From assembly GCA_024679065.1 (NCBI GenBank), contig JAGIQG010000043.1:2046001-2110000 (forward strand): a DNA stretch of 64,000 nt. Direction: 5' to 3'. Position 1 is the first letter of the stretch, and each line of letters begins with the position of its first letter. A program made the position numbers and the translations under genes. Shown piece after piece: positions 1 through 64,000 of the stretch. The DNA is from Sphyrna mokarran. Taxonomy: Eukaryota. The notes below the pieces were generated by a model. It did no database searches. It worked only from the letters and a program-made list of their open reading frames with translations, and was not told the DNA's origin.

Positions 1-1926
1 AATTTGTTTTGCCAATTAGCCTAAGAGAGCACATCATTGGGATGTGGGAGGAAACCGGAGCACCCAGAGAAAACCCACGCAAACACGGGGAGAATGTTCA
101 AATTCCCACAGAAACAGGCCCAAATCCATGTATCTGCACAGCACAGCGATAGTCACTAAGCTGTCATGTTGCCCATCAAGCGTACACTAACGACGTGAAG
201 CACGAAGATACTGTCGAAAAAAATCCTAGGGCAGCCCTCTCATGACCGGTCGTGTGTATGCCCCTTGTTAGACAACAAGGTGGACCAAAGCACCTCTAGG
301 GTAAAAACAAGTACATCAATATCATTATCTATTTACACACTTCCCAGGGAGTCCCACGACTCATGATCCCCATTTTAAATCAGTTTTCTATACCCCTCCA
401 TTCCCATTCTGTTCATGTGCCCATCGAAGTATTTCATAAATAACTCCAGAGTACCTGCCTCCACCACTTTACTTGGCAGCGCATTCCATACCCCCACCAC
501 CCTCTATGTGAAAAAACTCTCCCTAGCATCCAAATTATACCTTACCCCCCTCACCCTTAGCCCGTGACCCCTCGGGCTATTCGAGTCCATCTTAGGAAAA
601 AACTTAACCCTGTTTACTCTATCTATAATCTTGTAAACCTCTATTAGATCTCCTCTAAGTCTACGTCTTTCCAAGGAAAACTGTCCCGATTTGCCTAACC
701 TCTCCTCGTAACTCAGACCTTCCATACCAGGCAGCATCCTGGTAAACCTCTCCTGCACTCTCTCCAGAGTCGCGACGTCCTTCCGGTAGTAGGGTGACCA
801 GAACTGGACGCAGTATTTCAAATCAGGTCTAACCAACGTTTTATACAACTGCAACATTAAAGGCCAGCTCTTGTACTCTATACCCCTTCCTATAAAGGCT
901 AACATACTATATGCTTTCTTCACAACCTTCTCCACTTGCTCTGCCACATTCAGAGTCTTGTTCTCCTGCACCCCCAGGTCCCACTGCGTTTCTATTCTTT
1001 TAATAGGTCTACTCTTTATCATATACCTCCCCCCTACATTCTTTCTCCCGAAATGCATCACCTCACATTTATCAGGATTGAATTCCATCTGCCATCTGTC
1101 TGCCCAAGCTACCAGCCTATCTATGTCCTGTTGCATCGCTTGACAATGCTGCTCACTATCCGCAAGTCCAGCCATCTTTGTATCGTCGGCAAACTTGCTG
1201 ATCACTCCACTTATCCCTCTTCCAAGTCATTTATATATATTACAAACAGAAGAGGTCCCAGTACCAAGCCCTGCGGCACACCACTGGTGACCAAAATCCA
1301 GCTAGACAAACACCCTTCCACTATTACTGTCTGTATCCTATGACTAAGCCAATTACTTATCCATCTAGCTACCTGTCCTTGTATCCCATGAGCCTCGACC
1401 TTCTCAACTAACGTCCCATGAGTGACTTTGTCAAACGCCTTACTAAAATCCATATAGACGACATCAACGGCTCGCCCTTCGTCGACCGTTTTCGTCACGT
1501 CCTCAAAAAATTCTACCAGATTTGTAAGGCACGACCTACCCTTAACAAATCCATGCTATGTATCCCTAATCAGATCGCAACGCTCTAATGCCTATACATC
1601 CTATCTCTAAGAATCTCCTCCAACTGCTTCCCTACCACTAACGTCAAACTCACCAGCCTATAATTTCCAGGGTTATCCCTACAACCCTTTTTAAACAACG
1701 GTACAAATTTAGCTATTCTCCAGTCCTCTGGGACCTCACCTGTGTCCAAGGAAGAGACAAAGATTTGCGTTAGAAGCCCAACAATTTCACCTCGCACTAC
1801 CCTAAGCAGCCTGGGATAAATGCCATCATGCCCCGGAGATTTATCAGTTTTAATGCTACCTGGAAGCTCTAACACTTCCTCCCTCCATATGGATATTTCC
1901 CTCAACTGGTCCACGAACCCCCTCAC
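1..1926 (-). mobile_element. CR1 LINE, 5'-truncated, disrupted ORF2; long 3'UTR containing V-SINE core
   Basis: RT motifs [21 protein letters not shown] in ORFs 504-1926. Confidence 0.92.
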
Positions 1927-3650
1927 GTAATGTCAGCTGTTCCTTCCTCTCTTATCCAGAACTCACGGGATGATATGAATGCCCCCAGAAACTTGCTGGG
2001 GCGCAACAAAGAGCACGAGGGCAACTCAGATTCGATCCATTGCCATTGTCACTCAACGCAACACAATTTCCCCTGACGTTAACATCCAGTACTGAAGCAA
2101 ATCTTTTGCCTTATGCAATTTCAGCACATGCAAAGGAATTCCATAGCATTGTGAAGGGAGATATGATGGGGACAGAAGGGTAAAATGCAAGAAGAAGGGG
2201 CAAGTGGGACAAGGTGTCACCGTAGAAGCTGGATGGTGTGGAGAGTACTTGCTGTAAAGCATGATTGCACTGAGGGAATGTTGAAGGATAGCCGACCTCC
2301 AATCATTACCTCAGATCAGGATGGAGGAAGGAGTCAGAGTTCAATGATTGGCAAGATTGCAAATTCTNNNNNNNNNNNNNNNNNNNNNNNNNNNNNNNNN
2401 NNNNNNNNNNNNNNNNNNNNNNNNNNNNNNNNNNNNNNNNNNNNNNNNNNNNNNNNNNNNNNNNNNNNNNNNNNNNNNNNNNNNNNNNNNNNNNNNNNNN
2501 NNNNNNNNNNNNNNNNNNNNNNNNNNNNNNNNNNNNNNNNNNNNNNNNNNNNNNNTCACTCACTTTCTCCCTTCTATGTCCATAAAAACTGATGATGGAT
2601 TTTGGATTGCAGCCATTCCAGGTGGCAATGAATCTGGAGGTCACTGATGTTGTGGGAATCAGGAGTTTGCTTGAGCGCCAAGGCCAGGCCAAGCATGACT
2701 TTGCACCGAAGGGGCTGGAGTCGGAAGACCCGGAGGCTGCTACACAGGTGTAGAGGGCAAAGAGGGAGTTAAGCTCCTTAACACTTCTGCAATGTGGTCT
2801 GGGCCTTCTGACCTGCCAGTTAGAATGCTGGACACGTTGTTTTGGCCCTCAGCAATGAAGGCAGACTGTGATCAGGCCTTACTCATCATTGGTTATTGCA
2901 TGTTCCATTTGCCCAAGGCTCTCCACTTCGGTAACTCCTCCTGCAGTGTCAGTTTGGATTGCATGCACTGCTGTGGACTCCTCCAGAATGGCGTTGCAGT
3001 TGCACGAATATTATAGACATTCCCTCCAGGTACGTATGGTTTTACTTCTGCATCAGTCGCAGTTGGATCAGAATTCCTAGGGGATCGTCACCTACAAGAG
3101 CCCTCTGACTGTCAGTTCGCTTGGATGTTCCGATATTTCAGAAGGTTCCACATGGCAGATTGGTGCAGGAGGTTAAATCACACAGAATCAGGGGTGAAAT
3201 ACCTAAGTGGATTCAGAACGGAAATATGAGGTGATGCATTTTAGTCGATTCAATTCAAGTGGGAGCTGCAAAGTAAATGACAGAACATCCAAGGTATAGA
3301 CACATCGGGTGATTTGGATATATAGGTTATAAGAACATAAGAAATAGGAGCAGGAGTAGGCCATCTTCGAGCCTGCTCTGCCATTCAGTAAGATGTGAAA
3401 TAGATCAGTTTCACTTTCCTGCTTTCTCCCCATGACCCTTAATTCCTTTGTCTATCAGAAATCTATAGAGCCCTGAATATTATAACCTTAATAACATAAA
3501 TCTACTTAACCCAGCCTGAACGATAGAGCTTATTTAGCAGACACGGGGATAATGTGCAAACTCCATACAAACAGTGACCCAAGCCAAGAATCGAACCCAA
3601 GCTCCTGGAGCTGTGACTCAGCAGTGCTAATCACTCTGCTACGTGCTGTT

Positions 3651-5005
3651 CTTCTGGCAATCCTTCTGGGAATGGCTTTTGTATCCAGGAGAAAGATCTG
3701 CAGGTACCAGCAGAGAGGTAGAGATTGGCGGGGATTTCGTAACTGTGCCAGGCTCTCAATCAATTTGTTGATCACTTTCATTTTCAGCCGGTTCAGTATG
3801 AAATTAGACGATTTATAATCAGTTGTCGCTGCTCTTTTTAACAGGTAATGGGGACAATGATGAGGATCAGTTGAAGTATAGAGTATATTCAGAGGAAATG
3901 GTGGTAATTGCTTTTTATCATGTGGAGATTAGGCTCTGGCATTTTCATTTTAACTTGAAGAATCATACTTGTTGTATATGAGCCTGTGTGACTTTGCATG
4001 GTGCATACTGGCACACAACACTATAAATCTTTGCTATAACTCCATATGTGCGGAGTTTGAACATTCTCCTCGTGTTTACGTAGGTTTCCCGTGGTTTCCT
4101 CCCACAGTCCAAAGATGTGCGGGTTAGGTTGATTGGCCGTGTTAAGAAATTGTCCCTTAGTGTCCAGGAATGCATAGGTTGGAGGGATAAGTGGATTTAA
4201 TATGTAGGGATATGGGGGTAGGGCTTAGGTAGGATTGTGTTCGGTGTAGACTCGATGGGAAGAAGGGCCTCTTTCTACACTGTAGAGCTCTATCGTTCTA
4301 TTATTTCTATCGCTGTGAAAATAAATTACATTGAGATTGGCACATCAAGTGAAATTTTCGAAAGTCTTTTTAGAGGTCTTATGTTGGGTTAAGAGGATTA
4401 AGGATTATGTTCCAAAATTGTCTACCTAACTGCTGGAGACGACATGAATGGATGAATTTCCCCTTCTCATCGCCCTGAAGATAGTTTAGTTCATGGTGTG
4501 GAGATGCCGGCATTGAACTGGGGTAAACATGTCGCATATCTGTACTTGCCCGGGCTTGTAAAATCTCACTTACTGTCCTGTGTGGAGACAATACACATCT
4601 CTTTAACCTATGCTAATGCTATCTCTCACATTGTCTGCATCTTTAAGATTTGAACCGCAAGTTAGCTCTAAAGGCTTGCATTCTAATCAGTATTCTGTGA
4701 ACTGTGTGTGACTTTATATGCCCTTCTCTGATCAGAACCCTCTTCATACCTGACGAAGGAACACCGTTTCCAAAAGCTTGTGGGATTACTATCAAATAAA
4801 CTAGTTGGTCTCTAACCTGGTGTTGCAGGACTTCTTACTTAATTCATCATAACAGTGTTTCTATTATGTTTCAAACTCTGTCTGCCCGGCTGCAGAACGC
4901 AGAACCTAATGGCAGATGGAATTGAGAGCTCATATTCTGCTTCCGGGAAGCGATGCTGTTAAGAAATTTTCATCTGTTTCCTCATCATTGGAAGAAAGCC
5001 TGGAT
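3651..5005 (+). pseudogene. 3' remnant of an A-type paralog (half TM exon 3651-3717, cytoplasmic exon 3845-3903, dead last exon at 4875)
   Basis: LLAILLGMAFVSRRKICRYQQR vs gene A LLLPGLVLVAGRRICSNRQR; homologous intron; TLSARL with acceptor mutated to CAA; 5' part replaced by a SINE. Confidence 0.8.
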
Positions 5006-6554
5006 GTTTGATTTGATTTGGTTTATTATTGTCACGTGTTAGGAAACAGTTGTTTCTTGCGCGCTATGCAGACAAAGCATGCCATTCATAGAGAAGGAAA
5101 GGAGAGTACACATTGTAATGTTACAGTAGCTAGGGTGCAAACAAAGATCAGCATTATATAGGAGATGTCAATAGTCTGTTGGCAGCGGGGAAGAAGTTCT
5201 TTTCTTGCCGAGTTGGTACGTGACTTCAGATTTTTGTACTTTTTCATTGATGGAAGAAAGTCGAAAAATGTATGCCTGGAACTCCCTTAATCTGGTGCAT
5301 ATATAATTCTTTAAATCTGAACTCATTTATTGTAGAATCCGAGAGGCATAGACAAAAGTCGTAGGTAGAAGAAGGATTGAAATGAGGCACTCATTGAATG
5401 TTCAAATAGGCGGTGCGGGCTTGTAGGATGGAAGGGCCTTTTCCCTGTGTTATGCTGTTCTTTGTTCTTTATTCTTTGTTCTATGTTCTATTCTTTGTTC
5501 TAAAGGGTTCTTTTATTATGATATTTCTTTTGTTCAGGCAGCGGGTAGTGTAGACAGAGTCAACGGATGGGAGGTTGGCTTGTGCAATGGACTGGGTTTC
5601 ATTCATAACACTTGGCAGTGTCTTGATCGATATAGGAGTCATACCAAACTGTGATTCATCTGAAATAGGAAAAAGGTGAATGCATTCTGTACCTGAAGGG
5701 AAAGGGTTAATGAATTTTGTGTCTAGAATATATCAAAAACATAAGCCTTCAGCATGACTGATCTTTTCAAGCTTATATTATTTCTAGCATTAATACAAGT
5801 TATTTGTTCATTTCTTACATGTTTTAACTCTCATTTTTATAAAGTCAGATAGTTTAATGTGGCTGTTATTTTGTAGACTTTGCAAATCTTACTTATTTGT
5901 GTTAGTTGGACATCATTACACAGATGGTAGTTTACAATACCGGCTTTTAAAAGCTGCTGATGGCAGGACGTGACATTGGTGTTTAACAGGAAGAGTCCTG
6001 GTGGAACAGCCTCGATCGCACAAGTAACTTCAAAGACAAGAATGCTGGTACTGCTGCAGAAGGGATTTCCTGTGTCCTGACTGCAGGACTCTAATTCCTA
6101 ATTAACTCTGGGGCTGCATCACGACCCATGGAGGAAGGAGGCCTGGCAGAAATTGGAACTTTGAATAGGAATTCCTGCTGGGGCTTAGAATGTATTAATA
6201 TCCATTTTGTTTGTGTTCTATGACAAGTCTGGTGATCTATTGTAAGGAACCAGTTTCTCCCAGAATTCTGGAATAAGACATCAAAGTCTTGAAATAAAAA
6301 CCACTGTGTTTTGACTCACTGTCTCAGAGGTACTATTTCACCTACAACACCACCCTTACAGGAATCTTTGTAAAGATGAATCTTTAAAAGCTGGTTAGCA
6401 GACATGCCGAATTTCCTGAGCTTCTTTGGAAAGGAGAGACGTTGGTGGAGTCTGTCCAAGGGACTGCCATGTCAAATTTTGGTTTTGGCTGAATTATCAA
6501 TAACAAGGAAAAAAGTTTAAGACGTATTGGAACAAACGCCTAATGGAACCTGCA

Positions 6555-8400
6555 TCATAGAACATAGAACGTAGAACATAGAACATTACAGCACACAACA
6601 GGCCATTCGGCCTTCGATGTTGCGCCGACCAATATAAAAAGCAATGCCCCTCCAAACTAAACCATTCTCTTCTCTTCCATATACTTATCAACTAACCTCT
6701 TAAACGCCACCAAACTTGGCGCATCTACAACTGCTGCAGGCAGGGAATTCCACTCCCGAACCACCCTTTGGGTAAAGAACCTACCTCTGATATCCGTCCT
6801 ATAACTATCACCCCTTAATTTAAAGCCGTGGCCCCTCGTGCTATCTTTCTCCATCCTAGGAAAAAGGCTATCACTGTCCACCCTATCTAAACCTCTAATC
6901 ATCTTATATGTTTCGATTAGGTCCCCTCTTAGCCGCCTCCTTTCTAACGAAAACAACCTCAAATCCCTCAGCCTCTCTTCATAAGACCTGCCCTCCATAC
7001 CAGGCAACATCCTGGTAAACCTCCTCTGTACCCTCTCCAATGCCTCCACATCTTTCTTATAATGTGGGGACCAGAACTGCACACAATACTCCAAGTGCGG
7101 CCGCACTAGAGTTTTGTACAGTTGCAACATGACGTTGCGGCTCCGAAATTCAATCCCCCTACCAATAAAAGCTAAGACTCCATATGCCTTCTTAACAACC
7201 TTCTCGACTTGACTGCCTACTTTCAGGGATCTATGCACATACACACCAAGATCCCTCTGTTCATCAAGACTACTAAGAATCCTACCATTAGCCCTATACT
7301 CTACACATTTATTATTTCTGCCATAGTGCATTACCTCACACTTTTCCACATTAAACTCCATTTGCCACCTCTCGGCCCAGCTCTGCAACTTGTCCAAGTC
7401 CCTCTGCAAACTATAACACCCTCTTCACTATCTACCACTCCACCGACTTTAGTGTCATCTGCAAATTTACTAATCCATCCTTCAATACCCTCATCCAGAT
7501 TATTTATAAAAATTACAAACAGCAGGGGCCCCAAAACAGACCCCTGAGGTACACCACTTGTCACTGAACTCCACGATGAATATCTCCCATCAACCACCAC
7601 CCTCTGTCTTCTATCTGCCAGCCAATTCCTAATCCAATTAGCTAAATCACCCTCTATCCCATACATCTGCATTTTCTGCAGAAGTCTTCCATGGGCCACC
7701 TTATCAAACGCCTTACTAAAGTCCATATATACCACATCAACCGCCTTACCCCCATCCACCTCTTTAGTCACTTTTTCAAAAAACTCAATGAGGTTAGTAA
7801 GGCACGACCTACCCTTCACAAAACCATGCTGACTATCCCTAATCAATTCATTTCTCTCTAAATAACTATAAATCCTATCCCTAATAATTCTCTCCAATAC
7901 TTTGCCCACAACAGAAGTAAGACTCACTGGCCTATAATTCCCAGGAAGGTCTCTCTTCCCCTTCTTGAACAACGGGACCACATTCGCTATCCTCCAGTCC
8001 TCCGGAACCACACCCGTAACCAACGACGACCTGAAGATCAGAGCCAGAGGCTCTGCAATCTCCTCTCTTGCCTCCCAGAGAATCCTAGGGTAAATCCCGT
8101 CCGGCCCAGGGGACTTATCCAACTTCAAACCCTCGAGAATATCTAGCACATCCTCCCTATCTACTTCGATACCTTCCAGTTTGCTACCCTGTACCTCAGT
8201 GTTCTCCATAACTACATTTACATCACCCTGCGTGAATACCGAAGAGAAATATTTATTCAGTACCTCTCCAATCTCTTCAGGCTCCACGCACAACTTCCCA
8301 CTGCTGTCTATGACTGGCCCTAATCTTGTCCTAACCAATCTTCTATTCTTAACATACTTAAAGAAAGCGTTAGGATTCTCCTTAATCCTATCAGCCAAAG
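6555..8400 (-). mobile_element. CR1 (HER1-like) LINE, 5'-truncated, young, one frameshift near 7410
   Basis: ORFs 7331-8422 and 6657-7409 with RT motifs; (TTCTATG)n tail. Confidence 0.95.
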
Positions 8401-8944
8401 TCATGTATGTAAGCCAAAGCATGTCAAAAGCACATTTGGACCTACCTGTTTATTTCATAATTTCAGCATCAATGTCCATTTCTTGTGTGAATCTTTCTTT
8501 TTAATTTGTTAAAACTGGAAAAAAAAACATGCAAAACATCCATAAAGATTGCACACTACCAGCCTCGTATTTGCATAGCACAATGATAACTGCGTTGTCA
8601 TGGAAATGAATCTTTATTTATTCTTGGATAATGAGAGCCTTTTTCCCTGGATGAAAATGGCTAATACAAGGGGGCATAGCTTTAAATTGAGGGTGATAAC
8701 ATAGGACAGGTGTCAGAGGTAGGTTCTTTACTCAGAGGGTAGAAAGGGTGAGGAATGCCCTGCCTGCAGCAGTCGTGGACTCGCCAACTTCAAGTTCATT
8801 CAAATGGTCAATGGATAGGCTCATGGATAATATTGAAATAGTTTAGGTTAGAGGGTGATTAGATTGGTTCTACTGGGCGACACAATATCAAGAGCCAAAG
8901 GCCCTGCAAAGCGCTGTAATGTTCTATGTTCTATTATTATGGTA

Positions 8945-9620
8945 CGGAGGACAGTAAGAAATCTCACCACTCCAGGTGGATGTTCAGCAGATTTATCTGG
9001 AATCACGAGCTTTCGGAGGGCTGCTCCTTCCTCAGGTAATTGGAGTAGAGTGTTCACAAGCACGGCCGATAAAGACAGAGACACAATTGCAAGATAATGG
9101 ATGGAATGTGAGCCTTACAGTAAATGAAGTCTGTATAGGTACAGAGACTATAAGGGGGGAGAGGGGTAATCACAAGTAAGCGTTCTCGAGGGCGGCCTAC
9201 AACACACATGACAACGCAGAATTGCCGAGTACAAGCTGATAGCGAATTACCGCATACATGAGGATGGACTCAACTATAATTTGGTGTACATGTCGCACTA
9301 CATGTATCCCTCAACAGCTGGTCTGAGTTTGCAAAATCATCCGAACTGTCTTGGCTTGAGACAATTCATATCTCTTTAATGTGTGTTTATCCCTCTGTCC
9401 ACTCGCATTGTCTGTCCCTGTAAAAACTTGATTCCGTGTAAATTCTCGCATTCCAACTATTATCTTGCATTTGTCTTTCTGTCTGTATAGGCTACATTTG
9501 TGGTCCTAGCTCTCCATTGACCTGAGGAAGGAGCAGCTTTCCATAATAAACCTGTTGGAGTTTATCCTGGTGTAGGGAAATTTCTTACTGCCCCACTTCA
9601 GTCTAACGCTGGCATTTCCA
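8945..9620. mobile_element. Penelope-like element end: inverted pLTR, GIY-YIG C-terminus, pLTR
   Basis: VLEGGLQ..QRRIAEYKLIA..HEDGLN at 9180-9300; pLTR in opposite orientations; related copies at 4500-4840, 35860-36160, 44325-44700 and 60165-60500. Confidence 0.75.
9001..9037 (-). ncRNA. Minimal hammerhead-ribozyme-like core in Penelope pLTR
   Basis: CUGAGGA-A-GGAG(CAGCC)CUCC-GAAA-GCUC. Confidence 0.45.
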
Positions 9621-10869
9621 TTCACATCATTGATATGTGAGGCAGTGGCACAGTGGAATCATAAATGGACGATAAAGCAAGAGGCCTAGAGAAATATGTA
9701 GGGGACACGGGCTTGAATCTCACCATGACAGATAGTGAAATTTGAATTCAGTAAAATTCGGAATTAAAAATCTAATAATAGCCATTAAACCATTGCAGAT
9801 TGTCATAAAATCCAACTGATTTTGGGAAGGAAATCTGCCGTCCTCACCCGTTCTGGCCCACATTTGACTCCATGCTCACGGTTACGTGGTTGACTCTCAA
9901 ATGCCCACTGAAATAGAGAGAAATTGGGAAGGAAAATAAAGGAAAGGAGCGAAAGCTTTGGGAAAAACTGGCTCTTCAAATATATGAGTACTTCGAAAAC
10001 CAATGGATCTGATGTATAGAGTTGAAATTGAAAAAAAAATCATATGTAAAAAGAATGAAACAATCACTAGGGTATTTTTTGAATTCATTCTTGGGTCACG
10101 GGTGTCGCTGGCCAGATTAACACTTACTTGCTCCTGGAGGCATCTGAGAATGAATCACAGTGTTATTGCTCTGGAGTCGACAGGGAGGCCACACCAGATA
10201 TAAGGAGGGCAAGTTTCCTTCCCTAACGGAACTTAGTGAACCCGACTTTTTTTTTCCGAAAATCGATTCGTGGTCACCTGCAGATGTTTCATTCCAGATG
10301 GATTTCCTCTGGGCGCTCAGATTTCCTCCACAGTTGGATCGATATGCTAATTAGGTACATTGACCTTCCTAAATTTTCCCTCATTGTACGGAAACAGGCG
10401 CCAGTGTGTGGCGACTTAAATGATGTTCATGTTAACATCGTTCCAGTATTAATGTAAGCCTACTTGTTACAATAATAAGTAAACTTTAACTTTAAAAATG
10501 GTATAGCCCATCCTTAGTGCCCGAGGACAGTTGAGAGTCAACAATATTGCTGCGTCTCTGAAGTCACATGTCGGGCAAACCAGGTAAGAACGGCAAATAT
10601 CCTTCCCTCAAGAGCATTAGTGAACTTTTACTGAACATTTGTCAGGAAAATAAAGCAAACTCGAATGAACAGAATTCGAAAGAATTCCTTTCATCTGAAC
10701 ATGGGGTCACAGTTTTTACTGTGTGAACACTGATTCTAGCTGTTAGTTCTTACCCGTTTTTACTCACCATAAACCTGCAACAGCAAGAAAATGGGTCTTG
10801 CATATAATCATTCTTTGCATATCTTTACGTGCTATTTCTACATGTTTTGTGATCTGTTTGTTTCTGTGG

Positions 10870-12000
10870 GTTTAATGGCCGCAGGTTGATCAGAGCTCAA
10901 ACCCAGACAGCTTCGTCCCTTCAGACACAGTGGAAAATGTGACGGGCTGCGCAATGGAAAGTCTGACACAAGTTTGGTGCGGTGTGCTGGTGAATTCCAC
11001 ATTCACTTGACACAGTGTGGTCATGGACTGCGCGTCATAGCAATGAACAGGCAGCATGTCATAGAATCATAGAACCCTACAGTGCAGAAAGAGGCCCTTC
11101 GGTCCATCGAGTCTGCACCGAACACAATCCCACCCAGGCACTACCCGCATGTTCCTATATATTTTACCCACTAATCCCTCTAACCATAAGGGACAATTTT
11201 AGCATGGTCAATCAACCTAACCCGCACATCTTTGACCTGTGGGAGGAAACCGGAGTACCCGGAGGAAATCCACGCAAACACGAGGAGAATGTGCAAACTC
11301 CACACAGGCAGTGAGCCGAGCCGGAATCGAACCCAGGTCCCTGAAGCTGTGAAGCAGCAGTGCTCACCACTCCGCTACCGTGCCGCCCACTTCTTCAGGG
11401 AATGTTACAGTACGTAAATTCTGTGGCAATGTATGTCTATTTCAGATAAATTTCAATTCATTCGCGAGATGCGAACTTCCTTAGAAAGGGCAGACTGAAT
11501 TGTTCATTCGAAGATGATGATGTCCAAAGATGTGCAGTTTAGATGGAGTGTTCATGCCAAATTGCCACTTAGTGTCCAATTCTGTAAAGAGGTTGCACAT
11601 GATTCCTGAAGAAAGCTGCCTCATAAAGAGAAGTGAAAATATTCTATGAATTATATGTGAGTTGATTGAAATTGTGCTAGGACTGTCAATGATTTGCTGC
11701 TTGAGTGTAGAATGTACAAACTGCCTGACCTGCAGATGAAATGGGTATGTCTGTTGCGACTCAGAAGAGGTTTCTGCAAATTGTAATCAACACGAGTAAT
11801 GCTTGCAAATAGTGACCAATTTTCTTTTGAATAGGTTCCTGTAATATGCTTAATTGTAGACCAGCAGGTTCTTTGTGCAGCTAAATCTATTTCGAATGCC
11901 CGACTCTCTGCGGTTTCACATTGTGTCTCAGCTACTGATATCTGGAGGCAGTTGGGTAGGTGTAGCAGCTCAAATGTAAACAAAAGCGAGAACGCACATC
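10870..12000 (+). pseudogene. Decayed VJ (10870-11430, SINE-interrupted) plus C1 (about 11780-12000) pseudogene
   Basis: One frame reads ENVTGCAMESLTQVWC..NSTFT*HSVVMDCAS*Q*, then F-GNVTV and a GTATGT donor. C1 reads VPVICLI..SAVSHCVSATDIWRQ. Confidence 0.55.
11060..11389 (-). mobile_element. Full-length HE1-like tRNA-derived V-SINE
   Basis: tRNA-like A/B boxes, V core, CR1-type tail; absent from the paralogous site near 61410. Confidence 0.88.
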
Positions 12001-15000
12001 GAGCTGCTGTCTCGGACAACTTTCTGTCTCAACGAGCTCAGAATCTCAACCAGCGATTGCTGCTTTTTCTGTGCTTTGCACACTCCCTGAAATGGCTGTG
12101 AGAGAGGCGTCTTTCTTAAGATCATACCATGCAAGCGTGTTCACAGCCAACACCTCTCTGTCTTTCTCTATCTGCTGCCAAGCCCGGCTCTCTGCTGCAA
12201 AACCTCATGACTATTTTCCTTGACTTTAAACGTCATAGCTGTTTTTGCAGAGCATTTCAACCACTCCAGAAGGAGCTCCCTCTCTCTTCACCTCGCAAAC
12301 CTTCTGTGGCACTAATGCGTTCTAACAGGGCCTTCACCTTAAGATGTATGGATCCAGCTATTGTCTCCAAGCTCTGTTCCTCCTCATTCTTTTGAACGTT
12401 CCCTGGCGGAATAATTGCTACTGGTCCTTGTAGAGAATCTAAAACATTGAATTTGCTGTTTCAATATTCGCATTGGAACAACTGTCGAATGACAGTCTCA
12501 CAAACATGTAAGATTTGATCCACCGGCAGTTTCGAAGTGTTTTCGTTCTGTTAGGGTGGTGCATGTTGACGCTTTGCAGTAAGTATCACGGAAAACCGTG
12601 TTCTAAACCGTATCCTAATTAGAGCTTTGTTTCACTAAAGCGACTGATTCTACTGGGATGTCTAATTCGAACATTTGAATAAATGTTCCTCTAATATTCG
12701 TGACTTCAAAATACTAACTAGTTTCTTGTTTCATAACAGAGCGAATAGGTCCGACTCAAAATACTTTATACACAAAATACTTTTTACAAATTTGAATTTT
12801 AAGCCGAGGTGTTTGATCCATAGTTTGAGCCCCCATTTTCCAGTAACAACATTACATTCATTGATCCTGCTTGTGCCAGTCACCGTTGATTTTTACTCCA
12901 TTGACTAAGTTCCTGGGCGGCATGGTGACACAGTGGATAGCACCGCTGTCTCACAGCACCAGGGACAGGGTTATGAATGACTGAACATCGACAGGTCACT
13001 TGGGTAGGTCCCAAAGATCCATTATCCTCTAGGCGCAGAAAATTCTCCTCTCATTCTGAAATGCAAATTCTTTACTCTGAGGTTATGTGATATTTTTTCC
13101 AGACAAGGGGGAATCAAATTCTTTCGGATCTGGCATGTCACTATCCTTCACAATATTGTGTTTCAATGCGTAGAAGTCTCATTTTCCTATTCTACAGAGA
13201 ATTTAACATAATTTTTCCAGTTTCTCATCACAGGGCAACTTTATCGTTCAAGGGATCAATGATAGATTATTAGGAGTTGGGGACCAAATGTACTGTGCCC
13301 AAGTACACAGATTAATCAGGAAAAGGACATAGGACATAGGACATAGAACATAGAACATAGAATGTAGAACAGTACAGCGTGGTACAGGCCCTTCCATTCC
13401 TTAAAAAAAAACACTTGTGAGTCCTAAAAGGATCTTGCGACTTTTCTCAATCAGCGGTACTCAAAGATATACAGAAAATATTGGAAATATTTGCAAGTGT
13501 GGCTGTATCTGGAGAAAACCAACGTTAATATTTCAGGTTGATAATCTTTGAGAAATGTAGAGAATTAACAATTTTTAGGTAGGCACAGAGGCAGAGGAAG
13601 TAGATGGGGAGGAAAGAAGAAAAAGAGTTGGCTTCTGATGGGGCGAAAAGCAAGATTGATTAAATGACAAAACAGATGAATGGTGAAGACAAAAGGTATA
13701 ATAATGGGACAAGTTAAGAAACACAAGATGGCGGCGTAGGTTTGTTGGGCCGAGGGGCCTGTTTCCCGTGCTGTTTTGTTTTTTGTTCTTTGATGTTGCA
13801 CCGACCAATGGAACCATCTAATGACCCTCTAACCTAAACTATTCCAATGTTATCCATATGCCTATCCACTGACCATTTGAACATCCTTAAAGTTGGCGAG
13901 TCCACAACTGCTGCAGGCAGCACATTCCACGCCCTTACTACCTGTGAGTAGAGAACCTACCTCTGACATCCGTCCTATACGAATCACCCCTTGGTTAATG
14001 GTTAATCAAGAATGTCAGGATCCTATATTCGGCAGCAAGTGCCACCACTAAACTGTATAGAGATGGTCTTGGAAGGTACAGAACAAGTAACCAGGCACCT
14101 GCTATTTAAACAGGCTTGCAAGTGCAATGATAAACAAACAATATTACTCTCCCTATATTAAGTTAACCTAAATTAAGATAAAGGACGACGGTTAGCTTAA
14201 ATAGAACAAATCGCGCTGTTTTTATTTCGTTTTGAGTTTAGAGCCTTGTCTGTTTCTATGTTCTATCACCATTTGTCATTTCTGTAAAAAAAGAACGAAT
14301 ACCATATTTGTGAAAAGGGCAAAATACCGAGAGTTGCATGACATTGATTTAAGAGGATTTGTCAAAAGAAGCAACAGGAATTAATAAAAATGGCGATTGA
14401 GGTGTCTGGGACAGGATCTGTAAACTAGAACACTGTAAGTTTACATGTCAATGTCCAACAATGTGCAATTAGGTTGATTGACCATGCTTAATTGTCCCTT
14501 AGAACAAACAACAGTACAGCAGAGAAGCAGGCCCTTTGGCCCTCCAAGCCTGTGCCACTCATGTGACCAATTAGACCATTCGTTTGTATCCCTCTGTTCC
14601 CAGTCTGGTCACGTGGCTATCTAGGTAAGTCTTAAACAATCCCAGCGTGTCCGCCTCGACCACCATGCTTGGCAGTGCATTCCAGTCCCCCCCCCACCCT
14701 CTGTGTAAAATACGTCCCCCTGACATCTGCGTTGAATCTTGCCCCTCCCCCCTCACCTTGAATCTATCACCCCTCGTGCTCGTCACCTCCGACCTGGGAA
14801 AAAGCTTCACCCTATCTGTGCCTTTCATAATTTAAGACACCTCTATTAGGCTTAGTATCTGAAGATGTGCAGGTATTCTGGATTGGTCAAGCAAAATTGT
14901 CCCTGAATGGCCAAATATGTGCCAGTTGTCTGATTGGCCATGGGAAAGTTGTCCTTTTGTGTCCAAATGCAGGTTACGTGCATTGGTCAAGCTAAATTGT

Positions 15001-16420
15001 CCCCAACTATCCAAAGATATGCAAGACGCCATATTGTCCATGCTAAATTGTGCCTTTGTGGATAAAGATGTGTATATTTGGGTGGATTGGACATGCTAAA
15101 TTGTCTCTTAGTGTCAGGGAAATTTGCAGGCTAAGTATGTGGGGTTACGGCGATAGCGGCTGGATGCATTTGCTAGCAGTGCAGGCTCAATGGGCTGAAT
15201 GGCCTTCCTTCTGCACTATTGGAGTTTTATGGTTCTATAATTTAACTTATCCACACTTTACCAATTGTCAATTTTCAGCATCCCGTTTTGCACGAACCTG
15301 ACTGACTCTTTTAAATATCACCGGTTACCAAGAACCTGGGGACGTCCTGTATTCGGGCAAGGCTCAACATTAAACTAGACAATTGTAATTTCTCTGAAAT
15401 AATGTGGACCATGCTCTATTGCAACCCATGTAAAGCATAAAGGCAGCATGAACTGTTCACATATCAGGGTATCAAAGAATGGCTTTGATTTCATGTTTTT
15501 TCTTACACAATTACATAAAAAGCACAGAACAGTTTTGGACTATTCGGCCTATCAGTTGCTGTCAATGTTCCAGAGGTACCCATTCCTTCTTTCCATCACT
15601 CCATCAACATATCCTTCTACTCCTTTCTCTCCTTTGTGTCTATCCAGCTGCTCAGTCAAAATCCACCTTTGTCATTCATCTCAAGCAGACATGAGAAGGA
15701 AAATGGGGCAACTAACGCCATAATCGGAACGACCTTAATAGTGCGATTTATTTTTAATTGGCACATTTTAATTTGATTTGGTTTTATTTATTATTGTCAT
15801 ATGAATTACTATTAACGAAAAATGGGCCCATCTTGCATTAAGTTGAACTTTCTCTGCAGCATGGCGATGATTGTGACACTACATTCTATTTTCCTTCTCT
15901 CTGAACAGTATGCTTTGTTTGTATGGCGCTCAAGAAACAATATTTTTCACTGTATCCCAATACATGTGACAGTAATAAATCAAATCAATTCTAATCCATT
16001 CAAAAGTATTCCCTATGTAACCGACTTCCATATGCTTCCCATTCTTCCAAGGTACATTTTTGCCCTGAATTCCTGCTTGGCAACAAACTCATCCTGCAAT
16101 ATTTTGGAATCCAACTTCTGCCTTGTTGAGTCATTTCATAATTGCAAATATTTCAGTGGATCAGCCCTCAATTTTCAATTTTTCTTTCAGAGGTAAAGAG
16201 CTCCAACCTCTTCAAGACTCTCTGACAGTTGCATGCTCTCATTTCTGGTATCATTCGTTATGAAATGTTAACTGCACCTTTTCCACTACCTGGGAATCCT
16301 TACCAGATCAAGAAAAAACGTGCTCTGCACTCCATGTCTGGTGTAGCTGATGTGAGTAAGATATTTGAGGTATTTTGGAGAACTTGCCGAATGTTCGCCA
16401 GCAACTGCAACTGTAGTAAA

Positions 16421-16433
16421 CAGGAAAACCGCA
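16421..16433 (+). promoter_or_regulatory. Adjacent ETS (CAGGAA) and RUNX (AACCGCA) sites about 170 bp upstream of gene A ATG
   Basis: Sequence CAGGAAAACCGCA; motif match only. Confidence 0.25.
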
Positions 16434-16594
16434 GAGATCTCTCTACCTCGGTTCTATTTTCAAATCCCTACCGTGTTTTCATTCATGTACACAGTGAACA
16501 TATTTTACACCTCCCCCACACAGAGAGAACAAGAGCGAGTTCTCAGTAAAATTTGGTTCGGGGGCACAGAGCCTCACGGTCTTGCTCAAGGATA

Positions 16595-16637
16595 ATGTGT
16601 TTCCTCGGTGTCTGTGCATTGTTCCATCTCTTCCAGG
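16595..16637 (+). CDS. Gene A exon 1, signal peptide MCFLGVCALFHLFQ
   Basis: ATG at 16595, hydrophobic 14 codons, donor G|GTGAGA in phase 1 that matches the V exon acceptor. Confidence 0.8.
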
Positions 16638-19600
16638 GTGAGATATCCTCATTATATTCAGATAGAATGGAGAAGGTTATGGATAGAGCGAAGAGGCAGA
16701 GATTGATTCCATTGTCAGGAGTTTCTGGAACCAAGGGAACATGAATTTGGTAAAAGTAACAGAGAGGGACATTAGGGGATTTTTTAACCCATTTGAGCTG
16801 TTGTGATCTGGAAGGTTTTGTCTCAAAGGGCGGAGGAAGCAGATCCAACAGGAACTTTCAAGCGGGGGAAATGGAACTTTCAAAATGGGTGAACTGAATA
16901 TAAATGTAAAGGGGCGAAATTCAATAATATTAGTGAAATCTTTCACAGATTCAACGAAAATTGGAAGGGCCGAAGGGTCCCCCCTCCCCGGGTTCAGCAG
17001 TGCTCTAAGTTGTGATTTGGCATGCAAGTTTAACTTAATAATGAATCAAATGTTGCTGAGAAAATGCGACGTCGATTCATAACGATGATTAGAATGGAAT
17101 TAATCTGATTTTGCGCGGGTTAGTTTGAATGGCCACGCTAAATTGCCCCTTCGTAACAGGGGATTAGCAGTATAAATATTGCAGGAATAGGGATAGGAGG
17201 GATTGTGATCCGTGCAGATTCGATGGAGCAAATGGCCTCGTTCTGCGCTGCGGGGATTCAGCGAATGCTCCATAACCTGAGGTGACTGTTGTTCTCTCTC
17301 TTTCTCTTTCCCAGTTACAATGTCTCAGGTCACCGTGTCCCAGTTTCCGCCGGTTCAGACGCTCCCTGTAGGGAGTCTTGTTAATCTCAGCTGCTGCATC
17401 CAGGGTGAAGCTGCTGGCCCTGTCTTCTGGTACAGACAGAGGGGGAGAAACGGTATGGATTTCATTTACAGAACCTACAAGAACAGCAAAGCTAAGGGGA
17501 GATTTTCCAGCCAGGCTTCTGAAAAAGGACTTTATTCACTAATCATTACGGATTCCCGAAAAAACGATTCTGGGATGTATTACTGCGCAAAGCGCAATTA
17601 TCAGAACATGATCCTAATATTCGGAAATGGCTCCAAATTAGTGATTACAGGTAATTCTTTTTAGAGCAACACAGCACGGGAAACAGGCCCTTCGGCCCAA
17701 CGAGCCCACGCCGCCGTCATAACTATATAGTAACAATTCCATTATCCTATTCTAATTTTAGGTTATTCCTAATATGGAAGAGTGTCAATGTAGGGACAAT
17801 TTTTTTCCCAATCAGCCTAAGAGAGAATTTTTTGGGATGTGGGAGGAAACCAGAGCGCCCGGAGAAAACCCACGCAACCACGGGGAGAACGTGCAAACTC
17901 CCGCAGAAACCGGCCCAATTCCAAGTGTCTGCACAGCTACAACGATAGTCACTGAGCTGTCATGGTGCCCTTCAGATGGTCCAGATAAAGCACTCATTTA
18001 CGACATGAAGCACCAGGCAACCCATGAATCAACATCCAAGAGCTGCCTTCGGACCACCTGCCAAATGCATGTTCCTTGTTGGTCAAGTACGGACCGAATT
18101 ACCTGTGGAAAAAAAGCCATAGTTAAACAGTCCTACTATATCCCTCTATCTGCATACCGCTCATGTGGCTGTCCAAGAGACCCTTAAAGAGCCCTAGCGT
18201 GCCTGTTCCCACCACCTTACTCGGCAGTGCATTCCACACCCCCACTACCCTTTGTGTGAAGAACTGCCCTCTAATATTCGTCCTATACATAGCCCCCCTC
18301 ACCCTATGGCCATGACCCCTCGTCTTATCCATTTCTGAAGGTGGAAAAAGTTTACCTCCATTTACTCTATCTATACCCCTTATAATCTTATACACCTCTA
18401 TGAGATCCCCTCTAAGCCGACGTCTTTCAAGGAAAAACAACCCCAGTCTATCTAATCGTTCCTCATAAGACAGTCCTTCCATACCAGGCAGCATCCTGGT
18501 AAACCTCCTCTGCACTCTCTCCAAGGACTCCACATCCTTCCGATAGTACGGCGACCAGAACTGGACGCAGTATTCCAAGTGAGGCCTAACCAACGTTCTA
18601 TACAATTGCAACATCAAACTCCTACTCTTGTATTCTATACCCTTTTCTATGAAAGCTAACATACTATACGCTTTCTTTATCACCTTCTCCACCTGTGAAG
18701 ACACCTTCAGAGACTTGTGAACCTGCACCCCCAAGTCTCTCTGCGTCTCTATGCTCCGTATAGTTTTACCTTTTATCCTATAACTCTCTTCTACATTTTT
18801 CCGGCCAAAATGCATCACCTCGCATTTATCCGGATTAAATTCCATTTGCCATCTATCTGCCCAGTCTACCAACCTATCTATGTCCTGTTGTATTGCCTGG
18901 CACTGCTCCTCTGTACCCGCCAATCCAAGCATCTTAGTGTCATCAGCAAATTTGCTGATCTCACCACCTACCCCAACTTCCAAGTCGTTTATGTAGACCA
19001 CAAGTAGAAGAGGACCTAGTACTGAGCCTTGTGGCACTCCACTAGTGACAGGCTTCCAGTCGGAAAAAGAGCCTTCCACTACTACCCTCTGTCTCCTCCT
19101 CCAGAGCCAGTTCTCGACCCATCTACGTACCCGGCCCTGTATCCCATGCGCCTTCACCTTCTCTATCAGTCTACCATGAGAAACTTGTCAAACGCCTTAC
19201 TGAAATCCATGTAGACGACATCAACAGCATGCCCTTCATCAACTGTTTTTGTCACTTCTTCAAAAATTTCCACGAGATTTGTAAGACAAGACTTTCCCTT
19301 GACGAAGCCATGCTGCGTATCCCTGATCAGATCGCAGCGCTCCAGATGCTCATACATCCTGTCCCTGAGGATCCTCTCCATTAGCTTACCTATAACTGAA
19401 GTCAAGCTCACCGGCCTATAGTTCCCTGGGTTATCCCTCTGACCCTTTTTAAACAACGGTACTACATTTGCAATCCTCCAGTCCTCTGGGACCTCACCTG
19501 TGTCCAACGAAGAGACAAAGATTTGCGTCAGAGACCCAGCTAGGTCTTCCCTCAACTCCCTTAGCAGCCTGGGGTAAATGCCATCAGGCCCCGGAGCTTT

Positions 19601-22600
19601 ATATGTCTTTAAGCTGCCTAACAGCCCCAACACCTCATTCTTCATAATCTTTATTTCTCTCAACCGATCCTCAACTTTGTCAACATCAGCAACAGGCATC
19701 TGGCCAGTCTCCTGCGTGAATACCGACGCAACGTATTCATTCAGGATCTCCCCCATTCCCTCAGGCTCGAAGCATAGATCCCCTCCTCTGTCCCTGAGAC
19801 GTCCAATCTTGCCTCTAACCATCCTTTTGCTCCTTACATAGGTGTAAAATGCCTTAGGATTTTCCTTAATCCTACCCTATCCTACTAAATCTCATTATTA
19901 TTCTATTGCAGTGAGTATCTCAAAGCAATTAAAGTGTTCTGTTCCACCAATTAATGAGTGTTTTCCGTTTCATTTGCCGAATTTAGCGGGTTCTCCCACG
20001 ATATTCCTCCTCACCCCGCCACTGGATGAGATTCCCGCCATGAAAAGTGTCCCATTGTTGTGTTTGGTCAGAGGCGTGTCTCCCGGTTCCTTTCCTGTCC
20101 GCTGGAATGTTTCGGGGAGAGATACCGTGGAACAGACCGATTCGGGGACACTGGAGCCAGACGGGATCTACACCGTCAGGAGTTACATCAGTCTTCCGGC
20201 GGAAACTTGGAGAAGCGGTGCTCACTGTACCTGCGCCGTTCGGGTCAGCTCCAGTGAAAATAATCTCAGTGACAGTATTCTCAGTAACAGTACTCTCAGA
20301 GACAGTTTCTCATCTCAGAAAGGTAGCTATTCCCAATGGATATTTTTCAATCCATTTAATAATAACGTGACACTGTACTAAAAGCTGTCTAACTTTGTAA
20401 ATTTCAAATGTCTCTGCGTCATCCATGAATATCTAAATCAGTACTGTCCTAAAATAATCCTCCCAGTTTCATTTTCTGATATTTTGCCTCTTCTTCGCTA
20501 CCGTTATGAACCGTGGATGTTCAATCACTGAAACACATTTGTGAGAGCGGATAGATTAATTAGTAAGAGAAAGAGCGGAGAAGTGAAGTTTGTAAACATG
20601 GTGAGGGATGGTGATGTTGGATGGCAGAATAGACGAGATAGGCCTAATGGCCTCTTCTCCTCTTCCCCTTGTTGTATCTGGCTAAGACAACACGACGCAT
20701 CTGAAGGTCAGGGACCAATCTTTCAGTGTGTAAAACTGAAATGTGTGATTATATCCCCAGTATTGCACTCTATCTCAGTGAACCATTTATTCATCCCTTC
20801 GCCTCCCAGTACTTCAATCCCATTCAATTACATGGACCTTCCCGCGGGTGCTACTGTTTTCCCACAAATTCCAAAGATGTGCAGGTTAGGTGGATTGGCC
20901 ATGCAAATTGCCACTTAGTGTCCAAATATGTGCGGGATAAGTGGATTGGCCATGCTAAATTGTCCCTTAGTGCCACAGGATATGTCGGTTAGGTGGATCA
21001 GACATGGTATATGCCCCTTAGTGTCCACGGCCGCGGAGGTTAAGTGGACCAGCTATGGTAAATTGCTCCTAGTGTGTCCAAAGATGTGAAGGCTAGGTGG
21101 ATCAACCATGGTAAATTGCCCTTAATGTCAAAGGATGTGTAAATTAGGTGGATAAGCCATGGTAAATTGCTCCTTAATATCGAAGATATGTAGGTTAGAT
21201 GGGTTAGCTATGACAAATTGCCCTTTAGTGTCCAAAGATACGCGGGTTAAGTGGATTGGTCATGCTAAATTGCTCCTTAGTGCCCAAAGTGTGAGGGATA
21301 GGTGCATTGGCCATCCTAAATTCAGCTGAGAGTCAGGCGGATTAGCAGAGTAAATATGCGAGGTGACGGGGATAGGGTGGTGCAGACTGGATGGCTCGAA
21401 TGGTCTTCTTCTGCACCATGGGATTATATGATTACTCTCTGCCTGAATCTTCCACTTTCTCCCTCCATCTCTCTGTGTGCCCTATTCAAAAAGTATTCAG
21501 TCTTTCTGTCACTATCTCTTTCTGCCGCGCCTAATGTTCTATTGTAAAAGTGTGACTGTATTACATAAAGGGAAAGTGTCAAAATTTTTCTCATTTTCCG
21601 GTCAAATTGGACAGTTAAATTGAAACAAGATCCTTGCTTGTTTAATTATTTCCACACTTGATTTCTGTTAACTGAAAGTTTAATTTTTTTTGCAGATTCT
21701 CCGTCCTCGCTCACCTGTGATTTAGTATTTTCCGGGGGTTTGTCGGTCGCGGCACTTCTCCTTCCGGGATTGGTCCTTGTGGCCGGAAGAAGGATCTGCA
21801 GCAACCGGCAGAGAGGTAGACATTTTGGGGGGAATCTGTTACTCCGCGGCGCTCTCAATCCACACATTTATCACCGAGATATTGATAATTCTGAGCGGGT
21901 TCGGTGTGAAATTAATCCATTTTAAATTTCAGTTTAAATCCCCCTTTCTATCAGGAACCGCGAACAGCGATGAGGAACTGACAGAATCCAGAGAACACAA
22001 GCAGAATAAAGAGGTGAATGAATGGAATTTTTTTTGACATACCGCGGGATACTTTTCATTAATAATTAATCCACGGTTTAGAATTGACAACGAACACAGA
22101 AAATTCTAGAAGACTTCAACAAGCCTGGTGGCTTCCATAGACAGAGAAAGCTTCGAGGCCGAATAACTTCTTTCAAGTTTTTTGTTTAATTCATTCATGG
22201 AATATTTGATTTGATTTGATTTATTATTGTCACGTGTATTGGGATACAGTGAAAAGAATTGTTTCTTGTCTACTATACAGACAAAGCATACCATTGATAG
22301 AGTACATAGATTTGGTTTGTTATTGTCACATGTATTGGGATACAGTGAAAACTATTGTTTCTTACGCGCTATAGAGACAAAGCATGCCGTTTATAGAGTA
22401 CGTACATTTGATTTATTATTGGCACATTCATTGGGAGACAGTGAAAAGTATTGTTTTTTGCATACTACACAGCCAGAGCATACCATTCACAGAGTACATA
22501 GATTGGATTTATTATTGGCACATGTTTTGGGATTCAGTGAAAAGCGTTGTTGTTGCGCGCTATACAGACAAAGCATACCGTTCATTGAGTACATAGGTTT

Positions 22601-24267
22601 GGTTTATTATTCTCACATGCAATGGAGTACAGTGAAAAGTATTGTTTCTTGCTCGCAAAACAAAGCATACCGTTCATTGAGTACATAGTTTTGGATTATT
22701 ATTGTCACATGTATGGGATACAGTGATAAGTATTGCTTCTTGCGCACTACATAGAGAAAGCATACCGTTCATTGAGAAGTAATGGAGATTGTGGAGAATA
22801 TAGTGCTAGAACCATACCCAGAATGTAGAGAAAGATAGAAAGATCAACTTAGTGCGAGGTAGGTCCTTTCAGAAGTTTGACAGCAGCACAGAAGAACCTG
22901 TTCTTGAGTCGGTTGGTACTTGAACTCAGACTTTTGTATCTTTTTCCCGATGGAAGAAGGTGGAAGATAGAATGTCCGGGGTGCGTGTGGGAGGGTGGGC
23001 GGTGTCCTTGATTATGTTGGTTGCCTTTCCCCGAGGCAACAGGACGTGTAGACAGAGTCAATGGAGGGGAGGCTGATTTGAATAATGGGACTTTCCAATT
23101 CTTGTAGTCTTGGGCAGACCAGGAGACATACCAAATGCACTCACTTTGGAATGAAATTCTGGCTCTGGAGGGAGTGCAGCGAAGGTTTACCAGGCTCACT
23201 CCAGGAATGGCGGGATTCATGTATGAGGAGAGATTGACTAGTTTGAAGTTGTTTTCACTGCAGTTCAGACGAATGGGGGGTGATTTCATAGAGACTTCTA
23301 AAATTCTATCAGGGCTAAACAGAGTAAATACAGGAAGGATGTTCCCGATAATGGAGGGAGTCCAGAATCTGGGGTCACAGTTTGAGGTTTTGGGATAGAC
23401 CATTTAGGACGGAGGTGAGGAGACATTTCTTCACTCGGTGAGCCTGTGGAATTCATTATCACAGGAAGTAGTTGATGCCAAAACATTCAATATGTTCAAC
23501 AGGCGACTGGATATAGCACTTGGGAGCGAAGTTTATGGGGAGAAAGTAGGATTAGACGATTGGGCTGGACGATCAATCATGATCATAATGAAAGCTGGAG
23601 CAGACTCAAAGGGCCAAATGACCTCTCCCTGCTGGTATCTTCTATGTTTCTATATAAACAGCCACCATTAACAAGGATCCCGGATACGCTTTATTTCTCC
23701 ACCTTCTTCCTTCGGGGAAAAAGAGATATAATTCTGAGGTCACGCAAGGATAGCTCCTTCCCTGCTGCCATCAGACATTAGAATTGACCTGTCTCATATT
23801 ACGTTGAACTTTCTCTTCAAGCCTCTCTATCACTGTAACACTATAATCTGCACCTTCTCCTTTCATTCTCCACACACGATAAACTTTGTCTGTACACTGG
23901 GCAAGAATCATTACATATTAATGCATACTCATATATGTGACAATAATAAATCTTCACAGAACGCGAGGCGGAATTCTGGTCACTAAAAAGCTATATAGAG
24001 CATTGGGCAATTGGAACTCTGGAGATGCGACAGTTAGATTTACATTAGGGAGGGATTAAGGATTATTCAATATTAGTGGGTGACTGTGAGTTGAGTTACC
24101 TTGCAGCCATGAACCGATTGAATGCAGTGGAGGGGACGCGGAGGAGTGGGGGGACTCAATGGTCTCACCTGTCACTATAATAATGGTGTGTGTCACGCTA
24201 ACAGATCACTTTTCATCCACAGACACTTTACGCTCGCCTGGCCTTTAACGAGGATCCAAAACCTTAA
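16595..24267 (+). CDS. Gene A: non-rearranging VJ-C1 Ig-superfamily type I membrane receptor (TCR/IgL-like, PRARP/VJC1-type), 312 aa, 6 exons
   Basis: Exons 16595-16637, 17315-17650, 19987-20322, 21696-21815, 21955-22013 and 24223-24267 are all GT-AG with phases 1,1,1,1,0. They total 939 nt and are open to TAA at 24265-24267. Confidence 0.85.
17315..17650 (+). CDS. Gene A exon 2, germline-joined VJ domain
   Basis: Strong polypyrimidine tract and CAG. Encodes VSQFPP..G..VNLSC..FWYRQ..GRF..DSGMYYCA..IFGNGSKLVIT, then donor G|GTAATT. Confidence 0.95.
17663..19875 (-). mobile_element. CR1 LINE filling the gene A V-C1 intron
   Basis: ORFs 19166-19822 and 18123-19157; 3'UTR with SINE core 17790-18120. 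Confidence 0.95.
19987..20322 (+). CDS. Gene A exon 3, C1-set domain plus Ser-rich stalk
   Basis: PTIFLLTP..VPLLCLVRG..VRW..DGIYTVRS..TWRSG..TCAV, phase 1/1 splice sites. Confidence 0.93.
20870..21330 (+). repeat. Tandem array (~9 x 51 nt) of V-SINE internal unit
   Basis: CCAAAGATGTGCAGGTTAGGTGGATTGGCCATGCTAAATTGCCCCTTAGTGT-like unit; similar arrays at 14850-15120 and 61530-61780. Confidence 0.9.
21696..21815 (+). CDS. Gene A exon 4, Cys connecting peptide plus transmembrane
   Basis: T-rich TGCAG acceptor; DSPSSLTCDLVFSGGLSVAALLLPGLVLVAGRRICSNRQR; donor G|GTAGA. Confidence 0.85.
21955..22013 (+). CDS. Gene A exon 5, cytoplasmic GTANSDEELTESREHKQNKE
   Basis: Phase 1/0 exon. A paralogous 59-nt exon at 3845-3903 has a homologous upstream intron. 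Confidence 0.8.
22205..23135 (-). mobile_element. Rex1/Babar 3' end with six tandem ~96-nt tail units
   Basis: HPGHSIFHLLPSGKRYKSL..RLKN; unit GATTTATTATTGTCAC..GAGTACATA. Confidence 0.8.
23140..23650 (+). mobile_element. Older CR1 3' fragment in gene A last intron
   Basis: LEGVQRRFTRL..YEERL. Confidence 0.8.
24223..24267 (+). CDS. Gene A last exon, TLYARLAFNEDPKP* (ITIM/ITSM-like)
   Basis: Branch-like GCTAAC, TTTTCATCCACAG acceptor, phase 0. Homologous to gene B last exon (PLYASL) and to the remnant at 4875 (TLSARL). Confidence 0.72.
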   Translation, partial: TLYARLAFNEDPKP

Positions 24268-24897
24268 CTGGCGAGAAAAGAGAGGGACACAGAGAACTCA
24301 CCGTGTGTTTCCGGGTTTTATAGTGTCGTTGAAACATTCTTATTTTTGCAAGGAGAATTCCGAAAGTGCGGCCGGTACGAATTCGGACGGACTGGGGGCT
24401 CAATATTATGATGGCGACCAAAGCGGAAATGAACTTTCTCTTAATGTCCAACATTATAAGATGGAATATCGCCTGCGATGCAATTTCACCTCTCAATGCT
24501 TCTAATTTCTGATAGCGGGTTTTAAAATTCTATTCTGCATTTACTACTGTAATTGTGCAAGAAATAGTTAAAAATGTATCAATATCCGAGTTAACTAAAT
24601 ATAGAAGAAGGTCTTCAATACCAAATGTTACCTGTGCAATTCCGGTTTCTATAAGGATTTGGAACAAATATGTTTCCAGCGGCTCTTCAGCTAATTTACA
24701 GGAACGTTTTTAGGGTGTGTTTGTTTGCGTTGGAGATGGTATTAAGGGCAGAACAGGAATGTGAGCAACTGGTTTGGGATTTCTGCTGCATGAATATGCA
24801 ATCTGCAAGATTAAATGTGCCCCAAACTTAACTGGATCTACCCTAGTTTTGGACATCCAATTGAATATTGGCAGTTAATCCTGAAAGAACATTATCT

Positions 24898-26093
24898 GAA
24901 GTTTTGAGAAAGTGACCAGAGAGGTGGATGGGGGTAAGGCGGTTGATGTAGTATATATGGACTTTAGTAAGGCTTTTGATAAGGTGGCCCATGGAAGACT
25001 TCTACAGAAAATGCAGATGTGTGGAATAGAGGGTGATTTAGCTAATTGGATTAGAAATTGGCTGGCAGATAGAAGACAGAGGGTGTGGTTGATGGGAGAT
25101 TTTCATCGTGGAGTTCGGTGACGAGTGGTGTGCCTCAGGGGTCTGTTTTGGGGCCCCTGCTGTTTGTAATTTTTATAAATGATCTGGTGAGGGTATTGAG
25201 GATGGATCAGTAATTTGCAGAGATACTAAAGTTGGTGGTGTGGTAGATAGTGAAGAGGGGTGTTTTAGTTTACAGAGTGACTTGGACAAGTGCAGAGCTG
25301 GGCCGAGAGGTGGCAAATGGAGTTTAATGTGGAAAGTGTGAGGTAATGCACTTTGGCAGGAACAAAAATGTGTAGAGTATAGGGCTAATGGTAGGGCTCT
25401 TAATAGTGTTGAGAACAGAAGGATCTTGGTGTATGTGTCAATAGATCCCTGAAAGTAGGCAGTCAAGTGGATAAAGTTGTTAAGAAGGTATGGAGTCTTA
25501 GCTTATTGGTAGGGGGATTGAATTAGGAGCCGCAGCATCATGTTGCAGCTGTACAAAACTCTAGTGCGGCCGCACTTGGAGTATTGTGTGCAGTTCTGGT
25601 CGCCACATTATAAGAAAGATGTGGAGGCATTGGAGAGGGTACAGAGGAGGTTTACTAGGATGTTGCCTGGTATGGAGGGCAGGTCCTATGAGAGAGGTTG
25701 AAGGATTTGAGGGTTTTCGTTAGAAAGAGGCGGCTAAGGGGGGATCTTATTGAAGCATATAAGATGATTAGAGGTTTGGATAGGTGGACAGTGATAGCCT
25801 TTTTCCTAGGATGGAGAAAGCTAGCACGAGGGGACACAGCTTTAAATTAAGGGTAGAGTTATAGGACGGATATCAGAGGTAGGTTCTTTACTCAAAGAGT
25901 GATTAGGGAGTGGAATGCCCTGCCTGCAGCTGTTGTGGATGCGCCAAGTTTGGTGGCGTTTAAGAGGTTAGTTGATAAGTATATGGATGAGAAGGGAATG
26001 GTTTAGTTAGGAGGGGCATTGCTTTTTATTTTGGTCGGCACAACATCGAAGGCCGAAGGGCCTGTTCTGTGCTGTATTGTTCTATGTTCTATG
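24898..26093 (+). mobile_element. CR1 (HER1-like) LINE 3' part with many 1-bp deletions
   Basis: Near-identical to the reverse complement of 31022-32240 apart from indels. Confidence 0.93.
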
Positions 26094-26569
26094 AAGTCGA
26101 TATTCCGGCAGAATTCCCAGGTTGGAGTCTCTGTACCCAATACAAAATTACATTAGTTGTCCCTTTAATCAATGCCCGATTTCATAATCATCCCAAGTTT
26201 AAGTTACGTAGACCGCAAAACAGAACAGCACAGGACAGGCCCTTCGGCCATTCGATGTTGTGCCGAGCTGTGTCCAAACTCAAGATCAAGCTACCCCACT
26301 GCCTATCATTCCGGTTATATTTGTTTTAGCTAACTTACTGACACAATCAGTCCTTGAGTTATACAATTTAATTCTAGCAGGGTGATCAGCCATTCATTTT
26401 GAAACTATCATTACTACATTATTTAAATGCCCATTTCATCCTTAAAACTTACATTAAAATGTTAGCCGCTCGGTATTCTTATCTCGAGTATTTTAAGATC
26501 AAATATTCCCTCCCTCCCTCAAACACCGCTTCCATGGTGTTACACATCTCGTTCATATTTCCACCCAAG

Positions 26570-26730
26570 TTTCTCTGGAGAGCAATGTCAACTCAATATC
26601 GAATTCCCCAAATGCTCTACTTTCACTGGCATTGCTCTCCTCTAATACGTTCAGGAGTTTTCCGAAAATGCTAATACCATTCCAGAACTTTGGTGTTTGG
26701 AACTGAAGGAAAGGTGGAAAATATATGCAA
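26570..26730 (+). pseudogene. Possible VJ exon 3' remnant
   Basis: One frame SGVFRKC*YHSRTLVFGTEGKVE followed by GTAATG at 26731. Confidence 0.35.
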
Positions 26731-26829
26731 GTAATGTTTCATAAGTGCTTATCCAAACTTGTTTGATGTAAGACTAAATGCTTCAATTAATAAACTGAGG
26801 GATTCTATGTGACATTTCGCAGACATTAA

Positions 26830-27115
26830 GTGTAAGTGTTCGAGTGTGTATCAATGTATGAGGGAGTGTGTTTATATGTGAGGGAGTGTGAGTAAGTGTG
26901 TGTGTCAGTGAGTCAGCTTAATATGTAAGTGTGAGTGTGTGTCAGTATATGAATTTATCTGTGTGTATGTGCGCGAGTGTATGTCTGTTTTTTGTCTGTG
27001 TGTCTATAAGCGTGGGCATGAGTGTGTGTGTGTGTGTGCACGTCAGAATGTCAGTGCGTTTGAAAGTGTGTTTAAGTGCATGAGTGTGTATGTATGCGTT
27101 TATATATGTTTAACA

Positions 27116-27148
<33 letters not shown>

Positions 27149-28670
27149 TCTTTGTGTGTGTGTGTGTGTACATGTGTGTATCAGTGTATTTATGTGCATG
27201 AGTGTGAACAAAGAACAAAGAATATTACAATACAGAAACAAACCCTTCGGCCCACCAAGTCTGTGCTGACACTGATTCCTCTCTCGTCTAATATTTTNNN
27301 NNNNNNNNNNNNNNNNNNNNNNNNNNNNNNNNNNNNNNNNNNNNNNNNNNNNNNNNNNNNNNNNNNNNNNNNNNNNNNNNNNNNNNNNNNNNNNNNNNNN
27401 NNNNNNNNNNNNNNNNNNNNNNNNNNNNNNNNNNNNNNNNNNNNNNNNNNNNNNNTGTATGAATGCGTGTGTGTGAATGTATAAGTGTATGTGCAAGTGT
27501 TTGTGAGTGTCTGTGGCTGTGTGTGTGTGAGAGAGAGACTGTGTATGTGTGTGTGTGTGTGTGTCACTGAGAGAGAGAGAGCATGTGTCGGTGTATGCAT
27601 TTGTATGTGTGTGTTTGTGTGCGTCATTAGGAGACGCTGTTATTCAAAACAACAAGAAGTTAGCTTGACCCTCCGAACCCGCAAGAAGTTTTTTTTTTCA
27701 GTAATACCCATACAGAGCAAATCCTCTCACCACTAGAGGAGCCAGAAAACCGTTTTCCATTTTTTTTGAAGCAATGAACTGTGAGGAATTGGGAACATTT
27801 CCCTTTCAACATGGGACGGCAGAGACTGACAGGATACAGAAGTGTGTGTGTGTGTGTGTGTGTGTGTGAATATGTGTGTATCAGTGTATTTGTGAGCATG
27901 AGTGTGAGCAAAGAACAAAGAATATTACAATACAGAAACAAAACCTTTGGTCCACCAAGTCTGTGCTGACACCGATGCCTCTCTAGTCTAATATTTTCTT
28001 GTCAGNNNNNNNNNNNNNNNNNNNNNNNNNNNNNNNNNNNNNNNNNNNNNNNNNNNNNNNNNNNNNNNNNNNNNNNNNNNNNNNNNNNNNNNNNNNNNNN
28101 NNNNNNNNNNNNNNNNNNNNNNNNNNNNNNNNNNNNNNNNNNNNNNTGGATTGATTGGTCATGTCTAACAGCCAAATAGTTCTGTTTACTGACTAGATAT
28201 TTCAATTTGAAAAGTAATCTTATTTAATCCAAATTTAATTATTTTCTTATTAATCATCATCCCTCGTGAAAGCAGATACGTGTTTGATACCCAATGAATA
28301 AACAGATAGGAATCTAATTTCTATATTTATATATTTCCCTAATACAAAATGTTTTACAGGTTTAGGGCGGGGTTGCAGCACCGGACTCTTTACTGAGAGG
28401 TGGGTGTTGCTGTATTGAAAACGCTGCTAATCAAAGAGAGGCGAATCACAAACGGATTCAATAAGAATGGAACCACTGCGAGTGGCGACTGAAATCTTAC
28501 TTTCAATGTGATGTGAAACGCGTGTGATACACTCAACACACAACGAAATAATCTTAAACAAAGTTGTTTCCGGTAATGTCGCGTCCAATGAAATTCTGAC
28601 AGTCCCAGCAGAGATTGTGGATTTGTAAATGTCCGTTCCTGACATCATCCAGTAGTGGGAAGAGTGTTAA

Positions 28671-28722
<52 letters not shown>

Positions 28723-29252
28723 TGTGTGTGTGTGTGGTGATTCTGACGTTACCCAGCAGAGGGTAGATTGGTTAAGGTGTGTGTACTTTTGTGTACGAGA
28801 CGGTAAGAGAAACAGAGAGAAAGGTTGAGAGGAATTCTGGCTATCTGTGTGTCTGCGTGGGTATGTGATTCTGATATTATCAGGAAAGGCTGGATNNNNN
28901 NNNNNNNNNNNNNNNNNNNNNNNNNNNNNNNNNNNNNNNNNNNNNNNNNNNNNNNNNNNNNNNNNNNNNNNNNNNNNNNNNNNNNNNNNNNNNNNNNNNN
29001 NNNNNNNNNNNNNNNNNNNNNNNNNNNNNNNNNNNNNNNNNNCCAGCAGAGGGTAGATTGGTAAAGGCACGTGTGTTTCTTTGTGTGTACATGTGTCTGT
29101 GAAAGAAAAAGACAGGCAGATAGACAGATAAATTGTGGCTGTCTCTGTGTCTGCGGGGGTGTGTGATTCTACCATTATCAAGCAAAGGGTAGATTGATAA
29201 AACTATGTTTGCGTGATGGGGAGAGAGAACGATAAAGGTTATGTTTGTGTGC

Positions 29253-29288
<36 letters not shown>

Positions 29289-29530
29289 GTATACTTGGTT
29301 GTGTTATTCTGACAGTATCCAACAGAAGGTACATTGGTAAAAGTGTGTGTGTGTTCGCCCGTTTACACGTGTGTGCTTGTGATTCAGAGAGCGAGAAAGA
29401 CCCTGGTTACGCCTGTGTGCGAGAGAAATTCTGCTTGTGTGTGCGTCTGTGCGTGTGTATGTCAGGGAGGCAGAGAGATTTCGGCTGTGTGTGCGCCTTT
29501 GTATGAGTGACAGAGACAGAGAGATTCTAG
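26830..29530. repeat. (GT)n/(GA)n microsatellite-rich region with local duplications and three N gaps
   Basis: Long TG runs; 27170-27297 resembles 27870-28005; 28740-28895 resembles 29043-29200. Confidence 0.9.
28360..28650 (+). pseudogene. Possible B-type V exon remnant
   Basis: TTTTACAG acceptor; LFT..EVG as in gene B LFTVTAEVG; SGNVASNEILTV..DCG. Confidence 0.3.
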
Positions 29531-29551
29531 CTGCGTGCAGGTCTATGTGTT

Positions 29552-30720
29552 GATTGGATTTATTATTGTCACATGTATGAGTATACAGTGAAAGATATTG
29601 TTTCATATGTGCTCTACATACAAAGCACTAGAGAAAGAAAGGAGAGGGTGAGATTGCAGTGTTACAGTCAGAGTTATGGTGTAGAGAAAGATCAACTATC
29701 AACTGAATGCAAGGTAGGTCCATTCAAAGTCTGATGGTAGCAGAAAAGCAATATCAGGAATGGTCTTGACTCGTTTAAATTCGTTCCCACTGATATAGAC
29801 TAGGGCATTTTCTCTGCTACACTTCCTGAAGTCAATGACAATCTTCTTCGTTTTGCTGACAGAGATAATTATTGCCGCATCAGTTCACCAGAATCTCGAT
29901 ATCATTCCTGCAATCCTGTCTCGTCATTGTTTGGGATCCGACTGACTTCCGTGATGTCATCAGCAAACTCGAAAAATGGAGCTGGAGGGGAATTTGGCCA
30001 GACAGTCATAGGTGTATAAGGAGTATAGTCGGGGGCTGAGAAGACAGTCGTATGGGGCACCTGTGTTGAGGATCATCAGAACAAGCATTGTTGCCTATTC
30101 TTACTGATTGTGGTCTGTGATTAGTAAGTTCAGGATCCAGGGGCAGAGGAAGGGGGCGTGGCCCAAGCCATTGAGATTGGAGATGTGCTTGGTAGGAATA
30201 ATGGTGTTGACGGCTGAGCGATAGTCAATAAAAAAGGAGCCTGGTGTAGGTGCCTTTGTTACCTCGGTGTTCCAGAATTGAGTGCAGGGCTAGAGAGATA
30301 ACGACTGCTGCGGAGCGGTTGCAGTGATAGGCAAAAAGTCGTCGATACAGGCAGTCTGGGAGGCTGGAATTGATTATGTCATGACTAGCCTTTCAAAGAT
30401 CTTCATAGTGATGGATGTCAGAGCCACATGACGATAGCTATTAAGGCACACTTTGGTAGTGGGTTGGTGATTGTCTTCTAGAAGTAGATAGGGACCTCAC
30501 GCTTTATTAAGGCTTTACTTTGGTAGTGGGTTGGTGATGGTATTGTTGAAGCAGATAGGGACTTCAGGCTGTTGGAAAGAGAGACTGAAGATGTCTGTGA
30601 ATATTCCCGCCAGCTGATCTGCACAGGATCTGAGTGCTCATCCTGGTACCCCATCCCAGCCCATCGCTTTCCGTAGGTTCACCTTCGAGAAGACTGATCT
30701 GGCATCTGTAATGGTGACAT
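29552..30720 (-). mobile_element. Rex1/Babar-type LINE RT fragment with 3' tail
   Basis: Antisense LFIDY.SA.NTIIP, LNTGAP, LYSLYT, FADD; tail TGACAATAATAAATC. Confidence 0.8.
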
Positions 30721-31021
30721 CTGCAATGATAGGGCTTTGTGACCATGACCCGCCACGTCTGCATCTGAGCAGACTGGGAAAATTAGTAATTCTAGATTTG
30801 AGCAAATGGATGTGGTTGTGATTTCAGCTATAAATAGCCAACAGAATGAATTTTCAAAAGGTGATGGAAAAATAAGCCAACAATACAGATTCCGAGAGCC
30901 GAGGAGAGTTGTAAAGCCACTTCTAATAAATTGGCTGAAAACAATTTAGTGCTGGAATCTGAAATAGAAGCAGGAAATTCTGGAAAATCTCAGCAGGTCT
31001 GAGAGCATCAGTGGAGAGACA

Positions 31022-32776
31022 ATAGAACATAGAACATAGAACATTACAGCACAGAACAGGCCCTTCGGCCTTCGATGTTGTGCCGACCAAAATAAAAAGC
31101 AATGCCCCTCCAAACTAAACCATTCCCTTCTCTTCCATATACTTATCAATTAACCTCTTAAACGCCACCAAACTTGGCGCATCTACAACAGCTGCAGGCA
31201 GGGCATTCCACTCCCTAATCACTCTTTGAGTAAAGAACCTACCTCTGATATCCGTCCTATAACTCATACCCCTTAATTTAAAGCTGTGTCCCCTCGTGCT
31301 AGCTTTCTCCATCCTAGGAAAAAGGCTATCACTGTCCACCCTATCTAAACCTCTAATCATCTTATATGCTTCAATAAGATCCCCTCTTAGCCGCCTCCTT
31401 TCTAACGAAACAACCTCAAATCCTTCAACCTCTCTTCATAGGACCTGCCCTCCATACCAGGCAACATCCTGGTAAACCTCCTCTGTACCCTCTCCAATGC
31501 CTCCACATCTTTCTTATAATGTGGGGACCAGAACTGCACACAATACTCCAAGTGCGGCCGCACTAGAGTTTTGTACAGTTGCAACATGATGCTGCGGCTC
31601 TAAATTCAATCCCCCTACCAATAAAAGCTAAGACTCCATATGCCTTCTTAACAACTTTATCCACTTGACTGCCTACTTTCAGGGATCTATTGACACATAC
31701 ACCAAGATCCTTCTGTTCCTCAACACTATTAAGAGCCCTACCATTAGCCCTATACTCTACACATTTATTGTTCCTGCCAAAGTGCATACCTCACACTTTT
31801 CCACATTAAACTCCATTTGCCACCTCTCGGCCCAGCTCTGCAACTTGTCCAAGTCACTCTGTAAACTAAAACACCCCTCTTCACTATCTACCACTCCACC
31901 GACTTTAGTGTCATCTGCAAATTTACTGATCCATCCCTCAATACCCTCATCCAGATCATTTATAAAAATTACAAACAGCAGGGGCCCCAAAACAGACCCC
32001 TGAGGCACACCACTCGTCACCGAACTCCACGATGAATATCTCCCATCAACCACCACCCTCTGTCTTCTATCTGCCAGCCAATTCCTAATCCAATTAGCTA
32101 AATCACCCTCTATTCCACACATCTGCATTTTCTGTAGAAGTCTTCCATGGGCCACCTTATCAAACGCCTTACTAAAGTCCATATATACTACATCAACCGC
32201 CTTACCCCCATCCACCTCTCTGGTCACTTTCTCAAAAAACTCAATGAGGTTAGTAAGGCATGACCTACCCTTCACGAAACCATGCTGACTATCCCCAATC
32301 AATTCATTTCTCTCTAAATAACTATAAATCCTATCCCTAATAATTCTCTCCAATACCTTGCCCACAACAGAAGTAAGACTCACTGGCCTATAATTCCCTG
32401 GAAGGTCTCTCTTCCCCTTCTTAAACAATGGGACCACATTCGCTATCCTCCAGTCCTCCGGAACCACACCCATAACCAACGAGGACCTGAAGATCAGCGC
32501 CAGAGGCTCTGCAATCTCCTCTCTTGCCTCCCAGAGAATCCTAGGGTAAATCCCGTCCGGCCCAGGGGACTTATCCAACTTCAAACCCTCGAGAATTTCT
32601 ACACATCCTCCCTATCTACTACAATACTTCCCAATTTGCAACCCTGTACCTCAGTGTTCTCCATAGCTACATTTCCAGCACTCTGCGTGAATACCGAAGA
32701 GAAATATTTATTCAGTGCGTCACCAATCTCTTCAGGCTCCACGCACAACTTCCCACTGCTGTCTATGACTGGCCCT
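31022..32776 (-). mobile_element. CR1 (HER1-like) LINE inserted in a Penelope-like fragment, TSD CAATAG
   Basis: ORF 31757-32584 RT; CAATAG at 31020 and 32777. Confidence 0.95.
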
Positions 32777-33299
32777 CAATAGGAAATAGGAACAACGTTT
32801 CTGAGCTGTGGGTTCTGAATAACCCTTTGTCAGAGCCGAGGCTGAATTTGGTGTCCAGAACTTCCATCAACAGTTTCAGATTGTTTATTTAATTAGCTAC
32901 CAAACATAAACACAATTGGTGTTATCAAATTGTCCCTAAATTAGTCTTCCCTAAATATTCCCCAATAGGTGTAGACAAAGGTTTAGGTAGACGTGTGCAC
33001 TCGCAATGTTAAAATGGTGGCGCGGGCTTGTTGGGTGTTTTCCGTGTGGTGTTGTTCTTTGTAATACCTATTAAGCCTCTACAAGTGGGTAAGGCAATTC
33101 CACATTCCTTCTCCACCTACCACCAGTCCCACCTCCCTTTCTCCCCAAAGTCTCTGTCCCGATATAGCTCTACTTTATTGTCAGCCTACAAATATCTTCA
33201 GGAACAGCGATCCGGAATCCAGATAGTTAATGTTGATGCATTGCAACATCTCTGGTTGCCACAAGCCTGGCTCACTTACCAGCATTAGAAGGGGATAAT

Positions 33300-34040
33300 G
33301 AAGGCTCTCAATATTTTGGGGACCTTTCCAGTGGCCAGAGTGCAAATTAACGTCTCTAATGATTCTATCTGACCTAAAATTAGTCAGTGATCCTGCATGG
33401 CGGATCCGAAGGACCATCCTTGGAAACATGAAAACATACCTCATTAAGGAAGCTTACTTCATGCGGAGGACGGGGTCACTCCTCGGCTGTCCGATTATTT
33501 TTCCGCCCTCCGCACGGCCTCCAAGTCAACGAAATAAGGGTCTCCCTGAGATTATTTGAAAAAACGCGCTGGTTTGGAGCTTCGTCCGAGATATCTTCCA
33601 GATGTTGTTATCACAGTTGGTGAACCAATGTGATCGGTGCCAGGAAAATCAAATACGCCCTCCCTTAGCTTTCCTACACATCTGGGAGTGCCTTGGAAGG
33701 GCCATGAGTGCCTATGGGCATTAATGAGTTCCTCGGGTTTAATCGTGGTGCACTTCTACTTAAATGGATTGCAGATGCACCGAGAGGGCTACACTACTTT
33801 TCAGACATTGATCTAGATATTATGGCATACCAAGGTACCAGTGTAGAAGGAATACCAGGATGACTGTTTTCCTACAAACGGCGAGGACTTTACTGGCGCT
33901 AATGTCTAACAATGCATGCTCTCCAAAGGTTACCAACATATTTTAGCAGCACCTGATCACTTTTCAACCATAGGCTAGTGGAAAGTACGGTTCATGACTT
34001 CAATGATTGTATGACAAAGCAACTGGCGGCATGCTTAGGA
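33300..34040 (+). mobile_element. Decayed Gypsy LTR-retrotransposon integrase fragment
   Basis: VNQCDRCQENQ.RPPLAFLH.W, LIVV..Y.KW, APDH..LVES.V. Confidence 0.65.
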
Positions 34041-34042
34041 GA

Positions 34043-35735
34043 CTGGTAAGCTAATGGAGAGGATCCTCAGGGACAGGATGTATGAACATCTGGAGCGCTG
34101 CGATCTGATCAGGGATACGCAGCATGGCTTCGTTAAGGGGAAGTCGTGCCTTACAAATCTAGTGGAATTTTTTGAAGAGGTGACAAAAACAGTTGATGAA
34201 GGACAAGACGTTGATGTCGTCTACATAGATTTCAGTAAGGCGTTTGACAAGTTTCCTCATGGTAGGCTGATAGAAAAGGTGAAGGCGCATGGGATACAGG
34301 GCCAGGTATGTTGATGGGTTGAGAACTGGCTTGGGAGGAGGAGACAGCGGGTAGTAGTGGAAGGCTCTTTTTCCAACTGGAGGTATGTCACTAGCGGCGT
34401 GCCACAGGGCTCTTCTATTTGTGGACCTCTTCTATTTGTGGTTTATATAAATGACTTGGAAGAGGGGGTAGGTGCTGTGATCAGCAAATTTGCTGATGAC
34501 ACTAAGATGCTTGGATTGGCAGGAACTGAGGAGCAGTGCCAGCCAATCCAACAGGACAATAGATAGGCTGGTAGATTGGGAAGATAGATGGCAAATGGAA
34601 TTTAATCCGGATACATGCGAGGTGATGCATTTTGGCTGGAAAAATGTAGCGGGGAGTTATAGGATAAAAGGTAAAACTATCCGGAGTATAGAGATGCAGA
34701 GAGACCTGGAGGTGCAGGTTCACAAGTCTCTGAAGGTGTCAGTACAGGTGGAGAATGTGATAAAGAAAGCGTATGGTATGTTAGCCTTCATAGGAAGGGG
34801 TATAGAATACAAGCGTAGAAGTCTAATGTTGCAAGTGTATAGAACGTTGGTTAGGCCTCACTTGAGGTACTGCATCCAGTTCTGGTCGCCTTACTACCGG
34901 AAGGATGTGGAGGCCCTGGAGAGAGTGCAGAGGAGATTTACCAGGATGCTGCCTGGTATGGAAAGGCTGTCTTACGAGGAAAGATTGAACGCACTGGGGT
35001 TGTTTTCCCTTGAAAGACGTCGGCTGAGAAGGGATCTATTAGAGGTATATAAGATTATGAGGGGTATAGATAGAGTAAATGGTGGTAAGCTTTTTCCACC
35101 CTTAGATTCGGATAGAACGAGGGGTCACGGCCTTAGGGTGAGGGGGGCTATGTATAAGACTAATATTAGAGGGCATTTTTTCACACAAAGGGTAGTGGGG
35201 TGTGGAATGCACTACCGAGTAAGGTGGTGGGAGCAGGCACGCTAGGGTTGTTTAAGGGTCTCTTGGACAGCCACATGAACGGTCTGCAGATAGAGGGATA
35301 TAGTAGGACTGTTTAAATATCATATTTGTTTCCACAGGATGTTCGATTCACCTTGTTGACCAACAAGGGCATGCATGCGGCAGGTCGTGCGAGAGCTGCT
35401 CTTGGATGTTGCTTCAGGAGTGGCCTAGTGCTTCACGTCGGTAGTGTATGCTTAAACTGGACCATCTGATGGGCACCATGACAGCTCAGGGACTATCGCT
35501 GTTGCTGTGCAGAGACATGGATTTGGGCCTGTGTCTGCGGGAGTTTGCGCGTTCTCCCCGTGATTGCGTGGGTTTTCTCCGGGTGCTCCGGTTTCCTCCC
35601 ACATCCCAGAAATGTGCTCTTAGGCTGATTGGGTAACAAATTGGTCCCTATATGTCATTAAGACGTTAGGACGGTGGCGCGCGCTCGTTGGGCCGAAGTT
35701 TCCGGTGCTGTGTTGTTCTTTGTTGTTGTTCTTTG
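34043..35735 (+). mobile_element. CR1 LINE 3' part with long V-SINE-core-containing 3'UTR
   Basis: RT ORF fragments 34054-35245; 3'UTR to a TTGTTCT-type tail. Confidence 0.93.
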
Positions 35736-37384
35736 TACTGGACTGGCACGTTTTATGCTCGATTGCTGGAGAACAACAGGCACAACAACAAGTTTTGTTC
35801 CAGTGGATCTGTTAGTGGGAAGAGTTTCATGTGAGATTGAGTATGCACCATCTGTAACTCCCTACGAATTACCTGGGCTTGCAAAATCTCACCAACTGTC
35901 CTGGCTGGAGACAATATACACCTTTTTAACCTGCGCTTAAACCTCTCTCCACTCACATTGCCTGCGCCTTCGATACTTGATTATCTGTAAAGTCTCGCAA
36001 TCCAACCATTACTTTGTAAATTGAGTTTGTGTCTTTATAAGCCCTGATTGTGAAAAGAACTCCCATTTACCTGATGAAGGGGCAGTGCTCCTGAAGCTCG
36101 AAGCTTGTGCTACCAAATCAACTTGTTTGACTTTAATCTGATGTTGTGAGACTTCTTACTGAGCCCATATTGAAAATAGATGCGTCTCCTTGGTAATTAT
36201 CCCTCACTGCAAAGACGCTGTTCTCACCTCAATCCAGAATTAGACTCTTAAAGCCTTTGTCCTTTCCAGTTAACATCCCATTTCCAACATCCCTTTCCTC
36301 GCCAACGCCCTCCAATATGCTGTAAGATTTCATTTCCACACTCAGCTTCACCATAATTCCATTCCTGCCTCCCTCCAATCAGTTGCCTTTACAGGCCACG
36401 GTCCATTTCAAGGTCTCACATGTCATTTGGAATAGCGACTCCGATAATCTCTGCGTCCACATCATTCTCCACATGTAGCCAGCAGCAGGGTTGACAATAC
36501 TGCCCTTCTCCAATACCTGTCCAACTTGATTGAACTGACCTTGGCAGGATTCCATTCGGAGCTATTGAATCGTAATCCAAAACCAAAAGCAAACATCTCT
36601 CTGTCTGTACTTTTAACTCTTGAGTCCAGATCAATCGAAGATTGTTCCACTTCGAATTGTCACCTGCAGCTAAATATCGATGCACTATGTTCCGTTCCAA
36701 ACTCCTCCGTTACTGAGACCTTCCGTTCCAGCATGCAACAAGACATGGGCAATGTAAAGGATTGGTCAGGTGAGTAAAGCAGCCCCAATTGATTGTTTCA
36801 CACACAATTCACATTCACTCCCTCTTCCACCAATGCACAGTGACAGCCGTGAGTACCACGGGCAAGATGCACTGCAGCAATTTTTCCCATTGAAAGCAAT
36901 TTTCATCCCTCTGTTACCCTTGTCCTTTGATTAACACGAAGGGCAAGGACAGCAGGCGCGAGGGAAAACTAGCACTTGGAGACTTCCCTCCAAGTCTCAC
37001 ACCATTCTTATTTGAAAGTAGATCATCCTCCCTTCACTGTCGCTGGGGATACAATTTTGCGCACTTCTCTAATAGCACAGTGGCACTTCTCTAATAGCAC
37101 ACCACAGGGAAATCAGTATTATGACTAGTTTCCTTATCTTTATTTGAAGATTGTTGTAGTGACATTGGACGCAGTTCAGAGGGGATTCACTAGGTTTATT
37201 CCAGTGATGAAGGGATAAAGAGAGATTGAAACGTTTAGGCATATACTCTCTACAACTGAGAAGAATGGGGGGAGATCAAATTCAGGGGTATGACATGATG
37301 TAAGTATGGATAAAGTGGAGATGGAGCGGATGCATCCTCTTTTGGGGCGTTCTGACATGTTCAATTACTTCAAATAATTCCCAT

Positions 37385-37850
37385 TTCCTGTTCGTTGCCA
37401 CGAATGGCAGTGGGAGTCAATGTACCTTTACAGAGAAACAAACAGCAGTGATGATGCTGAATCAGACTCTGGAATAGTTCCCTGATAATCTGATGTACTG
37501 AGGTAGGGTGGTCGTGGCAGCAACCGTTTCTGAAAAGGAATGCAGTGTCAAGAAAGAGATCTCCGCATTTCAAAGAAAACAGAGTCGGAACCGCAATGAA
37601 ATAGATGATGCTGTCAATCATATTGGGTGCCTAGGGCCTCAACAACATGAAGGCTTTTCCCGTATTTTTGTGTGTTGCAAAAATATACTTTATTGGTAAA
37701 ATATCTGGAAGCACATCACATCATTTCAAAATGGACGTCACCAAAAGTGCAAAAAACGGTTCAAGAGGCAATGGAAATTCGTTATGCCCACTGTGGAACT
37801 CATCAGAGTTTACAGAAGATCCATGGAAAGCATCCATTTTCTATGTATCA
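37385..37850 (+). pseudogene. Possible decayed V 3' end plus C1 remnant
   Basis: GSGSQCTFT..DSGI..GRGS; MKAFPVFLCV vs gene A MKSVPLLCL; IISKW; ..EDPWK. Confidence 0.35.
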
Positions 37851-37859
37851 CAGCTTGTT

Positions 37860-38300
37860 ATGTGTCCTGGTCCAAGACCGCAAGAAATTATCATGAGTCG
37901 TGAACGTCGCTCAGTCCGTCGTGCAAACCACCTCCCATCCATTGGCTCTGTCTACACTTCCCGCTGCCGCAGGAAAGGAGCCAGCTTAATTAAGGACCCA
38001 ACGCACCCTGGACATTCTGTCCTTCATCAACTTCTACGCGGGACATGACACAAAAATCTGCAAACATGTACTAACCGATTCGAGGGCAGCTTCTTCCCTG
38101 ATGCTATCGGACTTTAGAAAGGTCCTATCACATATTAAGCTGAACTTTGTCCACAATTCGGTAACTGCAGCATTATATTGTGCACTCTCTCTTTTCTTTA
38201 CCTCCACATACTCTTTGAATGGTATGTCTTGTCTGTATGGTGCGCAAGAGATAATACATTTCACTGTATCCTAATATATGTGACAATAACAAGTCACATC
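37860..38300 (+). mobile_element. Rex1/Babar 3' fragment
   Basis: LPSIGSVYTSRC..IKDPTHPGHS. Confidence 0.75.
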
Positions 38301-38864
38301 ATTCCATCCGCCTTTTACTTGTCCCTTTCTACAAGAAGGTAGGTGTACGAGATCAGGTGCTAGAAATTCCACAACACGACTGATGCTTTTAAATATTAAA
38401 GTTATGCGTTTATTAGAAATGATACAAAAATTACACACAGATTAAATTACACCATTAACATTAATTTTACAGAACATTTTCCAGCAAAGATTCTTCCCTG
38501 GTTAGACTCATAAATAAACATACCTTTTGGGTGCAGAATCCTATAGCAACTTAATCTATAAAATAAATCCAGTAGTATTACCACAAGCCATCCAGTGTTT
38601 ATGTAAAGTCCCAGGGATTCTCAAATCTCAAACGGGATTCGCCCGTCCGTGGAAAGTACCAAACATGTTGAAATCAAACATGTCTTTCTAAAATTATTAT
38701 TATCGATGTTACTAATAATCCCATTATCTTAACATTGTTTAGTTGTTTGTTGAGATTCTTCGATATTTAGATTGACTGTTTAGTTCCTGTCCGTGACTGC
38801 AGTGGATCCGTTTGGAAATCTTAAATAATTCACTTAAATTCTCGCCACCTTCATGTTTTCATGT

Positions 38865-39570
38865 CGGTCTTTGTTCAATGAAGAAAAACGTTTTAAGTCT
38901 CTCCTTGTTCACCCCCGCTGATGCATATATGTAGGTGTCAAATCAGCCTCATATCAGTTCATTTGTTGGACATGGAACATGAAACTGGTAGGTGAATCAT
39001 AGGCAATCTGGGATGAATGTTGGTCATGAAATATTTCACATGAAAAACCATGCCATTAATATTTAAATCAAAATGTCATTTAAAAGAAGATACACCACTT
39101 GAATTGTAAAACAGGGACACAGTCCACCGGTGCTCACATCCTTCAATATATCCAGACAAATCCGTTTGGGATATACGATAGAATTCGGAAAATGTGGAAT
39201 TAAATTTCAGTTGATAACGGAAGTAATTGAAGTTACAGTCCAAAAACATCTCCCGGTTATACAGACTCCGAAACCGTGATCGATCGTCATAAAGAAACAT
39301 TTAGGGTATGAAATGGGCACTCTGCGCCCAGTCTGACATTGGCCACTTATGATTCCGGAACTTTGAGATAGTTTTTATGTCACCCCATGATATAAAAATG
39401 GTGCAATAAGAATAGATCAGGAATAATCGCCCCATATTGATAGAGACACCAAAAACAACAGCAGAAAATATGCAAAGTTGACCCTTCAAAGTACACCTTA
39501 ATAACATCTGAGGGATGGGGAGGGTTCTCTTCTAAGTTTAGAGGAAATGCATTCTGTACCTATATCTTTC
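38865..39570 (+). pseudogene. Highly decayed A-type leader-VJ-C1 pseudogene
   Basis: TQ-PPVLT..NIS..W..TDS..CAQSDIGHL*FRN (39115-39375); C1 start ETP......MQS*PF vs gene A LTP.......MKSVPL; GCATTCTGTACC resembles AHCT. Confidence 0.5.
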
Positions 39571-40309
39571 CCGACCCCTCCCTACTACACCTCCCCCAGC
39601 CAGCTCGGCAGATCCCCTACCCCGAATAGGAATGCAAAAAGCTGTAAATCGGCATACTCAGGAAATCAGCATTCTCAGGAAATCATTTCCGGTCGAGGGA
39701 GTCTTAGACATTACCAACACCATCCCTGAGGTGGCGCTACAATACTACAAAGGCTGAACAGAGATAGAATCGCAGATTTATGCACTGAGTTCCCAACATC
39801 TCTGGAGCACGTTACTTGCCAACAACACATCCATGGACAAGAAAACGTTCTGCTATTTGCCTCATACTGTCCGCCTCAGCTCATGCATCAATATTCCTCC
39901 ATCTTGAAATTCACTTGAAGGATGTACTGACTGGGGGAGAACCTTAAAAAAGAATGTAACGTCGTTAAGGTACAGCACACGAAGACTTGCGTGACAAACA
40001 GCGAATGCAGCATGCGATAGACAGAACTAAAGCAAATCACTGTCAACTGCTGTCCTTCTCAATTCAGTAGGGAATGGAGGTATTATCTGCGATACTTAAC
40101 AGGTTAGGAAGCTCCAATCGTATTTCTAAGCTCAATGACGGGGAACCCAGCACATCAGTGAAAAATGCAAGGATGAATCTGTTGCAGCAAACTTCAATTA
40201 GAAGAGTCCAGTGGATGATGCACCCCAGGCTATTCCAGGAAATGCCAATATGACAGATAAAGGAGTTCATCAGATTTGATTAAATTATGTGACAACAGTA
40301 AAATGCCTC

Positions 40310-40560
40310 ATTCACAACCATTTGTAGTTTTTGCAGTGTTGGTCAGAGCTGGAGCCGTACCAACCTGTGTGACATCCGGAAAGGATGTTTTTTTTATGAT
40401 GCACCTGTAAAAGTTGGTGAGAGGCCTCGCAGAAATGTCGAATTTCTTTAGCCATCTGAGAAAGTAGAGGCGTTGGTGGGCTTCCCTAACCATATCGTCG
40501 GCATGGAAGGACCAGGACAGATTGCTGGTGATCTGGACATAAGAAAGTTAAAGTTCGCGA
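40310..40560 (-). mobile_element. Rex1/Babar fragment
   Basis: AHQRLYFLRWLKKF..LTNFYRCII. Confidence 0.75.
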
Positions 40561-41397
40561 CCAGAAGAGACACAAGGTTACTGGTCAACATTATCAAATA
40601 GATCATTCACTCATTTTCCCTTGACGGAGCTGTTCACTCAGATTTCCGGTGGGGGAAGGGGGGAACAAGCGAACTACAAGTGATGTTTCAAACCATTGCA
40701 AATTAAAACAAAACAATAATTTTAAAATGTGCCTACGAAACATCAGCCCTCACCTTATCAGCTGCCCTAAGAGTTCAAATCCCAATGAGAATAAATAGTA
40801 GAATCCCGATTAACGTGATAGTTCTTGCAAAGGGTCAATATGCATCATTCTAACAAAACATTTAATGGGGCAAATTTGATGTTTATTGGGTTCTCTCATT
40901 GGAAACACGACCTAGTTCTGCAGTGAATTCAGTGAAACGTGTAAATTCTCTAAGACCCCTCAGGAACCCATGTCACATAATGTTCAGTACAATGATGGGG
41001 AACACACGTTGCCACAAAAGTATCACATATTCATGGGACTTGGGTATCGCTGGCTGTCCAGCAATTTTTGCCTATCCCTGGTTGCCCAAGGGCAGTTGAG
41101 AGTCAACACATTGCTGTGTGTCTAGAGTCACATGTAGGCCAGAACAGATAAGGGGAGCAGATTTCCTTCGTTAAAGGGCATTAAGGAAATTTGGGGAGTT
41201 TTCCCTGATAATAGACAATGTTTGCGTGGTCATCAGTAGACTTTGAATTCCAGATATCTTCTATTGAATTCATATTCCTCCAGCTCTCGTGGCGGGATTA
41301 GAACCAGGGTCGGCAGAACAGCAGTTGAGTTTTGGATTAATAGTCCAGCGATATTGCCACTCAGCCATCGCTTCTCCTTAAATATGAAGACATTTTA

Positions 41398-42176
41398 AAA
41401 GTGTGAGGTAATGCACTATGGCAGAAATAATAAATGTGTAGAGTATAGGGCAAATGGTAGGATGCTTAGTAGTCTAGATGAACAGAGGGATCTTGGTGTG
41501 TATGTGCATAGATCCCTGAAAGTAGGCAGTCAAGTCGAGAAGGTTGTTAAGAAGGCATATGGAGTCTTAGCTTTTATTGGTAGGGGGATTGAATTTCGGA
41601 GCCGCAACGTCATGTTGCAACTGCACAAAACTCTAGTGCGGCCGCACTTGGAGTATTGTGTGCAGTTCTGGTCCCGCATTATAAGAAAGATGTGGAGGCA
41701 TTGGAGAGGGTACAGAGGAGGTTTACCAGGATGTTGCCTGGTATGGAGGGCAGGTCTTATGAGGAGAGGCTGCGGGATTTGAGGTTGTATTCGTTAGAAA
41801 GGAGGCGGCTAAGAGGGGACCTAATCGAAACATATAAGATGTTTAGAGGTTTAGATAGGGTGGACAGTGATAGCCTTTTTCCTAGGATGGAGAAAGCTAG
41901 CACAAGGGGACACAGCTTTAAATTAAGGGGTGATAGTTATAGGACGGATATCAGAGGCAGGTTCTTTACCCAAAGGGGGGTTCGGGAGTGGAATGCCCTG
42001 CCTGCAGCAGTTGTAGATGCGCCAAGTTTGGTGCCGTTTAAGAGGTTAGTTGATAAGTATATGGAAGAGAAGGGAATGGTTTAGTTTGGAGGGGCATTGC
42101 TTTTTATATTGGTCGGCGCAACATCGAAGGCCGAAGGGCCTGTTCTGTGCTGTAATGTTCTATGTTCTATGTTCTA
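41398..42176 (+). mobile_element. CR1 (HER1-like) 3' fragment
   Basis: VRPHLEYCVQFW, FFTQR motifs; (TTCTATG)n tail. Confidence 0.93.
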
Positions 42177-42715
42177 TTTGTAGCATGAATTTGTAGATTG
42201 GTTTCTGACTATGGGAACTGAGTGCCTGAACTGTCCTGCATAAGTGCATGACCTAGAATGAAAGTGAAGATAGTCAGTCGACCCTATAACAGAGGGTTTG
42301 GTGTGGCAGCAAAGAGGCGCATTGTCTCTGTCCACGGCTCCTAGCTTCTACCCACAAAAGGACGGCTCGCATGTTCTGCAGTGTGCAGAGGATATCGAGG
42401 GGCGCAAGTCACTGGCCAAGATTCTGTCCACTTTACACCACTGATGGAAAATTAATCGAGCCAGAAATTGTCAGTGGTTTGCTTGTTTTCATAGTTGACA
42501 CAGTGCACGCACACAGCTGCCTGGGGAGGAGACAACTTGGCTCTCAGCTTGAAACCGCAAGCAGCAGAGTGTCTGCTATCAGCTTTGATACAATGAACAA
42601 AGGCCAGTGTATTGTATGAATGACCTCACTGACAATGTCCTCATGAATGTGACATCTTGTCCGTTTGTTTATTCAACGCCCAGTTTGGAAGACAAGTCAA
42701 AGATAATTCACAAGT

Positions 42716-43176
42716 GAAGGTTTACCAGGATGTTGCCTGGTATGGAGGGCAGGTCTTATGAAGAGAGGCTGAGGGATTTGAGGTTGTTTTCGTTAGAAAG
42801 GAGGCGGCTAAGAGGGGACCTCATCGAAACATATAAGATGATTAGAGGTTTAGATAGGGTGGACAGTGATAGCCTTTTTCCTATGATGGAGAAAGCTAGC
42901 ACGAGGGGACACAGCTTTAAATTAAGGGGTGATAGTTATAGGACGGATATCAGAGGTAGGTTCTTTATCCAAAGGGTGGTTCGGGAGTGGAATGCCCTGC
43001 CTGCAGCAGTTGTAGATGCGCCAAGTTTGGTGGTGTTTAAGAGGTTAGTTGATAAGTATATGGAAGAGAAGGGAATGTTTTAGTTTGGAGGGGCATTGCT
43101 TTTTATATTGGTCGGCGCAACATCGAAGGCCGAAGGGCCTGTTCTGTGCTGTAATGTTCTATGTTCTATGTTCTAT
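42716..43176 (+). mobile_element. CR1 (HER1-like) 3' fragment
   Basis: ORF 42730-43083 and tail. Confidence 0.93.
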
Positions 43177-43739
43177 TTCTACCAATCCGCGGGCAGTGTA
43201 TTCTCTACATCAAGGGAGGATCGAAATAACTCACTTAGACTGCAACTGCGTTTCAAATTTATTCACCCACCGTTCATCCAATATTTTCCAGTTTCTGTGC
43301 AAGCAGATTGTGTCACGAACCAGGGATCAAACGTGAGGGTATGGCTCAAACTTCTCAAGTTTACAATCAATGTATTAGAGACAAGTAAGGCTCATATTAA
43401 CACTGCAATTAAGTTACTGTGAAATTTGAAAGTTCTCCCCGTCGCCACAGTCGGCGCCTGTTCGGGTCTATGCACCGAATTAGTACGTCTTTCAGAATGT
43501 AGGAGAAACCCAGAGCATGCGGAGGAAACCCACGCTGACATAGGGAAAACGTGCATACTCCACACAGATAGTGAGGAAAATGGGGAGTCAAACTCAGGTC
43601 CCTGGTGCTGTGAAACAGCAGTGCTAATCATCGTGCCACCGTGCTGCCCCAGGTTTTGGACTGAAGTAAGGAGACATTTCCTCACCCAGAGAGTGTTGAA
43701 TGTGTGGAATTCACTCCAACATAAAGTAGTTGAGCCCGA

Positions 43740-44170
43740 AACAAAGAACAAAGGGCAAAGAACAAAGCAGCACGGGAAACAGGCCCCTTGGGCCAACGAG
43801 CCCGCGCCGCCACCCCGATGTTCCCACCTCTACCCGCGATCCCTGTCCATGTTTATAGATCTATGGATTAAAAACCAAATTGAGACAATTTAGGGAGAAT
43901 TTGTTTTGCCAATTAGCCTAAGAGCACATCTTTGGGATGTGGGAGGAAACCGGAGCTCCCGGAGAAAACCCACGCGAGCACAGGAAGAATGCGCAAACTC
44001 CCACAGACACAGGCCCAAATCCATGTATCTGCACAGCACAGTCACTGAGCTGTCGTGTTGCCCATCAGATGGTCCAGATCAAGCATACACTAACAACGTG
44101 AAGCAGTAGGATACTCTCGAAAATGATCCAAGAGCAGTCCTCTCACGACCCATCGTGTGTATGTCCCTTA
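43740..44170 (-). mobile_element. 3'UTR-only copy of the V-SINE-core CR1 subfamily
   Basis: Near-identical to 1-265. Confidence 0.8.
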
Positions 44171-45424
44171 TGTGATTTCAAAAAAATAAATCTGGAGTGT
44201 TTTTTTTTTCCATTTTTGGTTGCCCTTATCTGAGGAAAGCATGTTGTTGCTTTACAGGAAGGACAGCGAAAGTGCACCAGGCTGATTCCTGAGATAACAG
44301 GACGATCAAGTCAGGAGAGATGATATAGAGATGCCAGCGTTGGACTGGGGTAAACACAGTCAGAAGTCTGACAACAGCAGTTGTAAATCCAACCGATTTA
44401 TTTGATAGTAAACTCGCAAGTTTTCGGCTTTATGGCCTTCGTCAGGCGAATGAGGTGTTCTGGTCTGCAGTAGCACACATATCAGCACAGACAGTTTACA
44501 GATTACTGATTAGAATGCGAATCTTTACACCTAAACTGCTATTCAAGTCTTAAAGTGGCCAAAAATGTGAGTGGAAGGAGCGCTGAGCACAGGTTAGAGA
44601 GATGTGTATTGTCTCCAGACAGCACATTAAGTGAGGTTTTTTGCTAACCCAGGCAAGTCATGGGGTTTTACAGATAGTGTGACATGAAGCCAAGGTCCAA
44701 GATCAGGAGAGACCAAGTGGATTCGGATTGAATTCTTCAAATTTTAGGAGAGTGAGAGGGGGTCCCGTTGTAACTTATAAAGTTCCATCAGGTTTAGACA
44801 GAGTACGTACAGGAAGAACGTGCCTGATTATGGAGATATCCAGAATTAGTGGTAATTGTTTGAGAATAAGGGACAAACCTTTAGAACTAAGATGTAGAGA
44901 GATGTCTTCACCCAGGGAGTGGCCAATGCGTGAAATTCACTACCACAGACTGTTACTGAGGACAAAATGTTTTGTGATTTCAAGATGGAGTTCGAAGAAT
45001 TTGAAGAAATAGCTTTTGGGGTGTAAGAGAGATGTGAGGGAAAGGGGAATTCAGGACATTGAATTTGATAATCAGTCTTGACCAAAATGAAAGGCAGAGC
45101 AGGTTCGAAGTGCCAAATGGTCTCCTCAAGCTAATGTTGCCTATGTTTCTGTATCAATAAGTGTAAAAAAAAGCCTTTTTTTAGAATGGCTCATAGTGTG
45201 TATTATTGCATTCAATCTGTATTCCTGTCATTCACTTTACAAATCCATACCTTATTGGCCCGGAAGGACAAAAAGAGCGGACTCGTGGGTACACCATTAC
45301 CACCAACTCACCTCCCAATCAGAGGCACTATGTTGAAAACCTATTGTCATTCCTTCACTGCGGTGTGGTCCTCGCTCCTTATTTAGCATTATCGAAATAG
45401 CACATGGACAACCACAGGGAAGAT

Positions 45425-45790
45425 GCTGGAGCTGCTGTCACTGGAGCGTTGAAGGCTAAGGGGAGACCTGATAGAAGGCCACAAAAATTATACAAGTCAT
45501 GGACACAATTGGCATTCAAAATATTTCCCCTAGATTTGAAATGTCAAAGACTAAAGGGCATGCACTTAAGGTGAGAGGGGGAAAGTTCAAAGGAGATGTG
45601 AGGAGTAAATTGTTTAGACGGAGAGTGATAGTTGTCTGGAAGGCGCTGTCTGAGGTGGTATTGGAGGCAGGTCGAGTCGGGGCGCTTAAGGGAGTTTTAG
45701 ATAAGGGCAAGAATACGCAAGGAACAGAGCGATATAGACCAAGGTCTGGTAGAAGGGATTAGTTTAACTTCCGTCTCGTTCAGCACAACA
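45425..45790 (+). mobile_element. Older CR1 3' fragment
   Basis: TKGHALKVRGGKFKGDVR. Confidence 0.75.
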
Positions 45791-46992
45791 TCAAAGTATT
45801 GTGCACTTCCAAAATATATACACTGTATTTACAAAGACATGTCAACACCACCAATCAATCGAATCACAGACATAGTTAATACATGTTGCCGAGCAATACG
45901 CCCATGGGATAAAGGACCATAATTACGCCATTTTGCCCATCAATTCTGCTCTGCCATTCGATCATGGCTGATATATTTCTCAAACCCCATTCTCCCGCCT
46001 TTTCCTCTAAACCTTTGAACCACTTGCCAACCTATCTCTTGTCTAAAGCCTACTTATCTCTTTTTTTAAATACACTCAATGACTTGGCCTTCACGGCCTT
46101 TTGTGGCAATGAAATCCACACATTAATGTCTCTCTGGCTGAAGGAATTCCTTCTCTTCTTGGTGCGAAAGGATCAACCCTTTATTCTGAGTCTGTGCACT
46201 CGGAGCTTAGTCTCTCCAACTTATGGACGGTGGCACAGTAGTTGCTTTTTAACAGCACTTGGGACTCGGGTTCAATTGGGTGACTGTGTCGAGTTTGCAC
46301 ATTTTTCCATTGTCGGCATGGGATTCCTGCCGGTGCTCCAGTTTCCTCCCACAATCCAAAGATATATGGCTTTGTTGGATTAGCCATGCTAAATTGTCCC
46401 TTAGTGTCGGGGGCAGGTGGAGGGGAGAGGAGGGAAGGGGGCCCAGCGTCTAAGGTACATTACGGATATATCGCCTGGCTGGGTTCATTGTCAGTGCAAC
46501 CTCGAACGGCTAAAATGGCCTCATTCTCCAATATAGTCATTCTATTCTATTCTGAAGATTTTCTCCATGCCTACTCTACCAGGCGTTTCAGTGTTCTGTA
46601 AGTTTCAGTGAGATCACCGCCCTCATCCTTTTCAACTAAGCCACAGTGTTGCATATCCGGAGAATAAATTAAGCAGTAACTTACATTTTCTGCACATATC
46701 CGCACAATGATTAGCTTGTGATCTCCGCGGTATGTCAAACCAGTCAAGCTCTTGTGAATGTTCTATCACTTGACCCTGTGACACGTAGGCGGCAATCACA
46801 GTGTGTCAAATGCATTCAGCAGCGCAACGTCATCAGTGCTATGTCACACTTTCCATTGTCTCTTGTCACAGTTGCTACCCAATCATACAGTGCAACAATT
46901 AACTGGGTTTGAGACCAGGTCAGTCCTCGGACCTCTCAGCAAAAACAAACTGGTGTGAGTGGAAACAGGGAGATATTGCTCATCTGTGCAAA

Positions 46993-47047
46993 ATGGCCCA
47001 GCAATCTTTATCCCTGATATTCATTCTCCATGCGTTGTGGGCTCATG
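46993..47047 (+). CDS. Gene B exon 1, signal peptide MAQQSLSLIFILHALWAH
   Basis: AAAATGG start context, hydrophobic core, donor G|GTGAGT. Confidence 0.8.
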
Positions 47048-50000
47048 GTGAGTATTTGCCAGGCGAGACATTGAAAATGGAAGCAGCCAAGTTAGTTTTT
47101 AAGCATTAGAGTCACAAGTCGGCTTCGAGGGGAATTTCACATTCCAGTGTTAGTGTGAGCCTTCCTTGTGACTAGCAATCTTTACTTTTGCATCGACACT
47201 GCAATGATGTTACCATGAAAAGACCCCAGTCACCACACTCCTGCGCCAGTGCGGGTACACAGAGACAGAATTTAGCACGGCCAAGGTACCGAACCAACAC
47301 AGCTTTCGAACAGTGGGAGGTAACTCCCGTGCAGGCACGGGGAGAACGTGCACAGACGTGACCCAAGCCAGGAAGTGAATCCGGGTCCCCAGCGCTGTGA
47401 GCCAATGGTGCCAAACACCATGCTGCCCGGCTACAGCACTACAAATACGACTTAATGATCGGTACAAGGGATTTTCGGTTCCTTCCTTTCAAGCGAAGAA
47501 AACACAAATTGGGAAATAATGTCCAGAAGGATAATTGAAGATAATAATGAGACTGTTCTTAATTTACAACGTTATTTTTCAAATGGCAACTTTCTATGTT
47601 GAAATATGTGGTAATGTTTGAATAATCTCTCTAGTTACAGATTCCGAGTCCGACTCAAAGGCTCTTCACAGTGACAGCCGAAGTCGGCCAGAAGGTGGAT
47701 TTAACCTGTCAACAAGCATTCGAGGTGGAATCCGTGGCGAGCTATTTGTGGTACAAACAAAATGTTGGTGAAATCCCGAAAGTAATCGATATCCCACCCT
47801 GTGATGGGGGCGATTGCAAGTTTATTTCTAAAAAAGGCCACGACAAACGTGAATTGACACTGGAAATTCACAATGTCCAGTTGAATGACTCCGGTACCTA
47901 CTACTGTGCTGATAAGAATAGCTATGCACCGCTCCAGAATGGACCCACGCTGCTGGTTGGAGGTAAGAGAGTAAGTGAAATGAATTCAGATTGTGCACAG
48001 CAATACCACTTGGTGTAAATAAATCGTTAACTATGTCCCAATTTCTGTCCAGACAGTTCCACCAACAAGATGGCAGTGCAGGTATTTGTCCCGCCGGCTG
48101 AGCTGGATGTGAATGATACCGTGCCCTTATTGTGTTTGGTCAGTGGAGTTTCTTCCAACCAGGTTGCTATTTTCTGGAATATTTCCGGTCTGGTCACTGA
48201 AGGATCGAGTGATCCCGGGACAATGGAGAGGGACGGGACCTACAGCGTCAGAAGTCATGTCAGGGTGTCGGGGGTAACTTGGAGAAGCGGCGCTCTCTAC
48301 ACTTGTATTGTTCAACTGGGGACTCCAGAGGAATTTTCGACGAAAAGTGTATGGAAGGCCAAAACAACTGAAAGCCTGAAAGGTGAGATGTTACTCTGTA
48401 TATTGAAGGATTCTATTCAACTTTAGAGACAATCGGATAAATTCAGTAGATCCTAGCCTTCTGGGGATACATATCTGTATGTGTAAACATATATGTGACT
48501 GTGTGNNNNNNNNNNNNNNNNNNNNNNNNNNNNNNNNNNNNNNNNNNNNNNNNNNNNNNNNNNNNNNNNNNNNNNNNNNNNNNNNNNNNNNNNNNNNNNN
48601 NNNNNNNNNNNNNNNNNNNNNNNNNNNNNNNNNNNNNNNNNNNNNNNTCTAATCTGTATGTGTGCGTGTGTTTGTGTGTGTATATGTGCATGTGTGCGCG
48701 CGCGTCTGTGTGCAGGCAAGTGTATCTCTGAGCGTATGTGTGTTTGATTACATTTGGCTGATTATTGTACATGAATTAGCATACAGTGAAAAGTAGTTTA
48801 TTGAGTACTATACAGACAAAACATGACCGTCACCGAGTCCATAGGGGAGAATGAAGGAGTCATCCCCTATTTTGGTGTCTCTGCATTTCTAATTTGGTCA
48901 GAGAACCCCGGAGAAGAATGATTTGACCGATGGCAGTTTCTAAGTGTTCTTTTTTATCTATAGAATGGTGCGGAGAGACGGTTCCTATACGAATCAGTGT
49001 CCTGGTCACATTGATTCTGCTATCGGTCCTTATTTCCATTTGGATTTGTAAACACTGCAGATCAGGTGAAAATTAATGGTTATCTGAGACACTTTATTTT
49101 TTTTTTCTCTCAATATGATTTCCTCTTTACAGTTTTTAATTAGCTAATCGTATATTCTTCTATTTTAGAAGACAGAGAAATAGGATCCCGGAATGACACG
49201 TGAGTAAGAGAACAATGTGCAAAGTTCAACATTGCTCATTGTCCCCTCTTTCTCTATCTTATATTTTGTCAGACCTATTTCAATCCGAAAACTGATTCCA
49301 GGATGTGTTCCTCTATTTTCGATGATTTATATAAGATCTCTGGACATTCTACTTTCAACAATGTGCAGCATCTGAGATATGATAGGCCAGATATAACATT
49401 TGCTCCGTGTTCTTTTCCCATATCAAATTTTAGCTTGAGCCAGAGAAGGCAGCGAGAGGGATATAAGGAGCGACAAATGGGTAAGTTTCATTAGAATGTT
49501 GGCAGCGATTAAATGTCAGAATTAAAAAAGAATGAAGTGAAAATTGATTGGTGGAAGTATTTCTATGATGAGTGCACAAGTTGATTGGTATTGACAATTA
49601 ACTGTAGAGACATGATTGAAAGAAAATTTCAATAAATGGAGGACTTAAGCTTTGTCAAACAAAATCATATTATCGAGGCTTTTGGCCTTGTATTCATTGG
49701 CACAAAACAACACAAGAATAACATATATGATGGAAACAATTGTGCTTTCTTACTGAGAAGACTGTTCCCCTGTTTAGCAAAAAGACTGATTCGTTGCAGC
49801 CTCTTTTATGGAGGATGCTACAGTTAACTGTTAATTGCCATTTGTCTGCCTACACTTGTTAACATAGAAACTAGAAGAAGGAGTATGCAATTCGGCCCCT
49901 CGAACCTGCTCTGCTGTTCATTATGACCACAGCAGATAATCAAACTCAACGTCCTGATCCTCCATCCCCTCATACCATTTGATCCCTGTCGTCCACAGAG

Positions 50001-50999
50001 GTATATCTAATTTCTTCCTGAAATTACATCATGTTTTGGCCTCAACTATATTCTGTGGTAGTGAATCCGTGTATTCACCACCCTCTGGGTGAAAACATTT
50101 CTCCTCACCTTAGTTCTAAAAGGATTCCCCAGTAACCTCAAACTATTATCCCTCGTTCTGGACTCCTTAACCATCGGGAACATTGTTCCTCAATCTGCCC
50201 TATCGAATCCTGTCAGAATTTTATCAGGTTCCTGGAAGTCCCCTCTCACACTTCTAAACTCCAGTGAATGCAATCCTATCGACGTCACCTACAATGTCAT
50301 ACCTAACTGCCTCTGAAGAATTGTGGAATATCTGTCGTGTTGACAAAATTTAGGTGGGCTGTGTGTTCATGATTGTAGCCTAGCAACCTAAAGTTCGCAC
50401 TGCACTCCCGTAACATCAGGGACCTTTGTTCGAATCCTGGCTTGGGTATCTGTCTATGGCGAGTCTACGTGTTCTCCCGGTGTGTGCGTGTGTTTCTTCC
50501 GCGTGCTCCTCCCACAGTCCAAACGATGTGGTACTCAGGTGAGTTGGCGATGCTAAATTCTCCCTCACTGCAGGAAAGCAAGTGCCGGGATGTGGCAAGG
50601 AGGACATTTTTACAGAAACTTCCTTGCAGAGTTAATGTAAGCCTACTTGTGACTCTATTAAGTAGCCTTCAAACTGTTGACATACAAGTGGTCATTGGCG
50701 ACCGATATTTCTATGTCCTTAAAGATTCTATAGCTTGTGTGACGTTTCAATTCATAGTTTAACTCTTAACACACAGGGGATCACGGTCAAACAGAGGCGA
50801 ACTTGAAAACGCAACATAGAATACAGGTGTGTGCATTGAACCCCTTATAATAAAATACATTGAAATGAATTTTTGGAAACAGTCCTTTATTTTAATCATT
50901 TCTGTTGAATATATTTCCCAGTCTCAGGGTGGACCTCTCTACGCTTCCCTGGATTTGGCTGCATTGGAAAAACGGTCAAAAAAGAAGGTCCAGAAATGA
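46993..50999 (+). CDS. Gene B: non-rearranging V(J)-C1 Ig-superfamily membrane receptor with TM Arg and cytoplasmic YASL, about 300 aa
   Basis: Exons 46993-47047, (47635 or 47672)-47962, 48053-48382, 48964-49065, optional 49169-49199, 50777-50826, 50922-50999. The V acceptor and tail exon usage are uncertain. Confidence 0.75.
47140..47430 (-). mobile_element. V-SINE in gene B intron 1
   Basis: Antisense tRNA head and core; same subfamily as 43405-43650 and 50400-50660. Confidence 0.75.
47635..47962 (+). CDS. Gene B exon 2, V domain with degenerate J-like end
   Basis: PTQ..VGQKVDLTC..LWYKQ..LTLEIHNVQLNDSGTYYCA..LQNGPTLLVG, donor G|GTAAGA. The 5' boundary is uncertain. Confidence 0.9.
48053..48382 (+). 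CDS. Gene B exon 3, C1-set domain
   Basis: VQVFVPP..VPLLCLVSG..IFWNISG..DGTYSVRSH..TWRSGALYTCIV; follows a 90-nt intron; donor G|GTGAG. Confidence 0.93.
48964..49065 (+). CDS. Gene B exon 4, Cys stalk plus TM (EWCGETVPIRISVLVTLILLSVLISIWICKHCRS)
   Basis: TTTTTATCTATAG acceptor, phase 1/1, hydrophobic stretch following an Arg. Confidence 0.88.
49860..50280 (-). mobile_element. Older CR1 3' fragment in gene B intron
   Basis: Antisense FTQRVVN motif and CR1 tail. Confidence 0.7.
50777..50999 (+). CDS. Gene B cytoplasmic exons 50777-50826 and 50922-50999 (..RIQ|SQGGPLYASLDLAALEKRSKKKVQK*)
   Basis: Phase 1/0/stop. YASL sits just after a phase-0 junction as in gene A. AATAAA at 51330, 51384 and 51393. 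Confidence 0.7.
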
Positions 51000-51329
51000 G
51001 AATCTGTGTGTTTTGTCTGTGATGTATTATACAGGAGACTGGAATTACCAATGTATGTTCTGCCCTGTGGAAATCAAATGGGAGCAAGTACATCCCCGTC
51101 AAACTGCTGAACGTTCCTCGCGTACTGGCCACAGATTAGAAAGACTGTCTCATTTTGTCAAATGTGCAACGAGTTTCTTCAGCATTGTGAAAGATATTCT
51201 ACAATATGAAGGTCATGAAAGTGTGAAGTAACACACTAAGTAATTCCCTGTTTTTTGTTGAAATCTTCAATGGCATATCCTGTAACTCCAGTTACTGATG
51301 TGATTGCTAATTGAAAATTCCTTCATTCA

Positions 51330-51398
51330 AATAAAATCAATTTTTCTTCGACTATAACGTTGCATCAAATATTTCTATTGACGAATAAATGAAATAAA
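51330..51398 (+). terminator. Candidate polyadenylation signals of gene B
   Basis: Three AATAAA hexamers 330-400 nt after the stop codon. Confidence 0.5.
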
Positions 51399-52429
51399 AC
51401 AGAAGACAGACAGACTTCATTTGGCTATGCTTATAACACAGCGGCCAAAACAATTTAAAACCAAACCTTCTCATCTGATTGGCACACTTTTATTCTCCTC
51501 CTACCAATGACATCACCTAAGGCTATGAGCTGAGAAATACTAACTGTGAGAGCAGCAGAGATCATGATTTAAATGCAAAAAATCTTTTCCTAAAGGAACA
51601 TTAACATCACTCCCGTAAAACTCTAACTGTGTGTTGATGTTGGAACACCTCCTGGAACTCCCTTCATACACAGTCTTGCACCAGATCAGGGGGAGAAATG
51701 GGAAGGGTGAGTTCACGCAAGGGTCAGGCTCCCCAACAGTAGGTGCAAGAAATGTTTCCAGGTAATCCATATTAGCAACTGCAACAGCCCTGAGACACAC
51801 AGAGACAGCTGCATAAAAGACGATGCTCACTATCCCGTCATGCCAGCTGTTCCTTCCTTTCTTAGCCAGATCTCACTGGATGATATTAACGCCTCTGGGA
51901 ATTTGCTCGAACTTAGCAAAGAGTTTGTTGGAAGTTCAGATTCTAAACAATGCCAGTGTCACTCAATGCAGTATAACTTGCCTGCAGGTTCACTTCTCTG
52001 ACTGAAGGAAAACTTTGGCCTTCCGCACTTTCCGCAAATCCAGAAGGATTCGATAGGTGTTGTGAAGGCAGGAATGATGGGAACAGGAGGGCATGGTGCA
52101 AGTAGGGAGGACAAGGGGCAAAGGCCTCACTGTACAAGTTGGATGGTGTGGATAGTAACTGCTGTAATACATGTGTAGAATGAGGGAATGCTGAAGATTG
52201 GCCTCCCTCCAGCCATTGAATCGCATTGGAATGAGGGAAAACGTTTGAGTTCAATGATTGGTCGNNNNNNNNNNNNNNNNNNNNNNNNNNNNNNNNNNNN
52301 NNNNNNNNNNNNNNNNNNNNNNNNNNNNNNNNNNNNNNNNNNNNNNNNNNNNNNNNNNNNNNNNNNNNNNNNNNNNNNNNNNNNNNNNNNNNNNNNNNNN
52401 NNNNNNNNNNNNNNNNNTTTCACACAGAC

Positions 52430-52540
52430 ACTCTCTTTCTCTCTTTCTCTCTCTCCATCTCTCTCTCTCTCTATCTATCTCTGTCTCTATCTATCTATTT
52501 ATCTATCTGTCTATCTACCTTACTATCTATCTATCTGGAC
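52430..52540. repeat. (CT)n/(TATC)n microsatellite
   Basis: Direct observation. Confidence 0.9.
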
Positions 52541-52861
52541 AGATAAATCAACAGGCGAGTAACCGACGGATAGAGGCGGTTGTTCTAGATCAAGATCCAC
52601 GCAGGCTTGGTGGGCCGAAGGGCCTGTTCTTGCGTTGTACTGTTCTTTTTTTTTCTTTTTTCTTTGTTGTTCTACTCCCAATATGCAGAAAGTATCCCAG
52701 ATTCCTAAATGCTAACATTTTCTATTGAGGTGATTGTATCAATGTTGGTGCATGGTGGCAGGTGACAGCCATGCCAAGAATCCAGTGTCCTCCCTGGAGC
52801 AGCGCATGGCCGGAAGAAGACTAAGTAGGAAGTCTGAGCAGGGAAGGGGATGAACTGGAAG

Positions 52862-52960
52862 TGTGAGGGAAAAGGGTACTGTGTTATGGGTCTGAGGGAG
52901 AAAGGGACCCGAGTGCGAGGTTTGAGGGGAAAGGGGCCTGAGTGGGTGTTCTGAGGGTGG
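52862..52960 (+). repeat. ~29-nt degenerate tandem repeat (TGAGGG(A)AAGGG.. x3-4)
   Basis: Direct observation. Confidence 0.65.
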
Positions 52961-53504
52961 AGCTGAATGCGGTCCACTCAGGTGTCCACAACATGCATAC
53001 TGTGTGGAGCTGAGGTCATCTCAGTACTGGAAGGATGAAACTTTATTGAAAACGTTTAAGATCCATAGCATCCTTACATTGCAGAAAGAGGCCTTATTGA
53101 AAAGGGGACAGGCGAGATTTGCAACAATTCTGGGGGAACTGGAAGGTTACATCTATCGGACAATATGAGGGGCGTTTGAGGACTATGGGTTTGTAGTCAA
53201 TTGAGTTTAGAAGGATGGGGGGATCTCATTGAAACTTGCAGAAAACTAAAACGCCTGGATCGAGTGGACGGAGAGAAGATGCTTCCATTAGCAGCTATGA
53301 CTAGGATCCGAGGGCACATCTCAGAGTAACGGGGCAATTCTTAAGATCTGAGATGTGGAGAAATGATTTCAGCCAGAGGGTGGTGAATCTGTGAAATTCA
53401 TTGCCGCAGAAGACTCTGGAGGCCAGGTCACTGAGTGTATTTAACAGATTCATGCGTTTTTGATTGCTAGGAGAATCAAATGTTACAGCGGAAAGGCAGG
53501 AGAT

Positions 53505-53825
53505 TGGGCGGCAGAGTAGTGTAGTGATGTTGTTTCACAGCTCCAAGGACCTGGGTTCGATTCCCAGCTCGGGTCACTGTCTGTGCAGAGTTTGCACATT
53601 CTCCCCATGTCCGCGTGGGTTTCCTCACTGTTCTCCAGGTTCTTCCCACGATCCGAAGATTGCAGGTTAGGTGGATTGGCCGTGCTAAACTGTCCCTTTG
53701 TGTCATGGGACGCATAGGTGAGAGGGATTAGCGGGTAAAATAGACGTTAGGGCCTGGGTGGGATTGTTGTCGGTGCGGACTCGATTGACTGAGTGGTCTC
53801 TTTCTGCACTGGAGGCTTTCTATGG
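53505..53825 (+). mobile_element. HE1-like V-SINE nested in an old CR1 fragment (53090-53900)
   Basis: tRNA head, core and tail. Confidence 0.8.
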
Positions 53826-54152
53826 AATGAGAAACCGATCAGTCATGATTGGATGGTGGAGCAGACGCGATAGACTGAATGGCCTAATTTTGCTCCTACA
53901 ACTAATAGTCATCTGGTCTATTTGATTTCAGGCGAACATAACCAGCCACTTGGCTGATCCACATTAACACAGAAGAATGAAGTGATGCATTCAGTTATGA
54001 AGGGTTCAGGCACTAATAAGAAATATGTTTAAAAACTTAAAGAGGATGAATGATTGAGGAGATAGAGAACAGCAGATACTGAAACATTGAATTTGGTAGG
54101 ATGAATTGAGAGGGTCATTTGGTAAAAAAATAATTAATTCGTTTCTCTACAG

Positions 54153-54680
54153 AGGAACTAAACATTCAGGCTGCAATTTATATGTACGCCTTTGAAAATT
54201 CTCGTCATTTCAAAGCAGGGATGTTGCACATAATTATGGACGGAAAACCACAGGGAGGGTATCACGGTTATCAGAAGTGCCCAGAAGCGATTTGCCATCT
54301 TGGCACTAGGAATGGAATCTTCTGTTATATGAAGAGTGTGGAGATACTTGCATCTTTTTTTTATCCCGGAAAGGGGGAAATGGTAAAAGGGATTTGATGG
54401 AGCCGTTCATCTACCGTAGAGAGAGTGACACTGAACAGGATTGCCTAAGTAAAGAGCTAGAACATATTCACCAACTGTAGATGCAGTGACTGAGAGAAAT
54501 CATTAAATTGAGAGTCACTGTGAACAGAGCCACCTCATGTAGACGTGGCATTTGTCAACAGCACGGCCTGACGTGGCTGTGCTGATGTTGATCACAGTTG
54601 ACTGGCGTGGAGGAAATGGCTTCGAACAGCGCCACCTTCAGCATTGGAAGTGGCTGCAATACTATCAGGTCAATGAAAGG
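54153..54680 (+). pseudogene. Decayed V plus C1 pseudogene
   Basis: C1-like NRATSCRRGICQQHGLTW..TGVEEMASNSATFSIGS in one frame, ending at donor GTAAGA (54681). Upstream CTCTACAG acceptor and J-like FDGAVHL. Confidence 0.4.
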
Positions 54681-55336
54681 GTAAGATGGACAAATATGTG
54701 ATCTCAGATCTCATGAGATACGAAAATACGGATCAAACAGGAGAGTGCTAATCCGGTAAAAGATCTAAGGGATTTTCACAGTAACTTCATTTGCAGTATA
54801 AATGCAAGCCTAATTATGACACGAACAATAATTTTCTGTTGAAGGAATTATTTCTTCCAAATCACTCACGTGTCTCTCTTTTCCAATATCTCAGAAGAGA
54901 TGGTCAACAGAAACAATCAATCTGCCCTTTTTGGGAGGTAAAAGATCCTCAGGCACCAATCAACAGAATCATAGAATCGTAGAATCCCTACAGAGCAGAA
55001 GGAGGCCATTCGATCCAGTGAACAATTCCACCCAGATTCCATCTCCATATCTGTATCTAATCGCACGTCTTTGGACATTAAGGGGCCATCCACTTAACCT
55101 ACACATCTTTGGGCAGATAGGGGCAATTTGCCTTTGCCAATCCATCTAACTGACGCATCTTTGCACGCAAAGGGACAACTTAGTACGGCCAACAAACACA
55201 AGAGAGTGGTTGGGTTTGGGTGGTGTGAGGATGGATTGTGAAGTGAGTGGGTGATGATGGCAGTGGGTGATGTGTTGTTGCTGGTTTTCCACGCATTTTC
55301 AAGTGGGTTATTCCCCAAACCAAATCCATGATTTGG

Positions 55337-55645
55337 AGCGGCACAGTAGCACAGTGGTTAGCACTGCTGCTTCTACAGCTCCAGGGCCCTGGAATCCAAG
55401 TCGATTCCCTGCTTGGGTCACAGTCTGTGTGCAGTTTGCACGTTCTCCTCGTATCAGCGTGGGTTTCCTCCCACAGTCCAAAGATGTGCAGGTTAGGTTG
55501 ATTGGCCAAGCTAACAAATTGCCCCTTAGGTGTAGTTTAGAGGATTGGTGGGTATAATATATGGCGGTAGGGCCTGGGTGGGATTGTGTTCAGTGCAGAC
55601 TCAATGGGCTGAAGGAAGTCTTTCTGCACTCCAGCGTTCTATGAT
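55337..55645 (+). mobile_element. HE1-like V-SINE
   Basis: tRNA head, core and tail. Confidence 0.85.
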
Positions 55646-55737
55646 GTATTAGCTGGGTAGTACTACGGTGCCCCTCGCTCTATATTTTTTCCTTTCCAAC
55701 TTTGCAATCGCAGCTGTTGTGCTGTAATTAGCAAAGC

Positions 55738-56090
55738 ACATTACCCTTCATTGCTTGTGCATTGTTCCTCTTCTTCCCTTGTTCCGTTTATTGGTTCAAA
55801 TCTATCCATCAACATTTGAACTCAGTGTGATTTGTTGATGAAAGGATGGTGTATGTCATATTTTAAAGTTGCCATTCTTCAGAGGAATAATGTTCTCTTT
55901 CCTGCTGCAGCAGAACATGCAGCGATAACCTTGTCTCTTTCAGGTATTGTATCTCACGCAGTTTTGCCACAGACCCCAGCAATCCGGACTCTGTCGCTTG
56001 GATGAACATACAAGGTGCATTGTCACATGGGCTGGTTGGCATGGAGGAGTTATCTATTGGCATAAACGGTGGCAACGGGAGCATCTACAA
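55738..56090 (+). pseudogene. 5' remnant of an A-type paralog (leader 55738-55780, V exon start from 55944)
   Basis: Leader (T)LPFIACALFLFFP shares TGTGCATTGTTCC with gene A and has the same length, with ACA in place of ATG. V start IVSHAVLPQTPAIRTLSLG*TYKVHC..GGVIYWHK has a stop and a frameshift. Confidence 0.65.
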
Positions 56091-59000
56091 CTAAGATCTC
56101 ACGATCTGTTTCCGGGATATGACGCAGTTAAGATCGTTTCATCTGTTTCCTCTTCATTTGAAGAAAGCCTGAATGTATGATTTGATTTATTACTGTCATA
56201 TGTATTTGTATACAGTGAAAAGGATTGTTTCTTGCACGCAATGCAGCCAAAGCATACCGTTTATAGAGAATGAAAGGAGAGTGCACAGTGTAATGTTACA
56301 GTCGTAGCTGAGGCGCAGGGAAAGATGAACTTAATATAATAGAGGTCAAAAGTCTGACGGCAGCAGGGAAGAAACTGTTCTCGGTCAGTGACCTCAGACA
56401 TTTGTATCTATTTTTCCGACAGGAGGAGGTAGAAAAGTGTATGTCCAGGGTACAAAGGATCTTTGCTTCTGCTGGCTGCTTTTCCAAGTCAGGGGAAAGT
56501 GCCTTGGAAAAGTGTCTTCCGCTGCCTTTGAAAAGATGTTGCTTTGTGCCTTGGACTGGCTTAATGTGTAATCTTTGGTAGTAGTATCTTGCGATCTTGC
56601 TGGGAACAGGAGCCAGACTAACATGTGAACCATCCGGAGAGGATGCTTTATTGTGCTGCATCATTAACATTTGATTGGAGTCAAAGCGGACTTGCCGAAT
56701 TTCCTTAGCCTCCTTAGAAAGCAAGGGCGTTGGTGTAGTCTGCCCAAAGGACTGCCATGTCATATTTCGTTTCTGGCTTCGTTATCAATAACAAGGAGTA
56801 AAGGGACACGGCTTATCACCTACTGGGCATTCTTAACGCCTAATGGAACTTGCACCATGTCAAGAGAACTCTGACATTTGGTCCTCTCTGATTGCTGCAG
56901 AGCCTCGATGTACATGTTCCTACCTTATGTAATTTTTTTTAATGTATTGTGCATTTTCATTTGGGTTTGAGCAGGAAGGAGAGCATCCAAAGAACCAATA
57001 CGTTACAACACGTATCCAAAATCAAGCATTGCGTTTGTGAGTCCAAACTGTCCAATTGTGTTCATTGAATCTGGATTACCAGGTTACAGGATGCCTGTAT
57101 AGAAAGGATAGGTAACGTTTAACTGTGGGCAACAATTTGATTAGATTGATATCAGTAATGTCGTGATGTAATGTTATGATATTACCATGAGCATGAGCAA
57201 ATTGACCCTAAATTAGTCATCCCTCAATCTGGTTATAATTCCTTTATTGTGGAGTCCAGAAAGCGGTGACAAAGGTCATAGGTAGAAGAGGGCACTCACA
57301 ATGTTAAAATGGCGGCGCGGGCTCGTTGGGCCGAAGAGCCTGTTTCCCGTGCTGTGTTGTGTTGTTCTTTGTTCTTTACAGTACAAAAATTCGACTGGGG
57401 TGGGGGGGTGGGGGGCGGGGGCGGGGTGGTGATCTAAAATAGATCTTGGAAGGTATGAAAGATTCAAAAGGATACACGTATAGAAAGTGAGGGGACACAA
57501 GAACATTGGATTGCCAGCATCCGTTATTCCCTCACGGATCCAACGTAAAGTTCAAGAGAAATACCTTTCCCAGAAATAGCATAGAATGTGGAACTCCGTA
57601 CAACAGGGTTTGGTTAAGTAGAATATCAGATACTCATTTAGGGGGAAATTGGATCAACGCAGGACGGAGATAACAATAGAACATGTTGTGGGGGAATGGG
57701 CAGAGTGTGGGTAGGAAGAGGCTGGTGTAGATTACAAACACTGTGACAGTGGCCTGTTGTCCTGGAAATAATGTGTATTTTGTAATGAAGAGATCGTGGG
57801 AAGAGAAAGTTGTTTTTTGGAGATGATTGATTTAATTCGGTTTGATTTGATTTATTATTGTTACATGGATTGGGATACGCTGACAATTGCTGCTTCTTGC
57901 TGACAAAACATACATTTCAGAGAGTACATAGGGGAGAAGGTTAGGAGAAGGTGCAGAATGGATTTTTACAGTCATAGGTGTAGAGAAAGAAACTTATTAA
58001 TGGTACGTTCATTCAAAAGTCTATTGGCAGCAGGGAAGAAGCTGTTCTTAAGTTGGTTGGTATATGATCTCTGATTTCTGTATATTTTTTTACTGACGGA
58101 AGTAGGTGGAAGAGAGTTTGTCCGGGGTTATGGGGTCCTTGGATAACCTCGCTATTTTTCGGAGGTCGCGTGAAGCATAAACAAAATCAGTTGATGAATC
58201 GATACATCAATGGATGTAAATGACATTGGTCTTCTGAATAAAATAAATAGTTCATTATGAAAGTGAAATTCAAAGGACGTTTCATTGAGCTGATGATGTA
58301 TATCCGTTGCAATTTCGATATTGCAAACATTGGAAGCTTGAGGCCCTTTTCTTTCCAAGGGAGAAACTTCACTATTTCTTCAATTAGTTCATTCATGGGA
58401 TGGTGGCGTCACAGGTTCTCCAGTATGTACTGGCCATCCTCATTTACTTTGAACTAATGAGTGACTTGTCAACACAGACTTTTTTTTACAACAACTGGTT
58501 TTAATTCTTCGTTAGAATTTAATTCCAAATCTTTGTGTTGTGTTTATTTTTTGCCATGTGTCGGAGTCGGAATTGAACACGGGGCCCTGTAACATAATCC
58601 AACAAAATGACATTTATCCTTGCATCAAGATCTTCTTCGGGGACAATGATCCACAGTACCAGTCCACACTGGGAAAGTGCACCATGACGTCACCCCTAAA
58701 CACTCTGGCAGTAATTTAAAAGCTCTGACCCCATGTTATGGAAACCTGCCCCCACTCCACCCCCGTCAGAGGACACTGTTTCCCTCCATCACCTCATCAA
58801 ATTATTTTCAAACTTAAACATGGAGATTAGAACATCTCATCATATTATCCGCTTGAAGGAATAAGATTACTCAGTGTAACGCGTTCTCGCAATGTATCCC
58901 TTTTTAATTCTAATATCTTCATGCTAAACTGAGATGTGTTTCAGAGAACCCAACACCGCAGTTCAAATTCTGCACAACTCACATGAATGTAAAATGTTCT

Positions 59001-59772
59001 TTTTTTTTAATTCATTCCTGGGATATGGTGATCGCTGGATGGTCAGGATTCTTTCCCCATCCTCAGTGGCCCTAATGAATCGAGCGGACATCTTGAAAGA
59101 CTTCAGCCCACCTACTATACGTTGACAAAATGGCCGTTAGGGAGAGAATTCCAGGATGTTGGCCACGTGACGGCCAATATATTTCCAAGGGAGGATGGTG
59201 AGTGGCTCGAAGGGGAACTTGCTGATGGTGCTGTTCTCGTGCATAAGCTGCTCTAGTCCTTCTACAAGGCAGTGGTCGTGAGTTTGGAAGGTGCTGTCGA
59301 AGGATCTTTGGTCACTTATTGGTTTACACTGAGCGCCATGGTGTAGAGAAAGAATGTCTGTGAAACTGCGTTTCTTTCTCCACGGATCGGCTGATCCGAT
59401 CAGCCTGAACGGCTGATTTTATCCAGCATTTATATTTATAATGTAAACAAAGTTCTCATTAAAAAGAATGGGATAGTCAAATGGGAGATCTATTAAATCG
59501 GCAACCCACTTTGGCAGTGTCTGGGAGATGGAACTTACAAAATAAGTGAAAATAAATTCACTTATTCAACCAAATCCCATTTCTTCTCTTGATTGAAGAC
59601 TAAACAGTTAGACTGATGTGACTCCTACGCAGTGTAACCATGTGCAGAGAACCCCTTGATCTGTAACTGTAAACTTTCTTGCAAAGCTTCACAAACTTAG
59701 AATTAGTAACATCTGAATTATAAATTAGAGAAAAAGGCAAAACTCCATAAAGATTGCATCCTACTATTCTGG

Positions 59773-60112
59773 TAGGGCGACACGGTAGCACAGTGGTTAT
59801 CACTGTTGCTTTACAGCTCCAGGGTTCTGGGTTCGATTCTCGGTTCGGATCATTCTCTGTGTAGAGTTTGTTCATTCTCCCTGTATCTGTGTGGGTTTCC
59901 ACCGGGTGCTCCGGTTTCTCCCACAGTCCAAAGATATGTGGGTCAGGTTGATTGGCCATGCTAAGAAATTGCCCCTTAGCGTCTAGGGATGTGTAGGTTA
60001 GCGGCATTAGTGGGTATAATGTATAGGGATAAGGGGGTAGGGCCTGGGTAGGATTGTGTTCAGTGCAAACTCAATGGGCCGAAGGGCCTCTTTCTGCACT
60101 GTAAAATTCTAT
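59773..60112 (+). mobile_element. Full-length HE1-like V-SINE
   Basis: GGGCGACACGGTAGCACAGTGG..GGTTCGATTC..core..TTCTATG; absent from copy 1 near 8565. Confidence 0.88.
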
Positions 60113-61230
60113 GATAATACAATGATAACAACGTTGCCATGGAAATGAATCTTCAATATTGTTTAGGACAGTAAGAAATCTCACAACAGCAGGATAAAGT
60201 CCAGCAGGTTTACTTGGAATCACGAGCCTTTGAAACACTGCTCCTTTCTCAGGTGAGAGGAAAGGTGGGTTCACAAGCACGGTCTATATAGATAGAGACA
60301 CAATTACAAGACAATGGTTGGAATGCGAGTCTTTACAGTTAATCAAGTCTTTACAGGTGCAGGTAATATGTGAGGAGGATGTATAGTGATGGGTAAGCGG
60401 TCTCCAAGGCGGTGTTCAAGATACAAGAAAATGCATACTCGCCAAACACAAAATCATAGCCAAGTTCCCCTTTCATGAGGATGACCTCAACCGGGATCTT
60501 GTCTCCAATAGAAATCAGAGTTTAGAAGTCTGATGACCATTAAACCATTGTCGATTGACGTAAAATAAAACTGGTTTCGGGAAGGAAATCTATCGTTCTC
60601 ACCTGGCCTGGCTGACGTGTGTCTCTATTCCAAAGCCATCTTCTTTACTATCAAATACCCTCTGAAACAAAAGGAAGTTAGGGAGGAAAATAGAGAAAAG
60701 GAGCAAAGGATTTAGAGAAAAATTGGCTCGTTGAAAACACAGTGCGGTGAACAATTGCTCTGATATGTAGGGTTCAAATAAAATCACATTTTACTATGTA
60801 AAAGTAAAATGAAGCCATCACAAGCTTTTTTGAATGTTCATTTTTGAGACACGGGTGTTGCTGGCTGGGCCACCATTTTTTGGCCATCCCTAGTTGCTTT
60901 TGGAGGGCCGTTAAAAATCAATCACGTTACTCTCGCTCAAGAGTCCACATGGCGGGAAAACAACATAAGGGAGGGAAACATCCTTCCCGAAAGGGCATTA
61001 CTGGACCTTTACTGAACATTTATGTGAGGAAAACAAAGCAAACTCGCATGAACAGAGTAGTTCCTTTCATCTGAGGTCACAGTTTTTACTGTGTGAACAA
61101 TTATTGTCGCTGATAGTTCTTACCTCTTTTACTCACCATAAACCTGCAACAGCAAGAAAATGAGCCTTGCATATAAAAATATCTTTACGTGCTATTTCTA
61201 CATGTTTTGTGGACCTGTTTGTTTCTGTAG

Positions 61231-63340
61231 GGTTAATGGCTGCAGGTTGACATGAGCTCAAACCCAGAGAGCTTTGTCTCTTTCAGATACAGTGGAAATT
61301 ATGACGGGCCGTGCGATGGAAAGTCTGACGCAAGTTTGGTGCAGTGTGCTGGTGAATTCCACATTCACTTCAGACAGTGTGGTCATCATAGCGATGAACA
61401 GGCAGCATGTCTTCAGGGGGTGTTACAGTACGTTAACTGTGTGGCGATATGTTTTCTATTATAGCTAAATTTAATTCATTCACGGGATGTGAATTCCTTA
61501 GTAAGGGTGAAGTACACTGTTCTTTCGAAAATGATGATGTCCAAAAATGTGCAGTTTAGGGGGGATTGTTCATGCCAATTTGCCTCTTAGTGTCTAAATA
61601 TGTGTAGATTAGGTGGATTGATCGTGCTAAATTGTCCCTTGCTGTCTTAAGATGTGCAAATTAGGTGGATTGGCCATGCTAAATTGCTCCTTCGTATCCA
61701 AAGATGTGCGGGTTCGGTGAATTGGCCGTGTTAAATTGGCCCTTGGTGCCAACGACGTTCAGCTTCGGTGGATTAGTCGTGTTTATTGTGCGTTGTTACG
61801 GGGATAAGGTGAGTGATGTGGACCTGGGTAAATTAGTGCTTCCTTCTGCACTGCAGGCAGTCTCTGATCATATTCCGTATTCCTGTCAATGCACGTGCGA
61901 ACACTGAGAGTTCTACCTCTAGACGACACGGACAGAGTAACTGGAATACCAGAATGATAAAGTGCCCCTAGAATCTGTGGAACATCCACTGGGCCTACGC
62001 ATCTCGGGACACGAAAGGGGAAATCTATACTACACGTGTTCTATGATCCCATCCTACGAATGTAGCATTACCAATCTTTCTATCCAGCACATCGGAAAGC
62101 ATTGAAGGGCAGTTGGGTATGGTCAATCCACCGACCCTGCACATGTTTGAACACTATGGGATAATTTACATGGCTAATCAGGGTAAAATGCATCTTTGGA
62201 CACAAAGAGGCAATTTAGCAGGACCAATCCACCAAGACTGCACATTTTCACACTGTGAGATGAAAACCGAACACTCAGAGGAAACCTGCGTAGGCATGAG
62301 GAGAACATTGAGACTCCAGGCAGTGATCCAAGGCAGGAATCGAAGCCAGGTCCCAGGCGCTGTGAGACAGCACTGCTACCAACTGTGACAGCAGGATGTA
62401 ATGTAATTGTGCTCAATCTAATTCATTCTTTAAAGAGATTGCACATGATTGCCCCAGTTGGAGTATTGTGCGCAGTTCTGGTCGCCTCATTATAGGAAGG
62501 ATGTAGAGTCTATTGAGAGAGTTCAGAGGAGATTTACGAGGATGCTGCGTGGATTGGGGGGCAGGCCTTATGAGGATAGGTTGAGGGAGCTGGGACTCTT
62601 CTCACTGGAGAGACGTAGGTTGAGAGGCGACTTGATAGAGGTTTATAAAATGTTGACAGGGATAGATAGGGTGGACTCTCAGAGACATTTCCCCGATCTG
62701 AAATGGTCACTACGAGAGGACACCGATTTAAGGTGCAGGGAAGCAAATACAAAGGAGATGTCAGGGGTAGGTTTTTCACTCAGAGGGTGGTGAGTGAATG
62801 GAACCGACTGCCATCGGAGGTTGTTGAGGCAAACTCAGTGGGGTCTTTTAAGAGACTTCTGGATGAGTATATGGAAAAGAATAGGATAGGAGGGTATAGA
62901 TAGATGTGTGGATTGGTGGATGTGATCGGCGCAACTCGTGGGTCGAATGGCCTGTTTGTGCTGTATTGTTCTATGTTCTATGTTCTATGATTCCTGCCGA
63001 AGAAAGAGAAGTGAAAATATTCTATGAATTGTATGTAAATTGACTGAAATTGTGTTGAAAATCTCAGTGATTTGCTGCTTGAGTGTAGAATGTACAGACT
63101 GCAGTTCCTCTGACCTGCAGATGAAATGAGTGCATCTGTTGTGAATCAGAGCGGGTTTCTGAAAATTGTAATCAACACTAGCAATGCGTCCAAATTGTGA
63201 CAAATACTCTTTTGAATAGTTTCCTGTAACATGGCTTAATTGTAAACCAGCAGGTTCTCTGTGCAGCTAAATCTACCTCGAATGTCCAACTGTCTGCGGT
63301 TTTACATTGTGTCTCAGCTTCTGATCTCTGGAGGCAGTTA
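61231..63340 (+). pseudogene. Duplicate copy of the 10870-12000 VJ-C1 pseudogene (V 61231-61450, C1 about 63160-63340)
   Basis: Collinear nucleotide homology; intact TTTCTGTAG acceptor; J-like VFRGCYSTLTV. Confidence 0.5.
62451..62990 (+). mobile_element. CR1 3' fragment with TSD ATGATT
   Basis: ATGATT at 62445 and 62987; empty site at 11599-11604. Confidence 0.9.
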
Positions 63341-64000
63341 GATAGAATAGATAGAATAGATAGATAGATAGGTACAGTTGGGTAGATTTAAGAGGATTGT
63401 CAAAAGAAGCAACAGCAATTAATAAAAATGGCGATTGATGTGCCTGGGACAGGATCTGTAAACTAGAACACTAAGTTTAAATGTCAATGTCCAACAATGT
63501 GCAATTAGGTGGATTGACCATGCTTAATTGCCCCTTAGAACAAAGAACAGTACAGCGCAGAAGCAGGCCCTTCTGCCCCCCAAACCTGCGCCGCTCATGT
63601 GACTTATTAGACCAACTCGTTTGTATCCCTCTTTCCCAGTCTGTTCATGTGGTTATCTAGATAAGTCTTAAACAATTCTGTTCATGTGGTAATCTAGATA
63701 AGTCTTAAACAATTCCAGTGTGTCCGACTCAACCACCTTGCTTGGCATTGCTTTCCAGGCCTCCATCACCCTCTGTATAAAATACGTCCCCCTGACATCT
63801 GTGTTGAAATTTGCCCACCATCCCCCTCACCTTGAATCTATGACCCCTTGTGCTCGTCACCTCCGACCTGGGAAAAAGCTTCACCCTATCTGTGCCCTTC
63901 ATAATTTTACAAACCTCTATTAGGCTTAGTATCCAAAGATGTGCAGGTATTTCTGGATTGGTCATGCAAAATTGTCCCTGAGTGGCCAAATATGTGCCGG

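Follow-up and report, generated by a model that had tools for sequence, protein, structure and literature searches.

The window, a stretch of 64,000 nucleotides of Sphyrna mokarran, carries two receptor-like genes on the forward strand, gene A and gene B, set between copies of an intergenic spacer, with a further gene A beyond its end. The features are as follows.

1923–14923, forward: copy 1 of the B-to-A intergenic spacer, delimited by self-BLAST
1923–2351, 4925–5274, 5320–5471, 6397–6558, 8948–9274, 9782–10112, 10565–11060, 11392–11585, 11616–11959 and 14346–14923, forward: copy-1 blocks matching copy 2
3661–3900, forward: orphan A-type TM fragment (3' half), with what is probably a remnant of the following exon after it; confined to copy 1
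6558–8400, reverse: young LINE copy
11480–12420, reverse: cluster-specific stretch with stop-interrupted ORF-like frames
16595–24267, forward: gene A, six exons, 312 aa, intact, all introns GT-AG, frame open
16595–16637, 17315–17650, 19987–20322 and 21696–21815, forward: leader, VJ, C1 and TM exons of gene A
21955–22013 and 24223–24267, forward: cytoplasmic exon of gene A and its last exon, with TLYARL
17788–19875, reverse: LINE (reverse transcriptase) insertion in the VJ-C1 intron of gene A
24268–46992, forward: A-to-B spacer, with inverted copies at window-scale 77–97 kb and 131–152 kb
46993–50999, forward: gene B, eight exons, frameshifted
46993–47047, 47635–47962, 48053–48382 and 48964–49065, forward: leader, VJ, C1 and TM exons of gene B
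49169–49199, 49434–49480 and 50777–50826, then 50922–50999, forward: cytoplasmic exons of gene B and its last exon, with PLYASL
47652–47654, forward: position of a 5-bp deletion where the VJ exon of gene B begins
51833–64000, forward: copy 2 of the B-to-A spacer, running beyond the window end into the next gene A
~65,866–72,348, window-scale: next gene A, intact, six exons, 308 aa

In build both A and B resemble PRARP: they are non-rearranging, follow a VJ-C1-TM layout and end in a tail with a tyrosine motif, and their V-set and C1-set domains score above the Pfam cut-off. The V exon closes with FGNGSKLVI in A and with the degenerate LQNGPTLLV in B, and a search from leader to C1 allowing up to three mismatches returned no recombination signal sequence (RSS). 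A TM exon and a cysteine ahead of it are present in both types, and the tail motifs (TLYARL for A, PLYASL for B) are kept in named homologues, each deviating from the strict ITIM/ITSM consensus at one position. The predicted role of the proteins is that of inhibitory receptors at the cell surface that signal via one tail tyrosine motif. The two lineages are ~33% identical. dN/dS stands at 0.39 and 0.46 in C1 and at 1.24 and 1.18 in the loops, where the intervals (0.73–2.54 and 0.65–2.73) include 1, and positive selection on the loops is therefore not supported.

Exon boundaries are backed by splice-like joints in contigs of putative-RNA runs from a relative, in which two tail introns of gene A are found joined and joints match five of the seven introns of gene B; since the two runs come from another organism and a single study, they bear on boundaries and not on expression of these copies, and in the sequence-run search none of the listed holders was on record as RNA and none contained half of the query words. 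With its LINE insertion the VJ-C1 intron of gene A measures 2,336 bp, against ~100 bp in paralogues. Gene B, being frameshifted, is likely a pseudogene; its 5-bp deletion is absent from the other 29 of 30 aligned B loci, and the extra five letters are present in the relative's DNA contigs.

The initial annotation had described blocks repeated in the same order and orientation at an offset of about 49–51 kb, and self-BLAST of the window confirms a collinear same-strand chain (1923–14923 against 51833–63998, offsets 49.0–51.9 kb, 71–85% identity). With dispersed repeats masked, the 48–52 kb band takes eight of the nine low-copy same-strand matches of at least 150 bp, and the chain is thus not due to chance. 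The surrounding geometry was also as described, with the gene A ATG at 16,595 exactly 1,650 bp after position 14,945 and the gene B stop at 50,999 just ahead of copy 2, at a distance of 834 bp; an A leader forecast near 65,650 is found 216 bp away, as the start of the next gene A, and a B-type last exon sought upstream of position 1 lies ~3.5 kb upstream.

Beyond the window, C1 searches on C1027 (2.86 Mb) recovered at least 37 A-type and at least 33 B-type exons between 0.61 and 2.85 Mb, plus fragments, both counts being lower bounds. Gene models and chain analyses cover 1.064 contiguous Mb of this ~2.25-Mb array and include 21 V-bearing genes of type A and 15 of type B; on the same strand the median period is 53 kb. 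Most copy-1 blocks recur 11–19 times in the 1.064 Mb of array, in most cases at a matching position upstream of an A leader. The closest relative of copy 1 is an inverted copy ~0.5 Mb off, at contig 2.56–2.60 Mb (2.572–2.559 Mb), with 90–97% identity, and those of copy 2 lie at contig 2.746, 2.818 and 2.219 Mb, with 88–90% identity. Duplicated blocks within the array span 90–99.8% identity, including a true tandem copy at 2.70/2.75 Mb (51.4-kb offset, 99.8% identity), and those at 99.6–99.8% could in part be haplotype or assembly duplicates.

The reading best suited to these observations, to which we assign a probability of about 0.85, is that the window blocks are old paralogous B-to-A spacers in a 2.2-Mb array of ~70 alternating receptor genes that has likely grown by repeated segmental duplication and inversion. 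An ancient founding head-to-tail A–B array would have fixed the ~50-kb spacing. Long-range duplications, both direct and inverted, would afterwards have reshuffled the units, which would explain why neighbours of the same type resemble each other no more than random pairs do (median 89.7 versus 89.5% for A, 87.9 versus 87.5% for B). Recombination between young LINE copies probably helped the array to grow: the family of the copy at 6558–8400 accounts for 89 matches that cover 7.9% of the 1.064 Mb, and a young LINE is found no more than 300 bp from 11 of 30 duplication breakpoints, where the background is 17% (p=0.008), an enrichment to be read as modest because breakpoints are non-independent and later LINE insertions can end chains. 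Selection would then retain a changing subset of copies, and the marks of birth and death are present in mixed-age paralogues, pseudogenes and purifying selection on C1. Mechanistically this is ordinary birth-and-death segmental duplication, with LINEs as a likely aid; the duplication itself is ordinary, and it is the little-described gene family that is of interest, the array offering natural variants for the study of A/B pairing, ligands and copy-number variation.

The initial annotation had proposed that A and B are amplified together. In an alternative that we regard as unlikely, the two are obligate cognate heterodimer partners amplified by selection as fixed pairs. The types alternate strongly, in 28 of 35 neighbour pairs (shuffle p=6e-5), C894 holds a single head-to-head B/A pair, A- and B-type accession numbers are adjacent in Mobula birostris, and the cysteine before the TM is shared. 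Joint amplification stands for large young blocks: among 13 duplicated chains (at least 95% identity and at least 8 kb), four carry both V exons, one A only, two B only and six neither, and all four chains above 30 kb hold a V exon of each type. The pairing is unstable, however, as A–A neighbours and A-only duplications occur, and intact copies are unequal, at 12 of 21 A against 4 of 15 B (13 against 6 when three frames that are open but have a non-AG acceptor are included). Divergence of A tracks that of the downstream B (Mantel r=0.53, p=0.0004, n=13). The signal is lost once four pairs containing a gene with a near-identical twin are dropped (r=0.16, p=0.27, n=9), so that the partnership is not a stable one; with the upstream B the correlation is r=0.12 (p=0.25, n=10). 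Each type, moreover, has its own tyrosine motif. On the favoured reading, it would mainly be their interleaving that keeps A and B moving together.

Should the chains associate, a putative disulfide-linked A/B dimer would be the most plausible form. A bolder proposal, which we hold to be doubtful, is that the array constitutes a germline two-chain repertoire, with A × B combinatorial pairing (~12 × 4–6 in the modelled part) of chains that each have the shape of a TCR chain, cassette duplication in place of RAG as the source of diversity, and on/off twins arising by palindromic duplication; the array would then serve as a present-day model for an antigen-receptor locus before RAG. The B at contig 2.410 Mb is identical in V and C1 to the inhibitory-type B at 2.481 Mb, but has an arginine in the TM and a stop directly behind it.

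That a single ~50-kb tandem duplication of a cassette of pseudogenes, A and B produced both window copies, as originally envisaged, is improbable. The collinear chain, the placement of the next gene A and the presence of true ~51–53 kb tandem copies elsewhere in the array agree with it, but the two spacers align over only 27% of the non-repeat bases of copy 1, at a mean of 77% identity, and each has closer relatives 0.1–0.7 Mb away. The genes give the same picture: window A and the next A rank 19th of 20 over V and C1 (86.6% identity), and window B and the upstream B rank last, 14th of 14 (82.1%). Nor is the whole cassette the duplicated unit, as the same-strand segment common to both places is B–spacer–A (−16 to +25 kb in one, 43 to 73 kb in the other). 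At +50 kb the A-to-B spacer is 5% aligned on the same strand against 86% aligned, at 85% identity, in inverted orientation, and the B that follows the next A stands in inverted orientation and is missing its TM and tail exons. A single recent tandem event is accordingly refuted, and the idea could hold only for a very early step in the founding of the array. As to the pseudogenes assigned to the cassette, copy 2 lacks the A-type TM fragment seen in copy 1, and the label is unsupported for the stretch at 11480–12420, for which no Pfam family was found; a 148-aa frame from a paralogous copy gave no Atlas match, no homologue among longer proteins and no parent gene in the genome outside the cluster contigs.

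The initial annotation had also allowed that the blocks might be dispersed repeats, which holds for two of them, 4047–4285 (60 copies in 1.064 Mb) and 4925–5274 (44 copies in the same span), both made up mostly of dispersed repeats, and not for the remaining chain; block 1923–2351 has weaker partial copies also on large chromosomes. Dispersed repeats or an assembly artefact as the source of the chain are very improbable, for although high-copy repeat makes up 28% of the window and identical copies exist on small contigs, most blocks recur upstream of A leaders, block 11616–13300 is confined to cluster contigs, and identities of 72–86% cannot be an assembly echo.

Homologues of the array proteins were identified in turtles, a caecilian, coelacanth, lungfish, gar, sturgeon and paddlefish, with A grouping in the tree with turtle and caecilian proteins (88/89) and B with proteins of paddlefish and lungfish (85/85, on long branches); on both sides the relatives in the tree are bony vertebrates only, and no sequence under the name PRARP came up. 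RefSeq labels these homologues Ig light- or heavy-chain-like, and in databases the proteins go under Ig-chain names. The chicken PRARP1/2 and Xenopus VJC1 genes reportedly combine V and a J-like segment in one exon without RSS in a V-C1-TM arrangement, with an ITIM-/ITSM-like cytoplasmic motif, and are said to comprise two adjacent, MHC-linked sister genes whose products form a disulfide-linked dimer expressed in lymphocytes. Compared by these features rather than by sequence, the shark genes share the two sister types, the non-rearranging single-exon VJ, C1, TM and tyrosine-motif tail, and the adjacency of the sister genes (an alternating array, and the single C894 pair), but number ~70 alternating copies against one pair. 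In PMC10751288, PRARP is counted with the VJ genes of the MHC. No account of a 70-copy alternating shark array turned up in the literature search; Fu 2019 (J Immunol 202:1992) and Ohta 2019, on the Xenopus VJC1 genes, may already mention shark copies. Class I matches fall on C1548 in all 53 cases and on neither C1027 nor C894, and an ORF scan by eye of 80 kb around the C894 pair revealed no recognisable framework gene.

Sharks also possess germline-joined Ig light chains. Shark Ig miniclusters, described in PMC12227049, likewise repeat a cassette many times, but the array, unlike these miniclusters and the germline-joined light chains, is without RSS or separate J and combines a ~100-bp V-C intron, a TM and a tyrosine-motif tail with two interleaved types. 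UrIg and UrIg2, in PMC12227049, are similar in being shark VJ-C1 genes that do not rearrange and have their V exon unsplit, although UrIg is there a secreted homodimer of VJ and three C1 domains, and the array genes are multi-copy, of two types, and join a single C1 to a TM and a signalling tail. A rearranging or germline-joined Ig/TCR identity was rejected on the absence of RSS, the tyrosine-motif tail and the identity of only ~27–41% shown by other C1 clusters.

SIRP, NITR, KIR/LILR and CHIR are inhibitory IgSF clusters that evolve by birth and death. SIRP, NITR and PRARP appear together as joined-VJ genes in an extract of PMC11599192. With these inhibitory clusters the array shares segmental duplication, many pseudogenes, variable ligand-facing loops, a conserved membrane-proximal domain and inhibitory tails; unlike them, it has one V and one C1, the layout of a TCR chain, in two ancient alternating lineages.

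The receptor genes A and B, two non-rearranging VJ-C1-TM types with tyrosine-motif tails, alternate along one contig (C1027) of the 2.77 Gb S. mokarran genome, where the window occupies positions 2,046,001–2,110,000. Together with its flanks it was studied as an unbroken region of 1,064,000 bases (C1027:1,796,001–2,860,000), supplemented by 32 stretches of 10 kb further left, chosen at gene hits, and by 80 kb of a second contig (C894). Searches with C1 recovered at least 37 A and at least 33 B exons, plus fragments, across 0.61–2.85 Mb of C1027, while the 1.064-Mb region holds 21 A and 15 B genes bearing a V exon, mostly on the minus strand, with A and B alternating at 28 of 35 adjacencies (p=6e-5) and a median same-strand period of 53 kb (range 33–106 kb; 17 triples). 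Strict criteria leave 12 A and 4 B of the region intact; one further A and two further B have an open frame with a single non-AG acceptor, and one B has its TM exon 14.6 kb away, beyond the range of the gene model, and a seventh exon of 49 rather than 50 bases. The window belongs to a plus-strand run of four genes, B-A-B-A, flanked on both sides by young LINEs, and contributes two of them:

16,595–24,267, plus strand: gene A, six GT-AG exons with an open 312-aa frame, in the order leader, V with joined J-like FGxG, C1, TM, and a tail terminating in TLYARL
46,993–50,999, plus strand: gene B, eight exons, terminating in PLYASL

Contigs from two runs of a relative, guessed to be RNA, contain the splice joints of five of the seven B introns and two of the five A introns, and neither gene showed a recombination signal sequence between its leader and C1. 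The window B carries a frame-shifting 5-bp deletion near 47,653 that is absent from the other 29 of 30 aligned B loci. Several peculiarities mark the window A: a one-codon deletion and an additional cysteine adjoining the first V cysteine (17,315–17,650); a 15-bp tandem repeat (4.1 copies; 20,252–20,312) at the end of a C1 exon of 336 nt, compared with 321 or 306 in paralogues, giving a longer stalk; and a mid-TM proline (21,696–21,815) where paralogues have leucine. Dispersed repeats gave rise to minisatellites of 51–52 bp and 96 bp at 20,870–21,322, 22,213–22,776 and 61,538–61,774, two of them within A introns.

Spacer sequence between B and A recurs within the window as ten same-strand blocks in conserved order (1,923–14,923 and 51,833–63,998; offsets 49.0–51.9 kb, 71–85% identity), and with dispersed repeats masked, the 48–52 kb offset band holds eight of the nine low-copy same-strand matches. 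Dispersed repeats make up most of two blocks, which have 60 and 44 copies. Each of the others recurs 11–19 times across the 1.064 Mb, and most of these copies precede a same-strand A leader by no more than 25 kb. The block at 11,616–13,300 is restricted to cluster contigs, save for one 50-bp repeat, and the one at 1,923–2,351 is an old repeat embedded in the unit. The initial annotation had read this recurrence as tandem duplication of a cassette of pseudogenes, A and B, predicting an A just beyond the window and a B just before it. Both genes exist: an intact A has its leader near window-scale 65,870, 216 bp from the predicted place, and a B, with a stop codon at the end of C1, lies upstream of position 1 (V near −13.9 kb, last exon near −3.5 kb). 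The same-strand chain therefore spans B, spacer and A, pairing −16 to +25 kb with 43–73 kb, but stops there: same-strand alignment at +50 kb covers 5% of the A-to-B spacer, compared with 86% in inverted orientation, and the next B (78.7 kb), a minus-strand gene, lacks both TM and tail. The repeat and its predicted neighbours stand, but the whole cassette is not repeated on the same strand, nor are the two spacer copies sisters, sharing 77% identity over only 27% of non-repeat bases.

The window instead combines segments of at least three different histories. Positions −44 to +16 kb are an inverted duplicate of contig 2.626–2.558 Mb (96%), 22–40 kb match 2.722–2.709 and 2.773–2.760 Mb (96.6%), and 49–62 kb match 2.822–2.808 Mb (90.6%). 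Over V and C1, the window A and the next A are 86.6% identical (rank 19 of 20), the window B and the B before it 82.1% (rank 14 of 14); across the region, same-type neighbours are no nearer each other than random pairs.

Joint amplification of A and B, also proposed initially, holds for young duplications. Among 13 chains of at least 95% identity and 8 kb, four carry V exons of both types, one of A only, two of B only and six of neither (4, 4, 4 and 7 of 19 at 90%); all four exceeding 30 kb hold both, one being a tandem copy at 51.4 kb offset (99.8%). Distances among A correlate with those among the B genes that follow them (r=0.53, p=0.0004, n=13), but less so once three pairs in which a gene has a near-identical twin are removed (r=0.31, p=0.04), and no longer once four are (r=0.16, p=0.27); no signal was found with upstream B (r=0.12, p=0.25, n=10). 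Young duplications therefore take both types along, but partners are not kept. Of 30 distinct breakpoints, 11 have a young LINE no more than 300 bp away, against a 17% background (p=0.008), although breakpoints are non-independent and a LINE inserted after duplication can also end an alignment chain. Unequal recombination between LINEs and between units probably generated the direct, inverted and palindromic duplicates.

One palindrome (C1027:2,408,279–2,482,918; 37-kb arms, 99.6%, ~100-bp centre) contains two identical head-to-head A genes and two B genes identical in V and C1 that differ in their tails: the B at 2.481 Mb is intact with its tyrosine motif, and that at 2.410 Mb has a TM arginine followed immediately by a stop, possibly an activating twin or a pseudogene. 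A second (2,365,372–2,408,271; 21-kb arms, 99.3%) encloses B tail exons. Exon 5 was not detected in two identical A copies (2,728,268 and 2,779,712), whose predicted tail would go out of frame and lose the tyrosine motif; the same short tail occurs in a Mustelus isoform (P0002). In the left part of the array, the TM segments encoded by three A-type exons (near 789,400, 935,700 and 1,709,200) each contain an arginine. Additional A or B copies on C1404, C782, C851–853, C868, C891, C1016 and C1572, several scoring identically to C1027 copies, are probably haplotigs or unplaced array pieces. Other repeated V and C1 exon clusters (about 27–41% identity) occur on C772 (7.9–9.0 Mb), C838 (36.0–36.1 Mb), C994 and C1548 (81.1–81.9 Mb), the last a few Mb from MHC class I hits.

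Purifying selection acts on C1 (dN/dS 0.39 and 0.46, from 11 distinct A and 6 distinct B sequences), and loop dN/dS is near 1.2, with intervals that include 1. The receptors probably serve inhibitory recognition through a single tail tyrosine, and A and B may form a disulfide dimer. No account of this array was found in the literature searched; the gene family is notable and poorly described, and its duplication pattern is ordinary birth-and-death. On a 26.5-Mb contig, a lone head-to-head B/A pair (C894:2,351,000–2,386,300), whose A V domain is 40% identical to the window A and resembles a Scyliorhinus protein (P0024), may represent a conserved ancestral pair. Aligned across 284 columns, the A and B profiles are 33% identical. 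The two types fall into separate old clades, both containing shark and ray proteins and, at moderate support, relatives from bony vertebrates. Sharks provide the nearest named proteins, Mustelus asterias for the A V domain (69–70% identity) and Heterodontus francisci for B (67–73%), and the gene features of both types fit PRARP.
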